Below are positions 1 to 64,000 of a DNA stretch of 64,000 nucleotides, in pieces. Made by a program: the position numbers and the translations under genes. Within the stretch, counting starts at the first letter, position 1; each line of letters opens with the position of its first letter. Under the pieces are notes generated by a model that had not been told where the DNA came from, ran no database searches, and was given only the letters and a program-made list of their open reading frames with translations. Source of the stretch: a virus; IMG/VR virus record IMGVR_UViG_3300046057_000051; one strand, 5' to 3'.

Positions 1-382
1 AGACACCGCCCTCGACAGTCCATTTCACCGAAGGATAGTTGAAATGGCCGTCCGGGAATCCTTTGACCTTCGGAAACTGGTAGCTAAACGTCGATTCGAT
101 GGGCGACGTGCGCGCCGGGTCGTAGCTCTTTGAGAGGTCGAGGTCGCTGCTGTAGGCGGTATAAGTCCCGTCCATCTCGTACTGCCCGGTCGTTTCATCG
201 AGACTTTGGGTGAAGAAACGGCCGTAGAACGACCCACCGAACGGACGGTAGTCAACGAAATACTGGTCCTGAAGGTCGTTGCCCACTGACGTGTAGATGC
301 CGGCTTTAACTCGCCCATCTTCGTCCACCGGGGCCCGTGCATCTCCGAGCTTTTGGGGCTGAGGCGCGCGGCGCTGAGTCAT
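1..382 (-). CDS. Hypothetical protein, 3'-truncated by window edge (MTQRRAPQPQKLGDARAPVDEDGRVKAGIYTSVGNDLQDQYF...)
   Basis: ATG at 382; the frame stays open to base 1 with acidic haloarchaeal composition. Absent from the ORF track because it has no stop. Confidence 0.7.
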   Translation of the reverse strand, partial: MTQRRAPQPQKLGDARAPVDEDGRVKAGIYTSVGNDLQDQYFVDYRPFGGSFYGRFFTQSLDETTGQYEMDGTYTAYSSDLDLSKSYDPARTSPIESTFSYQFPKVKGFPDGHFNYPSVKWTVEGGV

Positions 383-443
383 ATGTAACCCTCATACCGC
401 TCATTGTCAATAAACCTGTGTGCCTACCCGGGGGTTTCGGCAG

Positions 444-1283
444 TTACATGTACCCCATGTCGCGCAACTGCGCTAACTGCTGTTTCTCGTCGGGCGAGAC
501 GCCCGACCAGTCGTCGCCCTCCTCGCCGGCCTCCGTACACGTCACGCAGTCGGTATGCTCGTAGCCCTCCTCGTAGAGCGACGGCAGCGGCACGCCGTGT
601 TTCCTCGTGTACGCCTTGACGTGGGCGTCCGACCAGTCGGCGAGCGGGTGGACGCGGGTGTGTGGGACGGGTTCGCGGTAGTTTTCGTCCACGACCGGGA
701 GGCTGCCGGGCACGTCGGCGGTGCGGCGGCCGACGATGAGCGTCCGATAGCCCTCCGCGATGAACTCGCCCATCGGCTCGATTTTCAGTCGGCCACAGCA
801 GGATTCGTACTTCGGGATGGCGCCGCCGGATTCGCTCCCCCACGACTCTGGGGTGTCGTCGTACTCCGTGGGGATGTAGTAGTCGTAGCCGCACGCCTCA
901 CACGCCATGTCGCCGCCGTCTCCGGCGGCGGTCATCGAGTCGGCGGCGCCGCAGTCGGGACACGTTGTTTGTCCGGCGTAGCCGCGGGGGTCCAACTCGT
1001 CGTTGAGGACGCCGTCGATGAAGTGGTCGTTGCGCTTCACGTCGTACTCAAGGTTCCACTCGTCGGCCATCCGCTCGCGGAACTCGTAGATTTCGTCGTA
1101 CTGGTCGCCCGTGTCCACCACGAGCAACGGCGGCATCTCCTCGACATCGCAACGCTGTCGGACGAGGTGTGCGAGGAGCATCGAGTCCTTCCCGCCGGTG
1201 AACAGGATGCCGGGGTCGCCCTCCGGCGGCTCCGTGATTGCGCGTTCCAGCGCCTCGGCGGCCGCTCGTTCCTTCGAGTGCAT
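444..1283 (-). CDS. PAPS reductase-family (PP-loop) protein with a Zn-ribbon insertion
   Basis: PP-loop ILFTGGKDS, VVDTG, CC motif (ESCCGRLKIEPM), VGRR, RVHPLADWS, LPSLYEEGY..DC..C. Inserted CPDCG...CEACG. Confidence 0.85.
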   Translation of the reverse strand: MHSKERAAAEALERAITEPPEGDPGILFTGGKDSMLLAHLVRQRCDVEEMPPLLVVDTGDQYDEIYEFRERMADEWNLEYDVKRNDHFIDGVLNDELDPRGYAGQTTCPDCGAADSMTAAGDGGDMACEACGYDYYIPTEYDDTPESWGSESGGAIPKYESCCGRLKIEPMGEFIAEGYRTLIVGRRTADVPGSLPVVDENYREPVPHTRVHPLADWSDAHVKAYTRKHGVPLPSLYEEGYEHTDCVTCTEAGEEGDDWSGVSPDEKQQLAQLRDMGYM

Positions 1284-1284
1284 G

Positions 1285-1710
1285 CTATACTTCGGCGTCG
1301 ATGAGGCCGACGTATGGCAGCCACGCCGCCTGCGTGCCGTTGACTCCCTGGTCGTCGTCCGTTATCTCGATGGCTGTTCGGCCGGAGACGTTGCCCATCT
1401 CGACCACCCACAGGTCCGTGTGGTACCCGGATTTCTCGTTGATGAAGGTCTCCACGTCGTTCTGGTCGCGGAGCAGGAACTCCGTCGGCCCCCAGTTCGT
1501 GTGGAACGTGGCGACGGGGTTTTCGAGCCCCGACATGTACCGGGAGAGGTCGAACCTGATGGTGTCGCCCACGCTCGTCATCTCGTAGTAGGCGACGTTA
1601 CCGTTGTTGCTGTCGTCCTGCGACACGAAGTTCGGACCCGTGTGGTCCTCGTAAGCCGCGTCGTCAGGCCGGATGCCCACAAGCATAGCTCTGGGTTGCC
1701 CTCGAACCAT
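1285..1710 (-). CDS. Hypothetical beta-rich protein, paralog of 1739-2182
   Basis: Aligns with its neighbour: GIRPDDAAYEDHTG/GIRPGDHAYTDHAG, GDTIRFDLSR/GDTIDFDLRR, AAWLPYV/AAWYPYV. Start at 1710 or 1686. Confidence 0.75.
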   Translation of the reverse strand: MVRGQPRAMLVGIRPDDAAYEDHTGPNFVSQDDSNNGNVAYYEMTSVGDTIRFDLSRYMSGLENPVATFHTNWGPTEFLLRDQNDVETFINEKSGYHTDLWVVEMGNVSGRTAIEITDDDQGVNGTQAAWLPYVGLIDAEV

Positions 1711-1738
1711 CAAAAAACTGTCCACGAGCCGAAAATCG

Positions 1739-2182
1739 TTAGAGTGGCGCTTCGTGAATCTCGACGTAAGGGTACCACGCCGCCTCCGTGCCGTCCCCCG
1801 TCCCGGACGGGTCGAACGTCGTGAGCCGCAGCTTCCCGCTGGTCGCGGTGATGTCCACCGGCCACGCTTCGTTGTTGAACCCGGACCCCTCATCGACAAT
1901 CGCATCCCCTTCGGCCCGGTCTTTCAGCGTGTAGTCGGTCGTGCCCCAGAGCGTGTGCAACACGACATGTGGGTTTTCGTACATCTGGATGTCCCGGCGG
2001 AGGTCGAAGTCGATGGTGTCGCCTTTCGCCTGTATCTCGTAGTGTGGGACGTTCCCGTTGCCGTTCTCGTCCTGTTGGTGGTAGACCGCGCCGGCGTGGT
2101 CGGTGTAGGCGTGGTCGCCGGGCCGGATGCCGATAACCTTGTCCACTCGGGTCCCTGACACGACGCCTGCGCCGAAGCCCAT
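1739..2182 (-). CDS. Hypothetical beta-rich protein, paralog of 1285-1710
   Basis: 147 aa ORF with GGAGGTG SD upstream; paralogy as above. Confidence 0.8.
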   Translation of the reverse strand: MGFGAGVVSGTRVDKVIGIRPGDHAYTDHAGAVYHQQDENGNGNVPHYEIQAKGDTIDFDLRRDIQMYENPHVVLHTLWGTTDYTLKDRAEGDAIVDEGSGFNNEAWPVDITATSGKLRLTTFDPSGTGDGTEAAWYPYVEIHEAPL

Positions 2183-2184
2183 CG

Positions 2185-3135
2185 TTACACCTCCACCGCG
2201 ATGGCGGTCAGCGTTCCCTGCACGTCGGTGTAGGCGTTACTGCCGCTGGTCTCGACGATGTGTAGCTCGATGAGTTCCTCGACGAACATGTACCCATCCT
2301 CGTTGAACTCGTAGAGGTCCGGCGGGGTCGCCCACGGTACCGTCCCGGAGAGGTCCTCGTCGCGCTCCTGGGTGCCGTCGATGTAGTAGTCGTACCGGGT
2401 GGTGTCGTGGCTGGTGGCGTTCGTGTGTTTGACGAGCAGGAGTTGGTCTCGGGGGACTTGGATGCGGGCGAACGTTTTGTCCTCGCCGGGGTCGAGGTCG
2501 CTGTCCACGTCCCGGCGGGTGCCGTTCGTGTACGTCTGGTTGGCGACGCGGATGTGCTGGCCGACATCCGTGACTTTCGGGACGGCGTAGGTGCGGCCGC
2601 GGTACGCGAACGTCCCCGCGGGGTCGCCGAAGCCCGGGAGCGACAACTGGCCGTCCCCGAGGTTCTCCACGATGTTCCCGGGACTGATGACGCGGACGTT
2701 GTTGCCGCCGGCGATGTGTTCGGTGGCGCGCACGGTCGTGTTGAACACGGTCCCGCGGCGCTGGAACACCGCTTTCCCGATGTCGTTCTCGCGGATGTCC
2801 TCCGCCGCCTTTCCGACGGCCGCCAGCGGGAGGTTCGTCGAGTTTAGGATTTCCTCCGGCGGGACGACGCGCACGTCCACGGTGTAGTTGGTGGGGACGC
2901 CGGCGGAGTTCGTCTCGATGGCCGAAATCGGCATCGACTCCAGCCCGCCCATCTGCATCTTGTTGAGTAGCTGGAGTGCGAGGAGCCGCTGGTTCGTGAG
3001 TAGGGCCTCCAGGTACTCGTCGCCCGACGACATTTCGTCGCGCATCCGCTCGATGAAGTTGAGTTCCTCGACGACATCGCTCGGGCGGACGTACTCCCGT
3101 GTGTCCCGAGTGCCGCCGCCGCCGTTCGGTGACAT
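2185..3135 (-). CDS. Hypothetical protein, possibly structural
   Basis: 316 aa acidic ORF in a tightly packed operon; no catalytic motif seen. Confidence 0.7.
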   Translation of the reverse strand: MSPNGGGGTRDTREYVRPSDVVEELNFIERMRDEMSSGDEYLEALLTNQRLLALQLLNKMQMGGLESMPISAIETNSAGVPTNYTVDVRVVPPEEILNSTNLPLAAVGKAAEDIRENDIGKAVFQRRGTVFNTTVRATEHIAGGNNVRVISPGNIVENLGDGQLSLPGFGDPAGTFAYRGRTYAVPKVTDVGQHIRVANQTYTNGTRRDVDSDLDPGEDKTFARIQVPRDQLLLVKHTNATSHDTTRYDYYIDGTQERDEDLSGTVPWATPPDLYEFNEDGYMFVEELIELHIVETSGSNAYTDVQGTLTAIAVEV

Positions 3136-3179
3136 ATAGCCCGATTACTGGCGCTGCCGGAAAAAGCTATGCGCTGGAG

Positions 3180-3986
3180 CTACGGGCGTATCTCGCCGGC
3201 GTCCACCTGGACCCGGTAGTTGTACCACTGCCGGGGCAGGTTCGGGTTCGTGTTCGTCAGCGGCCCGTACTGGACGACGGCGCGTTTGTAGCCGGCACCT
3301 TCGAGCATGTCCAGCACGGTGTTATCGTCCTGCACCGGGCGGACGTGGTAGGTCTGGGCGCGCCCGATTACGTCGATGGTCTGGCTCCCCCCGCTCTGGT
3401 TGTTGAACCCGAAGTAGAAACGGTTCGGGCCGTCCTGCTCGCTGTCGATGCGGATGATTCCCTGGTCGGTTTTTTCCGACAGCGCGGTCGTCGGCATCGC
3501 CGCGTCGGTCGAGACGCTCGGGCTATCGACGTATGTGTAGTCGGAGAGGACGCCTGCCCGCTGGGGCAAATCGTCCGCTGAGAGGCCGCGGCCGCGGTCC
3601 TCGCCTTCGGCGAGGCCGTCGAGTACGTCGCCGTCGCCGGTCTGGACGCCGACGTATACGCCGTCCTGCGGGACGCCGAACGTCCACTCCTGGATGGTGC
3701 GGTCGCGCTCCTGTTGGATGGAGAACACCTCGTCGCCGGGGCTGTTCGTGTCCCGCGAGAACCCGTCCTCGCCGAACCAGCCGAACTCCTTGATGCTGTC
3801 GTCGGCGATGGTGAAGGCGTCGAACACGCGCTCGACGCGCCTGACGGAGCGTGCCACCTGGAAGGCGATGACGTTGATTGCGTTACGGTCCGACGTGCCG
3901 TAGGTCAGGACGATGTTGTCCCAGTTCCGGCTGAACACGTCGGTTGCGGCGGGGAACGTGGAGTCGTATCTGTGTGATGGCTCCAT
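3180..3986 (-). CDS. Hypothetical beta-rich protein, possibly structural
   Basis: Acidic coding segment starting MEPSHRYDSTF (ATG 3986) inside the 3180-4373 ORF; the upstream part overlaps the 4028-4498 gene. Confidence 0.7.
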   Translation of the reverse strand: MEPSHRYDSTFPAATDVFSRNWDNIVLTYGTSDRNAINVIAFQVARSVRRVERVFDAFTIADDSIKEFGWFGEDGFSRDTNSPGDEVFSIQQERDRTIQEWTFGVPQDGVYVGVQTGDGDVLDGLAEGEDRGRGLSADDLPQRAGVLSDYTYVDSPSVSTDAAMPTTALSEKTDQGIIRIDSEQDGPNRFYFGFNNQSGGSQTIDVIGRAQTYHVRPVQDDNTVLDMLEGAGYKRAVVQYGPLTNTNPNLPRQWYNYRVQVDAGEIRP

Positions 3987-4027
3987 TACATCGACTCGTT
4001 GCACGCCAGCGACGGTAAAGGTGTGGG

Positions 4028-4498
4028 TTAGCGGTACGCGGGCTGTTTCGCGTAGATTCCGGGGTAGTGGTCGTCCCACACGTCTATCGCGTCTTCGACG
4101 GCGACGGCCATCTGTGGGTCCTTCTCGAACCCGCGGCCGTCGGCTTCGTCCTCGAAGTTGATGGGTGCGCCGTTGACGAACTGCTGGTAGGCGAAGTGGT
4201 AGACGCGGCCCGTGTCCGTCTCGGGGATGTAGACGGCTTCGACGCCGGCGGCGTGGAGCCGCTCGAACAGCGCGACCGACAGGCCGTAGCCGTTGCCGTC
4301 GAACGGGAAATCGTACCACGGGTCCTCGCCGTGGTAGCAGTGGTCGCTGGTGTCGCGGGCGGAGATGTAGCACGGCCGGCCGGTTTCGAGGTTTTGGCCG
4401 ATGTAGCCGACGGACCGGGCGCCGAGTTCGAGGCGTCGGCGTTTTTGGACGTGCGGCCGGTTGTCCAGCCCGTAATCGGTGAGGTCTACCGCCGGCAT
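4028..4498 (-). CDS. Hypothetical protein
   Basis: 156 aa ORF with typical composition, operon packing. Confidence 0.75.
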   Translation of the reverse strand: MPAVDLTDYGLDNRPHVQKRRRLELGARSVGYIGQNLETGRPCYISARDTSDHCYHGEDPWYDFPFDGNGYGLSVALFERLHAAGVEAVYIPETDTGRVYHFAYQQFVNGAPINFEDEADGRGFEKDPQMAVAVEDAIDVWDDHYPGIYAKQPAYR

Positions 4499-4501
4499 CG
4501 A

Positions 4502-4834
4502 CTAATCGTCCTTCTCGTATCCGCCTTCGGCGTCGGCTCGTTCCACCACGCCCTCCACGGTCTCCACGGCCTCCGTGACGGCCTGCTCGCTCGTTTTACT
4601 CCAGTCTCCGCTGTGTCCGCTGACGTACACCGTCACGACGGCCATGTCGTCGCCGCGCTCGACGCCGACCGAGGCCTCCGGGGCGCCGGCGGTGATGGGT
4701 GAGGACACGGAGATGTCGTCGTCGGTGAGGTCGTTGAGTGCGTCGCGGACGGCCGACTGGTCGATGTCGGGGTGTGCGCTGTATTTGTGGAGCAGGTCCG
4801 AGGCCATGCGTCGGTCAACGGGGATTACAACCAA
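4502..4834 (-). CDS. Hypothetical protein
   Basis: 110 aa acidic ORF abutting its neighbour. Confidence 0.7.
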   Translation of the reverse strand: MVVIPVDRRMASDLLHKYSAHPDIDQSAVRDALNDLTDDDISVSSPITAGAPEASVGVERGDDMAVVTVYVSGHSGDWSKTSEQAVTEAVETVEGVVERADAEGGYEKDD

Positions 4835-4864
4835 AAAAGTTGGGTAGGGCAGCCAGTGCGGCGG

Positions 4865-5182
4865 TTACTCGCCGTTCAGGACATCCGCGGCTGACGAGAC
4901 CGGCTCGGCTTGGTCCCAGAGGATGTAGGCGTTCCACGCGAACATGACGAACAGGACGGCGTAGGCGATGAGGCGGAGAAGTTCCGTGACGGCTTCTTGG
5001 GAGATGAAGGGCTGGAAGTTCATCACGATGAGCGCGCTACCGACGGTAAGCAGCGTCCAGAGTCGCCCGCGGTCGTACTGTTTCCGCGAGACCATCAGGA
5101 GGTATACGACCATCGAGACGCCGAACACGCCCGTTAAGAAGCCGATTGTGTCGATTACCGTGGTGAAGGTCGCGTCGAACAT
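4865..5182 (-). CDS. Small membrane protein (about 3 TM)
   Basis: Three hydrophobic stretches in 105 aa. Confidence 0.75.
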   Translation of the reverse strand: MFDATFTTVIDTIGFLTGVFGVSMVVYLLMVSRKQYDRGRLWTLLTVGSALIVMNFQPFISQEAVTELLRLIAYAVLFVMFAWNAYILWDQAEPVSSAADVLNGE

Positions 5183-5198
5183 GGCTACGTGAGTCGGG

Positions 5199-5450
5199 TC
5201 AGGCGTTGTCGTTGTCGTCCGTGTCGTCGGTAGTTGGCGTCGATACCCTTATCTTTAATGGGAAGTGGTCGAGGACGAAATGTTCCAGGCTCAGCAGGCC
5301 GTAGATGAGCCCGAGCATCACGACGACCAGCCACGGGTTGAACGACACGCCGTCGAGGAACACGTCCCCCATCGAGATAGTCACGAACGCCATGATGATG
5401 ATGATGCCGCCGATAGAGCGGGCTAACTCGATGACGCTCATGTCCTCCAT
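5199..5450 (-). CDS. Small membrane protein (2 TM)
   Basis: Two hydrophobic stretches, acidic tail, GGAGGTGG SD upstream. Confidence 0.75.
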   Translation of the reverse strand: MEDMSVIELARSIGGIIIIMAFVTISMGDVFLDGVSFNPWLVVVMLGLIYGLLSLEHFVLDHFPLKIRVSTPTTDDTDDNDNA

Positions 5451-5591
5451 GTTCCACCTCCGTCTGGTGTGAGCGGCGCATTTGTGGCGTTCATCGGTTG
5501 GCTTCCACCGACGGCTCCATGCCCCGGCAACCGGCCGAGGTGGTGCTTCGGAGTGGGGGTTTGCGCCGCGACGAGTTAGGTTCTGGGGGAG

Positions 5592-6032
5592 TTACTCCTC
5601 TTGTTCCTCGAACCCGACATCGACTTCGACATCCGCCGACGCGGTCGTCGTGCCCGACGTACTCGACACGTCGAAGTCGATTTGTGGGTCCTCGCCGACG
5701 AACGCGGCGTTCTCGTCGTCCGTGGGGAAGAACTTCTCCTCGACCGTCCCGCCGGGGGACTGTTCGTTGACGAACACGTCGCTCCCGTCGCGCTCGATGT
5801 TGAACTCGAAGTCCTGCTCGTCGGCGTCCACTCGGACCTCCTCGACTTCGCCGTCCCGGCCGGCAGGGGTGCCGACGCGAGTCGTCCCCGTGGTAGAGGT
5901 GTCCACGTTATCGACCGAAACGGTCTCGACGACTTCCGTGGACGTGTCTGGCACCGCAGCGCCGGGGACTTCGCTGCCCGGCGTGACACCGGCTGGGGTG
6001 TCCGGTCCGGGCTGGTAGTCTGGGTCAACCAT
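5592..6032 (-). CDS. Acidic low-complexity hypothetical protein
   Basis: 146 aa D/E/T/V-rich ORF. Confidence 0.65.
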   Translation of the reverse strand: MVDPDYQPGPDTPAGVTPGSEVPGAAVPDTSTEVVETVSVDNVDTSTTGTTRVGTPAGRDGEVEEVRVDADEQDFEFNIERDGSDVFVNEQSPGGTVEEKFFPTDDENAAFVGEDPQIDFDVSSTSGTTTASADVEVDVGFEEQEE

Positions 6033-6065
6033 GTATCACTGGATTGAAGCGATTGTGGTTGGCCG

Positions 6066-6869
6066 TCAGACCAGGGTGGGGACGTTCGAGCCGGGAGCCA
6101 TGTAGAAGGCCACCGGGACGACTTCTGCGTCCCCGTCGTCGTAGATTTTCGCGTCGATGTCCACGGTCTGCTTTATCCAGGCGCCCTGGGAGAGCGTCGT
6201 GTGGGTTCCCGACAGGCGGTTGGCGAACAGGTGGTTGTTCGGCTCGTGGTCCTCCCCGTCGATGTCCGAGTAGAGGAACTTCGTGATGACGGACTTGCCG
6301 TCGCTGAGGTCGATGAAGTCGCCCGTGAAGTACAGCATCTCGTTGTCGTCCAGGTCGAGCGTGGTGCCGGCGGTCTGGCCGCCGTCTACGGTCCCGTCCT
6401 GGTCGATGAGTTCGAGCGTGTTCCCGCCCGTGAGACCCGTGGCGATGAAATTGTCTTGGTTGGTTCCCGTGATTTCCTCGTACACCTCGGGGGTGGCGAA
6501 CGTGAAGATGATGTCGTCCACGGTTCCACGCCGCAGGTTCTTCACCGTCCCCGACGGGGTCTCGTTGTCGCGCTTGTAGTAGGCGGCGAACCGCTGGAGC
6601 CGCTCGAACTCCATCCCGGTCCCGGGGAGTTCGAGTGTCCGCTCGGGCGTGACGAACGACGACATGACGCCCTGGATTTCCGCGCGGATGAGGTTCCGCT
6701 CGGTGAGGTCGTTGTCGCCGTAGTCTGCGACGACCTCGGTGATGGCGTTCAGGTCGGCGTTCGCCAGTTGTCGGAGCCGGTTCGAGTCGGTCAGCGTCGT
6801 CTTGAACCCATCCGGCATGGCGCCGCGGAAGCGCGCTTCGGAGAGGAGTTCAGTGCCACTTCGGGGCAT
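6066..6869 (-). CDS. Hypothetical protein, candidate major structural protein
   Basis: 267 aa; helical N-terminal half and beta-rich C-terminal half; first gene of the minus-strand cluster. The structural role is inference only. Confidence 0.65.
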   Translation of the reverse strand: MPRSGTELLSEARFRGAMPDGFKTTLTDSNRLRQLANADLNAITEVVADYGDNDLTERNLIRAEIQGVMSSFVTPERTLELPGTGMEFERLQRFAAYYKRDNETPSGTVKNLRRGTVDDIIFTFATPEVYEEITGTNQDNFIATGLTGGNTLELIDQDGTVDGGQTAGTTLDLDDNEMLYFTGDFIDLSDGKSVITKFLYSDIDGEDHEPNNHLFANRLSGTHTTLSQGAWIKQTVDIDAKIYDDGDAEVVPVAFYMAPGSNVPTLV

Positions 6870-6926
6870 ACACGGCGTCGTTGTTGAGGGATGGACTTAA
6901 TATTGGGGTACTACATGTAATACCAC

Positions 6927-7121
6927 ATGTCGAGGCGTGTCAGGATACAGATACGCGGACGCGAGGAGGTCCGACAGGAATGGGAAGCCGCCCGGGGACA
7001 GTTCGACTTGACGCACGGCGAGATGGCGCTGGAGATGGCGCTGTTCGTTATGGAGAACGAGCAACAGTTCCGTCGTCACTTACAGGCGGACGAACGAGAT
7101 TCCTCGACGGAGTCGCGCTAA
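6927..7121 (+). CDS. Small putative DNA-binding protein (RHH-like)
   Basis: 64 aa with a beta-strand (VRIQIR) then helices; divergent from 6869 across an AT-rich gap with TTAATA and ACATGT repeats. Confidence 0.55.
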   Translation: MSRRVRIQIRGREEVRQEWEAARGQFDLTHGEMALEMALFVMENEQQFRRHLQADERDSSTESR

Positions 7122-7142
7122 GAAACGACTGGCGGCGTGGCG

Positions 7143-7634
7143 TTACGCCCGCGAGTCCGTGGCGTTACGGTCGGGGCTCTGGTCGGTCTCCGAGTCGGAG
7201 GCGCCGCCGTTCCCGCCGTTGCCGCCGTTGCCGTTCGGCCGCTGACGTCGGCCGGTCTGGCCGACCTGCTGGCCGCCACCGGGGAGGAACTGCTGGGGGT
7301 TAGGGAACCCGCCGGCTCCCTGCATGCCGGGGAGTTGCGGGAGGCCGCCCTGTCCCTGCGCGCCCGGGAGGACGGACGAAGGGTCGGGGAGACCGCCCTG
7401 TCCCTGCATCCCGGGGAGGGATGGGGTCTGACCGGAGCCCAGGACGTTGAGGGGGCTGAACGACGAGACCTGCATCAGCACGTCCCGTGCGCTGTTTACG
7501 GCGGAGTCCGCACCGGGCGGCGCCGGCGCGCCGACTTGACTGCGGACGGTTCGTTCGGTGCGCTGTGCGGCGTTGAGGGCTGCGATTGCGGAGGCAGCCA
7601 CCGGGTCGAACTGGTGCTGTGGCCTGTGGGGCAT
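7143..7634 (-). CDS. Gly/Gln/Pro-rich low-complexity protein
   Basis: Repeats of LPG(M/A)QG(Q/A)GG(L/F)P. Confidence 0.7.
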   Translation of the reverse strand: MPHRPQHQFDPVAASAIAALNAAQRTERTVRSQVGAPAPPGADSAVNSARDVLMQVSSFSPLNVLGSGQTPSLPGMQGQGGLPDPSSVLPGAQGQGGLPQLPGMQGAGGFPNPQQFLPGGGQQVGQTGRRQRPNGNGGNGGNGGASDSETDQSPDRNATDSRA

Positions 7635-7664
7635 TGTTGTGTTGGATTGGATTGGGTCCGTCGG

Positions 7665-7910
7665 TTATCGCTCCGGCGGGTGGTTGACACCGAGGTCGCG
7701 GTCGATGTCCGCCATGATGCCGTCGGCCAGCGCGTCCGGCGTCGGGATACCGAGCGCGTCGGCGACGTGTCGCGGCGCGAGCCGCTTGAGGACGCTGCCG
7801 GGCTCGGGGAGTCCGAACGCATCGAACACTTGGTCGATGGAGTCCAGCACCGACTCAGTGACGTTGATGCTCACTTCGCCGGCCTTTGCCGCCTCCGGTC
7901 TGTCACTCAT
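7665..7910 (-). CDS. Small hypothetical protein (GLPEP/GIPTP motifs)
   Basis: MSDRPEAAK start at 7910 within the 7665-8006 ORF. Confidence 0.6.
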   Translation of the reverse strand: MSDRPEAAKAGEVSINVTESVLDSIDQVFDAFGLPEPGSVLKRLAPRHVADALGIPTPDALADGIMADIDRDLGVNHPPER

Positions 7911-7998
7911 ACCCCCATCTATACCTGACCACGACAAAAAACGTTGGGGTGAACTCGGTGTCATTGGCCGCGCGAGCGGCGGCCGATGTCGTGCCGCG

Positions 7999-8304
7999 TC
8001 ATTCATGCGTCACGTCGCTGCGCTCGATTGCCTCCCATCTACACCGTTGGGGGTGGTATCCTATACCCACATGGCCCGATTTTGTGGCGATAATGGCACC
8101 GATGACTTTGTTGGTTCCGGTGAGATGTGCTGTCTTTTCAACTGCTACAATGTCGTCAGCGGTGGTTAAAGCCACTATCTCGGAACCTGTTAACGGTCGG
8201 TTGGGTATAGACCCTATAACCTCGATTTCGTCCTGTTCGTCGGTTTGGTCGTCGGTGGCTTCGGCCATTTCGGCTTCGTGTTTGTGTGGTGTCTTGTCGC
8301 TCAT
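7999..8304 (-). CDS. Hypothetical protein
   Basis: MSDKTPHK start at 8304; acidic; lower-GC region. Confidence 0.6.
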   Translation of the reverse strand: MSDKTPHKHEAEMAEATDDQTDEQDEIEVIGSIPNRPLTGSEIVALTTADDIVAVEKTAHLTGTNKVIGAIIATKSGHVGIGYHPQRCRWEAIERSDVTHE

Positions 8305-8308
8305 GCGT

Positions 8309-8503
8309 TCACTTGCGTCCCACCTCGCTGGCAGGAAACGTCCTAAGACAGTTCGGGCAGAGGACGTGGGGGCCGGCAAGCGATTCCGCTTCGTTTATCG
8401 CCGACTGTAGCTCATCGTCGATGGTCGGAAACACGGCATACGCCTCCTGTGGAGACTCGGGGATGATGGAGCAGTCGCAGGGCGAGATGTCGTTTAGCGG
8501 CAT
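8309..8503 (-). CDS. Small Zn-finger-like protein
   Basis: CDC and CPNC motifs in 64 aa. Confidence 0.6.
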   Translation of the reverse strand: MPLNDISPCDCSIIPESPQEAYAVFPTIDDELQSAINEAESLAGPHVLCPNCLRTFPASEVGRK

Positions 8504-8506
8504 GGA

Positions 8507-8707
8507 CTATGCTTCCTCCTCCTGCTCGTACAGCCGTAGCCGTATCTCGGCCCTGTCGGTGTCGTAGACGTACCGATTCACCTCGATGTCGCCGTTGGAG
8601 TCAACGCCTGCCTCCTCTAACTGTGCGCGTGAGATTGGCACGAGGACGCCGCGGTTGTCGCCTTGGGATACTGCGTTCACGCGGCGCTTGGAGATTTTGT
8701 TCGGCAT
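8507..8707 (-). CDS. Small protein, possibly AbrB-like DNA-binding
   Basis: 66 aa with VLVPISRAQLEEAGV pattern; TTATAT box about 40 nt upstream. Confidence 0.55.
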   Translation of the reverse strand: MPNKISKRRVNAVSQGDNRGVLVPISRAQLEEAGVDSNGDIEVNRYVYDTDRAEIRLRLYEQEEEA

Positions 8708-8899
8708 TTATCCGTCCACCACCGATTCGAGGGGTTCGACACCCATATAACCCCAGTAACGGTCTATGTTAATAACATTTTCCCACTGTCGGCGTTCACG
8801 ACAGCCGTAAAGGGGTGCTGTCGGGCTAACACACGCGCCGCTGTGCGCCGCTCTACGCCGCTGTGAGCAACCACCCTCCTCCAGCCCGCCGAGAGACCG

Positions 8900-11800
8900 C
8901 TACGGTGGCGGCTCCCCCATGCCCGACGACCCTGCCCCCCCAGTCCCCCCGTCGGTAGCGCGGCCGTACTCGGGGGTGCCTCCTGTAGTGAAGGTTTCCA
9001 AGCCTACTGGCGCGAAGTCCCACGTAAGAATAACGTTACGCGAGATTTCGCGCTCCTCCTCGACAGACAACGCATCCACCTCGATGTCCTCGAACTCGAC
9101 GTGCCCCGCGTCGGGCGCCTCCACCAGCCCGCCATCCCCCCAGACGTACTCGGTCCCGTCCGTCTCCACGGACACGTAGCCTATCTCCGCCAACGTGTTC
9201 AGGTTGTTAAGGACCTGCCTGCGCGTGATGCTGCACCGCTCTGCGACCTCGCTCGTCGTCCACTCCGACGCCCGCCTGACGGCATCCATCACTTCTTTCA
9301 TCCCGTCACTCCAGACCTTGATGGTCGTCCCACGCCCCGCCAGCGGGACCCACTCCGGAAGGGTGTTGGTGTGGACGAACACGGTCCCACCGCCGCCGTC
9401 GCGCCCGAACCGGAGGACCGCCTGGAGCGTCTCGTGTTCGCGCATGTGTCGGAGTATCTTATCCCCGAACTCGCCGTAGCTGCGCTCGACGCCGTGTTCG
9501 CCGTTCGTTTCGATGGCCTTGTTCTCGAAGGCGCCCCACCGCTTGATGTAGCGGTCGCCGTAGTGACGTGACCCGATGACGGCGCCGAGCCGCGTGGAGG
9601 AGAAGCGGTTCGTTCCCTTGAGGTTCCCGTAGTGTTCGGTGTCTGACGTGTGTTCTAAGAGGCCGCCGCGGTCGTACTTCTCCTCCGCGTTCTGGGTGGT
9701 GATGAGGGCGGGTTTCTCGCCGTAGACATCGCGTATCCCTTCCAGGATTGCCTCGTCGCGCTGCATCCCGCCCGCCGTCACGTAGGTCCCGCTGGAGTAT
9801 GGCTTGATGTAATCGGTCGTCTGGACGACGTTAACCCCGAGGACGTTGACGAGGTAGTGTCGCCGCTCGGCGGTGTCGAGTGGGCTGCGGCGCTCCAGGT
9901 AGCTGCCGAGAATCGTGTCCCACATCCGCTTGGTCGGGGTGCCGTCGAGTGCGACCGTCGTGGAGGTATAGGTCAGGTCGGGGGTGTGCATCAGGCTGAT
10001 GGTCAGGTCTTCTTTCGCCACGACGGCGCGGTCGCCGTCGGGGAGCCGTGCATGTTCGTATCCGTTCCCGAGGTCTTTCGCGTGGACGAGCGCGTACACG
10101 GCGAGCGGCGCGTTCGCGTGGGCGTCGTCGTTGTAGATAACGCTCTCGGGGTCCGTTTCGACTTCGCCGTCGAAGTGGTCCGCTATCGCGCCCCGCATCT
10201 CGTCGTCGGTACGTTTCGCCACGAGGCCGGCGTAGTCGTCGGCGGGGATGTCGTCGGTATCCTGGAGGTACCCCGTCACTGCGCCCTTGAACGCGGGGCC
10301 GGTGAGCGGCGTGGTGTAGGTGTCCTCGGGGAACTCGTCGAACACGGCGACGCGGCCGGAGTGAGTGGCCGTCTTGTAGGCGTGCTTGTAGTGGCCGATG
10401 AGGACATCGTAGTCGTCAGGCTCGAAATCCCATTTCGCAGAGTACGGACAGCGACCGTCCTCCTGGCACGGGAGTGGCCGTCCGAGCGCGTTCTCCGCGT
10501 GGGCGTGTATCGCTTTCGGGGTGGCGCCGCGTTTGTACCAGTCCATCGCTCTGTCCTGCCAGTCGTCGCCGTACTCGCCGCTGGCGGTCGGACAGTCCCG
10601 CGGCATCGACGGGAGCGTGTAGTACGTGAGGCCGTAATCGTCGCACCACCCCTGGTTCTGGTCGTATAGCTCGTGTCGCGCGCAGTAGACCGTGACCGGC
10701 TGTCCTGTCCGGGCGGTTGCGCGTATCGCGCCGGAGGATTTCCCGAGGCTCGGCAAGGCGTCAATCAACACGTCGTCACTCCCCGTCCATACGTCCTCCA
10801 GCATCTCGCCGAGTCTGTCGCGCGCCTCCTCCATCCCGGGCATGCCGTCGGCCGAAATCGCCCGCGTCGCGGATTTCCAATTCCACTCGCCACCATTCGG
10901 GGTGTGTGGGAGGACCGCGACCATGTCGCTCCCGGACGCGGTGTCGTCGTACTCGGGGATGGGTGCGCCGCGGGCTCGTAGCGCCTCGACGGCGTCCCAG
11001 AACTCCTGGCCGTCGGGATAGTCGCGGGGGTCGTGGATGATGCGTTCTTCGAGCGCCACTAACTGGAGGGCGTCGAGGCCGATGTTGCCCTGGCGGTAAA
11101 TCCATCCGCCGTCCTCGTATCCGAGCCGCGTCCCGGATTCGGATGTCTCCCAGGAGGGGTCGAACGATTTCCGTGAAGCGTTCTTGCCTTCGGTGAGCGT
11201 CGAGCGGAGCCGGATGTCGGAGTAGTCGGTGTGTTTGATGGCGTCGAATATGTCCTCGATGTTCGACGTGGTCTCGGTGTCCTCGATTTCGGCGCGGCTC
11301 TTGCTCGCGTCCCATTCTTCGGCGCGCTCGCCGGGCTCGACGACGGTGGCGTCCTCGCCGTACTCCGCTATCAAGTCGTCGAGGAGGGCTTGGCCGTCGC
11401 GGACGTTCGGCCGTGACCGCTCGACCTTGTCGCCGGTCATGGCGATGAAGCGGTCGCCGTCGTATATTTCGAGTTCCGCGTCCGGGTGGCCCTCAAGGTC
11501 GATGACGAGCGAGCGGGTGTCCTCGGGGAGTTCGCCTTCGATGATGAGGTGGATGCCGGTGCCGCTCGTCGAGACCTGTGCGAATCCGCCGACGCGCTCG
11601 ATGTGGTCCGCGACCTCCGGCAGTACCTCGCCGGTGTCGGGGTTACGCACGTCGTCGTAATCCATCAGCGTCAACCCGTCGCCGTCCTGGAGCGAGAACG
11701 TGAGGCCGTCGAACCCGTCGAGCATCTCAACGTACTCGCGCGCGGTCTCGTGGCTCCGCCAGTTGTCGGCGTCCATCGCGGAGGCGAAGGCGTCAACTGA

Positions 11801-11947
11801 CCCGTCCCACGGCGCGCGCGGTACTTTCCGCTGGTCCTCCGTGGCTTTCCACGTCATCCATCGGTCGCTCGATGTCAGGCACGCGGGAAAATGAGTCGTG
11901 TTCGATACTACGGTAGCGTCGCTCTCGATGGGGTCTTGCGCCGTCAT
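8900..11947 (-). CDS. Replication protein: NrS-1-like primase-polymerase fused to an SF2-like helicase/origin-binding region and a C-terminal wHTH
   Basis: WMTW..RKVP, LMDYDD, VSTSGTGIHL, EIYDGDRFIAMTG (AEP prim-pol motifs); ALPSLGKS, VFDEFP, LDGTP, QAVLRFGR (helicase-like); TTSEVAERCSITRRQVLNNLNTL (HTH). Likely start MTAQDP at 11947. Confidence 0.8.
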   Translation of the reverse strand: MTAQDPIESDATVVSNTTHFPACLTSSDRWMTWKATEDQRKVPRAPWDGSVDAFASAMDADNWRSHETAREYVEMLDGFDGLTFSLQDGDGLTLMDYDDVRNPDTGEVLPEVADHIERVGGFAQVSTSGTGIHLIIEGELPEDTRSLVIDLEGHPDAELEIYDGDRFIAMTGDKVERSRPNVRDGQALLDDLIAEYGEDATVVEPGERAEEWDASKSRAEIEDTETTSNIEDIFDAIKHTDYSDIRLRSTLTEGKNASRKSFDPSWETSESGTRLGYEDGGWIYRQGNIGLDALQLVALEERIIHDPRDYPDGQEFWDAVEALRARGAPIPEYDDTASGSDMVAVLPHTPNGGEWNWKSATRAISADGMPGMEEARDRLGEMLEDVWTGSDDVLIDALPSLGKSSGAIRATARTGQPVTVYCARHELYDQNQGWCDDYGLTYYTLPSMPRDCPTASGEYGDDWQDRAMDWYKRGATPKAIHAHAENALGRPLPCQEDGRCPYSAKWDFEPDDYDVLIGHYKHAYKTATHSGRVAVFDEFPEDTYTTPLTGPAFKGAVTGYLQDTDDIPADDYAGLVAKRTDDEMRGAIADHFDGEVETDPESVIYNDDAHANAPLAVYALVHAKDLGNGYEHARLPDGDRAVVAKEDLTISLMHTPDLTYTSTTVALDGTPTKRMWDTILGSYLERRSPLDTAERRHYLVNVLGVNVVQTTDYIKPYSSGTYVTAGGMQRDEAILEGIRDVYGEKPALITTQNAEEKYDRGGLLEHTSDTEHYGNLKGTNRFSSTRLGAVIGSRHYGDRYIKRWGAFENKAIETNGEHGVERSYGEFGDKILRHMREHETLQAVLRFGRDGGGGTVFVHTNTLPEWVPLAGRGTTIKVWSDGMKEVMDAVRRASEWTTSEVAERCSITRRQVLNNLNTLAEIGYVSVETDGTEYVWGDGGLVEAPDAGHVEFEDIEVDALSVEEEREISRNVILTWDFAPVGLETFTTGGTPEYGRATDGGTGGAGSSGMGEPPP

Positions 11948-12059
11948 GTTCTTTTCATAGGTGGGCTGCCGTGCATAGTTGGCACTACCTTTATGTGGTA
12001 GCAGCCCCACAGAACAGGCGAGGGAGTGCCTTTTCCGCGGGGCGGCTGTGAACGAGCAG

Positions 12060-12400
12060 ACCCATCTCCCCGGGATTACTTAAAGACCCGGGGGACGTGT
12101 CACTATCGCAATTAATCTCCGGCCGATACCGGCCGGACCATCACCACCCCGGACTGGACGGTCCACACCCGCCGACCAATACCCACGAACGGCACCACCC
12201 CACCCTCGGCTACGTGTTTCGAGCGGCGATTACCCCGGGGTAATGGGGAATCGCTGACTGGAGGTCCACCTATCCACGACACCACGCCCGACGGTAAACG
12301 CGGCGCCGCCCACATCCCCCCGGGGGCCCTGCAACACCCGGGTAAATCCGGGGATTAATACGGATATTATTCTATGCGATACGGGTATATTCGGTATCGG
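12060..12400. repeat. Palindrome-rich intergenic region between divergent replication and partition-like genes
   Basis: Perfect 16-bp palindrome ATTACCCCGGGGTAAT at 12229-12244; recurrent CCCGGG-ATTA/TAA words at about 12069, 12336 and 12347; imperfect CGATAC...GTATCG inverted repeat. Confidence 0.55.
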
Positions 12401-12438
12401 GGGCAAGTGACTTATGAAGGCCGGTCAAACTGGCCGCT

Positions 12439-14118
12439 ATGGAGGAAGTGGACCCGGTTCATTATGACGCCATAGACGACGTGGTAGAGGACAGGAAAGA
12501 CGCCTCCGAGTGGGACCCGGACAAGATGCGCTCCGCGCTCATCGACGTGGCGCGCGGAGAAAACCAGCGCACCGTCGCGGAGGACCACGAGTTCTCGCAA
12601 GGCGTCGTGTCCAAGCGATGGACTGACGTGGAGGAGCGCGCCGAAGAAATCCGGGCGTCCCGGAACGAGGGCTCGCGGCTGTTCCGCGACCCGCTGGAGG
12701 AGGCCATCGAGGAGTTCGGGGATTTCTTCGAGGAGATGGACGAGAACTACAACATGGGCATCAGGGATGTCGCCATCCAGATGATGGTTGACGAGATACG
12801 TGACGCCCAGCAGTTGCCCTCGCCGATGTACCTCCAGCAGTTTCTCAACGGCGCGAACTCCGGCGTCACCGGCCAGGACGTGGAGTACATCAGTCGCCGG
12901 TACAAGGCGTGGCTCGAAAACTACAAGGGCGAGCGAACGGCCACCCAAGGCATGGGTGGCGGCATGGACGAGTACGGCGGCGCCGCCATCCAGGAAAACC
13001 GCCAGCAGCCGGGCGGCATGTCGGGTGGGGTCGATGTCGGGTACAACCAGTCGATGTTCCCCGACGACGGCGGGAACCAGCAGGCCCAGGGTAACTCCGG
13101 GGGCAACGCGCGGATAAACCGATTGGAGCAGAAGGTCGAGCGGCTGACCGAAGCAATCGAGAAGGACCACGCCGGCGGTGACGACTCCCAGACGGTCCGC
13201 GTCGAGCAGGACGACGGCTCCATCATCGAGGTTCCACTCGACCACCCGATGGCGATGCAGATGATGAGTGGCGGGGACGACGATGACGACATGCTCGAAA
13301 AGCTCACGGAGTTGAAAGAAGCGGGGCTGGTATTGGGGCCGGAGGACCTGCGCGAACACGGCGACGACGGCGGCGAGATGGCCGACGCTATCGCTGGCGC
13401 CATCGAGCAGATGAGTCAGCGACAGATGCAGGCCCAACAACAGATGAGCGAGAACTTCTCCAGCGCCATCGAGGACATCCGAGAGATGCAGGAGGAGGAG
13501 GACGACGCCCTGACGATGACGGACGTACAGCAGGTCATCGAGGACACGCTCAAGGAGGACGAAGTGGACCGCCTCGAACGCCAACTGGAGGACATGCGGT
13601 CGTCGTTCACGAAAGAGCTACGCGATGCGAAACGGTACGGCAGCGACGGTATCGAGGACCCGGAGTACCTCAAGACCGACCGCAAGATGGAGTTCCAGGA
13701 GAAGCAACTGGAAACCATCAACGACAACCTCCGCCAACTCCCGAAAGAAGTCGGCGTCACCGTCCGCGAGGCGCTCGTGCCCGCGTTCAAGGAACTCCAG
13801 CACTCCACGCCCGGCGAAGGCCACCCGCTCTGGAACCCGCCGGGGGGACAGGGCCAAAGCGAGCCCGGGTTCGTTCCGCCGACCGTCACGGAACCAACCC
13901 AGCAGGAACGCCAACCGCAACGGCCGGCGCCGGAGCCCGACCGGGACCGCGGCTACCCCGAGCCGGAACCCGAGCCCGAACCGGAGCCACGGACGGAGCC
14001 GGAGTCCCAGGGCATGGGCCAGCAGCAGCCCGAGCGCGACACAGCGCAGAAGGGCCGGGAGGTTCGTGAGAAGCTCGGTCTCGAAGATGCCGGCGACAAC
14101 CAGCAGGTAGAAGCATGA
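12439..14118 (+). CDS. Acidic coiled-coil protein with N-terminal HTH and PE-repeat tail
   Basis: HTH-like QRTVAEDHEFSQGVVSKRW; long heptad-like segments; PEPEPEPEP tail; CTTATGAA box about 25 nt upstream. Confidence 0.8.
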   Translation: MEEVDPVHYDAIDDVVEDRKDASEWDPDKMRSALIDVARGENQRTVAEDHEFSQGVVSKRWTDVEERAEEIRASRNEGSRLFRDPLEEAIEEFGDFFEEMDENYNMGIRDVAIQMMVDEIRDAQQLPSPMYLQQFLNGANSGVTGQDVEYISRRYKAWLENYKGERTATQGMGGGMDEYGGAAIQENRQQPGGMSGGVDVGYNQSMFPDDGGNQQAQGNSGGNARINRLEQKVERLTEAIEKDHAGGDDSQTVRVEQDDGSIIEVPLDHPMAMQMMSGGDDDDDMLEKLTELKEAGLVLGPEDLREHGDDGGEMADAIAGAIEQMSQRQMQAQQQMSENFSSAIEDIREMQEEEDDALTMTDVQQVIEDTLKEDEVDRLERQLEDMRSSFTKELRDAKRYGSDGIEDPEYLKTDRKMEFQEKQLETINDNLRQLPKEVGVTVREALVPAFKELQHSTPGEGHPLWNPPGGQGQSEPGFVPPTVTEPTQQERQPQRPAPEPDRDRGYPEPEPEPEPEPRTEPESQGMGQQQPERDTAQKGREVREKLGLEDAGDNQQVEA

Positions 14119-14936
14119 TACTTCAAGAAGTACCACAAATCGTACTCGTAGCGTCAGGAAAGGGCGGCGTCGGCAAAACGACGGTCGCGTCCGACATCGC
14201 CCGGCAGGCAACCGAACACGTCGAGAGCGTCGGGTTCATCGACGCTGACATCTCGACGCCGAACAGCCTCCAGGTCATCGGCGGCGAGGAGGTAGACATC
14301 TCGAACGAGCGGCTCGCATCCAGCGACTCGCTCGTCCCACCGGAGGTCGATGGCGTGCAACTCGTGTCACAGGGGCTCGTGCTGCCGGACGACGTGCCCG
14401 TGCTGCGCGGCGCCGAGTGGCGCGCGGAGGCGGTCGCCGACTACATCCAGAACGTCGAGTGGGACGACGGGACGGAAGTCATCGTCATCGACTCCCCGCC
14501 GGGCTCGGGCGAGGAACTCCAAGTCGTCGCCTCGGCGGTGCCGCTGGACTACGCCTACGTCGTCTCCACGCCACACCCGAGCGCGGTCCGGGACGCCACC
14601 AAGACCCACGAGTTCTTCAAGCAAGCGAACGTTCCGCACTCCGGCGTCCTGAACATGTCCGAGATAACCGCCGGCGACATCGTAGACCACGCGACCGCGG
14701 GCGCGAACTTCACGGACATCGACGGTGTGGGCGACGCGACGGACGAACGCATCCGCGAGGTACTGTCGGCGTCCACCGAGAACTATCCGCTGTTCGGCTA
14801 CGACGACGACGGCCTCCCGGATTTCGGCACGGAAATCGAGGCCGTTCTCCCGTACACGGAGAGCTTCGAGCGGCGGCGGGCGGCGTGGGGCACGGTCGTC
14901 CGCGACCTCCTCCAGCGGGAGGAGGTGGCGGCATGA
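14115..14936 (+). CDS. Mrp/NBP35/ParA-like P-loop ATPase with a helix-hairpin-helix insertion
   Basis: Deviant Walker A SGKGGVGKTT, IDADISTPN, IDSPPG, VVSTP; HhH-like IDGVGDATDERI; no CxxC. Confidence 0.85.
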   Translation: MILQEVPQIVLVASGKGGVGKTTVASDIARQATEHVESVGFIDADISTPNSLQVIGGEEVDISNERLASSDSLVPPEVDGVQLVSQGLVLPDDVPVLRGAEWRAEAVADYIQNVEWDDGTEVIVIDSPPGSGEELQVVASAVPLDYAYVVSTPHPSAVRDATKTHEFFKQANVPHSGVLNMSEITAGDIVDHATAGANFTDIDGVGDATDERIREVLSASTENYPLFGYDDDGLPDFGTEIEAVLPYTESFERRRAAWGTVVRDLLQREEVAA

Positions 14937-15043
14937 AGCGAGCCCTCGCGGTCCTGGGCGCCGTCGTCCTGGCCGTCGTGGTCGTCCTGCTCGTCAGGGA
15001 AAAACGGGACCGCAACACCATGCCGGACACTGGAGGTCACTGA
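14933..15043 (+). CDS. 36-aa single-TM micro-protein
   Basis: MKRALAVLGAVVLAVVVVLLVREKR..., coupled by ATGA/TGATG overlaps on both sides. Confidence 0.65.
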   Translation: MKRALAVLGAVVLAVVVVLLVREKRDRNTMPDTGGH

Positions 15044-15519
15044 TGTCGGAGAACACAACCACGCTCGGTATCGTTGGACAGACTATGAAAGACTTGCTGC
15101 CGACGGCGAACCAGGGGTTTAACTGGTCCATCATCCGGGAGCGGTACGACGAGTCGCCCGTCGGGACGGCGATGTCCGTTCACTTGACGGACGAGAGCGG
15201 GGAGGAGGCCATCGAGCAGGTGATGCTCGGCATCGTGGAGGGGCCGCGCATCGTCATCCTCGACCAGCTACAGCCCGAGTGGGAGTACATCGGCGCCATC
15301 GTCACGTACCAGGATTACGGGCTCCGTATCCTGGACGTGGATGACCCGATGACGCCGGACAAGGCACGCTACCAGCACGGCGGCGTCACCATCCACCCGG
15401 CGGAGGACGAGTCGCGTGAGCGAGTGTGGCTCGTCACGAGCAACGTGCTGAACATCATGCTGGAGTCGCTGGTGTGGCAACAGCAGCAGGCGGCCGACGG
15501 CGTGGAGGCGGAGTCGTAG
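15043..15519 (+). CDS. Hypothetical protein
   Basis: MSENTTTL start, GGAGGTCA SD. Confidence 0.7.
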   Translation: MSENTTTLGIVGQTMKDLLPTANQGFNWSIIRERYDESPVGTAMSVHLTDESGEEAIEQVMLGIVEGPRIVILDQLQPEWEYIGAIVTYQDYGLRILDVDDPMTPDKARYQHGGVTIHPAEDESRERVWLVTSNVLNIMLESLVWQQQQAADGVEAES

Positions 15520-15523
15520 ACAC

Positions 15524-15703
15524 ATGCGAATCGAGGGAGACTGCCCCGAGTGCGACAGCCGGCTCGGGGTGATGATTCGCGGGCGGCAGGCAGAGATATT
15601 CGGCAACGTCATCCGAAAGCACATGGACAAGGATGGAAACGGCGTCCGGTGTCAGAACTGTGACGAGTACGTTGAGCCGGCCAACAACGAAATCCACGAC
15701 TAA
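15524..15703 (+). CDS. 59-aa Zn-finger protein
   Basis: MRIEGDCPECDSRLG...RCQNCDEYV; below the ORF-track size cutoff. Confidence 0.65.
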   Translation: MRIEGDCPECDSRLGVMIRGRQAEIFGNVIRKHMDKDGNGVRCQNCDEYVEPANNEIHD

Positions 15704-15712
15704 GGCGGCCAC

Positions 15713-16615
15713 ATGCCCACCCAAGCAGAGTTCGATGCGTTCGAGGAATACTACGCGGAGGCGAAACAGCGGATAGACGACCGGCTGGACGAAATCATCG
15801 AGACCGAGGAGGGCTTCGCCGGCAAGCGGAGAATCCTCTCGCACGCCGCACAGGGCGGGAAGCGCGTTCGCCCCGTCCTGACGATGCTCGTCGCCGACGT
15901 GTACGGCGTCCCCTACGACAAGGCACTCGACCACGCCGCCATCGTGGAACTCATCCACCTCGCGTCGCTGGTCGCCGACGACAGGTACGACGGCGACGCA
16001 ACCCGTCGCGGCGCCCCGGCGCTGTGGAAAATTCTGGAGAAACTCCCGTTCGGCCGAAAGGGCCACAAGGTCACGACCGGCCTCACCGTGATGGCGGAGA
16101 ACGGGTTGATGGCGCTCGCACTCGAACTCGCCGACGACCCCGACGTGGTGCAAGCGATGGGCCACGGTACCCGCCACCTCGTGGACGGGTTCTTCGCCGA
16201 GGGCCAGAACTTCACGTGGGGGCTCCTCGGCGGCGGGTACGACAAGTACGTCGAAATCAACCGGATGAAAACCGGCGGGTTGTTCGGGATGGCCGCCTGG
16301 ATGCCCGCGACCTACGTGAGCGTCCCAGCCGAACAGGAGGACGCCGCCCGCAAGTACGGTGAGGAGACGGGTATCCTGTATCAAGTCACGGACGACATCG
16401 CTGACGGCGACATCCCGTCGTTCATCAAGGACGACAACGCGGAGTTAGAGAAGTGGTACGGTAACGCGACGGCGTGGGTCCAGAACATGCCGGACCACGA
16501 GAAAACCTCGATGATGGAGACGGCGCCGGCGTGGATGGTTTATAAGATGGCGTCCAACGGGTCGATTCTGGACGAGGTAGACGTATCTTTCATCCCGGCC
16601 GAGACAACAGGGTAA
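15713..16615 (+). CDS. Polyprenyl diphosphate synthase (IdsA/GGPP-synthase-like)
   Basis: GGKRVRP, ELIHLASLVADD..D...RRG (first Asp-rich motif), KTGGLF, GILYQVTDD (second Asp-rich motif). Confidence 0.9.
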   Translation: MPTQAEFDAFEEYYAEAKQRIDDRLDEIIETEEGFAGKRRILSHAAQGGKRVRPVLTMLVADVYGVPYDKALDHAAIVELIHLASLVADDRYDGDATRRGAPALWKILEKLPFGRKGHKVTTGLTVMAENGLMALALELADDPDVVQAMGHGTRHLVDGFFAEGQNFTWGLLGGGYDKYVEINRMKTGGLFGMAAWMPATYVSVPAEQEDAARKYGEETGILYQVTDDIADGDIPSFIKDDNAELEKWYGNATAWVQNMPDHEKTSMMETAPAWMVYKMASNGSILDEVDVSFIPAETTG

Positions 16616-16621
16616 GTACCT

Positions 16622-17731
16622 ATGGCTGACGAGACGCCGTACAAGAGCGAAGGCGAAACGGTAGATGTCATCGACGACCGCGCCGACGAACAGGATGAGA
16701 CCGGCAAGGAGTACGACGAAAAGTACCACGACCCCGAGTGGCTTTACAACCAGTACCACGGGTTGGGAAAGTCAACGCCTGAAATGGCCGAGGAGTGCGG
16801 AGTAGTAGATTCTACAATTCGCACATGGATGGACAGGCATGGTATCGACCGCCGTTCGCACTCAGAAGCGAACATATCTGGCGGTCCGTACACGGACGAG
16901 GAGTGGCTCCGGGAGCAGTATCACGGGCGGAAACGGTCGGCGGCAGAAATAGCTGAGGGGTGTGGGGTGAATCAATATGCAATCTACAGGTGGATGGACA
17001 GGCACGGTATCGACACTCGCTCCCGCGCGGAGGCGAACATGACTGACGGTCGATACACGGACGAGGAGTGGCTTCGAGAACAGTACCACGGGCACGGCAA
17101 AACAACATATGAAATAGCCGACGAGTGTGGAGTCCATGTAACTACAATCTCGAAATGGATGGACAAGCACGGAATAGCCTCTCGCTCAATCTCGGAGGCG
17201 AAGAAACGCCAGTCCGATAAGGTCGTGTATGTTTCCGATGTGGAGAGCCCGCCAACTGAGTCCGCCCCGGAGCGAAAAACCGTAGAGGTGGGAGGGAGGC
17301 GGTATGAAGGTCCTGTCGCCGGTTTAGACCTGACTGAATCAGACATCCGAGACCGAAACGTTGAGGTCTTGGAAAGCCCGTGGCGTGACGAGGAGTGGCT
17401 CCGGGAGCAGTATCACGGGCGGAAACAATCGGCGACCGAGATAGCAGAGGAGTGCGGGGTGGCAAAAACCACAATCTACGATTGGATGAAGAACAACGGC
17501 ATTGAACGACGGTCGTACTCGGAGGTACGTATGGGAAACGGCCCGTACACGGACGAGGAGTGGCTTCGGGAACAGTACCACGAGCAAGAGAGGTCTGCGT
17601 ATAATATTGCCGACAGGTGCGGAGCGAATGTGGACACAATCTACAGGTGGATGGACAAACACGGAATTGACCGCCGCTCAAACCAAAAGGCACAAAATGT
17701 CCGGTTCGGGGGCGACAAGGACGGCTCGTGA
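16622..17731 (+). CDS. Protein with five tandem HTH repeats
   Basis: 5 copies of Y.DEEWLREQYH....S..EIAEECGV...TI..WM..HGI..RS; lower GC than its neighbours. Confidence 0.85.
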   Translation: MADETPYKSEGETVDVIDDRADEQDETGKEYDEKYHDPEWLYNQYHGLGKSTPEMAEECGVVDSTIRTWMDRHGIDRRSHSEANISGGPYTDEEWLREQYHGRKRSAAEIAEGCGVNQYAIYRWMDRHGIDTRSRAEANMTDGRYTDEEWLREQYHGHGKTTYEIADECGVHVTTISKWMDKHGIASRSISEAKKRQSDKVVYVSDVESPPTESAPERKTVEVGGRRYEGPVAGLDLTESDIRDRNVEVLESPWRDEEWLREQYHGRKQSATEIAEECGVAKTTIYDWMKNNGIERRSYSEVRMGNGPYTDEEWLREQYHEQERSAYNIADRCGANVDTIYRWMDKHGIDRRSNQKAQNVRFGGDKDGS

Positions 17732-18516
17732 TGCTGTCGCACGAACGCCGCCAACTCGGCCACGACTTCGGGTTCACCCCGGCACTCATCGAACGCCACA
17801 TCCCCGAGCCCGAACGCGAGGGCTCGCTGACGATGGTCCGCCACGTCAACGTCGTGACGACGTACCTGTCGTGGATGGCGGTCGGCGAGCCGCGGCACTT
17901 CGAGGGGTCGCTGTACGCCGCCGCCATCGCCGCGATGGACTGCGTGACCGATTACCGGAACGAACGCATCGGCGGCGGCGTCACCAGCCGCGCGCTCGAC
18001 GGCGGCATCAAGTACCCCGAACTCGAACTCGTCGAAACCGCCTCCGACGTGGCGCGAAGCCCCGGGTTCGACGACGGGATGGAGAAAATCGCTCAATGGC
18101 AGGACGAGAGCCTCACGCAGTTCGAGGACCCCGACATGACCGACCTCATGTTCATCACCGAGATGAAGGGCGGCTGGTCGGCCCGGACACACCTCCACGC
18201 ACTCAAAGCCGAACCCACCGACGAGGAGGCTGAGTTCATGATGGAGTTCGGCGCCGTGATGCAACTGCTCGACGACTACCTCGACCGGCCGGACGACGAG
18301 GACGCCGGCATCTCGACGCTGTTCACTGAGGACTACTACACACGACAGGACCTCGCGCACCGACGTGAGGTGATGATGGACGAGGCGGAGGCGGTGTGGG
18401 GCGCGTCGCCGGCAACGCGCCGGCTCCGCCGCATCCTCCGACTCCATACGCGGCTGGGGGATGTGGCGAACCGGACGCCGCTACGCCCCGAGTGGCTCGT
18501 CCCGTGGTACCTCTGA
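17728..18516 (+). CDS. Class 1 isoprenoid synthase-fold enzyme
   Basis: AMDCVTD, EMKGG, FGAVMQLLDDYLD..DDEDAGISTL Asp-rich motifs. Confidence 0.7.
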   Translation: MMLSHERRQLGHDFGFTPALIERHIPEPEREGSLTMVRHVNVVTTYLSWMAVGEPRHFEGSLYAAAIAAMDCVTDYRNERIGGGVTSRALDGGIKYPELELVETASDVARSPGFDDGMEKIAQWQDESLTQFEDPDMTDLMFITEMKGGWSARTHLHALKAEPTDEEAEFMMEFGAVMQLLDDYLDRPDDEDAGISTLFTEDYYTRQDLAHRREVMMDEAEAVWGASPATRRLRRILRLHTRLGDVANRTPLRPEWLVPWYL

Positions 18517-18529
18517 CGCCCCGCCGCTG

Positions 18530-18850
18530 TCAGTGAAGTGCGCCCTCGTGGACGAAGATGCCGACCCGGTACAGGTGGCGTCCCGTCTCGCTGTCCATCT
18601 CCCCCAAATCCGTCACGCCCGTAATGTGCGTGTCGATATGCCCGACAGGCAGCCGCCGTATGACGATGTTCCGGGCGAGTTCGCCGAACTCCCCGGGGCC
18701 GTCGCGCGACTCGGGGTGGTCTGGGAACTCGAAGGTGTAGGTCCGGCCGTCGTGGCCGTCGTGCGTCGCGCCGCGTTTGCCCGCGTACTTGTGCGGCACC
18801 CCTTTGTCGGTGTACGTTTCATCGACAACCAGCCGGCCGTTCTCAGCCAT
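18530..18850 (-). CDS. Hypothetical protein
   Basis: MAENGRLVVDETY start at 18850, overlapping the stop of the upstream gene. Confidence 0.65.
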   Translation of the reverse strand: MAENGRLVVDETYTDKGVPHKYAGKRGATHDGHDGRTYTFEFPDHPESRDGPGEFGELARNIVIRRLPVGHIDTHITGVTDLGEMDSETGRHLYRVGIFVHEGALH

Positions 18851-19373
18851 CCGCGCCCTCCAGTCTGTCCGTCGCCCACTCGAACCACGACCGGCCCTGT
18901 TGGGGGAGCCAGTAGGCACACCACGCTTCGGGGTGGACGTATTCGCCGCCGAGTGGGTCGCCGTCCTGGCCGACGACGTTGCATGTCGCGCCGCGGGCGT
19001 TGACCTTCTCGCGGGCGTTGTAGAACCGGCAGGTCCGGCATTTGTACTCCCAGACGCCGAGCGGTAGCGGCGATTGCGGGAGGTAGTAGGAGTCGTACTT
19101 CGAGAACTTCCCCGTTTCGAGGCGGTTCGCTCGATTCCTGATGATTTCTTCGAGTCGTGACACACCCTGGTCGCCTTCGACGGCGTAACTGGCGACCGTC
19201 GCCGGGGGGACTGCGGGGGCGGTCGATAGCGATGTGAGTGATGGTTCGTCCGGGCCAATCGCCGCTGTGGCCGGGTTCCCGAGCGTCTCGGTGAGCGCGG
19301 GGAACACGCCACTGAGCCCCCGAGGGGTGGCGTTCGGGACGCGCGGCTCCACGTCACGTCTCCCTGCGTGCAT
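18843..19373 (-). CDS. Protein with a C-terminal HiPIP-like 4-Cys domain
   Basis: Y..KCRTCRFY...ATCNVVG...VHPEAWCAYW matches the HiPIP C-x2-C...C...V.P..WC..W pattern. Confidence 0.6.
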   Translation of the reverse strand: MHAGRRDVEPRVPNATPRGLSGVFPALTETLGNPATAAIGPDEPSLTSLSTAPAVPPATVASYAVEGDQGVSRLEEIIRNRANRLETGKFSKYDSYYLPQSPLPLGVWEYKCRTCRFYNAREKVNARGATCNVVGQDGDPLGGEYVHPEAWCAYWLPQQGRSWFEWATDRLEGADG

Positions 19374-19471
19374 ACCCGCAGTATTCCGTCCAGCGACATA
19401 GGATTAGGGGCTGTCGGCCGGTAGGCGGCCGTGACCCGGGCTTTTTGTGGAGCCGTGTGTAACGAGTCTGT

Positions 19472-21049
19472 ATGGTTAGTCTCGATGAGGAGACACGGGA
19501 GGTCCTCAATACCGAGTTCGCCCGGCGGCTGGAGAACCAGGGGGCGTCCCCGCTCGACGTGCTTGTCGAGACGGAGTTCGGCGAGGCAGAGGCCGTCGCG
19601 CAACGGCTACAGAACGTGCCCGGCGTCGAGTTGGCGACGCAGGGCGTCGTCGCCAGCGAGTTCGTCGCCACGACGATGCCCGGCGAAGCTCTGCCAACGG
19701 TCGCCCGGCTCAACGGCGTCACGCAGATACATCAGGACCAACTCGTCGGCGTGAAACAGTCGGGCGCGTCGCTTCCGCAGCTACCGTTCATGCGTCCATC
19801 GACCGACCCGGTTGCCTCGGCGCTCTCGACGGCGGTGTTCAATCTCGGCGGTGTCGAGGACAAGTACGTCGGCGAAGTCGGCGTTTCCCGCGTCGAGATT
19901 CCGCAGGTCACGCCGGCGCAACTCCCGCCTGGAGACCCGATGAAGGCGGCGGCGTCCGCGCTCGATAACGCCTTCAACCTTGGGCTCACCGGCGAGGAGT
20001 ACGTCCCGACCGGGAAATCGTATCAGTGGGTGCGTAATAGCGACATGCTGGACGCCCACGACGGGTCGAGCGCCAAAGTCGGCGTCATCGACACGGGCCA
20101 CACCGTCGTGCCGCCGGCGAACGACGAGCGGCAGCCGCGGCTGGAGAGCTACGTGCCCGGGGAAGGCCCGACGGATTTCATGGGGCACGGCACGTGGTGT
20201 ACGTACACGGCCGTCGGGATGCCGGCAGCCGGCCCGTGGGGGACCGTTCGCGGTGTCGCCGGCGGCTCGCCTTACGGCCACTTCAAGGCGCTGAACACGT
20301 TCCCCGGGTTCGGGAAAACGTCGTGGATACTCGCCGCGATGGAAGCCGCACTCGACTGGGGTGCGGACGTGATTTCCATGTCGCTGGGCGGCGACCAGCA
20401 GGGCCCGCTGGACGAGGACCCATACGCGAAGTTCATCCGCCGCCGCTGTAAGGAGAACGCCGGGGAGGACGCCGGCGCTATCTTCGTCGTCGCGGCCGGT
20501 AACGCCGGCCCCGACAAGTGGACCATCGGCTCACCGGGTGTCGCCGAGAAGGCGCTCACTGTCGGTGCGTGGTCGCTGAAGGATGGGTCGCCGTCGTACT
20601 ATTCGTCGCGCGGCCCGCAGGGCGACTGGTACGAGAAGAACCGTGGTGAGTTCGAGGACGACGCGAACAGGTACAACACGTCGGAGTTCATCAAGCCGGA
20701 CGTGGCCGCGCCGGGAGGGGGCCGGAAAACGAAGGCCGACAGCGACGACGAGGGCGAACTCTTACACCAGATGTCTACGGGGTGGGCTGAGGGGTTGTAC
20801 GACGGTCTGAAGGATGCTCGTGGGAACATGAAGGGGACGAGTATGGCGACGCCTCACGTCGCGGGGCTCGTCGCGCGCCTGTTCGACGCCGGTATCATCA
20901 AGAGCGCGAAGGAACTCAAGCGCGTGACCGAGCGGAACAGCGAGCCCGGCTACCACCCCACGGCTGCTCCGGGCGCAAACGAGGAGGCCAAGGGCAAGAA
21001 TATTACTGTCGGGCATGGGCCAATCAGGGAGAGCGTGTTCAGTCCGTAG
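19472..21049 (+). CDS. S8 subtilisin-family serine protease
   Basis: VGVIDTG (Asp), GHGTWC (His), VAAGNAG (oxyanion Asn), GTSMATPHVAG (Ser); N-terminal propeptide-like region; no obvious signal peptide. Confidence 0.95.
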   Translation: MVSLDEETREVLNTEFARRLENQGASPLDVLVETEFGEAEAVAQRLQNVPGVELATQGVVASEFVATTMPGEALPTVARLNGVTQIHQDQLVGVKQSGASLPQLPFMRPSTDPVASALSTAVFNLGGVEDKYVGEVGVSRVEIPQVTPAQLPPGDPMKAAASALDNAFNLGLTGEEYVPTGKSYQWVRNSDMLDAHDGSSAKVGVIDTGHTVVPPANDERQPRLESYVPGEGPTDFMGHGTWCTYTAVGMPAAGPWGTVRGVAGGSPYGHFKALNTFPGFGKTSWILAAMEAALDWGADVISMSLGGDQQGPLDEDPYAKFIRRRCKENAGEDAGAIFVVAAGNAGPDKWTIGSPGVAEKALTVGAWSLKDGSPSYYSSRGPQGDWYEKNRGEFEDDANRYNTSEFIKPDVAAPGGGRKTKADSDDEGELLHQMSTGWAEGLYDGLKDARGNMKGTSMATPHVAGLVARLFDAGIIKSAKELKRVTERNSEPGYHPTAAPGANEEAKGKNITVGHGPIRESVFSP

Positions 21050-21098
21050 CCGAGGACGCCCCCGGAGTTTAACTTCATATAGGGAGTAGCGGCTGGTA

Positions 21099-21437
21099 AT
21101 GGCGGACAAGAGCCCAATCGACAAACTCGTCGAATCGAGGCCGGACCTGGAGGAGAAAATCGACCACGACGGACTCTCCCGCGTCCTCACGGAGCCAGAG
21201 CAGGAGGCGCTACACGAAGCCCTCGCTGCGGACGCGGTGGATGCGGCACCGTTCGTCGGCGACATCCTCGCGCTCCACCGCCGCGAATTGGCGACACAAC
21301 GCGACCAGGAGTACCCCACGCGGCCGGCGTTCCTCGAAAACGTCATCAGCGACCTCCCGCCGCCGCTGGACACTGCTGGCGACATCGTCCTCTCGCAGAA
21401 CACGCTCAAGTACCTCGAAGAACGCGGAGGTCGATAA
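21099..21437 (+). CDS. Hypothetical protein
   Basis: 112 aa; TTCATATA box about 25 nt upstream. Confidence 0.75.
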   Translation: MADKSPIDKLVESRPDLEEKIDHDGLSRVLTEPEQEALHEALAADAVDAAPFVGDILALHRRELATQRDQEYPTRPAFLENVISDLPPPLDTAGDIVLSQNTLKYLEERGGR

Positions 21438-21440
21438 CTG

Positions 21441-21827
21441 ATGAGCGCGTCGGGCGGGCCGACGGCCGACGACCTCCAGCAAGAGTTCCCCATCTCGTCG
21501 GAGGAGGCTCAGGCCATCGCCGACGCGATGGACCCGATTCAGAACATCGCCACGATGGGGTCGGCGCTGGGCTCGGGACTGGAGCAGGCCCCGGGTTCGG
21601 GGACCAGTCTCGCGGGCGCCGTCCTCCAGAACATGTCAACCCAGGTGGACCTTGCCAGCGTGTCCGCGGAGACGCTCGCGCGAGCGATTACGTTCTACAT
21701 CGAGGCACAACAGGAATCCATCGAGACGCTGTTCCCGCCGCCGCACGTCGCCGTCCAGCAGTTCGGCGAGGACATGGAGCCGCTCGTCGAACTACTCAGC
21801 GAGCCGGCTGTCGGGGAGTCGCTATGA
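21441..21827 (+). CDS. Hypothetical protein
   Basis: 128 aa acidic ORF, GGAGGT SD. Confidence 0.75.
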   Translation: MSASGGPTADDLQQEFPISSEEAQAIADAMDPIQNIATMGSALGSGLEQAPGSGTSLAGAVLQNMSTQVDLASVSAETLARAITFYIEAQQESIETLFPPPHVAVQQFGEDMEPLVELLSEPAVGESL

Positions 21828-22837
21828 GGAACTGGGTGCGTCGCTACATCGCGTTACTCCGGGCTGTATGGCCGGGCGGCGGTGGCGGCGACAAGTCCCC
21901 ACCCTCCGACGGCCCGGACAGCCCGTCGGACGGCGAACCACCGCCGGACGACCCGAGCGAGCAGCCGCCGGATGACAATGGTCCGCCCGACGACGCTCCA
22001 TCGGAGCCGCCACCAGACGAGCCGCCGTCGGAGGAGCCGCCGCCCGACGAGCCGCCATCGGAGGGCCCGGGGGGTGAGGAGCCGCCGTCGGAGACCCCGC
22101 CGCCGGAGCCCGACGACCCCTCTGACGGTGGGGACGACGACGAGATAGACGTGGAGTGGCCGCCGTTCGTCGGAGACGACATCATCCCGTGGCCGGAACC
22201 GCCGGAATCCCCGGACGCGACCATCGAGATTCGGCTGTATTGGCCCGAGGAGAAACCGTGGGCCGAGACGGCGTGTCACCAGTCCAAGAAGTACGTAAGG
22301 TACTGTCTGCTGGATGCGTTCGCGTCCGAGGGCTACGGCGTGGACGTGGCGGTCCACCCGACACCCATCCCGGAGGGGCTGACCTACGACGAGTTCGGCT
22401 CCTGGTATTGGCAAAATGACGTGATGGCCAAAGACGCCAACGTCGCCCTAAGACGGTACGGCCCCGAGTACGGCGCGGGCGTCGGCTACGGGTGTTGGGT
22501 GGACCCGGTCTTTTTCGAGGAGTGGGGGCGGGACCCGGCGGACAGGATTAAGAACGTCGGCGGGGACGGTGATTTCAATGGACCTACTGCCGGAATAATC
22601 ACGATATTGCACGAAATCGGGCACTGCCTGGGCTACGAGCATCTCGATAGGGTCGGTAACGAGGTCGAGAGGTGGGGTCATGATAGAACGACCCCGATGA
22701 ACGCGGGGTACGAAAATGTCACTCGAACGAGATACGTCTACGAGTACCACCCGAAACTCACAATGCCGAAAGTCCAGTGGGCAACGACCCCCAACACTAT
22801 ATTCCTCGAACACGGACGTGGGGATACAGATGCCTGA
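21824..22837 (+). CDS. Metzincin-like zinc metalloprotease with a Pro-rich N-terminal linker
   Basis: HEIGHCLGYEH (HExxHxxGxxH), downstream TPMN Met-turn candidate; PP(D/S)E repeats. Confidence 0.8.
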   Translation: MRNWVRRYIALLRAVWPGGGGGDKSPPSDGPDSPSDGEPPPDDPSEQPPDDNGPPDDAPSEPPPDEPPSEEPPPDEPPSEGPGGEEPPSETPPPEPDDPSDGGDDDEIDVEWPPFVGDDIIPWPEPPESPDATIEIRLYWPEEKPWAETACHQSKKYVRYCLLDAFASEGYGVDVAVHPTPIPEGLTYDEFGSWYWQNDVMAKDANVALRRYGPEYGAGVGYGCWVDPVFFEEWGRDPADRIKNVGGDGDFNGPTAGIITILHEIGHCLGYEHLDRVGNEVERWGHDRTTPMNAGYENVTRTRYVYEYHPKLTMPKVQWATTPNTIFLEHGRGDTDA

Positions 22838-23012
22838 CGTACCAAAACCCGACTTCGGTCAACTCGGCGACTTCGGTGACGACCTCGGCGTGCTGGAGGA
22901 GTTGGAGCCGGAGGTAGTCGATGGCCCGCTCGGTCTCCCGCTCGTCAAGCCGAAAGGCGCCCCGGAGCCGCCGGACGTGATGGACGGCGGCAACCCTCTC
23001 GACCGCTCCTAA
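22830..23012 (+). CDS. 60-aa Pro-rich protein
   Basis: MPDVPKPDFGQLG..., overlaps the protease stop codon. Confidence 0.55.
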   Translation: MPDVPKPDFGQLGDFGDDLGVLEELEPEVVDGPLGLPLVKPKGAPEPPDVMDGGNPLDRS

Positions 23013-23103
23013 CCGGGACCGCTTCGACCGGATACGCCGTTTGTCTTGCTCCTCGACCAACCTAAAGTGCCTTTAGCGTCGAGCCCGAACCCCCGGGTAT
23101 AGT

Positions 23104-23571
23104 ATGGCAACGGGAGACGAGCGTGACGGCGGCGGCGGTAGTGGCGGGCCGCTACCGATGCCGCCTGGGTTGACGACTGCATCGTTCGGGCCGTTCGGCG
23201 TGCCGGTCCCGGTTCCCGAGATGGACGCCGCCGACGCCGGGGACGGCGCGTCCGACGGTGGCGGCGCGCCGGACCCGGCGGGGGACGTGCCGGAGAACGG
23301 GGACTCGGAGGGGGTGGAGCGGCTCCGTGAGACGGCCGAGGTGGGTGAGGCGTACATCGACCGCGTCGAGGAGGCGATGGGCGACGAGGCGTGTGCGTTC
23401 TGTAAAGGCATCCTCCAGCAGCTACGGGGCCGGCCGATGGACGAGCAAGTACAGGGGGTGCGGGAGTTGGCGACGCTCAAGGAGGAGATGCAGTCGGACC
23501 CCGATGAGGACCGTATCCGGGAGGTACTGGACGGGTTCGAGGCAATCGACGTGGAGAGCCAGTTCGTCTGA
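23104..23571 (+). CDS. Hypothetical protein with CxxC
   Basis: 155 aa; Pro/Gly-rich N-terminus, CAFC, helical C-terminus. Confidence 0.7.
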   Translation: MATGDERDGGGGSGGPLPMPPGLTTASFGPFGVPVPVPEMDAADAGDGASDGGGAPDPAGDVPENGDSEGVERLRETAEVGEAYIDRVEEAMGDEACAFCKGILQQLRGRPMDEQVQGVRELATLKEEMQSDPDEDRIREVLDGFEAIDVESQFV

Positions 23572-23580
23572 CGCGCGGGG

Positions 23581-24480
23581 CTACTGGTTGGCCCAGTCGG
23601 GGACCTCGATGCCGACCATCCGCGCGTACCTGTTCGTCATGCTTGGATGCTGGTGTCTGGAGCGGCGGTACACTTGGCCGAACACGTCACCGTCGGGGTC
23701 CATGTCCTCGAACTCGTGAGGGTTCTCCAGTCGGTGGAGGATGGGTGTGTGGCGGCCGAACGAGTGAACGCCGGCCTCGTGGTGGTTCCGACGGAAGTGC
23801 GTAGACCACGATTCGGGCTTCCAACCGTTCCCGTAGGTGTTGGTGAACACGACATCATTGGGGTCGCGCTCCCGGATGAGGCGGTCCAGGTGGCTCATCG
23901 CCCTGCTCCCGACCGAGAGGCGAGCCGGGTGGCCGCCCTTGACGGTTCGGACGTAGAGGGTGTCCGCCCCACGGTCGATGTCCTCCCGTCTGATAGCCGT
24001 CAGTTCGGCCGCACGGAGGATGCAGTCGTAGGTGATGGCGAGGGCGGCGGCACAGCACGGGCAGTCGCACGCGGCCGGTGCGTTCTCGATGGCGCGGTCT
24101 ACGTCGTCCGTCGAGAGGTAGTTCGGCGCGAAGGGGTCCGGCTCGCCGGAGACCATGTTCTGTACCTCCTCGGGGACTTCGCGGTCGTAGTTGAGACGGT
24201 ACCAGAGCTTGACGGCCGACAGCGCAACTCGGCGGGAGCGGTACGCATAGCTGTCGGGCGGCTGTCGGCCGCGGCCGTTGACCCACGGGTAGTCGGGGAG
24301 GTCGCTGTCGGCGAGCATCTGGTCGAAGTCGTAGAGCCAGCCGGTTTCGGGGTCGCCGCCGGGCCGCCACATCTCGAAGCGACGAATCCAGAGTTGGTAC
24401 ATGTCATACGTCTTGTCGCCGATGCGCGTCCCGACGACCCGGTTCTCGAACGTGTCGAGCGCGTCGTCAACTGCTGACAT
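23581..24480 (-). CDS. Tyrosine recombinase (XerA/integrase family)
   Basis: ILRAAEL (Arg), VKGG (Lys), HSFGRH (His/Arg), RHQHPSMTNRY (His/Tyr); 299 aa. Confidence 0.9.
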   Translation of the reverse strand: MSAVDDALDTFENRVVGTRIGDKTYDMYQLWIRRFEMWRPGGDPETGWLYDFDQMLADSDLPDYPWVNGRGRQPPDSYAYRSRRVALSAVKLWYRLNYDREVPEEVQNMVSGEPDPFAPNYLSTDDVDRAIENAPAACDCPCCAAALAITYDCILRAAELTAIRREDIDRGADTLYVRTVKGGHPARLSVGSRAMSHLDRLIRERDPNDVVFTNTYGNGWKPESWSTHFRRNHHEAGVHSFGRHTPILHRLENPHEFEDMDPDGDVFGQVYRRSRHQHPSMTNRYARMVGIEVPDWANQ

Positions 24481-24515
24481 AGTTTTAGTTCAATGCTGCG
24501 GCGGTATAAGATTCA

Positions 24516-24887
24516 TCACCCGCTGTCGGCCGGGACGGTCGATGCGTCGTGGAGGACGACGATGGGGTTGCCCTCGGCGGTCCAGGACGTGACCGACTCG
24601 ACGTACTCGTAGTTCCCCAACCCTTTCACGCCGTCGCGCGAGACGGCCTGTGCGTCGTCGTCGTTCAACTCCTGGAACGGTAACACCACGATGACGGCCG
24701 CCGGGGCTTCGGTGTGAAACATGGAAATCACCGAGCCGCGGTCGGATGGACTGGCGGTGAAGTCGCAGGCGTCGGCCAGCCCTTGCTCGATGTTGGCTCG
24801 CTCCTCGTGGCTGAGTTCCCGTCCTCCGAGGACGGTGAACCCGACGATGTGGTAGGCAGCGAGCCTGAAATCGTCCTTCATCATCAC
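24516..24887 (-). CDS. Hypothetical protein
   Basis: 123 aa ORF upstream of and co-oriented with the recombinase. Confidence 0.7.
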   Translation of the reverse strand: MMMKDDFRLAAYHIVGFTVLGGRELSHEERANIEQGLADACDFTASPSDRGSVISMFHTEAPAAVIVVLPFQELNDDDAQAVSRDGVKGLGNYEYVESVTSWTAEGNPIVVLHDASTVPADSG

Positions 24888-24932
24888 AACGCAATCAATC
24901 GTCTCGGCGTCACCACCCCCTGGCGGACTGGG

Positions 24933-25640
24933 TCACTCCGATTTTGGTGTGCTGTGCGTGAAGCTCGGTGAGTCGTCGCTGTCGGTGTGGCCGCCGTCGA
25001 ACAGGATGCAGGCTTTGATGTGTTCGGCCGGTGGGGCGGTGTTCATCGAGACGCTGGCGGGGTCTGCCTCCCGGGCCTTCGCCTGAAGGTTGAGGCGTCT
25101 CTCGACCGCTCTGATGCTGTCGTCGGTCGCACATGCGACGGCGCCGATTTCTTCGGTGCCGAAGGCGTGGCGCGTCTGGGCTTCGGCGTCGTCCCCGTGG
25201 CGCTGCATCTTCGCTACGTCGCCTTCGAGGATGGCGTCGCCCACCATGTCTTTCGACGTGTCGAGGCTTTCTGCGGCCCCCTCGTCGTCGAGCGTGGTTG
25301 ATTCGCCGACCTCGATGAGTTCGTCGTACAGGGTGAGGTAGGTGTCGGCGATGTCGCTCCGGTGGGTGTCGCTGGCGTCGGCGATGGCCTGGGCGTGTGT
25401 CTGGACTGCCCGGGACGCCAGTTGCATCGCGCGCGCGCACTCTCGCCGTCTACGGTCGCCGTCGAACAGTTCTCTCGCGTGGTCGAGGACATCCTGGGTC
25501 TCCGGCGATGGCATGCTCCCGGATAGATTTTCGAGGCGCTTAGAACTTCGCCCGTTCGGTAGCCCCATCTCCCGGCGTCGTACATGGCCGCTGGAGGCGT
25601 ATTCCGGTGGTTCGCCGCCCTCGGCGACCGGCGGTAGCAT
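24933..25640 (-). CDS. Hypothetical helical protein (true start uncertain, possibly 25568 or further downstream)
   Basis: Acidic helical core of a 235 aa ORF. Confidence 0.6.
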   Translation of the reverse strand: MLPPVAEGGEPPEYASSGHVRRREMGLPNGRSSKRLENLSGSMPSPETQDVLDHARELFDGDRRRRECARAMQLASRAVQTHAQAIADASDTHRSDIADTYLTLYDELIEVGESTTLDDEGAAESLDTSKDMVGDAILEGDVAKMQRHGDDAEAQTRHAFGTEEIGAVACATDDSIRAVERRLNLQAKAREADPASVSMNTAPPAEHIKACILFDGGHTDSDDSPSFTHSTPKSE

Positions 25641-25946
25641 ATAAACCCCGTTCCGGCCGTGTACGCTACGGCGGAAGTATACGCCCTTCTACCAGGACGC
25701 CGACACACCGGGCCTGATTTAGCACCACCCTACGGGAGTGGCGTATAGCTGATGAGTCGTCCGTCCAATTGAGAGCTATCGGTTTCCTGACCGGAGTCCG
25801 GTTCAGCGCCGGTTCGGGACCAGTCGGCTCGGGGCGAGTTATCGCCGGAAAACCTCCGGAAAACCGCCGGAAAGCGGCGCGGCCGGCCACGCGCGGAGTA
25901 TATCTCATACGCTCCGGCCGGCGCCGGCGCCGACCCCCGGCCGCCG

Positions 25947-25974
25947 GAGACCTATAATCATAGTTATAGGTCAC
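25947..25974. other. dif-like tyrosine-recombinase core site (11-6-11)
   Basis: GAGACCTATAA-TCATAG-TTATAGGTCAC: arms match at 10 of 11 positions as inverted repeats, with ATAA-N6-TTAT centre, in AT-poor non-coding DNA 1.5 kb from the recombinase. Confidence 0.75.
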
Positions 25975-27090
25975 AAAGCGCCCGAAATTCGGCCGTTGAG
26001 GGGTCTCAGACACCGAAATTCTCTTAACGAAACCTTTATGACTCTCCCGCCCCAACGTGGGGCTATCCCCCCTGTTGTGGGGCGGGTTCCCGGCGCTGGG
26101 GTATCCAGGCACGGGCCACCCGGCGTGGCGCCGGCCTGCGGTTGGCCGGTGGCGTCGGGCGGCGGCGCCCGTACAAGCGCCCCCCTCCGCGAGCGCGGGA
26201 ACGGGGCGTGTGAGGCCCCACGGCTCCGACCTTACCGCCTACCCCCGGTCGCACCGGGGAGACTTAGATGTAAACTCGGAAATAGCGTCCGGCGCGAGGG
26301 CTCCCCCTCGCGCGCCACGGCATTGGCCGAACGCGCCCGGCGGGATTACGCCCGTTTACGAGACGCTCCGGCCCGTAGCACACGCGACGGTGGTCGCGGA
26401 TAGGTGTGAGGGCGACGGGGCCGCGCGGCGCGAAGTCGTGCGGCCAATGTGTCCGTCGCCGGACGGGTCCAATCGGCCCCCCTTCTCGGGGGCTGCCAAT
26501 GCCCCAAACGGCGGGCGGGCGAGTCCCCCGGCGGGGTCCGGGCAACCCAAACCCCGCGTAATTGATAACCGGGAGACTCCCCGGGGAACGGCCCCGTGAC
26601 CCGAAGCGCCCGGGTGCGAGAATACGGCGCTCCGCCGGATACGGCGGCACGGCCCCACGCCCCGATTAAGGGTGAGACCCCTGAGCGTACATGGCGGTGG
26701 GGGCCAATGGTATCCCCGCGAGTCCGACAAACTCCGCCCCGCGACCGGCGCGGGGCGCGGAGGGGCGCGGGAGTACCCCGGACCCGGCGCTGGCGCCGGT
26801 CAGTTCGCCAGCACGGCCTACCAGCCGACGAGTGGTTTTCGGCGTCCCCGGAAGGGGCTATTAGGGCACGCGACCCCGGCATAGCGCCGGGGCGCGAGGA
26901 ATTTCACGGCTATGGCACCGCACCCGACGCGAGCGCGCGAATGACGGTCGCGCCCCGGTCGGCATAGCCCGACCCGGCAGGGGCGGCGGCGACAAGCTGC
27001 CGTCCCCACCGGCCATAGAAGGCATCAGCCATTACCAGATAGACGTACCCGAGAGTAAACAGCACCGTGGATACATCGGCCCGCTGCACG

Positions 27091-27100
27091 GGGATATAAG
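27091..27100 (+). promoter_or_regulatory. Putative TATA box driving the gene array
   Basis: GGGATATAAG about 25 nt upstream of the first hairpin at 27124; archaeal TATA-to-TSS spacing. Confidence 0.5.
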
Positions 27101-27221
27101 AGCCACCATCAGCCACGCGCACCGGCCCGAGAGGGCCGCCGTGGGCAACCAGCGAACACACCCACATTCGCATCGCGGCTTTCGACCACCCACCGGCCCC
27201 GAGAGGGGTGTGGCCCCGGCT

Positions 27222-27614
27222 ATGAACGCCGACAGTCTACCCGTCCCGAGCTTCGGGACTGCGACCGACGACGGAACCGTACAAGAGCGGTCCGGCTACC
27301 ACCAGCCCGGTAACAACGGCCCCGCGACCAAGAGCTGTACGTGTGCCCGCACGACCGAGAAGGGCGCCTACCGTGACGTGCGGGTCGAGTACGACGGCGC
27401 GACCGTCCACTTCTACCACCAGTCGCCGGTGGTCGTCGTGGAGGGCCGCACGCGCCGGCTTGACAGTCACGGCTACCGGACCCGGACCACAAAAGACCGC
27501 ATTAACCGCTACCTTCCCGACGGGTACGAGGTGTACCAGGAGGAGTACGAGTGGTACCTGGAGACGCCGAGCGGCGAGCGGGAGTTCACGGACGGCATGA
27601 CCGTCACGGTCTAA
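27222..27614 (+). CDS. Array ORF 1, hypothetical
   Basis: ATG follows the hairpin motif; FYHQSPVV...GYRTRTTKDRINRY. Confidence 0.8.
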   Translation: MNADSLPVPSFGTATDDGTVQERSGYHQPGNNGPATKSCTCARTTEKGAYRDVRVEYDGATVHFYHQSPVVVVEGRTRRLDSHGYRTRTTKDRINRYLPDGYEVYQEEYEWYLETPSGEREFTDGMTVTV

Positions 27615-27664
27615 CCGTCCCCGCAACCCCCCATATCGGCCCCGAGAGGGGCGTGACTCCAGCG

Positions 27665-27838
27665 ATGAGCGCCAACGACTACGAGGACAGCCTCGCATGC
27701 AAACGGTGTAACGAACCCCGACCACCCGGCCCCGAGCTATGCCCGAGGTGCGAGGACCTACAGGCGGCGCGGACGGCCCCCGGAAACCCGGAGCCGGTCA
27801 TGCACCACAACCCGCCGCACGGCAACACGACCCGGTAG
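27665..27838 (+). CDS. Array ORF 2, Zn-finger micro-protein
   Basis: CKRC...CPRC; ATG 8 nt after GTGA. Confidence 0.75.
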   Translation: MSANDYEDSLACKRCNEPRPPGPELCPRCEDLQAARTAPGNPEPVMHHNPPHGNTTR

Positions 27839-27887
27839 CCGGTCGCCGGCTACCACTCCCGGCCCCGAGAGGGGCGTGACTCCGGCT

Positions 27888-28214
27888 ATGAACGCCAACC
27901 CCACCATCGAACTGGCGGAACCGATAGGGCAACTCGCCGGCGACGACGTGGCCGAGGTCCGCGAGAAGTTCGCGGACGTGGCGGCCGCAATGGCCGAGCG
28001 CCACCCGCCGACGAACCGCAGATTGCTCATCGCCACCGCCGATTACTGGAGCGACGCGGCCGGTCCGAACGACCCAATCGTCCAATCCATCCTGTCCTGG
28101 GTGGTGTACCTCTCGCACGACGACATGAGTCAGTTCGACGCCGGCATGACCGTAGACCAACATCAGGCGTTGCGGAAGCGCCTCGGCGAACTCGGTCTCC
28201 GCGACGACGACTGA
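27888..28214 (+). CDS. Array ORF 3, hypothetical
   Basis: ATG 8 nt after GTGA; acidic helical. Confidence 0.8.
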   Translation: MNANPTIELAEPIGQLAGDDVAEVREKFADVAAAMAERHPPTNRRLLIATADYWSDAAGPNDPIVQSILSWVVYLSHDDMSQFDAGMTVDQHQALRKRLGELGLRDDD

Positions 28215-28293
28215 CCGCGCGGGCACGGCGCCCGCGCCTGCCCCGAAAGGGGCGCGACGCCCGCTCCGGCCCCGAGAGGGGCGTGAGACCGCT

Positions 28294-28554
28294 ATGCGCG
28301 ACATACCCTGCGCCAAGTGTGGCGAACCGTACTCCCTGTACGCGCTCCGGCACGACGTGGCCGAGTGGGACGACCAGCCGGACGACGCGGCGGAGAAGTT
28401 CCAGTCGGGCGACGGCTGCCCCACCTGCGAGTGGGGCGACAAAGCCGGCGACGTGTCGGTGTCGCGGTTCAAGGGGGAAACGGAACTGGAGGCCGAACAC
28501 ATGAAGGGCGTCATGCGGGAGTCCGACGAGGACCCGCTGAAGTACCTGCCCTGA
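28294..28554 (+). CDS. Array ORF 4, Zn-finger protein
   Basis: CAKCGEP...CPTCEWG. Confidence 0.8.
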   Translation: MRDIPCAKCGEPYSLYALRHDVAEWDDQPDDAAEKFQSGDGCPTCEWGDKAGDVSVSRFKGETELEAEHMKGVMRESDEDPLKYLP

Positions 28555-28624
28555 CCGGCGCCGGCGCGACCGCCGGACACCGGCGTTAAGCCGGTTCAGC
28601 CCCGAGAGGGGAGTGACCACCGCT

Positions 28625-29167
28625 ATGAGCGACCAACTCGACACGGACCTCGGCGTCCGCTACACGGAGCGGCCCAAACACCTACCCACCGACCACTCGG
28701 AGTTCGACCCGCCGACCGCGTGGGTGAACTATTGGGACATGAACCCCGTCGCACACGGCGGGAAGTACGTCACCTGGACGGGGCGGGCGTGGCGGGTCGT
28801 AGAGGTGGGTCCGCCGTCCATGTGGGATGAGCCGGAACACATAGTCACGCGGTACAGGTTCCGCCCGGCGGACGTATGGGTTGACCCGAGCGACCCGTGG
28901 ACGGACTTCGCGGACGACATGAAGCGGATACTCCGGTCCCTCGGCGACGAGCATCACCTGCCCGTCGCCCCGCCGTTCCTCGGCAGCGTGACGTACTACG
29001 TGGCCGACCTCACGCACTACCGTAGCGTCCGACACGAAACGTTTGAGATAGACGACGGCGACGTGGACGCCTACTGGTCGCACGTCTCCGGCTACGACGT
29101 TGACCCGTCCGAGGTCCAGAACGTGTCCGAGCGCGACCTGCCGGACGACGCAATCAGCGACGACTGA
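28625..29167 (+). CDS. Array ORF 5, paralog of ORF 6
   Basis: Shares DPSDPWTDFADDMKR.LRS.GDEHHLPV with the next ORF. Confidence 0.85.
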   Translation: MSDQLDTDLGVRYTERPKHLPTDHSEFDPPTAWVNYWDMNPVAHGGKYVTWTGRAWRVVEVGPPSMWDEPEHIVTRYRFRPADVWVDPSDPWTDFADDMKRILRSLGDEHHLPVAPPFLGSVTYYVADLTHYRSVRHETFEIDDGDVDAYWSHVSGYDVDPSEVQNVSERDLPDDAISDD

Positions 29168-29212
29168 CCGCCGTAAGCGGTCCGTCGGCCCCGAGAGGGG
29201 CGTGACCGACCG

Positions 29213-29758
29213 ATGCACGACCAACTCGACACCGACCTATCGGCCCGGTACGAGGAACGGCCCCGGTACGCACCCACCGACCACCCGGCGTTCGACCCGC
29301 CGAGCGCGTGGGTGAACGTCTGGTCCATGTATTGTATCGAGAACGGTGGCACGTTCATCACGTGGGACGACGCCGGCTGGGATGTCGTGGAGGTGACGCC
29401 CCCGGACGCGCACGTGGAGCGTGAACACACCGTCGAACGGTACAGGTTGCGCCCATCGGACGTGTGGGCGGACCCGAGCGACCCGTGGACGGACTTCGCG
29501 GACGACATGAAGCGGGTACTCCGGTCCCGGGGCGACGAGCATCACCTACCCGTCTCCCCGCCGTTCCTCGGCCGTGTGACGTTGCATTACATCAGCGGCC
29601 TCACCGACCACCGGACCGTCCAGCGCAAGACGTTCGAGGTAGACGAGGGCGACATAGACGGTTACTGGTCGCACGTCTCCAGCTACGGCGTGGACTCGTC
29701 CGACGTGCAGGGCGTGGCCGCCGACGCACTACCGGACGACGCCATCACCCGCGACTGA
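29213..29758 (+). CDS. Array ORF 6, paralog of ORF 5
   Basis: Full-length similarity to ORF 5. Confidence 0.85.
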   Translation: MHDQLDTDLSARYEERPRYAPTDHPAFDPPSAWVNVWSMYCIENGGTFITWDDAGWDVVEVTPPDAHVEREHTVERYRLRPSDVWADPSDPWTDFADDMKRVLRSRGDEHHLPVSPPFLGRVTLHYISGLTDHRTVQRKTFEVDEGDIDGYWSHVSSYGVDSSDVQGVAADALPDDAITRD

Positions 29759-29802
29759 CCGCCGTAAGCGGTCGCCGCCCCGAGAGGGGCGTGACCACCG
29801 CT

Positions 29803-30096
29803 ATGGCGCGAGACACACGCGGTTACGACGACGCCGTGGACGAATCCGAAAGCACCCTGCGCGACCCCGAGGACTTCAGCCCCCTCGACGTGCGGTGTAT
29901 CGAGCGGGAGGCGCGGATGAGCGGCCGCCGGACCTACACCTACCTCGTGGTGAACCACGACGCGGGCGAGGTACTCCACGAGGGGAGCCCGGTCCGCCAG
30001 ACCGACGTGGCTCCCTCGGTCATGTCGGAGGCCGCCAAGGCGGAAGGAATCGCCGTCGGGTGGCTCCTCGCCCACCCCGACCACGAGTGGCTATAG
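29803..30096 (+). CDS. Array ORF 7, hypothetical
   Basis: ATG 8 nt after GTGA. Confidence 0.75.
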   Translation: MARDTRGYDDAVDESESTLRDPEDFSPLDVRCIEREARMSGRRTYTYLVVNHDAGEVLHEGSPVRQTDVAPSVMSEAAKAEGIAVGWLLAHPDHEWL

Positions 30097-30180
30097 AGCC
30101 ACCCACCCCGCCGGCGCCGCGCCGACGCCGCCCCGGGAGGGGACCCGCCCTTTGGCCCCGAGAGGGGCGTGACCCCGACG

Positions 30181-30399
30181 ATGAATAGCGAACGACGACG
30201 CGGCACGAGACGGCAGAAGCGGCCGCCCGGCCCGCCCGTGCCGCCGGAGTGTCCCGTCTGCGGGGAGTGCCCCCCGGAGACCGAGACCCACGCGACACGC
30301 CGGGACCCGTGCGGATGGGTAGAGGGCGAAATCAACTGCGCCGACTGCGGGCATACGTTGAAGCGGAACGTGTTGCTCCGCGACCCGGACCGCGTGTAG
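30181..30399 (+). CDS. Array ORF 8, CPxCG Zn-finger protein
   Basis: CPVCG...CADCG. Confidence 0.8.
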   Translation: MNSERRRGTRRQKRPPGPPVPPECPVCGECPPETETHATRRDPCGWVEGEINCADCGHTLKRNVLLRDPDRV

Positions 30400-30438
30400 C
30401 GGTCCCTCGGCGTTCTGCCCCGAGAGGGGCGTGACAGC

Positions 30439-30735
30439 ATGACCGAGGACGACGAACGAGCATACCGGGTCACGGTCGCTATTGACGACGGCGAACTCGC
30501 ACGCGGGAACCCCCGTAAGACGAGCGTCGAGGCGGCCAAAACCTACGTTCGGGAACGGATTGACCGGCGGGTCGATATAGTGGACGCCACTCACGACCAC
30601 CGTCCGTCGTTTACCTACGGCGACACGGTGTGGGTCGTCGGCGTGGAGTTATTCTCCCCCGACGACTCCCCGCTCGACGTGACTCCCGACGAACTCATCG
30701 AGGACGTGGAAGAAATCGCAATGCGGCGGTCGTAA
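30439..30735 (+). CDS. Array ORF 9, hypothetical
   Basis: ATG 4 nt after GTGA. Confidence 0.8.
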   Translation: MTEDDERAYRVTVAIDDGELARGNPRKTSVEAAKTYVRERIDRRVDIVDATHDHRPSFTYGDTVWVVGVELFSPDDSPLDVTPDELIEDVEEIAMRRS

Positions 30736-30780
30736 CAACCACGTCCGCCGCGTTCGGCCCCGAGAGGGGCGTGACCACCG

Positions 30781-31017
30781 ATGGACGCAGCCGACCTCGC
30801 CGACGCAATCGGCAACAGCGTGAACTCCGGCATCGACGTGGACGAGTTCAAAGACGGCATCGACAGCGAACACAACACGCTCCAGCGCGAAGCGTACCGG
30901 CAGGTGTTCAAACCGGGCATGAAGGCGCTGGCCGGCACCGAGTACGTGGACTTTCGCAACGAGCGCGAAGTGGAACTCGCCCGCGAGGTATGCGACAAGA
31001 TGGGCTGGACCTACTAA
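30781..31017 (+). CDS. Array ORF 10, hypothetical
   Basis: ATG 6 nt after GTGA. Confidence 0.8.
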   Translation: MDAADLADAIGNSVNSGIDVDEFKDGIDSEHNTLQREAYRQVFKPGMKALAGTEYVDFRNEREVELAREVCDKMGWTY

Positions 31018-31061
31018 CCCACCCATCCGGCGTTCGGCCCCGAGAGGGGCGAGACTCCGGT

Positions 31062-31538
31062 ATGACGGACCCCTACCCCGAAGCCCGACGACGGGCACGA
31101 CTCGACCGAACCGACCACCAGCGAGCGCGACGGGACCGACGCCGCCAACGGCGCGGTCCCTCGACCAGCCGCATCGAGGCGGCGCTGGAGACGGTCGCAG
31201 ACCACGACATCCCGGGCACGCCGGGGGCCGGCGACCTCCGCGTCCTGAAACACGTCCACGACAGCGAGTGGACGGTCGAGACGCGCGAGGTACGGGACTT
31301 CTCAATCACTCGCGGCGACCCACAGCACGGGGCGCTCCGTAGCGACGACCACGTGGGCCGCTACGAGGTGGCGTTCCCGCTGTTCGAGGCCGACCTCCCG
31401 GGCGTCCCCGAGGCGTGTCCCGAGTGCGGCGGCGAGCGCGGCGTCTACACGTACCGCGCCCACCACCACATAGCGGGCAGTGAGCGCATTGACTGCCTTC
31501 GCTGCGAGCAGCAGCTACACAGCGAGGAGTGGGGCTAA
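31062..31538 (+). CDS. Array ORF 11, protein with a C-terminal Zn finger
   Basis: CPECGG...CLRCE; motif variant ends in GAGA. Confidence 0.8.
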   Translation: MTDPYPEARRRARLDRTDHQRARRDRRRQRRGPSTSRIEAALETVADHDIPGTPGAGDLRVLKHVHDSEWTVETREVRDFSITRGDPQHGALRSDDHVGRYEVAFPLFEADLPGVPEACPECGGERGVYTYRAHHHIAGSERIDCLRCEQQLHSEEWG

Positions 31539-31583
31539 CGCCCCGACCCGCCTCGTTCGGCCCCGAGAGGGGCGTGACCACCG

Positions 31584-31793
31584 ATGAACCCGGACAACCC
31601 GAACGCCTCGACGGACATACTGAGAGTCCCCGACGACCCGGAAGCGATGCTGTTCGTCCCGACCGAGATGGACGCCGAACGTGTCGGGCGGCTCCTGGAC
31701 GAACAGATAACGGCCGACGAGTTCGGGACCGGGGACGACGACGTGTCCCTGTGGTCCGAACTGAAGGCCCAACTCAACAAACAACAGGGCTGA
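31584..31793 (+). CDS. Array ORF 12, hypothetical
   Basis: ATG 6 nt after GTGA. Confidence 0.8.
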   Translation: MNPDNPNASTDILRVPDDPEAMLFVPTEMDAERVGRLLDEQITADEFGTGDDDVSLWSELKAQLNKQQG

Positions 31794-31836
31794 CCGACAG
31801 CCCCACACCGTCGCCCCGAGAGGGGCGTGACCACCG

Positions 31837-32238
31837 ATGAACCCCGACTCCTATTCAGACGCCGAACGGCTACTCGTCGCCGGCGCGTCGCCCGAGTTCG
31901 TCACCGTCATGCTGGCGGACCCGTCCGAGTACCCGGGCGTGGACCGACACAGCATCAGGGACCTCGTCCGCAAGCACGACGACCCCGAACGGGTCGCCGA
32001 CCGCGGCGGCGACTTCGCCGGCAACCTGTGGGACGGCACCGTTGCCGAGGCGTTCTTCCACGCCGACGGGAACAACATCAGGCTCCTGCTGGACACCTTC
32101 GGCCCGGCCTACCTGTGGGCCGCCGGCGTGAGCATCGGCGCGGGGCCAGTCCACTTCCGGCGGATACTGTACGAGAAGACCGAGCGGTACCGCCCGGACA
32201 TGCTTGACGAAATCGGCCCGAAGCCGTCCCACGAATAG
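31837..32238 (+). CDS. Array ORF 13, hypothetical
   Basis: ATG 6 nt after GTGA. Confidence 0.8.
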   Translation: MNPDSYSDAERLLVAGASPEFVTVMLADPSEYPGVDRHSIRDLVRKHDDPERVADRGGDFAGNLWDGTVAEAFFHADGNNIRLLLDTFGPAYLWAAGVSIGAGPVHFRRILYEKTERYRPDMLDEIGPKPSHE

Positions 32239-32283
32239 CCCACAACCCACCCGGTATTTGCCCCGAGAGGGGCGTGACGCCCG

Positions 32284-32670
32284 ATGGCAAGGTACGACGG
32301 AACCGACCTACGCGACGGCATCGACAACGAGGAAGCCCTGGGGATGCCGGACGAGCGACTCCCCCCGGGCTGGACGCGGTTCGACCCCGCCGAGGGTGAG
32401 GCCCACGGCGAGGAGGCGTACATGTTCGCCAACGGCCACCAAGTCCTGCTCGGGGAAACCAGCGACGACAACTGGTTCGTCCTGGCGTACCCCGAACACG
32501 GCATGACGGACCTGATGGGCTACGTCCGCCCGCTGGCGGAAGACTCCCCCGAGGCGGCCGCGCCGCCCGCCGGCGACCGGACCCGTGCGCGGGACTTCGC
32601 CCACGGCTACATGGCCGCTGTCGTCTCCTACGAGGCCGACACCCTCGACTACCCGTTGCACGGCCAGTGA
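32284..32670 (+). CDS. Array ORF 14, hypothetical
   Basis: ATG 6 nt after GTGA. Confidence 0.8.
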   Translation: MARYDGTDLRDGIDNEEALGMPDERLPPGWTRFDPAEGEAHGEEAYMFANGHQVLLGETSDDNWFVLAYPEHGMTDLMGYVRPLAEDSPEAAAPPAGDRTRARDFAHGYMAAVVSYEADTLDYPLHGQ

Positions 32671-32724
32671 CCACCGGGGCGGGCTCCCGCCCGCCTCCGG
32701 CCCCGAGAGGGGCATGATACCGTT

Positions 32725-33138
32725 ATGGAGGAGATACCACAACTCCGAGAAGCCGTCGAGCGCGTCGAGGACAGCGACGAGGCGCTCCGCGAGTGGCTCC
32801 GCGACCGACCGGAAGCCGAGATGCTCACCGGCGTCACGAAACCCCGCTCGTATGGCGGGGCCGGCGTCGGGAACATTACGGTGAAGGTCGCCAAACCCGG
32901 CCGGCCGTGCTACTACACCGTCCGTCGTAGCGGGACGCTGTTCGTGTCGAAAACCCACCCGAACAGCCGGGGCAACGGCGTCCCGGCGCCGGAGGCCAAC
33001 GACGACCTGCTCCGGCGCGCCGTCGAATACTACCCCCGGTTCGTCGTCAGGCTCATCGACGAGGTGAACGCGGCGGCGACCGAGTTCGAGGCGGCACTCC
33101 CCGACGAGGCCGTCCCCGAAATGATGCTAACCGAGTAA
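32725..33138 (+). CDS. Array ORF 15, hypothetical
   Basis: ATG 7 nt after the ATGA variant. Confidence 0.8.
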   Translation: MEEIPQLREAVERVEDSDEALREWLRDRPEAEMLTGVTKPRSYGGAGVGNITVKVAKPGRPCYYTVRRSGTLFVSKTHPNSRGNGVPAPEANDDLLRRAVEYYPRFVVRLIDEVNAAATEFEAALPDEAVPEMMLTE

Positions 33139-33199
33139 CACACCACCCTGCCCCCGCCGGCGGGCGGGGCGGGCTCGCCCCGAGAGGGGCGTGACTGCC

Positions 33200-34144
33200 A
33201 TGACAGGCAACCAGACCACAGACGGCAGTACCGACGAACTCCAGCGACTCGTCCGGGCGTTCGCCGACGCCGCGTTCAACGACCCACCCGAGAAACCCAT
33301 CCCGATGGCGACGGACGACGCCGTGGACGTGGTCCGGTCCCAGTTGACCGAGAACACGGGCAGGCACCTCCTGGATTCCGGCAGTGCCTACGGTCGGCAC
33401 TGGGAGGAAAACCAGGAGAACCCCCCGTGGGAGCGCCCCGAGTGGGACGTGGGCAACGGCTACGTCACCCACAACGTGTCCGACTGGATGGAGCGGGCCT
33501 TCGGCCGCGACCGGACGGCGGTCGCGCTGGAAGCCGCGCTGTACGCCTTCGGTCACACCGACGCCCAGAAGCGCAACGGGTGGCTCTCGTCCTGCGAGGC
33601 GTTCCGCGACCTGTTGTTCGACAACACGCTCGACGTGGTTGACCTCCGCGAGTGGGGCGTCCCCGACGAGTTCACCAGGGACGTTCTCTCGGTCCAGAAC
33701 GACATCCACGGGGCCGACCACGGGTTCACGTTCAACACCTACAACGGGGAGTGTCACTCGCTCTCGCAGGTGCTTCAGGGCGTCGTCCTCGGCGGTCCAT
33801 ACGCCGGGTATGGGTTCGTCCAAGTCCATCAGGGCGCGGACGTTCGCGGCGGCTACACCGGCCCGCGGGCGTACACCAGCGCGATGGGCGGCTGGCTCCC
33901 CCACGAGTTAGAGTTCCGGTGTGACCGCTGCGAGTGGGTCGATTACGAGTCCTGTCTCTACGGGAGCGATGAACTGCTCTACCAGCGGAACATCGACCCG
34001 TTCGAGTTACAGGACGAAGGCCTCATCGACGAGGGCGACGACGCCCACCCGGCGCTGGACGCGGCCTACGACGCCGAACACATCGACGGCGCCGTGTTCC
34101 ACAGGTGCGACGACGGCGGCGTCGGGTACTGCGTGTTCCGCTAA
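33200..34144 (+). CDS. Array ORF 16, hypothetical (314 aa)
   Basis: DSGSAYGRHWE, FNTYNGE, VHQGADVRGGYT motifs suggest a conserved mobile-element family; function unknown. Confidence 0.85.
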   Translation: MTGNQTTDGSTDELQRLVRAFADAAFNDPPEKPIPMATDDAVDVVRSQLTENTGRHLLDSGSAYGRHWEENQENPPWERPEWDVGNGYVTHNVSDWMERAFGRDRTAVALEAALYAFGHTDAQKRNGWLSSCEAFRDLLFDNTLDVVDLREWGVPDEFTRDVLSVQNDIHGADHGFTFNTYNGECHSLSQVLQGVVLGGPYAGYGFVQVHQGADVRGGYTGPRAYTSAMGGWLPHELEFRCDRCEWVDYESCLYGSDELLYQRNIDPFELQDEGLIDEGDDAHPALDAAYDAEHIDGAVFHRCDDGGVGYCVFR

Positions 34145-34194
34145 CCACCGGCGGGCGACCGCCGGCCCCCGGCCCCGAGAGGGGCGTGATTCCC

Positions 34195-34491
34195 GTGCCA
34201 CACCCGACCGAACGACAGCGAGAATTGATGGAACAGGCGTTCCGCAACATGGATTACATCGACCGCGTCTCCGGCGAGTGGAAAGCCGGGGTGATGGGAC
34301 ACCAGACCGACGTGGTGCTTTCGGACGTGGACAAATCCGGCTTCTGGGTCCACGTCGATGACACGACGGAGAACTCCGCGTGGGGGTTCGTGTGTCTCCG
34401 CTCCGGGCGGTTCACCCCTGACATCGAGGTGGGCGACGACGAACTGCTCGCCATCGTCGAGGTGATGCGTTTTCCGCCCGCGGACCTGTAG
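34195..34491 (+). CDS. Array ORF 17, hypothetical (GTG start)
   Basis: GTG 5 nt after GTGA. Confidence 0.75.
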   Translation: MPHPTERQRELMEQAFRNMDYIDRVSGEWKAGVMGHQTDVVLSDVDKSGFWVHVDDTTENSAWGFVCLRSGRFTPDIEVGDDELLAIVEVMRFPPADL

Positions 34492-34534
34492 CCCCCGCCA
34501 CCCACACCAGTGCCCCGAGAGGGGCGTGACCGCG

Positions 34535-35296
34535 ATGACAGGGGAGAACCCTGACAGTGCCCTCGCGCGGATGGGGGCCAACGAACGCGGCGCACCGAGC
34601 GGCTACAATCTCGACGTATCCGGCACCGTCGGCCCGGACTATCTCGGCCAGGAGACGACGGACGTGGACGGCCACCCGTGTGACCGCCCCGGCGTCCGCT
34701 CCCGGCTCCCCGAGGACTCGGGCGGCGACGACCCCCGCATCGCCCGGATGGACACCGGCGAGGCCCTCCCGGTGCTGTTGGAGTCCACCATGCGGACCGG
34801 CCCCGTCGAGGGCACGCAGGGGTCGTACACCGAGATAGTCGAAGGCGAGTGCGCCCGTTGCGGCTACGACCGACTCAAGCAGACGGTCGCCACCCTCCCG
34901 GGTGAACGCCGACAGGTGTGTAACGCCTGCGGCGCCATTCAGAACCACGGGAAGAACGCTGGCTACCGGATGCCGCGCACGCAAGCGGAGCGCGCCGAGC
35001 GCAAACGCGAGGCCGGCCCGACCATCGGGTCCATCACGAACCGCGACGTGGTGGACCTCGAACCCGACACGGGCTACGGCCCGATGTTGTGTCTCGCCCG
35101 CGACACGGGGTTCACGTCACTGTTCAAAGACGACGTGAGCGACCTGTTCTGGATGCTGGTCGAGAACGACGACCTCGACCTCGCCGGCGAGATACAGGCG
35201 AACTGCAAATCCTACGAGGTCGCCACGCTCGCCGTCTGTCTCCTCCCCGACGAGTGGGGCGTCCGGCCGCCGGACGAGGCGGCCGGCGACGAGTAG
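34535..35296 (+). CDS. Array ORF 18, Zn-ribbon-containing protein
   Basis: CARCG...CNACG. Confidence 0.8.
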   Translation: MTGENPDSALARMGANERGAPSGYNLDVSGTVGPDYLGQETTDVDGHPCDRPGVRSRLPEDSGGDDPRIARMDTGEALPVLLESTMRTGPVEGTQGSYTEIVEGECARCGYDRLKQTVATLPGERRQVCNACGAIQNHGKNAGYRMPRTQAERAERKREAGPTIGSITNRDVVDLEPDTGYGPMLCLARDTGFTSLFKDDVSDLFWMLVENDDLDLAGEIQANCKSYEVATLAVCLLPDEWGVRPPDEAAGDE

Positions 35297-35349
35297 CGGG
35301 CGCACGCCCGCCGTCGCCCCGGTTCGGCCCCGAGAGGGGCGTGAGACCG

Positions 35350-35733
35350 ATGCCGCAGGAAACACGCTATCCAGACCCGGCGCAACTCCGCGAGTTCGCC
35401 AGCGAGCCGCAGGCGTTCCACCCGGTCCACGCGAGCGACCTCGACCTGCTGGACGACCACACGCTCCAGCATACCGTGGATTCCGTCAGGTACCGCTGGA
35501 CGCCCGAGTATGTCAACGTCGAAACCGGGCCGGACGAGTGGCACCGCGTCTCCGACCTCGGGTATACCGACATGACGCACGGTGAATCGTGGAGCGTCGC
35601 CGTGGATGTCGAGGTGGGGCCGGACTACGTGTGCGCGACCGGCGCGCCGAACCATCCCGAGCGGTACGTTTCACGGTACGAGGCGTACTGGCTGCTCGCG
35701 GACATCACCATCAGGCGCCCCGGGGACGAGTAG
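35350..35733 (+). CDS. Array ORF 19, hypothetical
   Basis: ATG 5 nt after GTGA. Confidence 0.8.
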   Translation: MPQETRYPDPAQLREFASEPQAFHPVHASDLDLLDDHTLQHTVDSVRYRWTPEYVNVETGPDEWHRVSDLGYTDMTHGESWSVAVDVEVGPDYVCATGAPNHPERYVSRYEAYWLLADITIRRPGDE

Positions 35734-35771
35734 CCCCGGGCCGCCGTCGGCCCCGAGAGGGGCGTGATTCG

Positions 35772-36137
35772 ATGGACCACGAGACGTTCATGGAGACGTT
35801 CCACGACATGGGGTTCCACGTCTACGAGTGGGAACCGCCGGGCGACGCCGAACGCGGCGTCGTGTCCGCGCGGAACGAGAACGGCGACGAGGTGTGGTGG
35901 TCAATCATCGACCCACCGGAGACGTGGGGCGTCCACGTCGCCCTCGACCGCGGGACGCTGGACGACGACACGTTCCGATGGAGCGAGCTATCAATCGGGG
36001 ACGACGAACTCGTCATCGAGGACGCGACCGGGACGCACAGTAAGCGCGTCGGCTACGGCGTCACCGGGTTCGACGGCACCGTCGCCATCGACCAGCACGG
36101 CGCCACCATCGAGGAGACGTACCGCCACGAGGGGTGA
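35772..36137 (+). CDS. Array ORF 20, hypothetical
   Basis: ATG 4 nt after GTGA. Confidence 0.8.
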   Translation: MDHETFMETFHDMGFHVYEWEPPGDAERGVVSARNENGDEVWWSIIDPPETWGVHVALDRGTLDDDTFRWSELSIGDDELVIEDATGTHSKRVGYGVTGFDGTVAIDQHGATIEETYRHEG

Positions 36138-36180
36138 ACGCCACCCCCGGACACCGGCCCCGAGAGGGGCGTGACGACCG

Positions 36181-36609
36181 ATGGATATGGCTACGAGCTT
36201 CGAGCAGCCCCCGCGCGACAAGGACCTGCTCTACAGCATCGAGCATTGGGACGAAATCAAAATCGGCAGCCGCGACGCCCGACACATCGACGCCGGGCGC
36301 GAGGCGTTCGTTCACCCCCGGACGGCGACGGCCGCGCGCATCATGCAGTTCGACGACGGGGCGCACAGCGTCCAGCCGACGATGGGCGATTACGACAACG
36401 GCGACTGCGTTCTCCAGCCCGACGACCCCGAAAAGATGGTGTCCGGCGGTTCGTCGGTGGCGATGCACGAGGTGGAGTCGCTCGACGCCGCGCGTGTCCT
36501 CGCCTACGTCTGGATGCGCGGCTGGGTTCAGCGGAACGGCAGTTTCTACGAGAAGCCCGGGTCGGTCGTTCCGGCGGACATCGCGGACTGGGCCGAACCC
36601 ATCAACTGA
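36181..36609 (+). CDS. Array ORF 21, hypothetical
   Basis: ATG 6 nt after GTGA. Confidence 0.8.
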   Translation: MDMATSFEQPPRDKDLLYSIEHWDEIKIGSRDARHIDAGREAFVHPRTATAARIMQFDDGAHSVQPTMGDYDNGDCVLQPDDPEKMVSGGSSVAMHEVESLDAARVLAYVWMRGWVQRNGSFYEKPGSVVPADIADWAEPIN

Positions 36610-36657
36610 CGACCGGGGCGGTCGCCCCGGTTCGGCCCCGAGAGGGGCGTGATTCCC

Positions 36658-37197
36658 GTGCCGCAACAGGAGCTACCCGACACGGAAGCGTGGGAGCGAC
36701 TCGTCTACCAGTGCCCGGAGTGTGGCGCACAGCGCCGCGAGTGGGTCGTGACATCCGACTCCCGGTTCACGGCCTGCGAGGCGTGCGGCGAGTCCCCGCA
36801 CCTCCTCGCGGTCGCCGCGGACCTCTCACGGACCGAGGCGCTGGCGGAACTCCTCGTCCGCGAGATGAACAGCGTCCCGGCCATCGCCCGGGCTGACCGC
36901 AAACGCGACATCATCCGGGTGTACGTCAAATACGTCGGCGTCCACCTGATGAATTTCACCGGGAACGTGGACATCGAGATACACGAGGTCGGTCCGCGCG
37001 GCGCCTACGAGGACATCACCGACGAGTGGCCGGACGACGCCGAGGCGTATTGTAACGGCTACGTCCGCGGGCTCCGCGACGACTGGAACGGCTACGGCTT
37101 CCCCACGCACACCACCGAGCGCGACGGAGCGCATCTCCGCGAGGATATGTCCGAGGACCTTCGACGCCTCGGGGAACTCGCCGACATCCTCGATTGA
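36658..37197 (+). CDS. Array ORF 22, protein with an N-terminal Zn ribbon (GTG start)
   Basis: CPECG...CEACG. Confidence 0.8.
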   Translation: MPQQELPDTEAWERLVYQCPECGAQRREWVVTSDSRFTACEACGESPHLLAVAADLSRTEALAELLVREMNSVPAIARADRKRDIIRVYVKYVGVHLMNFTGNVDIEIHEVGPRGAYEDITDEWPDDAEAYCNGYVRGLRDDWNGYGFPTHTTERDGAHLREDMSEDLRRLGELADILD

Positions 37198-37239
37198 CCG
37201 CCGTAAGCGGTCGTCGCCCCGAGAGGGGCGTGACGACCG

Positions 37240-37470
37240 ATGGTATCCGACACCCAGGCGTCGAACGCCCTCGATAGGGCGCTGAGAAACGTCCCGACGG
37301 CCTACGCTTACGCGAAGATTCACGGGGACGAGGTCGTGGTGTGGTACGACACCGAGCGCGACGACCCCGACCTGCTCGTCCAGTCCGTCGAGCAATACAC
37401 CTCGCTGTCCTACCAGGGCGAGAAGTCGTACCGTCACGACGACGCGGCCGGCCTCCGGTTCTCCCCGTAG
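37240..37470 (+). CDS. Array ORF 23, hypothetical
   Basis: ATG 6 nt after GTGA. Confidence 0.8.
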   Translation: MVSDTQASNALDRALRNVPTAYAYAKIHGDEVVVWYDTERDDPDLLVQSVEQYTSLSYQGEKSYRHDDAAGLRFSP

Positions 37471-37516
37471 CCGGCGGACACCCGGCCGGCGTCGCCCCGA
37501 GAGGGGCGTGACCACG

Positions 37517-37978
37517 ATGCCACAGGCAACCAACAACGGCGACGACGACAACGGCATCACCCCGTGTTCGTGTAGGGACCCCGAGCCCGGCCCCGACGAC
37601 GCGCCCCGGGAGTGCCCCGGCTGTGGCGGCTACATCATGGGCGCCATCATCGGCGGCGACGTTCATCCCGGTTACTCGTCGCTTGGGAACGGGCAGGCGT
37701 TCTACGACGCGAACGAATACTGGTCGCTGAACACCGGCTCCAGGGGGACCGTGAACTCGGTGGACGAGTACGCCTACTTCCGGGCGTTCGGCGACGCCGA
37801 GGCGGTCCCCCCGCACGACCACTGGAAAGCGCGGCGTCTCGGCACCGAGGCGGTGTCGTTCGACCACGTCGTCCACCCGGACGACGAGGTCGAGACCATC
37901 GTCCAGAGCCGGCGCGTCGAGGACCTGCCGGACGGCCCGACGTACCCCGTCGAGGTGGACGACGTGCCGCGGTCGTAG
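37517..37978 (+). CDS. Array ORF 24, Cys-motif protein
   Basis: CSC...CPGCGG. Confidence 0.8.
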   Translation: MPQATNNGDDDNGITPCSCRDPEPGPDDAPRECPGCGGYIMGAIIGGDVHPGYSSLGNGQAFYDANEYWSLNTGSRGTVNSVDEYAYFRAFGDAEAVPPHDHWKARRLGTEAVSFDHVVHPDDEVETIVQSRRVEDLPDGPTYPVEVDDVPRS

Positions 37979-38020
37979 GCAGACTCAATACTATTCGGCC
38001 CCGAGAGGGGCGTGAGACCG

Positions 38021-38446
38021 ATGAGTTCCGCGCCAGACATGGCGAACGCGAACGAGCTACACAGCACAGTCCTCGCCCGCCTCGACAGCACCGGCGGTGT
38101 CCTGACGGCGCTGCACAACGCGCTGTACGCCGCCGACGAGGCCGGGTTCCACGTCCAGCATGACGAGGACCGCGCCGTGGACCTCGACAACTACCTCGGG
38201 CGGGCGATGGAGGCGGCGGACGACACTGACCCCGACCCGAAGTTGGTGTGTGACCGCGTCGAGTCCGCCCGCCGGCAAGCGACCTATTTCCGAACGGGCC
38301 TCGACGACGACGTGGCGGCGTTCGAGCTACCGGAGTACGTCGATTCCGGCGTGTACGACACGCTCGGGGAGTACGCGCGGTACGTCGAGCAGGACATCCG
38401 TGTCCTCATGCAGTACGCCGAGGCGTGGGCGCACGCGGCCGAATAA
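38021..38446 (+). CDS. Array ORF 25, helical hypothetical protein
   Basis: ATG 5 nt after GTGA. Confidence 0.8.
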   Translation: MSSAPDMANANELHSTVLARLDSTGGVLTALHNALYAADEAGFHVQHDEDRAVDLDNYLGRAMEAADDTDPDPKLVCDRVESARRQATYFRTGLDDDVAAFELPEYVDSGVYDTLGEYARYVEQDIRVLMQYAEAWAHAAE

Positions 38447-38492
38447 CCCCCACGCTCATCCCGGTTCGGCCCCGAGAGGGGCGTGAGACACC

Positions 38493-38867
38493 GTGACGGA
38501 CGCAATCACGCAATCGGAGTACGACGCGGCGGTCGAACCGTTCGTGGAGATGGTTGTCGATGAGGCCGAGGAGATGGTCGAGTCGGGCCATTTCGACTCC
38601 CGGCGGCAGGGCGTCATGGAGATGTGTTCCGAGGAACTCAACTATCACGACTGGTTCGCTCGGAACTACTACGACGGCGCGCTGTACGGCTCCATCGTCG
38701 AACACGCGGACACCGACCCGGCGAGCTATTCTGACTGGCCGGCGCTCATCGAGTCCGACACCCCGGAGGGGACGTTGAAGCGTCTCGCGTTCGTGGTGAT
38801 GGAAGCCGACGTTATGTCGGTGGCTCTCGACCGCGTCGAGGCCGACGCTGACGCCGAGCGCGCGTAG
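38493..38867 (+). CDS. Array ORF 26, hypothetical (GTG start)
   Basis: GTG 6 nt after GTGA. Confidence 0.8.
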   Translation: MTDAITQSEYDAAVEPFVEMVVDEAEEMVESGHFDSRRQGVMEMCSEELNYHDWFARNYYDGALYGSIVEHADTDPASYSDWPALIESDTPEGTLKRLAFVVMEADVMSVALDRVEADADAERA

Positions 38868-38951
38868 CCGGCCCACGGGCCGGCCACACCACGGAGCCGC
38901 ACACACGCGCGCACAGCGGCTCCTGGCAGCCCCGAGAGGGGCGTGGTTCCG

Positions 38952-39359
38952 ATGCAACAGGACAAGCCACCGCTGGAGGACCGTATCGAGGACAGCGACC
39001 TGTCTGCCGAGTACGCGCGGCCGCCGACCGGCGAGTCCGCCAACGGAGCGGACATCTCGGTCGCGCTCCCCGCCCAGTACGGCGATAAACTCACCGTCCA
39101 CTACCCCGACGAGTGCGACGAACCCCACCGGGGCAACCCCGAGGAGTGGCTGTACGGCGGGCTCCGCGGCGAGTCCGTCGTCCTCGTGGCGTGGGACGCC
39201 TACCAGGACAGTCTCGACCGGGCCGACGACGACGAGTTCGTCACGCTGTTCGGGAAAACATGCGAGGGCGTGTTCCGGTTCAACAACCGTATCCGCCGCG
39301 TCGCGGAGACGGTGTGCGTCGAGCGCATCGACAGCCCGGAGTATCTCTCCATCCGATAA
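38952..39359 (+). CDS. Array ORF 27, hypothetical
   Basis: ATG 5 nt after the GTGG variant. Confidence 0.8.
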   Translation: MQQDKPPLEDRIEDSDLSAEYARPPTGESANGADISVALPAQYGDKLTVHYPDECDEPHRGNPEEWLYGGLRGESVVLVAWDAYQDSLDRADDDEFVTLFGKTCEGVFRFNNRIRRVAETVCVERIDSPEYLSIR

Positions 39360-39400
39360 CCAACCCCCGGTTTTCGCCCCGAGAGGGGCGTGACTCCACG

Positions 39401-40135
39401 ATGACAGCCAACACCGCCAACATCGAGGTCGCGGGCTCCGCCGCCGCGAACATCGCCAGGGACCTCCTCAATGGCCTCGGCATCCCGCCGAGCGACATCG
39501 AGGCGGCCGACATCACCGTCGTCGTCAACGGCGACGGCGACACGGAAGTCGCGCTCGTCGCGGACGGCCCGAACGCCGGCGCCATTACCGCCGAGATGTT
39601 CGGTGGCGTCGAGTGGGACGACTACGAGGTCGCGTCCATCGACGCCGACGTGACCGAGCGCGACGAGCCGGCGGAGCCATCGACCGCCGACGACGACACC
39701 AGTTCGAGGCCCGGCAAAAGCGGGTTCCAGCCGCAGGTCACGCCGCTCGCCGGGAAAGTTGACCCGCAGTACGTCGAGTTCCCCGGCGAGCCGCCGGGGC
39801 GTATCCGGGAACACACCCAACTCCACGTCATCGCCGACATCCTCATAAAGTGGTACGCCGATTACGACGCCGATTGGGTCAGCGGCGGCGCGCTCGCCGA
39901 GTATGAGTCGAACCCGCTGTCGGAAACACAGACGCAGAACGGCTCGTCGCGGCTGTTCCGAAACAAGGGACTCGTCGTCCGCCGCCAGCAGCCCGAGGGC
40001 GACGGCCGGAAGTACGAGTACCACCCGACCAAGCAGTTGTCCGAGGAGGCGTCCCGCCTCGGCGAGTATTCGATGCCCGATGTCGAGGAGACGCGCGACA
40101 AACGAACGCCCGACGACGTGGACGACGAACCATAG
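39401..40135 (+). CDS. Array ORF 28, protein with a C-terminal winged-helix-like domain
   Basis: SSRLFRNKGLVVRRQQPEGDGRKYEYHPT resembles a MarR-type wing. Confidence 0.7.
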   Translation: MTANTANIEVAGSAAANIARDLLNGLGIPPSDIEAADITVVVNGDGDTEVALVADGPNAGAITAEMFGGVEWDDYEVASIDADVTERDEPAEPSTADDDTSSRPGKSGFQPQVTPLAGKVDPQYVEFPGEPPGRIREHTQLHVIADILIKWYADYDADWVSGGALAEYESNPLSETQTQNGSSRLFRNKGLVVRRQQPEGDGRKYEYHPTKQLSEEASRLGEYSMPDVEETRDKRTPDDVDDEP

Positions 40136-40180
40136 GGTGGCCCCCACGGGCCACCACGGCCCCGAGAGGGGCGTGAAACG

Positions 40181-40615
40181 ATGGACGAGCCAGACCACGA
40201 ATCCACCATCGAAGCCAGACTCGACGAACTACGCGACAACAGCGGCCAGAGCTACATACTCGCCGGGAGCGCCGCCGAGATACTCCGACCGTTCCGCACC
40301 GACGTGACGCGGGAGTTCGTCGTCGAACACACGCTGTCCGACGCCGATGACGTGGATGTCGAGCCCTCGGACTACAACGGCTTGCTCGCACTCCACGGCG
40401 CCCTGGAAGCCAAACAACGGTCGTCCCGCGAAGCGCGCGGCATCACGAGCGTCCACGCGCACAAGATGCTCGTCACGTACTCGGACGTGTCCGCCATCAT
40501 CGTCGAGGCGCTCGGCGGCGAGCCGAGCGACTACACCGCCGGCGGCCACGGGTTCACGGCCGACGGCCGACACGAGGAGAACGTCGAGGCGATTGTCGAA
40601 CGCCTCGACGAGTAG
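40181..40615 (+). CDS. Array ORF 29, hypothetical
   Basis: ATG 4 nt after GTGA. Confidence 0.8.
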   Translation: MDEPDHESTIEARLDELRDNSGQSYILAGSAAEILRPFRTDVTREFVVEHTLSDADDVDVEPSDYNGLLALHGALEAKQRSSREARGITSVHAHKMLVTYSDVSAIIVEALGGEPSDYTAGGHGFTADGRHEENVEAIVERLDE

Positions 40616-40735
40616 CCCGCAGCGGCGGGCTTCGGCCCCGAAAGGGGCAATCAGGGGTACAGCCAACCAACTACGGGTCACGCCCCTCTTTTCGGTTCGA
40701 GGAGCGCGCCAGCCCCGAGAGGGGCATGACTCCCG

Positions 40736-40870
40736 ATGTACGACGACGACGTTGAAATCATCGAGTGCCGCGAGTGCGGCGCCCAGTTCGACGTAGCGAA
40801 ACAGCGGTATTACGACAATCTCTGTCCACCCTGCAAGGACGAGAACGACCCGGGGGCGCCTGCCGCCTGA
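40736..40870 (+). CDS. Array ORF 30, 44-aa Zn-finger micro-protein
   Basis: MYDDDVEIIECRECGAQFDVAKQRYYDNLCPPCKDENDPGAPAA; below the ORF-track cutoff; follows the motif. Confidence 0.75.
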   Translation: MYDDDVEIIECRECGAQFDVAKQRYYDNLCPPCKDENDPGAPAA

Positions 40871-40914
40871 TAGCCGCCCCCGGATTTTTAGTCCCGAGAG
40901 GGGCAGTGACAGCT

Positions 40915-41226
40915 ATGGACGAGTACGACGACCCAATCCAGTTGGAACTCAGGACCGACCGGGAAGTCGCCGTGTTCATGCACGCGATGGGGCTGGGGTC
41001 GGCGATGCTTATTGACAACAACTTCATCGCCGGCGCCCAGACCGCGTCGAACCTCCAGATACGGCTCGCCACCGCGGCCCCGGAGCGAGCCAAGCGCGCG
41101 CTGGACGACCACGGCGACGGCGGCGTGATGAGCGGTCTCGGCGAAGTGTCGAACGAGGCCGCCGTCGGGCACCTCATCGCGGAGGAGGAGGTAGACCCCG
41201 ACGAGGCGGTCGAAGGGATGCTGTGA
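40915..41226 (+). CDS. Array ORF 31, hypothetical
   Basis: Follows the variant GTCCC-GAGA-GGGGC-AGTGA. Confidence 0.75.
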   Translation: MDEYDDPIQLELRTDREVAVFMHAMGLGSAMLIDNNFIAGAQTASNLQIRLATAAPERAKRALDDHGDGGVMSGLGEVSNEAAVGHLIAEEEVDPDEAVEGML

Positions 41227-41271
41227 CACCCCCCTTTGGCGGTCTCTGCCCCGAGAGGGGCGTGATTGCCG

Positions 41272-41610
41272 ATGGAACGAACGATATACGAGTGCGACTG
41301 GTGTGGCGAACGGTTCGGCGCGAAGAACGACGTTGCTCCCGTCCCGATTCGACGCCGGGTACGTGAGTGGCTCCCGTACCGGGAGTACACGCTCCACTTC
41401 TGCTTCGGGTGTGAGGGCTCGGCGGCAGTGGAACTCAACAACACCGGGTTCAAGCGGTTCCTCGTGAACGAGGGCGACGAGGTCATCGGCTGCGAGTGGA
41501 GCATGCGGGAAATCTACCCGCTCTCGGATGTCCCCGAGGACCGGCTTGCGGACCCGGAGGCACTGGACGCGGCGGTAAACGCGGTCGAGGACGCCCTCAA
41601 TCCCACGTAG
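41272..41610 (+). CDS. Array ORF 32, Zn-finger protein
   Basis: CDWCG...HFCFGC. Confidence 0.8.
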   Translation: MERTIYECDWCGERFGAKNDVAPVPIRRRVREWLPYREYTLHFCFGCEGSAAVELNNTGFKRFLVNEGDEVIGCEWSMREIYPLSDVPEDRLADPEALDAAVNAVEDALNPT

Positions 41611-41656
41611 GACGCCTCGACACCCGGGTTTCGGCCCCGAGAGGGGCGTGATGTTG

Positions 41657-42106
41657 ATGACGGAAGTAACTATTCACAGTGACGAGCGCGTACTGCTCGG
41701 CCCCGACGAGGGCCCGATACTGGCAAGCGAACTCCGCGAGGAACACGCTTGGTACGACGAGCCCGCGTTCGCCGCCACGTACTCGACGGGCCGCGAGTGG
41801 GGGGCCGAGGAGACGGATGATGGCTTCGTCACGGTCCGCACGACGCCGGACCCGACGCTCCACGTCTACCTCGACGACGACGCTGCCTACGTTGCGCTGC
41901 TGGTCGAGAACCGCGACGACATCGTGATGCGGCTGTTCGAGGTCCCGGGCACGTCCGTCATGGATTTCGTGGCGCGGATGACGACGGCAATCGAGGACGG
42001 GTACGACGGTATCGGGAACGTGGAGGTGGCGGTGGCGGACGGCCAGATGGCGCAACTCGGCGACCAGCTACACGGGCAGGTCGAGGACATCCTCGCGGAC
42101 GCATAG
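41657..42106 (+). CDS. Array ORF 33, hypothetical
   Basis: ATG 5 nt after GTGA. Confidence 0.8.
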   Translation: MTEVTIHSDERVLLGPDEGPILASELREEHAWYDEPAFAATYSTGREWGAEETDDGFVTVRTTPDPTLHVYLDDDAAYVALLVENRDDIVMRLFEVPGTSVMDFVARMTTAIEDGYDGIGNVEVAVADGQMAQLGDQLHGQVEDILADA

Positions 42107-42153
42107 GGCGTCCTCGTCCCGTGGGCCTGGCCCCGAGAGGGGCACGATTCCCG

Positions 42154-42426
42154 ATGAACACCGAGATTCCAGTGGATACGCACCACCGCGTCGGCCCGCT
42201 CGTCGATAGGGGCGGGCATGGTCCCGTGACCTGCATCGTCCCCCACCTGTGGGTGTGTCTCGACTGCGGGTACACGGCCGCTTACGAGCGACGGTTCAGT
42301 CATGTGGACTGTGACCGCGCGGAGAACCCCATTAATCAGACGTGGCGTGAGCGTCTCGACAAGTACGTGTTCCCGGATGCGTTCGATGAGCGTGAGGGCG
42401 AGCGCCGCGAGCGCGACTCGCCGTAA
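42154..42426 (+). CDS. Array ORF 34, Cys/His-motif protein
   Basis: HH...CLDCG...C. Confidence 0.75.
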   Translation: MNTEIPVDTHHRVGPLVDRGGHGPVTCIVPHLWVCLDCGYTAAYERRFSHVDCDRAENPINQTWRERLDKYVFPDAFDEREGERRERDSP

Positions 42427-42476
42427 CCCCCTATCGCCCCATTTTAGGGCGCGGGGCGCGTGGGTGGAGGTGAACG

Positions 42477-42797
42477 ATGGTACCGGACGAGACCGACATC
42501 GAGCAGACCGACGAGGAACAGAACCCCACGTTCGGTGTCCCCGGCGTCGAGGTCGTCGATAACGGCCGTATCCGTCTCCCGCCGCGGCAACGCGACCGCT
42601 ACGACATCGAGGAGGACGACGTGGTTGACATCCGCGTCCGGGCGCCCAGCGTGATATTCTGGGCGCTCGACATCGTGGTGGACGGCCGCGGCCGTATCCG
42701 TATCCCGTCGCGGAAACGCGACCTCTACGAAGTCGATGACGGCGACGTAGTGGACATCGACGTGATGATTACCGGCATGACCCACGACGGCGACTAA
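42477..42797 (+). CDS. Tandem AbrB/MazE/SpoVT-family DNA-binding protein (no hairpin motif)
   Basis: Two repeats VDNGRIRLPPRQRDRYDIEEDDVV / VDGRGRIRIPSRKRDLYEVDDGDVV; canonical GGAGGTGA SD. Confidence 0.85.
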   Translation: MVPDETDIEQTDEEQNPTFGVPGVEVVDNGRIRLPPRQRDRYDIEEDDVVDIRVRAPSVIFWALDIVVDGRGRIRIPSRKRDLYEVDDGDVVDIDVMITGMTHDGD

Positions 42798-42869
42798 CCC
42801 CGGCGTGGCCGCCGGCCCCCCAGCCCCGGGAGGGGCACCACCCGCCCCGAGAGGGGACTGTACCCACGA

Positions 42870-44186
42870 ATGACGACCAACACCCCACCATCGACGATGG
42901 ACGGCCTGCTCGCGCTCTCCAAAGGGGAGGCGCTGGAGATAGAGGCGTTGTGCTGGCGTGGCGACCTCTCCATCAAGCGAGTCACCAAACACATGGTCCG
43001 CGTCCTCGCCGACGAGATGACGTGGGACGGCCGCGAGAACAGCCAGTCGCTCCGCGGCGTCTGGTACAGCGGCGTCAAACAAGTGTACCAACACCTGTTC
43101 CCCGAGAAGTGGGCAGACGACCACTACACGGAGCCGCCGTCGCGCCGCTTCTCACAGTCGCTCTCCGAATACACCTCCGAACTGGTGAAGGAGGGCGAAC
43201 TCACGTATCGGGACATCAACGTCGTGGACGACTCCCGCGACCGGGAGATACTCGGCACCGACGCCGTCGAACACGACAAAATCCTGTTCGTGGAGAAGCG
43301 CGCGAAATACCGACAGTTAGCCCCTATCAGCGACGTGCTGGAAGTGTCGCTCGTGTCGGGCGGCGGCTGGCAGGCGACGGCGCTCATCGAGGACCTCGCC
43401 AACGTCCTCGACCCGACCAACACGTACACCATCTTCATCCTCACGGACTTCGACCCCACGGGCTACCGTATCGCCGAGGACTTCCAGTCGCGCGCCGAAA
43501 CCCTCGGGGTGAACGTCGAGGGCGTCGAGCGCATCGGCATCGAGCCCGAACAGGTCACGACGGAAGTCGCCGAGGCCGAACGGTTCGAGGTGCCCGTCGA
43601 GAGCGATTACGACGAACGCTGGCTCGACACCCACGGCATCGAGGACGACCACGACGACCCCCGGTACGGGTTGGAACTGGAAGCCATCGGCGGCCGCGAC
43701 TCTGCCGCCCAGGACTTCCGGCGCGTCGTCGTCGAAGCCCTCGACCCCCATTTGCGGAAGCGGCGTCGGCGGTCGCGGGACCTCAACATCGAGACGGCGA
43801 ACGTCGTCGGCCGCGGCGTGGACGACCTCGTCGATGACATGACCGAGCAGTTGACCGCGGCGCTCAAAGAGTACGCCATCGCCGAGTTGCGCGACCACGA
43901 CGCCGTCGAGCGGTTGACCTACCGTCGCGGGGACGACACCGTGACGGCGGCCGTGGACCTTGCGGAGCGCGAGGGCGGTGACGACGACCGTATCCCCCAC
44001 CCGCTGGCGTGGGGCACCTACTCGTCGGCGGCCATCGACCCGGACACGACGGAGTCGGGCGACATCGTGTCGCCGCGGCCGCCGCGCGACGAACAGGTCC
44101 GCCGCCTCCAGCGGCAGCTTGCGGCAGAGATGGACGACCCCGACGGCGACATCGACGTAACGGACCTGTTGGACCTCGACGTGTAA
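42870..44186 (+). CDS. Topoisomerase VI subunit A/Spo11-like TOPRIM protein
   Basis: LRGVWY (candidate catalytic Tyr region), LFVEKR, SGGG, LTDFDPTG (DxD), VERIGI, LELEAI. Confidence 0.75.
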   Translation: MTTNTPPSTMDGLLALSKGEALEIEALCWRGDLSIKRVTKHMVRVLADEMTWDGRENSQSLRGVWYSGVKQVYQHLFPEKWADDHYTEPPSRRFSQSLSEYTSELVKEGELTYRDINVVDDSRDREILGTDAVEHDKILFVEKRAKYRQLAPISDVLEVSLVSGGGWQATALIEDLANVLDPTNTYTIFILTDFDPTGYRIAEDFQSRAETLGVNVEGVERIGIEPEQVTTEVAEAERFEVPVESDYDERWLDTHGIEDDHDDPRYGLELEAIGGRDSAAQDFRRVVVEALDPHLRKRRRRSRDLNIETANVVGRGVDDLVDDMTEQLTAALKEYAIAELRDHDAVERLTYRRGDDTVTAAVDLAEREGGDDDRIPHPLAWGTYSSAAIDPDTTESGDIVSPRPPRDEQVRRLQRQLAAEMDDPDGDIDVTDLLDLDV

Positions 44187-44294
44187 CGCGCCCACAGTCG
44201 TTTTCCCGCCCCGAGAGGGGCCGACGCTTACTCATACGTGGAGTGACGCGCCCGGTACTGCTTAGTTCTACGGCCCCGAGAGGGGCGTGAGTCG

Positions 44295-44660
44295 ATGGCT
44301 CAGGCACTATTATCGGAAAGCGACGACGCGGTACCGCTTCATCTGGACATCGCCCGTAGCTTCCGGCGGCGGACGACTATCGACAGCGTGCTGACGTTGT
44401 CGTATGTGTCGAACGGCGTGGCGGCGGGGACGCCGACGGCGGGCGTCTATGCCCGGACGATGGGGGATGGGCTCGACGACGCCGCGGTGTTGCTCGTCGA
44501 GGGCCCCGACGTGGAGGAGTCGGCGTACTGGATGCATACCAGGGACATCCAGCCCGTTGCGGAGTTGCTCCTCAGCGACGAGTACGTCGTGACGTACACG
44601 GCGAGTCCGCACGTCGAGCCCGGCGCCTACACGGTCCACGTCACGGTGGACGAGGAGTAG
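44295..44660 (+). CDS. Array ORF 37, hypothetical
   Basis: ATG 4 nt after GTGA. Confidence 0.75.
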   Translation: MAQALLSESDDAVPLHLDIARSFRRRTTIDSVLTLSYVSNGVAAGTPTAGVYARTMGDGLDDAAVLLVEGPDVEESAYWMHTRDIQPVAELLLSDEYVVTYTASPHVEPGAYTVHVTVDEE

Positions 44661-44670
44661 CTGGTGGGCG

Positions 44671-44976
44671 ATGACGAACTTGTTCATCCCGCCGGAGTTA
44701 CTCCCCGACGAGTGGGCGTACAGGGACGCTGACCCGGACGCGGGCGTGACGATGTATCGTGACGAGTCCGGGCAGCGCGAGTTGGTGTGCGTCCGGGAGG
44801 GGTTGAACGAGTACGATGTGGCGCTGGAGGCTACGGGCGGCCACCCGGCGTTCTCGGCGCGCACGGAGTTCTTCGCGGCCGAGGGCGTCCCGTTCCATAC
44901 GGCGGTTGCGGTGGCGGTCGGGATGCTGCATGGGGCGGTGTGGTTCGAGCGGATTCATCTCGACGCCTCCGGGTGA
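44671..44976 (+). CDS. Array ORF 38, hypothetical (no hairpin motif)
   Basis: 10 nt downstream of the previous stop. Confidence 0.7.
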   Translation: MTNLFIPPELLPDEWAYRDADPDAGVTMYRDESGQRELVCVREGLNEYDVALEATGGHPAFSARTEFFAAEGVPFHTAVAVAVGMLHGAVWFERIHLDASG

Positions 44977-45030
44977 CTGCCGGGACGGCCCGGCGGTCGC
45001 CGGGGCTGCCCCGAGAGGGGCGTGGTTCCG

Positions 45031-45447
45031 ATGGAAACCGAAGGACGGTACGACTGTGCGACCTGTGGCGAACCGCTCAACATCGTCGGCATCCTCCGCC
45101 ACGATTGCGACCGCGTCCTGTCGGCGGCGAACATCACACCCGGCGAGCAGGACACGCTGCTGTACGTCGAGACGCGGGTCGTGGAACACGAGGGTGTCCT
45201 GAACCTCTGGCAGATGAACTACGACGACCAGCAGAACCTCAAGTTGTCCGGTGCCGCCGGCATCCTCGACGTGAGCGAGGACCCGAATCCCTACGAGGAC
45301 GAAATGTGCGTCGAGGCGTTCACCGAGCGGGCGTGGGACCTCGCCGGTGAGTCCCGGTGGCTCCGTGCCGCGCGGAACATGGATGGTGACGTGGTGGACG
45401 CGGATGTGCTGGCTGACCGGCTGGGGGTGGCGTCCGTCCCGCCGTAG
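45031..45447 (+). CDS. Array ORF 39, protein with N-terminal Cys/His motif
   Basis: CATCGEP...HDC; last motif-associated ORF. Confidence 0.8.
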   Translation: METEGRYDCATCGEPLNIVGILRHDCDRVLSAANITPGEQDTLLYVETRVVEHEGVLNLWQMNYDDQQNLKLSGAAGILDVSEDPNPYEDEMCVEAFTERAWDLAGESRWLRAARNMDGDVVDADVLADRLGVASVPP

Positions 45448-45515
45448 CTGGATTCCCGTGGTTTGGGGTCGAGAGGCCCGGCGGTCGCGGTAATCCTCGC
45501 GCGTAGTGTGAGCGG

Positions 45516-45527
45516 TATCTTTATGCC
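45516..45527 (+). promoter_or_regulatory. Putative TATA box upstream of the tRNA
   Basis: TATCTTTATG in GC-rich non-coding DNA between the array end and the tRNA. Confidence 0.35.
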
Positions 45528-45638
45528 CCGTGCGCCGCTCCGCCCCACTGTGCGGCGCACGCTACCGGACAGCGGGGACACGCTCACCCGAACGCGAGGG
45601 CGACACCCACAAGACGCGCCCACCACACGACCCACCGT

Positions 45639-45788
45639 AGCCCTGTAGTGTAGCGGCCAAACACCCCGGCCCTTGAACGGGACCGCCCGACGCTGCTCGC
45701 ACACCAGCGCCGGGTTGCACCATCCCCGGTCCCCCCGGGCGGCCCCGGACGAAAGCCGGCGCCCGAGGTTCAAATCCTCGCAGGGCTA
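45639..45788 (+). tRNA. tRNA-Gln(UUG)-like gene with a 77-nt intron at position 37/38
   Basis: Acceptor AGCCCTG/CAGGGCT (A1-U72), D arm GTGT/ACAC, anticodon stem CCGGC/GCCGG, TTG at 45673-45675, T arm CGAGG-TTCAAAT-CCTCG, intron 45677-45753 with bulge-helix-bulge geometry. C at position 33; CCA not encoded. Confidence 0.85.
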
Positions 45789-45831
45789 TCCGAGGGCACC
45801 GACGCCACCCACGTCCACCCCTCACCCACCC

Positions 45832-46077
45832 ATGACAGACAACAACGCACCCGACGGCACCGAAATCGTCGTCGCGCGCGACTACGAGAACGACGCCGTC
45901 GTCGTCGAAACCCCGAACCACGAACAACGACTCGCCCCCACCGCAGCGCGACAGTTCGCCAACCTCATGGAAGTCGGCGATAAACTCCCCGCCTCGCCGT
46001 TCAGCGGCACCGGCCGCCTCGCCGACGAACTCAAACGCGCCGCCGACGACGTAGCGGACGCCGAGGGCAGCGAATGA
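45832..46077 (+). CDS. Hypothetical protein
   Basis: MTDNNAPDG start at 45832. Confidence 0.7.
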   Translation: MTDNNAPDGTEIVVARDYENDAVVVETPNHEQRLAPTAARQFANLMEVGDKLPASPFSGTGRLADELKRAADDVADAEGSE

Positions 46078-46253
46078 CCGACGGCACGACCGGCCGCCCG
46101 ACGGACGACCAGCGCCGCACATGCATGGTGTGTGACCCGCCCGAACGGATAGCGGGCCGATTCAAGCGAACCGGCGGCGACCTCTCCAAACTCTCGTACT
46201 GCGGTCGCCACGGGCCGCGCGACCTCCGTCGCGCGCTGGAGGCCGAGCGATGA
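46074..46253 (+). CDS. 59-aa Cys/His micro-protein
   Basis: CMVC...CGRH; ATGA-coupled on both sides. Confidence 0.6.
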   Translation: MTDGTTGRPTDDQRRTCMVCDPPERIAGRFKRTGGDLSKLSYCGRHGPRDLRRALEAER

Positions 46254-46780
46254 CGCTCGAAATCGACAGCGGCGACGTTCCCACCCCGCTGTTGGAGCGC
46301 GGGGATTTCGTCCGACTGAACCACCCGCACACGCCCGCCACGATGAGCGGCACCGCCGAGCCCGCCGCCGTCGCGCTCGCCCGCGAACGCATCGACCCCA
46401 CACGCGAGGCGTTCCCGTATGACGCCGTCGAGGACGCCACCCCCCCGGTGCTGCGAGACTACACCGACGGCGTGTTCGACTACACCCACGGCACCATCAT
46501 CGAGGTCATCTCCCGGTACCCCGCCCGGTACCACGACGCCGCCGGCGGCCCGCCGCAGCGCGTCGCGCTCGTCCCGTTCAACCCCGCGACCGGCGTACTG
46601 TGCCTCTGGAGCCACCCGACCGGACGCGGGATGCCGAAGCCCATCGACTGCCACGCCAGCGACCTCGTCCTCGTCGGCAAACACGACGAGCTACGCAGCC
46701 CCGACAGGTACGACATCCCCATCGCCGACGTGTATAGCGAGTGGGGTATCGAGGACCTCGGCATCCCGGAGGACGAGTGA
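46250..46780 (+). CDS. Hypothetical protein
   Basis: 176 aa, coupled start. Confidence 0.75.
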   Translation: MTLEIDSGDVPTPLLERGDFVRLNHPHTPATMSGTAEPAAVALARERIDPTREAFPYDAVEDATPPVLRDYTDGVFDYTHGTIIEVISRYPARYHDAAGGPPQRVALVPFNPATGVLCLWSHPTGRGMPKPIDCHASDLVLVGKHDELRSPDRYDIPIADVYSEWGIEDLGIPEDE

Positions 46781-46783
46781 ACG

Positions 46784-47077
46784 ATGGCCGAGGAGCCCCG
46801 CGGCGAATACACGCGGCTGCGGGCGGACATCCAACTCGGCGACGGCATCGACCGCCGCGGCGAAGTCACCATCGAGGTCGTCCGCGCCATCGACACCGAG
46901 AGCGAAAAGCGGCGCACGCGCTCCGTCGTCCTTCCCGATGAATCGACGCTCCAGACCGAGACATCGGACGAGGTGTTCGCGGAGTTCTACTTCGAGTGCG
47001 GCCGCGCCACCCGCGCCCTACAGGAACGCCTCGGCCTCCGCCACGCGGGCGACGACGCTGAGGACGGCGACGAGTAG
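46784..47077 (+). CDS. Hypothetical protein
   Basis: 97 aa acidic ORF. Confidence 0.7.
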   Translation: MAEEPRGEYTRLRADIQLGDGIDRRGEVTIEVVRAIDTESEKRRTRSVVLPDESTLQTETSDEVFAEFYFECGRATRALQERLGLRHAGDDAEDGDE

Positions 47078-47173
47078 ACGGACGCGGGCCCCTCCGAGTC
47101 GGTAACGCAGGGTGCATCTCCCTGCGGGGGCGTCTGGTTCCCGGTCATCCACCGGAAAAACCGGGTGGTACCT

Positions 47174-48640
47174 ATGGAGACGACTGACGACACCCACGCC
47201 GGCTCGGCGGCCGGCAGCGACGACGAGCGCATCGGCGGGCAACCAATCGACGGCGACGGACACTACCCGTTCGCGGGCCTCTCCAGATACGACGAGGACG
47301 TGGACGCGCTGGCGCTCCCGGAGGGCGTCTGGAGCGACACGTCCTCGATGAATCACTGGGCACAGACCAAACGCGGCGTCGAGCGCGACCTCGACGCGGG
47401 CGTCCTCCCGGAGCGCGGCCTCAACACCATCATCCCCGAACTCCCCCGCGCGAACCACGCCCAGGCGGCGTGGATACACCCCCGCACCGGGACGGTCTAC
47501 CGGACCGGCAAGCACAACGCCGTCATCGACCCCGAGCGAGCCGAGGCGGCCGTCGATGGCTACGGCAGCTACCCGGAAGCCATCGCCGACGTGACCGGCC
47601 GCGACCAGACGACCGTCGAATCGGACCTCGCGGAGATGTCGCTGGACGACTACATGGACGAGTGCCTCGTCGAGAGCCAGCGCGAATCGGTCGAGGACGC
47701 CGGCGTCGGCGACGACGCCCTGTTCCAAATCGCGGGCGAGGACCACTCCATCATCAACCCCCAGCAGCCGATGGAGGAACTCGTCGCCGAACTCCAGGCG
47801 CGCGACTACGCCGACAAAGTGTTCGGCGAAGTCACCATCGACCGCGACGGCGGCCGCGGGACCCTGGACGCCTACATCGACGGCAACCACGTCGAATCCC
47901 CCGTGTTCGCCGACGAGCGCGAACCCGTCGTCGTCGGCATCCAACTCCAGTGGTCGTTCTTCGACGACTGGGCGTTCCGCGTCTGCGGCCAGGGCCTCGA
48001 CTGGCACTGCACGAACCACATCCATCGCTTGACGGACCGCGAAACCGTCAGGTACGCCGGCGACATCGAGCGCCGCGTCGATTGGCGCGAGATGTTCAGC
48101 GACGTACTCGACCGGCTCGACGAGAAAACCGACCAACTCGCCCGCATCATCCAGGCAGCAGCGGACGAGACGCTGGACTTCAACGACCTCCCCGCCGACC
48201 TCGACGCCGAGTTCAGCGACGAGGAGGCGGCGCCGTGGACGGCCCTGTACGCCTACCTCGGGCTCCCGAACTATCTCGCCCGCCACGCCGGCCCCCGGTT
48301 GCGCTCGCAGGCCGGCGATGCGTATGAGCCGGACTGGTGGGAAATCCATTCCGCGGCGACGTATGCGGTCTCCCACCACGACCAGGGCGACCGGACGGCG
48401 GGTGGGTCGTTCGAGGACCACGCCCGCGTGGCGAACGACATGCTGTTCAACCCCGCCCGGATGGAGGACCGCGTCGTCGAGAACTACGAGGCTGACCGGC
48501 GGACAGACGACCAGGGGACGCTCGCCGAGGAGGACGGCGGCACCGCGGAGATACGGACGGCGTTCGAGGACACCCGCGAGAAACAGCAGCGGTTCGAGGA
48601 GTGGGAGGCGGAGTTGAAAGAGATGGGCGTCGAGGTGTAA
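47174..48640 (+). CDS. DUF932/DUF945-like domain protein
   Basis: HSIINPQ, GIQLQWS...CTNH, WWEIHSAATYAVSH resemble the family pattern. Confidence 0.55.
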   Translation: METTDDTHAGSAAGSDDERIGGQPIDGDGHYPFAGLSRYDEDVDALALPEGVWSDTSSMNHWAQTKRGVERDLDAGVLPERGLNTIIPELPRANHAQAAWIHPRTGTVYRTGKHNAVIDPERAEAAVDGYGSYPEAIADVTGRDQTTVESDLAEMSLDDYMDECLVESQRESVEDAGVGDDALFQIAGEDHSIINPQQPMEELVAELQARDYADKVFGEVTIDRDGGRGTLDAYIDGNHVESPVFADEREPVVVGIQLQWSFFDDWAFRVCGQGLDWHCTNHIHRLTDRETVRYAGDIERRVDWREMFSDVLDRLDEKTDQLARIIQAAADETLDFNDLPADLDAEFSDEEAAPWTALYAYLGLPNYLARHAGPRLRSQAGDAYEPDWWEIHSAATYAVSHHDQGDRTAGGSFEDHARVANDMLFNPARMEDRVVENYEADRRTDDQGTLAEEDGGTAEIRTAFEDTREKQQRFEEWEAELKEMGVEV

Positions 48641-48903
48641 CCACACCCAGCCCGGGGGTTTATCCGCCCGGGGCGAGTACGCATCGGCGGCGGCGGCCTA
48701 TCCGTCCGTCGCCGGACTGCTCGTCGGAGTCACGCCCGGCCTCGCCGTATCCCGCCCCGGGGGCGTCACCCACCCCCCGATTCCCGCTCCACAACACGAC
48801 ACCCCCGGGGGGCCATTGACTTGACAGCCGCCTCGTAGCGTCTCGACCGCCGAATGGCAGGCCACCCGATAAACCTACACGACCCGAGCGAGACGTATCA
48901 CGC

Positions 48904-49809
48904 ATGACCAGCGACGGGATATTCCAACCGCTCGTCGGGCACTCCGGCGCGAAAGCCATCCTGCGCTCGTCGCTCCGACAGGGCACCGTCCACGTCCTCC
49001 TGTCGGGGCCGCCGGCGAGCGGGAAATCCGTCGCGCTGCTCGCCATCGAGGACGCCGTCCCGAACGCCCGCTACGTCGAAGGCCGCGGCCTCACCGAGCG
49101 CAAGCTCCGCGACATCCTCTCGGAGAACCCGGCGGCGCTGTTGCTCGACGAGTTCGACAACATGATACCGGCGGCGTACCACGCGCTCAACACCGCCTTA
49201 GAGCAAGGCCGCGTCACCAAGAGCGTCACCGGCGAGGAGTACGACTACGCCATCGACACCCAGGTCGTCGCGGCGTGCAACGACCACCACGACGCCCCAC
49301 GGGACGTAAGGGACCGTTTCGTCGATGTCCCGTTCGAGGCGTATGACCGCGGCGAGTTCATCGACGTATGCGAAGTCCTGCTCCCCCAGCAGGTCCCGTG
49401 GGTCGAAGCCGACGACGCGCCGGCCGAGACCGCCCGCGACATCGCCGACACCGTCTGGCGCCACATGGATACGCGCTCCCCCAGGAAAGCCCGCGACGCC
49501 GCGCGACTCGCCGGCGCCCCAGGCCGCGTCGAACCCATCGTCCACGCGATGACCGACCCGAAAGCCGACGTGGACAGCGAGCCACTGTACCCCGACGAAC
49601 TCCCACACCACGACCACGACCCGACGCCGGAAGCCGGCGACGGCGACGGCCGACCCCGCGTCCCCGACGGCGACGACCCCCGCGACTACTACGACGAGCG
49701 AGTCGTCGCCGAAGTCGAAGCCGCCCTGGAGGACGCCGGCCGTCCACCCAGCACCGATACCGTCCGCGAGATACTCAACAGCAGGTCAACCACCCATGTC
49801 CAGCTTTGA
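48904..49809 (+). CDS. AAA+ ATPase (RuvB/MoxR-like)
   Basis: Walker A GPPASGKS, Walker B LLLDEFD, sensor VAACN, Arg finger DRF. Confidence 0.9.
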   Translation: MTSDGIFQPLVGHSGAKAILRSSLRQGTVHVLLSGPPASGKSVALLAIEDAVPNARYVEGRGLTERKLRDILSENPAALLLDEFDNMIPAAYHALNTALEQGRVTKSVTGEEYDYAIDTQVVAACNDHHDAPRDVRDRFVDVPFEAYDRGEFIDVCEVLLPQQVPWVEADDAPAETARDIADTVWRHMDTRSPRKARDAARLAGAPGRVEPIVHAMTDPKADVDSEPLYPDELPHHDHDPTPEAGDGDGRPRVPDGDDPRDYYDERVVAEVEAALEDAGRPPSTDTVREILNSRSTTHVQL

Positions 49810-50581
49810 CGACGACGCCATCGACGAACTGTTCGATAAACTCGAAACGCTCCAGACGGACGACGACACCGTCGGCGACGACGACGCCGACGTGGGGGCG
49901 CTCGAACGCATGGCGATGATGGGCGGCGACCCCAGCGACCTCCCGCTCACCTACGACGACGCCGTCGTAGACCTCGACGACGACGACCGCACCGACATCG
50001 ACGCGATGCGCGACTCGTTCCGCGAGACCACAGACGACGACACGGACGACGACGACGACGCCGACGACGACGCCGCGGAGCCACGCGGGTCCACGAGCGG
50101 GCAACTCGCCGCCATCGACGCCGCCGGCCCCGTGGACATCTACATCAACCCCGTCGTCGTCGATACCGTCCGGCGGACCGAACAGCCGAGCGCCGGCGAG
50201 GACGACGGCGCCGTCCAGGACTACATCGCGTCGATGGACGACGCCCTGGAAATCCATTACGACGACGACGACACCGACACCGTCCACGCCGCCGTCGCCG
50301 AAACCATGCACCCGACGGAGGAGCAACTCCGCGAAGACCCCGATAAAACCATCACGAAAGACTCCCTCATGTGGTTCACGTACCCGTCGGCTCACGACGA
50401 CTGGGACCACTGTAAAACGTTTTTGCTCTCCCGCGAAGGCGACGCGAAATACCTCCACGAACGCGGCCCCTGGACCAACCCCCGGTTCAACGTCCAAGAC
50501 CTCATCGACACCCTCGCCTCGAAACCCTACAGCCACCCGGACGGCGTCGCCGTCGCCGCCCGCGTCACACCCTTCAAGTAA
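49796..50581 (+). CDS. Highly acidic hypothetical protein
   Basis: 261 aa with poly-Asp tracts. Confidence 0.75.
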   Translation: MSSFDDDAIDELFDKLETLQTDDDTVGDDDADVGALERMAMMGGDPSDLPLTYDDAVVDLDDDDRTDIDAMRDSFRETTDDDTDDDDDADDDAAEPRGSTSGQLAAIDAAGPVDIYINPVVVDTVRRTEQPSAGEDDGAVQDYIASMDDALEIHYDDDDTDTVHAAVAETMHPTEEQLREDPDKTITKDSLMWFTYPSAHDDWDHCKTFLLSREGDAKYLHERGPWTNPRFNVQDLIDTLASKPYSHPDGVAVAARVTPFK

Positions 50582-50612
50582 CCCCGGCGACACACCACCA
50601 CACACCCCACGC

Positions 50613-50993
50613 ATGACCGGCAACGGCGACGTGCCCCGCGAAGAACTCGGCCACGGGCTCAGACGCGACATCTTCTCACACCTCCTCCACTCCGGCGACC
50701 CCTACACCCCGACGGAACTCGGCGACGAACTCGACGAGAGCCGCGAACAAATCCATTACCACCTCTCGACGCTCGTCCAGATGGGCGTCGTCGTCAGCGA
50801 CGACGGCGCCTACCGCTCCCAGGACATCTTCCACGACCCGAACTTCCTATCGGCCGTCGTCGGCGCCGTCTCCTCACTCCGCCCGCTCGCCGAACAACTC
50901 GTCGAACTCGACGACGAACTCGACGACGACGACACCGAGACCGTCGTGATGAACTGCCTCCGACTCGCCGTCGCAATGGAAATCAACACATAA
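50613..50993 (+). CDS. Winged HTH transcriptional regulator (ArsR-like)
   Basis: TPTELGDELDESREQIHYHLSTLVQMGVV. Confidence 0.85.
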   Translation: MTGNGDVPREELGHGLRRDIFSHLLHSGDPYTPTELGDELDESREQIHYHLSTLVQMGVVVSDDGAYRSQDIFHDPNFLSAVVGAVSSLRPLAEQLVELDDELDDDDTETVVMNCLRLAVAMEINT

Positions 50994-51064
50994 CCCCCGC
51001 CGCCACGAACCACCACGCGGCGACAGCGGGAGATTCAAGGCAGCCCCGTGAGACACCCGGGCGT

Positions 51065-52297
51065 ATGCGGATACTATACCACGGGACCTCCCCAGGCGTC
51101 CCCACCGGGTTCGGCCAACACACCAAACGCCTCCTCGACCGCCTCACCCGCGACCACACCGTCGGATTCCTCCCCAGCGGCAGCCTCACCCCCGGCGACG
51201 TAACGTACCACGACATCCCCGTCCACCACCCCGCGATGACGCTGTCCAACATCGAAAGCGTCCGATACTGGCAGCGCGAAGGCAACTACGACGTAGTCAT
51301 CTCCCACAGCGGCCACTGGTCGAACGCCGACGACTGGCAACGCCTCCACGACGACGACATCCCACTCATCTGCTACAGCGTCGTAGACCAACAAGCCCCC
51401 GGCGGCCGACTCCCAATCAAATGCAAGCAAGCGCTCGACGGTTGCTTCATGCCCGTATTCCACTCCGAGTTCGCCACCGAACTCGCCGACAACACCCCAC
51501 CGCCGCGCGACCAGTACCGCCACATCCCCCACGGCGTCGATAGCGACGTGTATGACGACGTAACCGGCGTCGTCGAGCAACCCGAACTGAAGGAACCACT
51601 CGGCATCGAGCCCGACGACACCCTCTACACCATCGTCGGCGGGAACAACGGCACCCGCGAGAACATGCCCGAACAGATGCACGCCTTCACGCGATTCGTC
51701 GAAGCCGAAGGTGCCGAGGACGCCTACCTGTACGTCCACGCCCACCCCCGGCACGGGAACGGCCACGACCTCTACGACGTGCGACGCCTCCTCGACATGC
51801 CCGACCGGATTCTCCTGCCCGACGAAGCCGACATGGCCCACGGCATCAACGTCGGCACGATGGTCCGCGTCTACAACGCCACCGACGTACTCCTGGCGAT
51901 GTCCCGAGCCGACAGTTGGGGACTCACCGTCACCGAAGCGATGATGACCGGGACCGCCGTCATCGGCGCGAACCACAGCGCAATGCCCGAACAGTTCGAC
52001 CGCCCGCCGCGGACGCCGATGGACCGCGACCAGCCGTATGTAGCGACCGACCACGGCCTGCTCGTCAACCGCGGCAGCGTCGAGTGGTCCCAGCGACAAC
52101 GCGCCTACCGATTCCTCCCCCACATCGAGGACATGCAAGCCGCCATCACCCGGTACTACAACACCCCGAGCGAACGCGCCGCCCACGCCGACGCCGCCCA
52201 CCGCCGAGCGCGCACGCGATACGACATGGACCACCTCTACGAGACCGAATGGCAGCCCCTCATCCGCGACGCCGCACGGCGCGTCACGAGCGAGTAG
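51065..52297 (+). CDS. GT4 (GT-B) glycosyltransferase
   Basis: TGFG, IPHGVD, YNATDVLLAMSRADSWGLTVTEAMMTG..VI. Confidence 0.9.
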   Translation: MRILYHGTSPGVPTGFGQHTKRLLDRLTRDHTVGFLPSGSLTPGDVTYHDIPVHHPAMTLSNIESVRYWQREGNYDVVISHSGHWSNADDWQRLHDDDIPLICYSVVDQQAPGGRLPIKCKQALDGCFMPVFHSEFATELADNTPPPRDQYRHIPHGVDSDVYDDVTGVVEQPELKEPLGIEPDDTLYTIVGGNNGTRENMPEQMHAFTRFVEAEGAEDAYLYVHAHPRHGNGHDLYDVRRLLDMPDRILLPDEADMAHGINVGTMVRVYNATDVLLAMSRADSWGLTVTEAMMTGTAVIGANHSAMPEQFDRPPRTPMDRDQPYVATDHGLLVNRGSVEWSQRQRAYRFLPHIEDMQAAITRYYNTPSERAAHADAAHRRARTRYDMDHLYETEWQPLIRDAARRVTSE

Positions 52298-52353
52298 CTA
52301 CCCCGCCGGCTCGAAGAAAACGCGGTGACGCGACGACGGCGCTGCGGCCGCCG

Positions 52354-52575
52354 TTAGCTGCACTCGTTCGAGATGGACGAGAACGCTTCCCGGACTTCCG
52401 CCTGCCCGGCGAAGTCCATGTCCTTCATCTTGTCACCGACGCACTGCTGGTGAGCGATGAGGTCCTCGCTGGTCTGGACCGCCCGCCCCGAGCGGATGTA
52501 CGTCGGCTGGCTCCCCTCAGGGTCCACGGGAATCATCTGGGACAGTACGAGGTCTACAGCACTCTTTCGTGCCAT
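52354..52575 (-). CDS. Small hypothetical protein
   Basis: MARKSAVD start inside the 52354-52638 ORF. Confidence 0.5.
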   Translation of the reverse strand: MARKSAVDLVLSQMIPVDPEGSQPTYIRSGRAVQTSEDLIAHQQCVGDKMKDMDFAGQAEVREAFSSISNECS

Positions 52576-52638
52576 ACGAGACACTAATACCGACGATGGG
52601 TAATAAACCATCGTGAGAATAGTTTTTAATGGGTCCAC

Positions 52639-52860
52639 TCAGCCGCCGGATACGTCTTTCTCCAGGACCGCCACCTCGATAGCGTCACCATCGTTAATCG
52701 GCGACACGTACAACTCCTGACCCGGCTCGATGTCCGCCACGAACTCACCCACCCGCCGCTCGACGACCTCCATCCACGCCCCATCCTCCGCCTCGACCGG
52801 CACCACGAGTTTCTTCCCCTCATACACCACCCGGTCCCGGCGGCTACTCGGTGAGGACAC
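52639..52860 (-). CDS. Small hypothetical protein
   Basis: 73 aa acidic ORF in an operon. Confidence 0.55.
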   Translation of the reverse strand: MSSPSSRRDRVVYEGKKLVVPVEAEDGAWMEVVERRVGEFVADIEPGQELYVSPINDGDAIEVAVLEKDVSGG

Positions 52861-53161
52861 GAGCGCCCTCGCCCCCGACGGCGACGATTGCCGGCACCCC
52901 GACGACGCCGTGGTCCACCATCAGTTCGACCGCACGGTCGCTCTCCTGGATGTTCAACTGCTCGACGTTCCCCGCCCGTATCTGCTCGTCGAGCGCGAGC
53001 TTCGCCACCGCGCACGCCGGACACGCCGGCTCCGTCAACAGATACACGTCCTCGTCGGTCCCGCCGGTCAACGTCGCCCGTACCGCCTCGACATCCTCCC
53101 GGTCGATACCGTCCAGCGAGACCGCCGCCGCGTCCGCATCCGGCGCGTCACTCGGCGACAT
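52844..53161 (-). CDS. Glutaredoxin/thioredoxin-fold protein
   Basis: CPAC active site and cis-Pro loop GVPAI. Confidence 0.8.
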   Translation of the reverse strand: MSPSDAPDADAAAVSLDGIDREDVEAVRATLTGGTDEDVYLLTEPACPACAVAKLALDEQIRAGNVEQLNIQESDRAVELMVDHGVVGVPAIVAVGGEGARVLTE

Positions 53162-53963
53162 AGTAATCACCGTCGTGTTCGACGACGAGCGCCGGTAACT
53201 CGCCGACATCGGCATCCTCCACGATGTCCTGCGCCTCCACGTCCATCTTCACGTCCGCCGACTTCACCAAACCCTCCTGGATTTCATCCTCGAACGTATC
53301 CATCCACTGCTGGCTCGTCTCGTCGTTCGCCTCGACGAGCAGCCATATCTGTTCAGCGCCGTCGCTCTTGGCGATAGCCCGCAGATTGCCCTCGTCCAGT
53401 TCCTCACCCACGTCGATACCCCCCCCGCCCCCACCGCCACCATCACCATCGTCGTCGCCGCCGTCGTCGTCGTCGCCGTCGCCGCCGGCCTGCTCGACGC
53501 CGAGTTCCGACGCAAGCGACTGGCAGTCACCGGGCCCCAGCCGCGGCGCCGGCTCCGCACTCATACAGTCCGACATGAACGCCGAGTTCGACGACGTGTC
53601 GAACAACTCCCCGGCCTCCTCGGCCGTGACCGCCTCCGGGTCGCTCTCGTCCGCCGGCTCGTCCGCTGCGGCGTCCGCCTCGGCGTCCTCGTCCGGTATC
53701 GAGTCATCGTCCGCGTCCCCGTCGGAACCGCCTGAGCCGCCGCTCGTGGACGCTGACGCGGTCGTGGTCTCGGTCGTCGCGTCCATCTCCATGCCGGCGT
53801 CGTTCACCCGTTGCTCCATCGCCTCGTCCAACTCCGTCTCGAACCGCTCGAAGTCGATGTCGATGTCGTCGTCAGTCATCCGAATGGTCTCCTCGCTCAC
53901 CGTTGTCTTGGTCTCCTTGTTCCGGCGTTTGATGACGAGCGCGTCCTCGTCGGTCTCGACCAT
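53148..53963 (-). CDS. Acidic protein with a C-terminal Cys-less thioredoxin-like fold
   Basis: IWLLVEANDETSQQW...GELPALVV; central SDCM...CQ pair; Gly/Asp linkers. Confidence 0.6.
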   Translation of the reverse strand: MVETDEDALVIKRRNKETKTTVSEETIRMTDDDIDIDFERFETELDEAMEQRVNDAGMEMDATTETTTASASTSGGSGGSDGDADDDSIPDEDAEADAAADEPADESDPEAVTAEEAGELFDTSSNSAFMSDCMSAEPAPRLGPGDCQSLASELGVEQAGGDGDDDDGGDDDGDGGGGGGGGIDVGEELDEGNLRAIAKSDGAEQIWLLVEANDETSQQWMDTFEDEIQEGLVKSADVKMDVEAQDIVEDADVGELPALVVEHDGDYYVAE

Positions 53964-53966
53964 CCC

Positions 53967-54350
53967 TCACTCCTCCGTCCCGATGTTCGCCGTTTTCGCG
54001 CGAGCCTCGCCCCACGCCATATCCAGGGCCTCGCCGAGATTCCCGGCGTCGTCCTCCTCGTACAGCCGCCACGCCCGGCAGAACACCCACTCGTTCATCC
54101 GTCGCGGGTCGCCCGCAACGGATTCCGTGACGCCGTCGGCGCGGACCGCCGCGCAGTCGGGGTCGTCCTCCTCGCCGGTGATGCCGAGCATCATCCGTAG
54201 CTGTTCTTTCATCGCTTCGTCGCCGGCGCACTTCTCGGCCGCCTGCTCCAGCGCCACCTCCGTCACGAGCCGGCATTTATCCCGCTCCTGGGTGTCGTCG
54301 GCCGGCCCCGCCTGTTCGCCCGTGGTCTCGCCGTCCGCGGTGTCACTCAT
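53967..54350 (-). CDS. Cys-containing helical hypothetical protein
   Basis: 127 aa with four Cys. Confidence 0.7.
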   Translation of the reverse strand: MSDTADGETTGEQAGPADDTQERDKCRLVTEVALEQAAEKCAGDEAMKEQLRMMLGITGEEDDPDCAAVRADGVTESVAGDPRRMNEWVFCRAWRLYEEDDAGNLGEALDMAWGEARAKTANIGTEE

Positions 54351-54412
54351 ACACGAGCTATGCCCCCGGCGAGGCTTTTAGTTTGGGGGCCCGTAGCCGC
54401 GGGTGAGAGAGC

Positions 54413-54694
54413 ATGACGGACGAGAGCCTGGAGTTGGTCTATAGCTCGGATTGTCCGTACTGTCGGGCGGCGGTGCGGGCGGTCCGTGTCGCTGACGTGC
54501 AGGGCGAGGTGCGGGTGACGCCTATCGAGTCCGAGCGCGGCGAGCGACTGGTCCGGGACCACCACGGCGAGTACCGGCACGTCCCGCACCTGTTCACGGA
54601 GGACCTCGTGTACTATGGCGTGGGACCGACGTTCCGGGGGTTGGCGCTGGAACTCCCGGCGACGTTTCTGTCGGGCTCGGGGAAAGGGCCTTGA
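54413..54694 (+). CDS. DCC1/DUF393-like thiol-disulfide oxidoreductase
   Basis: LVYSSDCPYC at the N-terminus. Confidence 0.75.
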   Translation: MTDESLELVYSSDCPYCRAAVRAVRVADVQGEVRVTPIESERGERLVRDHHGEYRHVPHLFTEDLVYYGVGPTFRGLALELPATFLSGSGKGP

Positions 54695-55045
54695 CCGCGC
54701 CGCTCGAACGACGGGCCATGCCGAGTGACGCCGACGATAACTGTAAGGACGAGGACAAGTCATTCCTACAGAACCTCAAAGACTGCATGGGCGCCGGCGA
54801 GAGCGGCGTCGAACGCCGCGACTGACCACCGACAGCCCCAACACCGGGGGCGAAGCCCGAGACGCCGTTTTTCGACGGGCTCACCACCCCCAGCCGCCCG
54901 TTCTGATTGAAGGCCGGTCTTGGTGGTTTTCCCCCCGTTGACCCCAGGGGTAGCGTCGATGTCAGCCGCTCCGTCTCGGGGTTTCCCAGCACACCAGCCC
55001 GAACCCGCCCACAGCTTCTTGACCACCGCCTCACAACGACACCGC

Positions 55046-55717
55046 ATGGAGACCCGACACCAACTATCCCCATCCACCCCCGGACCAGTCACATACCTGA
55101 AAGAACTCATCGAGGTCCTCCGACCCTGGGTGTACTTCCTCTGGGTCCCCGCACTCGCCTACCCCGGCATCCTCTACACCCACACCCACGGACCACCCCT
55201 CCCCTGGACACTCTACGCGCTCTGTTTCGCCGGCATCTTCTCAGCCATGTGTACCCAGCATTTCTTCCACGTCGCCGGCGGCTCCACCTCGACTATCGAG
55301 ACACACATCCCGAAACAAGCCCTCGCCGCCTTCGGCTTCATCGCCGCCGCCCCACTCCTCGCCATCGTCGCCGTGTTCGCCATCCTCCGCGGCCTCGCCG
55401 TCGTCGCCCTGTTCGTCGCCGCCGGCGCCTGCCTCGTCGGCTACGCCGTCCCCCACGTGAAAACCGAATGGTACTGGGGCATCGGGAACGCCCTCGTCGC
55501 CGTCGGCACCTACTACGTCCTCACCGGCGGCTTCACCGCCGGCCTCATCGCCGGCGCCACCGCCATCGCCTGCCTCTACTACAACATGCTCCACTCCGCC
55601 CGCCTCGCCGAAGGCGACTACGCCGACGCCGACGGGAAAGCCGAGAAAGGCTACTACACCCAGCGATACGCCTTTTTCATCGGAGCAACACTTTTGCCAC
55701 TGTCCTTCGTCCTCTAA
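55046..55717 (+). CDS. Multi-TM protein, UbiA prenyltransferase-like (degenerate)
   Basis: LIEVLRPW N-terminal motif, 6-7 TM segments, EGDYADADG at the second-motif position; first motif reads QHFFH rather than NDxxD. Confidence 0.5.
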   Translation: METRHQLSPSTPGPVTYLKELIEVLRPWVYFLWVPALAYPGILYTHTHGPPLPWTLYALCFAGIFSAMCTQHFFHVAGGSTSTIETHIPKQALAAFGFIAAAPLLAIVAVFAILRGLAVVALFVAAGACLVGYAVPHVKTEWYWGIGNALVAVGTYYVLTGGFTAGLIAGATAIACLYYNMLHSARLAEGDYADADGKAEKGYYTQRYAFFIGATLLPLSFVL

Positions 55718-55729
55718 TTCAACCCATCC

Positions 55730-56107
55730 ATGTCACAGACCCCCAAGACCCTCGACGCGCTCGACCTCACCCACGAAACCGACCCCTCGCTCGACTCCCG
55801 CGGCGAAACCGACTTCCGGGAACTACTCGACGACGAGAACATCACCATCCAGCGCGTCACCATTCCCCCGGGTTGCACCGAGGACGCCCACTGGCACGAC
55901 GCCGACACCTACATCTACCACCTCCAGGGGCGCGTCGAAGTCAAATTCATGGACCCCGACGGCAACACCGTCACCCACCACCCCGAGATGGGCGACCTCC
56001 TCAAAATCCCCGCCTACGTCATCCACGAGCCCAGCGTCATCAGCGGCGACCCCGTCGAGACCGTGGCGATGCGCGTCGGCGACGACGTAGAAACCACCTA
56101 CCACTAA
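55730..56107 (+). CDS. Cupin-domain protein
   Basis: HWHDADTYIYHLQG...G.....IP....HEP. Confidence 0.85.
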   Translation: MSQTPKTLDALDLTHETDPSLDSRGETDFRELLDDENITIQRVTIPPGCTEDAHWHDADTYIYHLQGRVEVKFMDPDGNTVTHHPEMGDLLKIPAYVIHEPSVISGDPVETVAMRVGDDVETTYH

Positions 56108-56112
56108 CCGCG

Positions 56113-56634
56113 CTACTCCTCCACCCACTCGGTGCGGAACTCCCGCCGGACATGCGCCCCGAACCGCTCGAACAACTCCAGCGACGACTCGACTCCGTAC
56201 CGACGGTCGCCCGCGTCGTCGTCCACAACCACCTCCTCATCGGTCGCTACCGTCGGCCGCCACCCCAACAGCAAGTGCGGCCGCGGCACCCGGTGGGGGT
56301 CGCCGTAGTTCACCAGCACCGTCCCGGTATCCGGGAGCGGCGACCGCGTCGCACACATCCGTAACCGCTGCAACTGCTCGGGGTCCTCGGACGGATGCGT
56401 CGGGAACACGGCATCGTCGAGGACGCCGTACCTGATGGTCGCCTCGTATATCTCGCCGCCGTCCAGACTGATACTCGACCGAATCGGTTGCGTACCGGGG
56501 AACGGCGACGCGAAATCTATATTCGCATCCCGGTCACGAGCCCATATCTCCGTGACCGTGATGTCCTCTGCGCCCCACGCTCGCGCCCACCGCTCGACGC
56601 TGGGCGCCGCCGGCACCCCGGAGTCAGACGACAT
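56113..56634 (-). CDS. Hypothetical protein
   Basis: 173 aa, overlapping operon. Confidence 0.65.
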   Translation of the reverse strand: MSSDSGVPAAPSVERWARAWGAEDITVTEIWARDRDANIDFASPFPGTQPIRSSISLDGGEIYEATIRYGVLDDAVFPTHPSEDPEQLQRLRMCATRSPLPDTGTVLVNYGDPHRVPRPHLLLGWRPTVATDEEVVVDDDAGDRRYGVESSLELFERFGAHVRREFRTEWVEE

Positions 56635-57106
56635 CCGAAAGCACCTCGTTGAACCGTTCGCCGGCCTCGTACACCTTCTCTAAGAACGCCGCCATGTCGA
56701 TGACGAGGTCCTCGTTCCGGTCGATGTCGTAATGTATCGCGTGCTGGTTCTCCACGACGAGGTTCAACCTGACTCGTCCACTCCCGGAGAGGCTGACCGC
56801 ATCCCACGCCGCCTCCCCGGCCTCGACCGCCGTGTCACTGTCGAATCGGTGTTCGGGCGCCTGCGGGTACCGGATGGCGATTTCACCCACGGTGTACTCC
56901 CCAAGCGGGTCGGGCTCCATACCCTGCTCCGGTGGTTCGAGGACGATAGCCGACGCGATAGGGCGGGACAGCGTCGTCGGCGGCCGGTCGGGGAGATGGA
57001 ACTCCAATGAGTATCGGCCGAGCCCGGCTTCCCGCAGCGTCGGCTCGCCGAACCCGAGGCGTTGCGCGCGGCGCTGAAGTCGCTGCGGTTGAACCGTCTG
57101 TCCCAT
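56624..57106 (-). CDS. Hypothetical protein
   Basis: 160 aa, coupled to neighbours. Confidence 0.7.
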   Translation of the reverse strand: MGQTVQPQRLQRRAQRLGFGEPTLREAGLGRYSLEFHLPDRPPTTLSRPIASAIVLEPPEQGMEPDPLGEYTVGEIAIRYPQAPEHRFDSDTAVEAGEAAWDAVSLSGSGRVRLNLVVENQHAIHYDIDRNEDLVIDMAAFLEKVYEAGERFNEVLSDVV

Positions 57107-57654
57107 TATTTATAGACGATTTTCGTGCGGTCGAAATATCTGTTCCTGTATTCTTTGTACGTTTCGACGAGGAAATCGGCGAAGTCGTCGGCGCCGACTT
57201 CGACGGGCGCGATGCCGCCGTACTCGACGTGCGGCCACCATGCTTTCACGCCGCCCGGCGAGCCGAGATTCCGTATCTCCCCGGGCTGGATGCGGACATC
57301 GAGGTGTTTCTCCGGGAGGCGGATGCCGATGCGTTCCTCCGCCGCGAGCGTGGCGGCCATCTCTCGCATCCCGGCGAGGAGTTGCGGTTCGGCGACATCG
57401 TCGGCGGGCAGCGGCGGATACCGAATGACGAACGTTTCGACCATGCCGTCCGGCCTGATGATGACGGATGTTTTGCCGCTGCCGGACATCCGCCGCTGGC
57501 CGATTTCGACCATTGCGCCCTCCGGGAATCCGAGGTCGAAGTCGATGGCTTCGGCGTCCCCATCCGCCCGCGTCCGCTGGATGTTCACGGCGCTCTCAAT
57601 CCGGTGTAGGCGGCGGGAGAGGCGGTTCGCTGCCTGCTCTGCCGGCGTCGTCAT
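57106..57654 (-). CDS. Hypothetical protein
   Basis: 182 aa; TATA-like box immediately upstream. Confidence 0.7.
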   Translation of the reverse strand: MTTPAEQAANRLSRRLHRIESAVNIQRTRADGDAEAIDFDLGFPEGAMVEIGQRRMSGSGKTSVIIRPDGMVETFVIRYPPLPADDVAEPQLLAGMREMAATLAAEERIGIRLPEKHLDVRIQPGEIRNLGSPGGVKAWWPHVEYGGIAPVEVGADDFADFLVETYKEYRNRYFDRTKIVYK

Positions 57655-57738
57655 CTATACAGGGGTTCCGGGCGGGAGACTGTAAACCCCGGTGTCGGGC
57701 CGTACCTTCACGTATCTACGGCGAGTAACTGGACGGAA

Positions 57739-58473
57739 ATGGCCCGAGCCGTTATCGCCGGCGACCTCCACCTCTACTACGACCGGACGAACGTCGAAGC
57801 CGTCGAGGCCTTCACGTCGATGCTCGCCGACGACCCGCCCGACCTCCTGGTGCTGGGCGGCGACATCTACGAGTTGTGGCGTCGGGACCTCTCCGGGGCG
57901 CCGTGGATGGCGAGCGACTTCACCGACACCCTCGTCGGCCTCCGGGACCGCGGCGTAAACGTGGTGTACGTCGCTGGGAACCACGACGACTACCTCCTCC
58001 GACACCTCTCACACGACGCCCGCTACCCGTTCGAGCCCGTGCTGGATTACCGCGTCACGTTCGGCTCGACCGACCTGTTCGTCACGCACGGCCACAAGTA
58101 CGAGCCGTCCTATAACCCCGTGACGAACGACGCCCTCGCGTTGACCGACGACCACGCCGGCCGCGTCGCCGACTGGCTGTACTCGAACCGCCCGCTCGCC
58201 GAGACACCGCCGGACAGGCTCCTCGCCTTCATCGCCGGGCCGTCAGCGTCGTACTTCGACCCCGAAGCCCTCGCCAACAACAAATTTCGACGCCGCGCGG
58301 TCGAGACAGGTATCCGCGAGGAAACGGAGGCCGGCGAATGGGGCGTCTACGGCCACACACACATCCCCGGACTCGACGCCGAGGACCGGATTGCGAACTG
58401 GGGGAGTATGACCGCCGGGCGGCGGACATACGTCGAGGTCGAGGACGGCGAGGTCCGGCTCCGGGAGGTTTAG
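57739..58473 (+). CDS. Calcineurin-like metallophosphoesterase (LpxH-like)
   Basis: GDLH, GGDIYE, GNHD, HGH, GHTH, NWGS. Confidence 0.9.
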   Translation: MARAVIAGDLHLYYDRTNVEAVEAFTSMLADDPPDLLVLGGDIYELWRRDLSGAPWMASDFTDTLVGLRDRGVNVVYVAGNHDDYLLRHLSHDARYPFEPVLDYRVTFGSTDLFVTHGHKYEPSYNPVTNDALALTDDHAGRVADWLYSNRPLAETPPDRLLAFIAGPSASYFDPEALANNKFRRRAVETGIREETEAGEWGVYGHTHIPGLDAEDRIANWGSMTAGRRTYVEVEDGEVRLREV

Positions 58474-59042
58474 GGGTACTCGCGGTAGTGCGGGTGGCTG
58501 GTCCACTCGATGTCGCCGAGCGGCTCGACCGCGGCGACCCGCCAGTCGAACCACAACGTCGATTCAACGTCCCACCCGTACAGCGTCACCGTCTCGTTCG
58601 ACGCCAACCGCGTCTCCCGCTGACCCTCCGCCGTCAACCAGATGCCATCGTGGTAGTCGCTCGCAGCCTCGAAGTCGATGGCGGGGCCGTCGTAGATGAC
58701 TTGATGCGTCTCTCGGGGATACACGTCCACGATGTCGGCGAGGTCCCCTCTGTCGTCGATGACGAGTAGTTCCGTGCCGGCGGTCGGCGTGAGCCTCCAG
58801 GCTTTCTCGCTGCCGTCGTAGAAGTTCTCGCCGGCCGCCCACGACACCCACGACGATAGTGTTTCGTCGTCGGTGTGCGTCGAGGTCCAGAGGCCGCCGC
58901 TCGGTTTCCGCAGGTTCGCCTCCTTGTTCTCAATCGGGTCCATGTCGCCGCGCGCCGGGCGTTCGTCGGAAACGTAGCATTGGGCGCCGTATGCATCGTC
59001 CGTATCGACGGATACCGTGGGGAGGCCGTCTCGGTCCGTCAT
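58470..59042 (-). CDS. Hypothetical protein, possibly ADP-ribosyltransferase-fold
   Basis: KPSGGLWTS, YHDGIWLT, GWDVES. Confidence 0.6.
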   Translation of the reverse strand: MTDRDGLPTVSVDTDDAYGAQCYVSDERPARGDMDPIENKEANLRKPSGGLWTSTHTDDETLSSWVSWAAGENFYDGSEKAWRLTPTAGTELLVIDDRGDLADIVDVYPRETHQVIYDGPAIDFEAASDYHDGIWLTAEGQRETRLASNETVTLYGWDVESTLWFDWRVAAVEPLGDIEWTSHPHYREYP

Positions 59043-59057
59043 TTATTGATATAGGGG

Positions 59058-59429
59058 TTACGATATGTTGAGTGGGGCATACGTTGAGACGAGGACGTTC
59101 TCCTGGCTCGCCGGCACCTCGAAATCCCGGCAGGTGTCCACGATGATGCGCGTCAACCGGGGTAGCTGGTCGGCCGAAATCGTCGTTTCCTGTAGCTGGA
59201 ACGTCAACTCGTTCAGGGCGTTGGGCTCCATCGGTTCGCCGAAGGCTATCGACACGTCCTGGTGGACGAAGATGGGTTCCGGGGTGATGCCCGCCTCGCG
59301 GGCCTTCTTCGAGACCGACGCCTGGATGGTGTCCTCGTGGCCCGGCGACAGTTCCTCTACGTCCTGGACGAACGTGACGATGATTTCGAGCTTCGCGGTC
59401 GGGGTCGGCGGGGGGTCGAGGCCGCTCAT
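59058..59429 (-). CDS. Hypothetical protein
   Basis: 123 aa, operon. Confidence 0.7.
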   Translation of the reverse strand: MSGLDPPPTPTAKLEIIVTFVQDVEELSPGHEDTIQASVSKKAREAGITPEPIFVHQDVSIAFGEPMEPNALNELTFQLQETTISADQLPRLTRIIVDTCRDFEVPASQENVLVSTYAPLNIS

Positions 59430-59986
59430 ACGTCGTCCTCCGAAGCTCCCAACTTAATGGTTCGCTCGCGGATGGATGCCTTCTCGCGGTCGTACACCCG
59501 CATGAATCGCCGGTACCAGTCGGTGAACTCCTTGATGTCCAGGCGGGCGTTGACTTCCACGTGGACGATGTCGTCGCCCTCGCGGGTGAGGTGGTCCCCG
59601 GCCATGCTCCGCATCCGCACGTACAATCCGGCGTCGTCATCTATCGTACTGGCCGTCGTCGGCGGGTCCGCTGTGTCGATGAGTTTCTCGACTTCGACTT
59701 TCGCCAAGAACAGGTCGGCGCCCTCGGGGAGCGCGAGGTCGCCGAGTCGGATTGTGCCGGTCACGACCTCCGCGTTCGTCGTGTCCACGACGACGCTGGA
59801 CCCGTACCTGCCGGCGCTGGCTTTCGCCATCAGGTTCAGGCCCATGTCGGTGGTGGTCGAGAAGTCGATGGTTAGTCGGCCGACCGTCGTGGTTTCGTTG
59901 TGGACCTCGCCCGTCTCGTTGATGGCGTCCCGGAGGTCCTCGATACAGTCCGGCATCCCGTCGATGTGTTCGGGTACTATCGGCAT
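59426..59986 (-). CDS. Hypothetical protein
   Basis: 186 aa, ATGA-coupled. Confidence 0.7.
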   Translation of the reverse strand: MPIVPEHIDGMPDCIEDLRDAINETGEVHNETTTVGRLTIDFSTTTDMGLNLMAKASAGRYGSSVVVDTTNAEVVTGTIRLGDLALPEGADLFLAKVEVEKLIDTADPPTTASTIDDDAGLYVRMRSMAGDHLTREGDDIVHVEVNARLDIKEFTDWYRRFMRVYDREKASIRERTIKLGASEDDV

Positions 59987-60606
59987 TACATCACCGCCCG
60001 TGCGCCGCGTTCGGCGTAATCGGTCGCGTCCTCCACGAGTCGTTTGGCTTCCCGTTCGCTTTCGACGTTCTCGAAGCGGACGTGTACGTCCTGCATGTCG
60101 CGGACGGCGTTACGGGCCTCGGTCGCCGGGAGTGCGTCGGCGTACCGTTCCGCGAACTCGACGGGCTTGACGCGGGTCACGCGGCCGTAGTTGTCGTCGG
60201 CCCACTTACGGACCTCCCCTTCCCAGTCGCGCGGCACCGGCACCCGGATGGGGACGAACGACGCCGCGCCGTCCGCGTTTTCTCGCATCTCGAAGGTGTA
60301 CCACGACCCGACGGTGGTGTAGGGCGTGCCCGCGAGGGCGACCTCGCGTACTTTATCGTCGTGGAAATCCATGAAGGGACTCGTCGTCATCGTAGGGCCG
60401 AGCGCGCCCATGTTACTATGCCAGTCCCGCCAGTTGTCCTCGCTCCAGGTCCCGTGGCGGTAGTATTTCTCCTGGTTCCGGCCGGGGTTCGTGATGTAGA
60501 TAAGTTTCTGGTCGTCAGGCCAGTAGATGCGGGGGGAGGCCCTGATGTGGTTCCACACCCAGTCAGCGAAGTGCATGTCGAGGACGAAATCGTCTGTGGT
60601 GCCCAT
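59986..60606 (-). CDS. Hypothetical protein
   Basis: 206 aa, Trp-rich, coupled. Confidence 0.7.
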   Translation of the reverse strand: MGTTDDFVLDMHFADWVWNHIRASPRIYWPDDQKLIYITNPGRNQEKYYRHGTWSEDNWRDWHSNMGALGPTMTTSPFMDFHDDKVREVALAGTPYTTVGSWYTFEMRENADGAASFVPIRVPVPRDWEGEVRKWADDNYGRVTRVKPVEFAERYADALPATEARNAVRDMQDVHVRFENVESEREAKRLVEDATDYAERGARAVM

Positions 60607-60730
60607 CGTTATCCCCTTTTTGTGGCGGGTTTAGTTAGAGGTGGGGGGAACGCTGTAACATGTGGCGGACTAAGTTAGGAGCGAGGCGGATATTCGTAAG
60701 ACATAAGACAAATTGCCACCAATTGCTTCT

Positions 60731-61375
60731 ATGGGTGACACGAGTATCACCGTCGGTGAGGACACCAAGGAACGACTCGGCGACCACCGCGCCCCCGGAC
60801 ATGGCTCCTGGAGCGACGTACTGGACGGCATGATGGAGATACTCCCGACCGTCCAGGATGTCGAGATGGGCTGTGACCACTGCGGCGAGGTGCGGCCCCA
60901 CGGGCGCGCCGTCGAGGACGCCGGCGGCGTCGTCCAGTTCTTCCACGGCGAGTACGAGGGCAACGACGTGTACGGGTCGCGGTACTTCTGTTCGGCCGGA
61001 TGCGCCCACGACGCCCAGCAGGAGGTTGAGGCGATGGTTCCATCGGAGCCCGACGAGGTACTGGTCGGCGGCGACGCCGAGCCGCGAGCGCACGTCGAGG
61101 GCGCGGTGTTCTACATCGACGGCCACACGAGAGAGGTCAGCTTCCCCCACCCCGGCACGTTCGGCGGCACCGACAGCCACGGGAACGAGTACGACTACGA
61201 GGGCGAGCCGGTCTACATCCGTAACAACGGCGACATCGTCCAGGACGGCGTCGTAGACGACATCATCCACGAGGACGCAGCCACCGCGCTGCTCCTCGGC
61301 CGCGACCACGAGACCGTCATGTCGAACCACCCCGACGACGAGAAGCGACGGGAGTACGCGGACAACAATCGGTAG
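60731..61375 (+). CDS. Protein with an N-terminal RHH-like domain and a Cys finger
   Basis: TSITVGEDTKERL...SWSDVL; CDHCG...FCSAGC. Confidence 0.7.
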   Translation: MGDTSITVGEDTKERLGDHRAPGHGSWSDVLDGMMEILPTVQDVEMGCDHCGEVRPHGRAVEDAGGVVQFFHGEYEGNDVYGSRYFCSAGCAHDAQQEVEAMVPSEPDEVLVGGDAEPRAHVEGAVFYIDGHTREVSFPHPGTFGGTDSHGNEYDYEGEPVYIRNNGDIVQDGVVDDIIHEDAATALLLGRDHETVMSNHPDDEKRREYADNNR

Positions 61376-61389
61376 GCTGCCCGCGCCCG

Positions 61390-61668
61390 CTACGCCTCGA
61401 TGTCGCCGTACCGCTCCTCGAACGTGAACCGCCGACCGAACGGGGTAAGCGTCAACCGGGCGGTCCCGCCATCCAGCCCGCGCACGAGGCCGTCGTTCAT
61501 CCACGTCCGAACCAACTGTTGCTCCCGGTGCTTCGGGATGCCCATATTCTGCGCGACGGGGTAGACCGACGCTACCCCGCGATTGGCTTGAATCGCGTGT
61601 TTCACCTCCCGCCAGAATCGGGCTTCTTGCTTGGTGTACTCCCGTCCGAGTTCGTCCGAGTATGGCAT
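61390..61668 (-). CDS. Small winged-helix-like protein
   Basis: VYPVAQNMGIP...W..DGLV...LTLTPFG. Confidence 0.6.
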   Translation of the reverse strand: MPYSDELGREYTKQEARFWREVKHAIQANRGVASVYPVAQNMGIPKHREQQLVRTWMNDGLVRGLDGGTARLTLTPFGRRFTFEERYGDIEA

Positions 61669-61671
61669 GGG

Positions 61672-62397
61672 TTAGGTTCCTCCAAAACAGTCGTTGAGCG
61701 TCGCAGCCTCGATTTCGTCGCTATACGTGAACTCCCGGTCCACACACTCCTGGACCCGTTCGAGGAGTACCACACACCCCCATTTGCCGCTGTCGCCACC
61801 CGCGCCCTCGTGGGGGCACACGCCATCGTACTCGGGGTACAACAGGTGGTTGAGCGGCTGCGTGCCGTGGGAGTTCCGACCGCGGCTGATGTTCCGGTTC
61901 GCGGTTTTCGCGGCCTGGATGGCGTCCTGGACGAACTCGTCCGAATCGTACCCCCACGTCTCGCGTAACTCCGGTGTGTCCCCGAGCAGCGGGACGATGC
62001 CATGCCCGAGCCTGTCGTTCCCATCGGCAACCCTCGGATGGCCGCCGAACCCGCCGGTTAACGTCAACCGGAGGGACGCGCCGCGCTCCTCGACGTACTC
62101 CCACGACACCTCGCCGCTGCGAGCCTGGGCGGCGACGAGCGACAGCTTCCGGGAGAAATCGTTCAATAGTTGCGTCGCGTCCCTCGTCCGCGGCTGAATC
62201 GGGGTCTCCACGGGGTTCGCCAGCCGGTATATCTCGCTCGACTTGAACCGGCGGTCCTCGTTGTTCCGCGTGGCGGCCGATTTCGTGCGGAACGTGTAGA
62301 CGCCGGCGCCGAGACCCCCGGTCGAGCGCCGGAAGTGGAACCGTCGCGGCCACGTCTCCCCAATCGACGGGACGCCCTTGCGCCACAACTCCATCAT
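61672..62397 (-). CDS. Hypothetical protein, possibly ADP-ribosyltransferase-fold
   Basis: STGGLGAGVYTF, YDGV; MMELW start at 62397. Confidence 0.6.
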   Translation of the reverse strand: MMELWRKGVPSIGETWPRRFHFRRSTGGLGAGVYTFRTKSAATRNNEDRRFKSSEIYRLANPVETPIQPRTRDATQLLNDFSRKLSLVAAQARSGEVSWEYVEERGASLRLTLTGGFGGHPRVADGNDRLGHGIVPLLGDTPELRETWGYDSDEFVQDAIQAAKTANRNISRGRNSHGTQPLNHLLYPEYDGVCPHEGAGGDSGKWGCVVLLERVQECVDREFTYSDEIEAATLNDCFGGT

Positions 62398-62882
62398 CGC
62401 GTGACCACCCCGAACGGGCTGCTCGTCACGATACTCCGATATTGGTCCCACACGTCGCGGAGGTCCAAGAGAACGTCGTCTGCGGGCTGGCGGCGCGGCC
62501 CGCCACGCACAGGATGGACGTGCGGCGTCCATGTGTCGCCGTCAGACGCCAGCAACACGTTCACGTCGTACCCCACCTCCCGGGTGAAGATGCTCTCCAG
62601 GCGGCGTATAACCGCCTCCTCGTCGCCGTTGTCAGCCTGCTGGATGGGCGCGAGCCGTAGCTCCCACTCGTCAACGGTCCGGTCGTCCTCGAAGATGACC
62701 GCAGACCGCTCGACGGCGCCGTACCGGAGCGGGTGTTTTGCCGCCGGCGCCTCGTTCGGCCAGTCGAGCGAGAAGTCGATGGCGTGCATCGAGACGCCGA
62801 TGTTCTCCCTCGACTCAATGGTACTCCCCGGCCACCCGTCGATTTCCTCGACGTACTCCTCGAACACCGCCGGGTCAGCCAT
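62394..62882 (-). CDS. Hypothetical protein
   Basis: MADPAVFEE start at 62882, coupled. Confidence 0.7.
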   Translation of the reverse strand: MADPAVFEEYVEEIDGWPGSTIESRENIGVSMHAIDFSLDWPNEAPAAKHPLRYGAVERSAVIFEDDRTVDEWELRLAPIQQADNGDEEAVIRRLESIFTREVGYDVNVLLASDGDTWTPHVHPVRGGPRRQPADDVLLDLRDVWDQYRSIVTSSPFGVVTR

Positions 62883-63534
62883 CGTCCACCTCGAACTCCA
62901 CCAGCCGCGACTGGCCCGCCTCGGGGGGCTCGTAGATACGGCGCTCGGTCCGCGGGTTGTGTATCCACTCGATGGCATACGGCGGTACGTCGCAATCGCA
63001 CCATATCTCGTGGTTCCGGCGGTTCTGGCCGTCGTAGGACTCGACCTCCTGCCACCATTCTTCCGCACGTTCGTACTGTTTCTCCCGGTCGAACGTGTCG
63101 TGGTCACGGAACGTGTCGTAGTATTTCTTGAATATCTGACCCACCCCTTCGGTCGGCGCAATCGCACACCGACACTCCTCCGGCATCTCGTGGCGGTCCA
63201 CAGCGACGATGACCCCGCCCCACGAGACGCCCGACGCGGACTGTCTCGCCTGATTCTCCGACGGCCAAAAGAAGTTCGCCGGCTGGTGGTGCGGGAACGC
63301 CTCGGCCCCATCGACGGCGCGCTTGGCGTCCGCGATGACCTCGTCGAAGTACCGCTCGGCCTGCACCGTCGCCGACTCGTTCATCGGCGCCATCGGGCCG
63401 GCATCCTCCTCCCGAATTATCTCCCGGTTCTCTTTCCGCGCCGGCGTCTCGGAGTCCGCGACGAGCCCGTCGATGAAGACGCTCTCGGCATCCCTGGCCC
63501 GAGTGACGTGGAACAGGTCAACGGTCACAGACAC
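62875..63534 (-). CDS. ADP-ribosyltransferase-fold protein
   Basis: LFHVT...SVFIDGL, NFFWP, VIVAVD, EIWCDCDVPPYAI follow the H-x-T/GL...E...IP ART pattern. Confidence 0.6.
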   Translation of the reverse strand: MSVTVDLFHVTRARDAESVFIDGLVADSETPARKENREIIREEDAGPMAPMNESATVQAERYFDEVIADAKRAVDGAEAFPHHQPANFFWPSENQARQSASGVSWGGVIVAVDRHEMPEECRCAIAPTEGVGQIFKKYYDTFRDHDTFDREKQYERAEEWWQEVESYDGQNRRNHEIWCDCDVPPYAIEWIHNPRTERRIYEPPEAGQSRLVEFEVDDG

Positions 63535-63656
63535 GCCCTCGCCCGGGTCGTATAGAAGTCCGACAGTCTGGCGGCGCTGTCGGCGAACTCGCTACCGTAG
63601 CATCCCGCGTCGAGCCGGCGGGGCGGTTTCGACACCACCACCGGGCCGCACATCGG

Positions 63657-64000
63657 TTACAGCCCGGGGATGATGCCGAGCGGGTCAACTATCGTCGGCC
63701 CCGGCCCCCGTGCCACGAGCGGCGGCGGGCCGCGGCGGGGAGACGGCGGGCCGCCACCGCCGTCGTCGTCGTCATCCTGGTTCATCTGCGCGAGTAGCGG
63801 GATGATGTCAGCGACGCCGAGGCCGCCGTCCCCACCATCACCGCCGGCGCCGCCGCCGGGCTGCGTTATCGGGGCGACCACGTTGCCGCCGCCGCCACCG
63901 CCGACGCCGCCGCCAGCGGGCGGCTGCTGCTGGCCGGGCGGCTGCCCGCCGGGAGCGCGACCCGGAACGCCTGGGAGGGACGGGAAGCTCCCGCCGCCGC
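63657..64000 (-). CDS. Gly/Pro-rich protein, 5'-truncated by window edge
   Basis: Low-complexity G/P/Q frame ending GPTIVDPLGIIPGL. Confidence 0.55.
   Translation of the reverse strand, partial: GGGSFPSLPGVPGRAPGGQPPGQQQPPAGGGVGGGGGGNVVAPITQPGGGAGGDGGDGGLGVADIIPLLAQMNQDDDDDGGGGPPSPRRGPPPLVARGPGPTIVDPLGIIPGL

Follow-up and report, generated by a model that had tools for sequence, protein, structure and literature searches.

In the Cluster K mycobacteriophages, SAS, a 13-bp non-hairpin word present in 11-19 copies, is found a few bases 5' of many non-structural gene starts; it combines a Shine-Dalgarno (SD) core with conserved bases that have no pairing partner in the rRNA, strongly favours ATG starts, occurs on one genome arm only and keeps one orientation, except for one reversed copy in each genome (Pope et al. 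2011, PMC3203893). The inverted repeats of ESAS lack RNA-type compensation and were interpreted as DNA sites (PMC3203893). In HGTV-1 and with the T4-type promoter-early stem-loops (PeSLs), a stem-loop motif precedes most genes of the orphan region and cassettes are shuffled at the repeats (PMC3950731, PMC2839356, PMC4122927); the HGTV-1 motif was read as a promoter plus stem-loop (PMC3950731). Published intergenic repeats of haloviruses are promoters (PMC8707807). The class I/II repeats of the haloarchaeal virus HF2, 7 + 2 copies of 58 and 29 bp, are conserved and A+T-rich, have proven TATA-dependent promoter activity and control gene blocks without standing once per gene; long primary transcripts are produced by HF2, for which processing was proposed (PMC8707807). 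For phiH1 (Tant/T1), the work as cited in PMC8707807 describes a virus RNA which pairs with early-gene mRNA, the duplex being removed by a host RNase.

The array described here lies on a mobile element of a salt-loving archaeon, within an analysed stretch of 64,000 nucleotides (the window), and consists of 44 same-strand copies of GCCCC-GNRA-GGGGC (27124-45479, + strand; chance expectation ~2), which punctuate a block of 39 small orphan genes. Its features are:

27093-27100, + strand: GATATAAG, the only canonical TATA-like box at the array head, predicted block promoter
27124-27137, + strand: first hairpin, gene-less, GGCCC-GAGA-GGGCC (pair 2 flipped from C-G to G-C)
27196-45021, + strand: 37 gene-associated GCCCC-GAGA-GGGGC copies, mostly with GTGA next, from the GCCCCGAGAGGGGC search; starts at 27196, 27639, 27862, 28269, 28599, 29188, 29777, 30155, 30417, 30757, 31037, 31560, 31813, 32260, 32700, 33177, 34172, 34512, 35327, 35750, 36157, 36635, 37216, 37494, 37998, 38469, 38929, 39376, 40159, 40712, 40891, 41248, 41634, 42130, 42844, 44273 and 45008
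27222-45447, + strand: gene array, 39 genes on one strand (44-438 aa), almost none with a Pfam family
28240-28253, + strand: extra gene-less hairpin with GAAA loop, 15 nt 5' of the regular copy at 28269
30130-30143, + strand: extra gene-less hairpin with GGGA loop and terminal G.A, 5' of the copy at 30155
40635-40648, + strand: GAAA-loop hairpin that opens a gene-less non-coding unit
40675-40689, + strand: anti-motif GGGTCACGCCCCTCT with a T-run next, exact reverse complement of the AGA of the loop, the 3' arm and GTGACCC
42466-42473, + strand: perfect 8-nt SD GGAGGTGA, 3 nt 5' of the gene 35 ATG
42823-42836, + strand: extra gene-less hairpin with GGGA loop, 5' of the copy at 42844
44208-44221, + strand: exact copy lacking both gene and GTGA, within the 108-nt spacer 5' of gene 37
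45466-45479, + strand: terminal hairpin GGGTC-GAGA-GGCCC (two pairs flipped, one U.G), 3' of the last gene

A search with GCCCCGAGAGGGGC at ≤2 mismatches yielded 45 matches in the window, 44 of them on the + strand (27124-45021), and 33 copies are exact; shuffled sequences gave 2.09 matches on average and 7 at most, and 0/100 reached 45. The match at 33435 (GAGT loop, GGGAC arm) is not a copy, since it lies inside gene 16 and its counterpart in the related element L021 is coding sequence, and that at 55980 arose by chance; 45466 was counted as a real copy. For 37 of the 39 + strand genes, a copy ends 8-12 nt 5' of the start codon (ATG in 34 cases, GTG in three), and GTGA directly follows the hairpin in 28 of these 37 copies. 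The remaining seven copies (27124, 28240, 30130, 40635, 42823, 44208 and 45466) are gene-less. The array spacers are mostly 38-54 nt long; most of them also contain, at the stop codon or 3' of it, a hairpin that is variable and specific to the gene.

With SAS, the array shares the position of a short conserved word before gene starts, the single orientation, the SD core with bases that rRNA cannot pair with, the preference for ATG, the restriction to one arm and the single reverse copy. However, it is archaeal, has 44 copies and consists of a hairpin which covaries, as the ESAS repeats do not, and which is fused to the SD; its reverse copy sits in a conserved non-coding unit. It resembles HGTV-1 and the PeSLs in the stem-loop before most orphan genes and in the turnover of cassettes, which is seen here as synteny breakpoints at the copies; the array motif, however, is 18-30 nt long and G+C-rich, usually has no TATA box and abuts an SD-like GUGA. 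Its conserved intergenic position recalls the HF2 repeats.

The earlier note had described the repeat as a conserved GNRA-tetraloop RNA hairpin, and its account of the variants is borne out: the loop is GAGA in 40 copies, GAAA at 28240 and 40635 and GGGA at 30130 and 42823, and stem variants are found at 27124 (GGCCC/GGGCC), 40891 (GTCCC/GGGGC, U.G) and 45466 (GGGTC/GGCCC). A further 3' arm variant is GGGGT at 27196 (G.U), and the terminal pair is broken by a GGGGA arm at 28599, 30130 and 42844. Among the window copies alone, 98.6% of the cells are paired and two pairs changed on both sides; the covariation score was reached by 0/500 shuffles. Among 143 intergenic copies of five related metagenomic elements, which include many identical copies and hence few independent stem-change events, 9/9 two-sided stem changes keep the pair and one-sided changes give G.U nine times and A.C once or twice, versus two paired and 47 broken cases among chance hits inside genes (Fisher p = 2.5e-4). 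The terminal pair is frequently broken (11 cases), which counts against the pairing reading. In the relatives, the fold is kept and the letters are changed: the U.G of 40891 is U-A in the L021 ortholog, loop length varies inside single genomes (4 or 5 nt in L023, 4-7 nt in L025), and the more distant relatives L025, L028 and L030 possess different hairpins at the same site, each with its own compensations. The view that selection maintains pairing of the hairpin on the sense strand is supported by compensatory and G.U changes, seen both within and between genomes, by loops of differing length in one genome and by replacement with different hairpins; varying loop lengths and replacement hairpins would not be tolerated by an operator of the dimeric double-stranded-DNA type. 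This part of the RNA-hairpin interpretation thus stands, but the GNRA loop, present in all 44 window copies, is not conserved family-wide: the loop is GAGAC/GAGAU in 25/29 copies of L022, includes GAGUA and GAGC in L023 and is UAAC/AAAC/AAGC in L028. The GAGUA loop of L023 is of the GNRNA type, like the boxB pentaloop.

In haloarchaea, the SD is important for internal cistrons. As had been proposed, the 3' arm together with GUGA is able to pair with the haloarchaeal anti-SD and lies at a canonical distance from the start codon; pairing of GGGGCGUGA with the 16S 3' end amounts to ~ -15.7 kcal/mol. The spacing of the tag agrees with the 3-7 nt optimum reported, along with the SD consensus, for distal genes (PMC3986360). 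Gene 35 is one of the two hairpin-less genes of the array, and GGAGGTGA occupies the usual place of the tag there; this SD is not kept in L021. L028 has GGCCC as its 3' arm, which does not resemble an SD, and sequestration of an SD is therefore not universal.

The region 40635-40711 is a single gene-less non-coding unit within the array, which holds the anti-motif. Its opening hairpin is kept with an identical loop in L021 (7238), L023 (11515) and L029 (5289), and the stem variant of 27124 also heads the non-coding units of L022, L023 and L029. A same-strand anti-motif is found in 7/8 array-bearing elements, with counterparts in L021, L022, L023 (two copies), L028, L029 (two copies) and L030, and it covaries with each lineage's own motif; in L022, for instance, pairing with the own motif reaches -44.8 kcal/mol, compared to ~ -30 kcal/mol with the motifs of other lineages. 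In the consensus fold, its invariant GTCACGCCCC stays unpaired. The earlier note had speculated that the element could switch the whole block at once, which is plausible given that a conserved antisense copy exists. The covarying anti-motif, the one canonical TATA box and the breaks of gene gain and loss at motif copies are new.

The main rival explanation, which is possible but rather unlikely, is that the repeat acts as DNA, namely as a promoter cassette of the PeSL/HGTV-1 kind. Each spacer would have its own promoter, with the T-rich box as a weak TATA box and perhaps also as terminator of the preceding gene, and the G+C palindrome between TATA and start site would serve a factor of the host or of the element as operator or 'foldable spacer'; mRNAs would be leaderless, and one regulator could silence the entire block. 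The T-rich box, located 1-3 nt 5' of the hairpin, is centred ~27-31 nt 5' of the ATG in all five GCCCC-type elements, the position expected of the TATA box of a leaderless mRNA. It is weak in the window and comprises T4-T5 in L022 (TTTTCCA) and L029 (ATTTTTG); T5 runs are found in nearly every L029 spacer and should terminate archaeal RNA polymerase, thereby ending upstream transcripts, which argues against one long transcript in L029. Furthermore, CATTTTAG at -37 of gene 35 is shared by the window and L021, whereas the SD of this gene is not retained, and both the HF2 repeats with their measured promoter activity (PMC8707807) and the TATA box plus inverted repeat before HGTV-1 ORFs (PMC3950731; also seen directly in the sequence) provide precedents. 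However, most copies of the window and L023 have ≤3 A/T in any upstream hexamer and ~40% lack any T-run; a TATA-like hexamer is found in only five window spacers and T5 only once inside the array. Real per-gene promoters of a halovirus also look different: the HGTV-1 spacers that we inspected are A+T-rich, measure 110-180 nt and carry two or three canonical TATA boxes, an A+T-rich BRE/TATA (CGAAAGACTTAATAC) ~25 nt 5' of the ATG and a 9-bp hairpin ~70 nt upstream. G.U-tolerant compensatory stems, 4-7-nt loop variation in one genome, a GUGA at SD spacing and the same-strand antisense copy would be left unexplained.

It is improbable that the identical 18-30-nt repeat is mainly a recombination handle, at which cassettes are gained, lost and exchanged through homologous or template-switch recombination, and that any role in expression is minor. 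Between the window and L021, ~14 homology-block ends lie within 0-14 nt of motif copies, one breakpoint being at copy 44208, genes 37-38 are absent from L021 exactly between copies 44208 and 45008, and relatives differ in gene content while the punctuation is kept. Recombination alone, however, explains neither the fixed distance of 8-12 nt to the start, the SD-like tail and the pairing-preserving variants nor the lineage-specific hairpins and the antisense copy. Integron-type parts are not present: there are no attC-like 60-140-nt sites, ORF 24933-25640 has no Pfam Phage_integrase match and 23581-24480 encodes an integrase with an ordinary Phage_integrase match. The similarity to lambda boxB drawn in the earlier note holds only for the shape, a 5-bp G+C-rich stem with a GNRA-type loop. 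An element-encoded arginine-rich protein might bind such a hairpin on nascent RNA and either modify RNA polymerase (antitermination), which T-runs 5' of the L029 and L022 hairpins would make useful, or recruit or block ribosomes. The proteins of genes 8 (30181-30399, pI 8.3) and 11 (31062-31538; conserved in L029, L022 and L030), with arginine-rich N-terminal stretches and Cys clusters, stand out in the acidic proteome. A boxB-like site is nevertheless very improbable: boxA is absent, 44 copies (vs 2 for boxB) lie at start codons in place of 1-2 nut sites after promoters, no homolog of N was identified, and the loop class is not conserved in relatives, the GNRA loop not being retained in L022, L025 and L028.

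Judged from sequence comparison, the evidence points to a previously undescribed RNA-level expression tag. The best explanation, held with about even confidence, is that the tag marks the translation start of each cistron on a long mRNA and is targeted by an antisense element. The TATA box at 27093 would drive transcription of the 18-kb block, mainly as a long sense RNA; the centre of this box lies 27-28 nt 5' of the first hairpin (27124), and given the usual haloarchaeal TATA-to-start distance, the transcript would start at this hairpin, which as a 5' end may have a processing or stabilising role. Before almost every cistron, the RNA is predicted to fold into a 5-bp G+C hairpin (~ -10 kcal/mol), whose GGGGC 3' arm and the following GUGA would form an interrupted SD at a distance of 4-8 nt to the start codon. 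As an anti-SD mimic, the 5' arm could keep the G-rich SD half in a defined local structure while GUGA stays accessible, thereby offering one uniform ribosome entry site to ~37 unrelated, freely shuffled orphan genes. The unpaired sequence of the 40635-40711 unit, complementary to loop, 3' arm and GUGA of every copy, could then open the hairpins by strand invasion and mask every start site simultaneously, or form duplexes on which an RNase would act. Such targeting would resemble the antisense control of early mRNA in phiH1; there, according to the work cited in PMC8707807, a true cis-antisense transcript acts against one mRNA, whereas the array would use a predicted short same-strand seed that matches a tag common to ~37 start sites. 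If true, masking or RNase duplexes would make the anti-motif a block-wide off switch.

The window belongs to an 82-kb contig from a halite metagenome. One DNA run contains all sampled window words, and the two run searches listed DNA runs only, all from a single halite study. By its sequence it is haloarchaeal, and it looks like a mobile element, either a virus or a plasmid. The G+C content of the window is 63-70%, and its proteins are acidic, with a pI of about 4.1-4.6. The element encodes a primase-helicase, the best relatives of which are found on small haloarchaeal plasmids, as well as ParA, an integrase, an MCM-like ATPase, a subtilase and a glycosyltransferase. One further protein is ~28% identical to a protein of Halorubrum and Haloarcula tailed viruses; neither a capsid nor a terminase was found in the window by Pfam. 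An intron-containing tRNA-Gln, which the earlier note had proposed at 45639-45788, was recovered neither by ARAGORN nor by Rfam at gathering score. The repeat-bearing block comprises 39 genes on the + strand coding for proteins of 44-438 aa, almost none of which has a Pfam family, and a near-DNA search of phage and plasmid collections with this block gave no match.

A search for GCCCCGAGAGGGGC with at most two mismatches returned 44 matches on the + strand (27124-45021), while shuffled sequences gave 2.09 on average and never more than 7. The tag is present in 33 exact copies; the match at 33435 is intragenic and was rejected as a copy, GGGTC-GAGA-GGCCC at 45466 is an additional real copy, and a sequence-only model run over the window revealed no further copy outside the array. 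Of the 39 array genes, 37 have a copy that ends 8-12 nt upstream of their start codon, which is ATG in 34 and GTG in 3 of them, and in 28 of these 37 gene-associated copies the hairpin is directly followed by GTGA. The array spacers are mostly 38-54 nt long, and most contain, in addition to the tag, a hairpin that is specific to the gene and lies at its stop codon or directly behind it (MFE of at most -8 kcal/mol in 26/36). An identical stop-proximal hairpin, GACCGCCGTAAGCGGTC, is located behind three different genes (29165-29185, 29760-29776 and 37199-37215). At gathering score, Rfam gave no match anywhere in the window, and around 40560-40760 it returned nothing but noise, and the array matched neither Rfam nor any other family. 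Searches with the exact 18-mer yielded only single chance matches in unrelated bacteria in the genome-contig and viral-contig collections, and a literature search with the motif letters retrieved unrelated papers only.

All 44 window copies can form a 5-bp stem closed by a GAGA, GAAA or GGGA loop, with a folding energy of about -10 kcal/mol, and the loop and stem variants listed in the earlier note are all present as given. Within the window, 98.6% of the pair cells are standard pairs, two pairs are changed on both sides, and no shuffle attains the observed covariation score. Since 33 copies are identical and the covariation within the window therefore rests on three variant copies, relatives of the element were sought. 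Searches of IMG/VR and of phage and plasmid collections with the TOPRIM protein encoded by gene 36 gave no match; in metagenomes, 92 homologs were found. One source annotates this protein as an RNase M5-type processing enzyme, an assignment that was dropped, as its matches are Toprim domains of the Topo VI-A/Spo11 type. The homolog of Haladaptatus halobius has ordinary chromosomal surroundings without an array and hence does not offer a cultured model. Contigs were examined for ten of the metagenome homologs, and eight of them carry repeated start-proximal hairpins in their spacers.

Metagenomic contigs with TOPRIM homologs: contig, TOPRIM identity, element in front of the start codons
L021, 82%: window motif
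L023, 48%: window motif; some loops GAGUA (3x) or GAGC (1x)
L029, 49%: window motif with ATTTTTG in front and CUGAUACC behind
L022, 52%: 15-nt form GCCCC-GAGAC/GAGAU-GGGGC, with that loop in 25/29 copies
L028, 53%: GGGCC-UAAC-GGCCC; loops UAAC, AAAC or AAGC
L025, 49%: CCCGGC-(4-7 nt)-GCCGGG, then GUUGAUAGC
L030, 62%: several hairpin forms
L026 and L027, 38-39%: genes mostly overlapping; few spacers with other repeated hairpins (L026: GGATGCG..CGCATCC and CGTCAGCGCCCGCGACAGCCGGCG; L027: GGGACGGTCGGC..CACGCCCG..CGTGTCCGTCAGCAGCACG)

Covariation was then assessed over 143 intergenic GCCCC-type copies from five elements, intergenic and genic copies being separated by the called genes. All nine stem changes that affect both sides stay paired, among them GGCCC/GGGCC, GCCCG/CGGGC, GUCCC/GGGAC and CCCCC/GGGGG, a count to be read with the reservation that template switching can homogenise short palindromes. 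One-sided changes gave nine G.U pairs, some of which could stem from a transcription-linked C-to-T bias, and one or two A.C pairs. Of three internal pairs that appear broken, two form again when the register is shifted, and the terminal pair alone is loose, with 11 breaks. Among chance matches in genes selected at the same stringency, one-sided changes left 2 pairs intact and broke 47 (Fisher p = 2.5e-4). The U.G pair of the copy at 40891 corresponds to U-A in its L021 ortholog, a difference that follows the classical route by which RNA helices evolve. The pairing thus appears to be under selection, as the earlier note had proposed, with compensatory and wobble changes preserving the helix, albeit in few independent events. 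Changes that preserve pairing, together with a loop length that varies within one genome, speak for folding of the sense strand in single-stranded form and against an operator bound by a dimeric protein.

The haloarchaeal Shine-Dalgarno (SD) sequence, (A)GGAGGUGA, is enriched 3-7 nt before distal operon genes and is unused in 5' UTRs (PMC3986360, PMC2194725). In GGGGCGUGA, 8 of 9 positions pair with a haloarchaeal 16S rRNA 3' end, from which that of the host may differ (two wobbles and one C.C mismatch, about -15.7 kcal/mol), and GUGA stops 4-8 nt short of the start codon. The suggestion that an SD-like sequence overlapping the 3' stem strand could pair with the haloarchaeal anti-SD was hence borne out in complementarity, against this 16S 3' end, and in spacing. 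Because the 3' arm and GUGA can pair with the 16S 3' end at SD distance, the 5' arm GCCCC can be regarded as an anti-SD mimic, which would sequester the G-rich half of the SD. Such sequestration fits the GCCCC and L025 types, but not the L028 type, whose 3' arm is GGCCC.

A further feature of the window bears on how the tag may be read. The gene-less spacer 40616-40735 contains, on the same strand as the tags, GGGTCACGCCCCTCT followed by a T-run (40675-40692), and GGGTCACGCCCCTCT is the exact complement of the loop AGA, the 3' arm and GTGACCC. By our own estimate, an exact 12-nt match is expected by chance about 0.001 times per 20 kb. Gene-less units of this kind are conserved among the relatives.

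Conserved gene-less units
Window: 40616-40735, seed on the strand of the tags
L021: 7219-7316
L022: 9530-9632
L023: 2126-2234 and 11491-11583
L028: about 2170-2260
L029: 2696-2760 and 5284-5400, identified by eye
L030: about 5305-5450

The units share a layout consisting of a variant hairpin, a C+A-rich linker (..CAACCAAC..), the complementary seed, and a T-run or terminator-like hairpin. The hairpin heading the unit has either GAAA as its loop or GGCCC/GGGCC as its stem and is not matched by the seed. When seven units were aligned, GTCACGCCCC proved to be unpaired and free of variation. The seed changes with the tag: the L022 seed, TCACGCCCCGTCTC, matches the extra loop base of this lineage, and the L028 seed, GTCACGGGCCGT, matches its different stem; in L030 the seed is TGTGCTCACCCC. 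Each seed has its best duplex energy with the start region of its own lineage, for instance -44.8 kcal/mol for L022 versus about -30 kcal/mol with other lineages. The anti-motif is absent from the 21 kb of L025 that were sampled. The gene-less unit is a candidate small RNA gene without an Rfam match, and of all observations the anti-motif hints most strongly at a tag that is read through base pairing. It is possible that the anti-motif is instead a reversed DNA site of a sequence-specific protein, and the Cluster K mycobacteriophages likewise have one reverse copy of their start-associated sequence (SAS); this would, however, leave unexplained why the loop, the 3' arm and the SD half alone are copied.

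The earlier note had also described the repeat as a conserved GNRA-tetraloop structure resembling lambda boxB. Every loop in the window is indeed GNRA, but this does not extend to the whole family, since L022, L025, L028 and some copies of L023 differ; the loops GAGAC and GAGAU can also be taken as an AGA triloop closed by a sixth pair, G-C or G.U. Across the family, the loop letters track the antisense copy rather than GNRA. The likeness to boxB is confined to the shape, a 5-bp stem with a GNRA-like loop, and kinship is not supported. Lambda nut sites occur once or twice, behind early promoters and together with boxA, whereas the tag occurs 44 times, each copy 8-12 nt before a start, and the sole shared word upstream of it is a weak T-rich box. 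No homolog of the N protein was detected. Genes 8 (30181-30399) and 11 (31062-31538) stand out from an otherwise acidic proteome, as they encode proteins with arginine-rich N-terminal stretches, with 7-8 R/K per 15 residues, and Cys clusters; homologs of gene 11 are present in L029 (61% identity), L022 and L030. These two proteins might be nucleic-acid binders that read the tag and keep a protein-binding version alive at low odds; given the lack of boxA, the 44 copies at start codons and the varying loop class in the relatives, a boxB-like site is very unlikely.

A more serious competitor is a promoter or operator cassette acting at the DNA level. Haloarchaea mostly use leaderless mRNAs, for which the TATA box is positioned 27-31 nt before the ATG. 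In every lineage, a T-rich box is located 1-3 nt before the hairpin, with its centre 27-31 nt before the ATG, and a promoter is supported mainly by this box at TATA distance, which is strong in L029 and L022. The frequency of T in the box ranges from 25 to 46% in the window and from 47 to 68% in L021 and reaches up to 88% in L022, and L029 has a T5 run. A T5 run should terminate the archaeal polymerase, and the window array contains one. The box of the window is, however, TATA-like in just five in-array spacers, in which a TATA-like hexamer precedes genes 14, 25, 31, 35 and 37. Gene 35 (42427-42797), which is the sole array gene with a weak MazE/AbrB-type match in relatives, lacks the hairpin; it has CATTTTAG 37 nt upstream, which is kept in L021, and a perfect GGAGGTGA 3 nt before its ATG, and is probably a transcription unit of its own. 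Per-gene promoters that end at the hairpin were rejected except at the array head, as the sequence ~27 nt upstream of the hairpins shows no general peak in A+T. At the array head, the first, gene-less hairpin is preceded at a distance of 27 nt by GATATAAG (27093-27100), and the main transcript is thus predicted to begin with this hairpin. The HF2 repeats and the motif of HGTV-1 have been interpreted as promoters (PMC8707807, PMC3950731). Read directly, the HGTV-1 motif (KC292026, 128-143.8 kb, minus strand) is A+T-rich, about 110 nt long and composed of TTTTTATA, a 9-bp inverted repeat ACTCCTCGTG/CACGAGGAGT, TATATAAA and then CGAAAGACTTAATAC; the latter is found about 25 nt before each ATG and provides a canonical BRE/TATA there. 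With its hairpin about 70 nt upstream and this canonical BRE/TATA, its anatomy is clearly unlike that of the window tag. We regard a promoter or operator cassette as possible, at well below even chances, and place an RNA-level start tag with an antisense partner, as suggested by the comparison of sequences, at about even chances. A dual-mode cassette, in which a weak DNA promoter or terminator is combined with a hairpin and SD acting on read-through RNA, would reconcile the data.

The tag also coincides with the borders of exchanged genes. About 14 ends of the homology blocks shared by the window and L021 lie 0-14 nt from a motif copy, and synteny breaks, whole-gene replacements and deletions occur at motif copies when window positions 31963-45368 are compared with L021, which lacks genes 37-38, the gap being bounded exactly by the copies at 44208 and 45008. 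The tag thus marks joints of recombination as well, like the promoter-early stem-loops (PeSLs) of T4-type phages; as in the PeSL and HGTV-1 cassettes, the repeats border shuffled gene cassettes. A mainly recombinational role is nevertheless considered unlikely. An integron cassette array was rejected: the repeat is 14-18 nt long and lies 5' of the genes, while attC sites have 57-141 bp and lie 3' of the cassettes, and the sole Pfam integrase match (23581-24480) is a generic Phage_integrase rather than IntI. With the SAS of Cluster K (PMC3203893) the tag shares a conserved asymmetric word near many starts, a single orientation and a non-structural arm; it is an analogue of SAS in behaviour, not a member, as there is no relation in sequence or host.

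Taken together, we tentatively propose a haloarchaeal family of elements or viruses whose accessory genes carry a private start tag, made of a hairpin and an interrupted SD, and in which a small RNA with an unpaired complementary seed could switch off, or mark for cleavage, ~40 unrelated cistrons at once; tag and seed would co-evolve by lineage, and the tag would serve as the joint for cassette exchange. To our knowledge, repeated words before phage genes such as SAS, PeSLs and the HGTV-1 motif have lacked a mechanism in the fifteen years since they became known. The archaeal family is unusually readable in that the pairing of the hairpin can be traced through evolution, the tag is fused to a ribosome-binding sequence, a conserved complementary partner is present, and natural swaps of specificity are offered by lineages that differ in their tags. 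If reading at the RNA level is true, this would be the first described block-wide post-transcriptional switch of an archaeal mobile element and would give direct evidence on the translation of internal cistrons in haloarchaea; if the promoter reading is true, it would reveal a class of promoters that are rich in G+C, poor in TATA boxes and equipped with a foldable spacer. The tag could become a portable expression part for Haloferax genetics, and under either reading it would explain how shuffled orphan genes stay expressible.

Follow-up and report, generated by a model that had tools for sequence, protein, structure and literature searches.

What is an archaeal mobile element doing with a tRNA gene that carries C at position 33 and an imperfect bulge-helix-bulge (BHB) at its intron? 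Such a gene lies at positions 45639-45788 of IMG/VR virus record IMGVR_UViG_3300046057_000051. The preliminary description of this stretch of DNA, which is 64,000 nt long and is called the window here, had offered three readings of it: a divergent functional tRNA, a decoy against anticodon nucleases, or a boundary or integration landmark. The first of these has come out as the best supported, on account of perfect stems, compensated changes, a covariation between positions 13, 22 and 46, the Gln identity marks, and the position and boundary words of the intron. With moderate confidence, we favour the explanation that this is a maintained, element-borne tRNA-Gln(UUG) gene of a lineage found in haloarchaeal tailed viruses, the transcript of which would be spliced by the host.

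A split tRNA-Gln(UUG) gene

Read from the sequence, 45639-45788 on the plus strand is a split tRNA-Gln(UUG) gene with a 77-nt intron at position 37/38 and a spliced product of 73 nt. Its parts are as follows.

45639-45676, plus strand: exon 1, comprising the acceptor 5' strand, D arm, anticodon-stem 5' strand and loop C32-A37 (from the sequence and the RF00005 alignment)
45672, plus strand: C33 (exon 1, from the sequence)
45673-45675, plus strand: anticodon TTG (exon 1, from the sequence)
45677-45753, plus strand: intron, 77 nt, at position 37/38, its boundary set by the BHB rule
45754-45788, plus strand: exon 2, comprising A38, anticodon-stem 3' strand, variable loop, T arm, acceptor 3' strand and A73

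The acceptor stem is AGCCCUG/CAGGGCU, with A1-U72 and the discriminator A73. U8 and A9 precede a D arm with stem GUGU/ACAC and loop AGCGGCCAA, and C26 follows it. The anticodon stem CCGGC/GCCGG encloses C32 C33 U34 U35 G36 A37, the intron and A38, and is followed by the variable loop CGCC, with a rare C46, and by the T arm CGAGG-UUCAAAU-CCUCG. No CCA is encoded at the 3' end of the gene. The core bases of a tRNA are in place (U8, A14, G18 G19, G15-C48, G53-C61 and a T loop, UUCAAAU, that fits UUCRAAU), as are all the marks of Gln identity, namely the anticodon UUG, A1-U72 and A73. A1-U72 is the mark that GatDE reads for Gln identity. The exception is the U33 of the U-turn, which is replaced by C at 45672, as the preliminary description had stated.

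The Rfam tRNA model RF00005 matches exactly 45639-45788 over its full length (model positions 1-71) at 34.2 bits, against a cut-off of 29, and an E value of 2e-5; this match appeared only when a 601-nt stretch was searched with permissive filters, and 77-81 bases in the middle were taken as an insertion. Together with the 21 of 21 Watson-Crick stem pairs, it bears out the complete cloverleaf with archaeal Gln-type A1-U72 that had been described, and the intron at 37/38 was likewise recovered from the sequence, the RF00005 alignment and the BHB search. Furthermore, other archaeal and viral tRNA-Gln(UUG) genes match the spliced sequence along its full 73 nt with 77-84% identity. Because of this identity and the Rfam score, the gene is more than a chance resemblance.

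Standard tools fared less well. Rfam scans of the whole window missed the split gene because their filters lose it. ARAGORN, which had been proposed as a check, reported no tRNA at 45639-45788 in its default mode, and in intron mode it called a Lys(cuu) tRNA with a variable arm of 24 nt, which is implausible and a mis-parse of the Gln gene; the confirmation came from RF00005 instead. The same intron mode returned a false tRNA-Tyr at 28551-28695, overlying a hairpin tag (see below). As standard scans miss or misread the split gene, genes of this kind can escape annotation.

A long intron in an imperfect bulge-helix-bulge

Under the BHB rule, each bulge is cut after its second base, and the central helix is formed by tRNA positions 32-35 with the 3' end of the intron (PMC4307357). 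By sequence, the splice boundary could slide (A/A at both sites), and we have placed it by this rule. The resulting structure has the following elements.

45671-45674, plus strand: central helix, 5' strand CCUU (tRNA positions 32-35), pairing with 45748-45751
45748-45751, plus strand: central helix, 3' strand GACG, with the C at 45750 opposite C33
45675-45677, plus strand: 5' splice bulge, G36 A37 and then A (constrained fold and motif search)
45752-45754, plus strand: 3' splice bulge, A A and then A38 (constrained fold and motif search)
45678-45689, plus strand: inner (h') helix, 5' strand, CGGG, an unpaired A and CCGCCCG, pairing with 45736-45747
45736-45747, plus strand: inner (h') helix, 3' strand, CGGGCGG, an unpaired C and CCCG (free and BHB-constrained folds)

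The two 3-nt bulges lie on opposite strands, four positions apart, which is the 3-4-3 geometry of a BHB. The outer helix is the 5-bp anticodon stem, and the inner helix has 4 + 7 bp with a 1x1 mismatch between them, where a BHB needs at least 2 bp on each flank; these long flanking helices are GC-rich, and neither of the bulge-closing pairs is disrupted. However, the central helix (C-G, C.C, U-A, U.G) pairs at only three of its four positions and falls short of the strict four-pair form. When the 150 nt were searched exhaustively for 3-4-3 motifs, sixteen loose candidates emerged, as expected for a GC-rich sequence, and this is the only one of the sixteen that combines long flanks with a 73-nt product. 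No other splice register in the sequence would yield U33 or another anticodon; the remaining BHB-like sites have 2-bp flanks and give products of the wrong length. Folding and the motif search thus agree with what had been described: two 3-nt bulges, an outer helix and a central C.C mismatch.

The intron is GC-rich, is closed by a helix of 11 bp and also forms two small hairpins; its fold has a z-score of -1.14, within the range of shuffled sequence. Apart from tRNA, no Rfam family is matched, there are no box C/D words, and the intron has neither similarity nor above-chance complementarity to the rest of the 64-kb window. At 77 nt, it is 2.5 to 4 times the length of host-type haloarchaeal tRNA-Gln introns (20-31 nt).

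Signs of upkeep in the tRNA body

For comparison, we used at least 120 archaeal tRNA-Gln(UUG) genes from one metagenome scan, which contained 66 distinct 73-nt sequences among the matches listed; the D loop of these genes is identical to that of the window gene by construction, as it was fixed in the search pattern. The first 22 nt of the window gene are common to other archaeal tRNA-Gln genes. All of its 21 stem pairs are Watson-Crick, and there is no stem defect. Relative to the tRNA-Gln of the halovirus HSTV-2 (56 of 73 positions identical), four pairs are changed on both sides and all four still pair; relative to host-type haloarchaeal tRNA-Gln (52-53 of 73 identical, 71-73%), six are changed on both sides and all remain paired. 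A1, U72 and A73 are shared with 65 of the 66 distinct comparators among the matches listed. On this evidence, the tRNA body looks to be under purifying selection.

The window gene does carry rare bases at four single-stranded positions when set against the 66 distinct sequences among the matches listed: C33 (1 of 66, the other 65 having U), A37 (6 of 66), C46 (2 of 66) and A57 (5 of 66). Base 46 is the most instructive of these. Across 71 distinct sequences among the matches listed, the 13-22 pair and base 46 occur in three combinations and no other: U.G with A46 (35), U.U with A46 (32) and U-A with C46 (4). As C46 covaries cleanly with the U13-A22 tertiary contact, it is not a mark of decay. 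The window gene is one of the four U-A+C46 sequences, and the other three (L139, L136 and L046) are all in virus-type tRNA clusters, such as large archaeal viruses have; L139 is an IMG/VR contig, and L136 carries 33 tRNAs in 8.5 kb. The nearest overall relative among the matches listed, L038, is 84% identical and likewise lies in a virus-type tRNA cluster. These kin and this nearest neighbour therefore place the gene in a virus-type tRNA-Gln lineage. Judged by such comparisons, this is very likely a genuine gene that is being maintained, not a decayed one.

How C33 and the C.C mismatch compare with natural genes

C33 is found in 3 of 120 archaeal tRNA-Gln(UUG) genes among the matches listed (L117, L125 and L058). 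Two of these, L117 and L125, have the loop CCUUGAA, identical to that of the window gene, and L117 (53.7 bits) lies on a cellular-looking contig with glycosyltransferases, Trm112 and an M48 peptidase. The third, L058, combines C33 with an intron at 37/38. Elsewhere, the tRNA-Cys of Sulfolobales carries C33 (PMC7668247). Like the window gene, Sulfolobales tRNA-Cys(GCA) and these three tRNA-Gln genes have C33 in otherwise normal tRNAs. However, the three tRNA-Gln genes come from low-GC archaea, and in L058 the BHB base opposite C33 is G, so that the pair is kept, where the window gene has C.

For the mismatch itself, the comparison is less favourable. Among the matches listed, the central helix of natural tRNA-Gln(UUG) introns is fully paired in 10 of 10 that were folded and in two more judged by sequence; in this set the base opposite position 33 is A, the strand reading GAAG, and is G in one (GAGG). 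Forcing the BHB costs 8.2 kcal/mol in the window gene versus 1.5-6.9 kcal/mol in the 10 natural introns folded among the matches listed. The haloarchaeal alpha2 endonuclease is described, in a passage of PMC7714728 that cites Thompson and Daniels (1990), as requiring a strict hBHBh' motif. On the other hand, a crenarchaeal pre-tRNA with central-helix mismatches, Sulfolobus tokodaii pre-tRNA-Met(CAU-1), is cut correctly in vitro (PMC4307357). Its mismatches are offset by longer flanking helices, and the window gene too has long flanks, although the crenarchaeal endonuclease is relaxed in its specificity, unlike the alpha2 enzyme of haloarchaea as described above. Because the C.C mismatch is without precedent among the 10-12 natural introns, splicing by a haloarchaeal enzyme is uncertain. 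C33, then, is unusual but precedented, and the C.C mismatch may affect how efficiently the precursor is spliced.

Relatives in hosts and haloviruses

Three tRNAs of Haloferax volcanii have introns, among them tRNA-Gln(UUG) (HVO_0864_T), whose intron is 31 nt long (PMC7714728). Host-type tRNA-Gln(UUG) genes with introns of 29-31 nt were also found on saline metagenome contigs (L033, L047, L067 and L094 among the matches listed). In these four and in seven further archaeal tRNA-Gln introns among the matches listed, the intron mostly starts with ACG and ends in the form GGAAGAC/A, the slash marking the splice site; the window intron also starts with ACG and ends in GGACGAA/A. The agreement in intron position and boundary words is therefore consistent with a common origin of the window intron and the host-type introns. 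The chromosomal tRNA-Gln(UUG) of haloarchaea and the window gene share the anticodon, A1-U72, the D loop, the 73-nt mature length, the 37/38 intron and a 3-4-3 BHB. They differ by compensated changes in the acceptor, anticodon and T stems, and the host gene has U33, G37 and a U33-A pair, whereas the window gene has C33, A37 and C.C.

Haloviruses of the genus Mincapvirus in the Hafunaviridae (HSTV-2, HRTV-7, HRTV-11 and HCTV-6/15) encode a 73-nt tRNA-Gln(UUG) that is 73-77% identical to the spliced window sequence. In HSTV-2, the acceptor stem and D loop are identical to those of the window gene, and the acceptor stems of HRTV-7 and HRTV-11 differ from it at one or two pairs. Unlike the window gene, however, the Mincapvirus genes lack an intron and have the standard loop CUUUGGA. 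Furthermore, Mincapviruses are tailed viruses, whereas the window has no capsid or terminase gene among the ORFs scanned. Mincapvirus genomes also encode a homologue of the 491-aa product of window ORF 47165-48640 (PHROG 13083). A tblastx comparison of synteny around the tRNA-Gln of HSTV-2 gave mostly compositional noise.

For another halovirus, HGTV-1, a single tRNA gene with an intron has been reported (PMC13532342). As far as that report of an intron goes, it resembles the window gene as a gene of a mobile element that depends on archaeal tRNA splicing. Hafunaviruses, which are haloarchaeal tailed viruses, encode RtcB (PMC8651126); in this they differ from the window, which has no RtcB or RNA ligase among its larger ORFs.

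Genomic context

The tRNA gene sits between two rows of genes that run in the same direction.

45009-45020, plus strand: last copy of the hairpin tag CCCCGAGAGGGG of a one-way gene array (outside the tRNA)
45022-45447, plus strand: last hairpin-tagged ORF, 141 aa, with a weak PHROG 15089 match (upstream neighbour)
45519-45525, plus strand: TATA-like word CTTTATG, a possible distal promoter and the sole such word in the 191-nt spacer
45832-46077, plus strand: 81-aa ORF that opens the untagged downstream row, 44 nt past the tRNA

The hairpin tag runs along the plus strand from 27197 to 45020, with 44 matches to the 12-mer at no more than one mismatch versus 1.3 expected. It ends at 45020 and the last tagged ORF at 45447, with the stop of that ORF 191 nt ahead of the tRNA; the earlier observation that the gene stands right at the end of the array therefore holds. 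There is no T-run terminator in the 44-nt gap between the tRNA and the ORF at 45832. The word CTTTATG precedes the mature 5' end by approximately 115-120 nt, and no TATA-like word is found within 110 nt. GC-rich, host-type archaeal tRNA-Gln genes have TATA-like words approximately 30-35 nt upstream, and one of them, L090 among the matches listed, has the same word. As the sole TATA-like word in the window spacer is distal, transcription probably either includes a long leader or reaches the gene by read-through.

ORFs of the window code for ParA, a Xer-like tyrosine recombinase, a PAPS-reductase-like protein, an MCM/AAA-like ATPase and glycosyltransferases, and there is no capsid protein, terminase, EndA or RtcB among the ORFs scanned, which were the larger ORFs and part of the small ones. 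The element looks like a plasmid-like or virus-related one of haloarchaea, and the genomic context supports, short of proof, the claim that the tRNA is encoded by it. A search for DNA relatives of the element gave no match in phage or plasmid collections. In IMG/VR, neither the 3' end of the tRNA nor relatives of three neighbouring proteins were found; the hairpin tag occurs there on two contigs only, and the tRNA-Gln gene is on neither. The 78 predicted ORFs of the element use CAA 100 times and CAG 330 times for Gln (CAA 23%). This usage gives no special need for tRNA-Gln(UUG) and so counts against the explanation we favour, although it is uninformative without the codon usage of the host.

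Alternative explanations

Could the gene be recently crippled, or poorly spliced? On this account, which we think rather unlikely but take seriously, the body is intact, but C33 and the C facing it make the transcript a poor EndA substrate or a poor decoder, and the gene is kept as neutral baggage, or because its acceptor and T arms still mark a place for RNase P and tRNase Z to cut between the array transcript and the operon that follows. The C.C mismatch, unique against the 10-12 natural introns, and the highest BHB cost among the matches listed both speak for it, as do the reported strictness of Haloferax EndA (PMC7714728) and four rare states in single-stranded or BHB positions (at 33 and the base that faces it, at 37 and in the 3' bulge). 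The gene also stands exactly at a module boundary, no terminator separates it from the next ORF, and it has no proximal promoter word, all of which favour this account. Furthermore, a perfect body would also be expected in a gene disabled only recently, which counts against the reading of a maintained gene. However, a count of zero stem defects in 21 pairs and a coherent tertiary covariation are at odds with a crippled gene, C33 recurs with the same loop in the apparently cellular tRNA-Gln gene L117, and the bulge-closing pairs are intact and the flanking helices very strong. An intron 2.5 to 4 times the host-type length might instead point to a cargo slot, in which tRNA-Gln is only the carrier and the product that counts is a stable 77-nt RNA, probably circular, that host EndA and RtcB set free and that has its own function. 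We consider this improbable: the fold z-score of -1.14, the lack of an Rfam family and of box C/D words, and the lack of above-chance complementarity elsewhere in the window all go against such an RNA, and the imperfect BHB would hinder release of the intron.

The decoy reading of the preliminary description gained no direct support, as no defence family was detected nearby and the loops of the closest viral tRNA-Gln genes are ordinary. In its full form, C33 and A37 would let this tRNA-Gln, as a resistant tRNA or a decoy, escape an anticodon nuclease of the host or of the element that depletes tRNA-Gln(UUG); we give it only a slim chance. Both loop positions that flank the anticodon do carry rare bases (among the matches listed), and phage tRNAs show anticodon-loop changes at nuclease sites (PMC10264068). 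Phage tRNAs also counter the Toprim nucleases of retron and PARIS systems (PMC11555353, PMC12409363), and a Toprim-like ORF lies at 42870-44186, 1.4 kb upstream of the tRNA. However, this ORF and its neighbours have no defence or nuclease match in PADLOC, Pfam or NCBIfam (PADLOC gave no defence match in the ten ORFs neighbouring the tRNA), the loop of related viral tRNA-Gln genes is still the standard CUUUGGA, and the loop of the window gene also occurs on a cellular-looking contig. We know of no tRNA-Gln nuclease in haloarchaea. The nuclease-evading tRNAs of phages are, as here, mobile-element tRNAs that differ from those of the host beside the anticodon, but the work is bacterial and position 33 is not known to be among the nuclease sites reported there (PMC10264068). 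A broader idea, which strikes us as scarcely more credible, is that C33, A37 and the uncompensated C.C are selected and not tolerated, either for nuclease escape (from a host defence, or from the element's own Toprim-like product of 42870-44186 acting in host takeover or addiction) or as a weak BHB that throttles splicing and ties the supply of tRNA and 77-nt intron RNA to host EndA. Least credible of all is an attachment site or integration landmark, with the tRNA as target or junction of site-specific integration. Haloarchaeal proviruses mostly integrate in tRNA genes (PMC8651126), and the gene does stand at a module boundary, so that the positional part of the original suggestion, at the end of the hairpin array, stands; the integration part gains no support, for want of a repeat, an adjacent integrase and a host match. 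The gene is complete and not a fragment, its 22-nt 3' end has no second match within three mismatches in the 64-kb window, although a junction may lie beyond it, and no integrase adjoins it, the sole tyrosine recombinase (23581-24480) being 21 kb away. Moreover, the comparison of the 3' half with host tRNA-Gln that had been suggested as a check came out negative: among 185,579 species genomes, the 3' 22-mer is in no haloarchaeal one and only in two DPANN tRNA-Gln genes. Identity to host-type haloarchaeal tRNA-Gln is just 71-73%, and both flanks look like mobile-element DNA.

From transcript to tRNA

The favoured explanation, a maintained and host-spliced tRNA-Gln(UUG), starts from what is directly visible in the DNA: the gene, its cloverleaf and Gln-type marks, the intron position, the BHB geometry and the signs of purifying selection. 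From there, a plausible course of events can be drawn. The gene would be transcribed in the direction of the flanking gene rows, from the distal promoter or by read-through, and RNase P and tRNase Z would cut the tRNA out of the transcript, a step that may also separate the transcripts of the two modules. As neither EndA nor RtcB turned up among the larger ORFs of the element, splicing would be left to the host enzymes; EndA would have to cut at the two 3-nt bulges despite the C.C mismatch, and RtcB would join the exons. CCA would then be added to the spliced tRNA, which would presumably be charged by the archaeal route, first by GluRS and then by GatDE reading A1-U72. The resulting tRNA, with C33, could decode CAA (and CAG) in the genes of the element.

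Significance

Although tRNA genes are known from archaeal viruses and plasmids, they have received little study, and an intron has been reported for only one published halovirus tRNA. The gene described here indicates that a virus-type tRNA-Gln lineage can bear an intron of the host kind, which would make its use dependent on host EndA and RtcB. It is also a natural test of two rules that are commonly held to be strict: that a tRNA needs U33, and that the haloarchaeal alpha2 endonuclease needs a central helix with all its pairs. If the tRNA is spliced and used, both rules would be looser in haloarchaea than has been stated; if it is not, the gene would be a snapshot of a mobile-element tRNA gene as it enters decay.

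Covariation of base 46 with the 13-22 pair

When the archaeal tRNA-Gln(UUG) genes of the comparison set (loci L017-L139) were examined at positions 13, 22 and 46, base 46 followed the 13-22 pair with zero exceptions, A46 occurring with U.G or U.U and C46 with U-A. Furthermore, within this set the U-A/C46 combination was confined to the gene of the window and to genes lying within virus-type tRNA clusters, the tRNA-dense loci of the kind carried by large archaeal viruses.

A dense tRNA island was seen on a metagenome contig of GC 0.41 (L136:3144-11654), where approximately 8.5 kb hold 33 tRNA genes, the first of them encoding tRNA-Gln(UUG) with the rare U13-A22-C46 combination. This locus appears to be a tRNA island belonging to a large archaeal virus or an element of similar kind.

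In two low-GC metagenome contigs (L125 and L050), the T arm or loop of tRNA-Gln(UUG) is interrupted by an insertion, and these insertions are introns at a non-canonical position. The L125 gene also has C33, in the loop CCUUGAA.

tRNA genes of haloarchaeal plasmids

Near-identical tRNA-Glu(CUC) genes are present on several plasmids of haloarchaea, among them pNG600 from Haloarcula marismortui:

L004:1490-1568, tRNA-Glu(CUC)
L013:293-371, tRNA-Glu(CUC)
L014:291-367, tRNA-Glu(CUC)
L015:293-371, tRNA-Glu(CUC)

Their T arm is that of the window's tRNA. None of the four loci has a listed feature, and the plasmid tables omit RNA genes.

The hairpin tag within and beyond the window

On a 4.9-kb IMG/VR contig, L009:3311-3763 aligns with window 40160-40606 and encodes a homologue of the tagged ORF 40181-40615 (47% amino acid identity over 89 residues). 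The hairpin tag, the short repeated word that heads the ORFs of the array, precedes the gene in both, and the L009 locus is distantly related to one of the array's cassettes. A single copy of the word also lies approximately 125 nt upstream of a five-tRNA cluster (Gly, Thr, Leu, Arg and Ile) on an unrelated viral IMG/VR contig (L140:12691-13667).

Within the window, the 'tRNA-Tyr(gta)' called by ARAGORN in intron mode at 28551-28695 (-) is almost certainly spurious. The call overlaps one of the hairpin tags, its stems are rich in G.U pairs and its variable arm is long.

Other genes of the window

Several further genes were annotated:

444-1283, PAPS-reductase-like
14115-14936, ParA/Mrp-like
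15713-16615, polyprenyl synthetase
23581-24480, Xer-like tyrosine recombinase
42870-44186, 438-aa ORF near the array end

The sole match of the 438-aa ORF was a weak one to the PHROG 'DNA topoisomerase' (Toprim region), with none in Pfam, NCBIfam or PADLOC. No virion genes were recognisable among the ORFs scanned in the window; the first four genes listed are plasmid-style maintenance and accessory genes.
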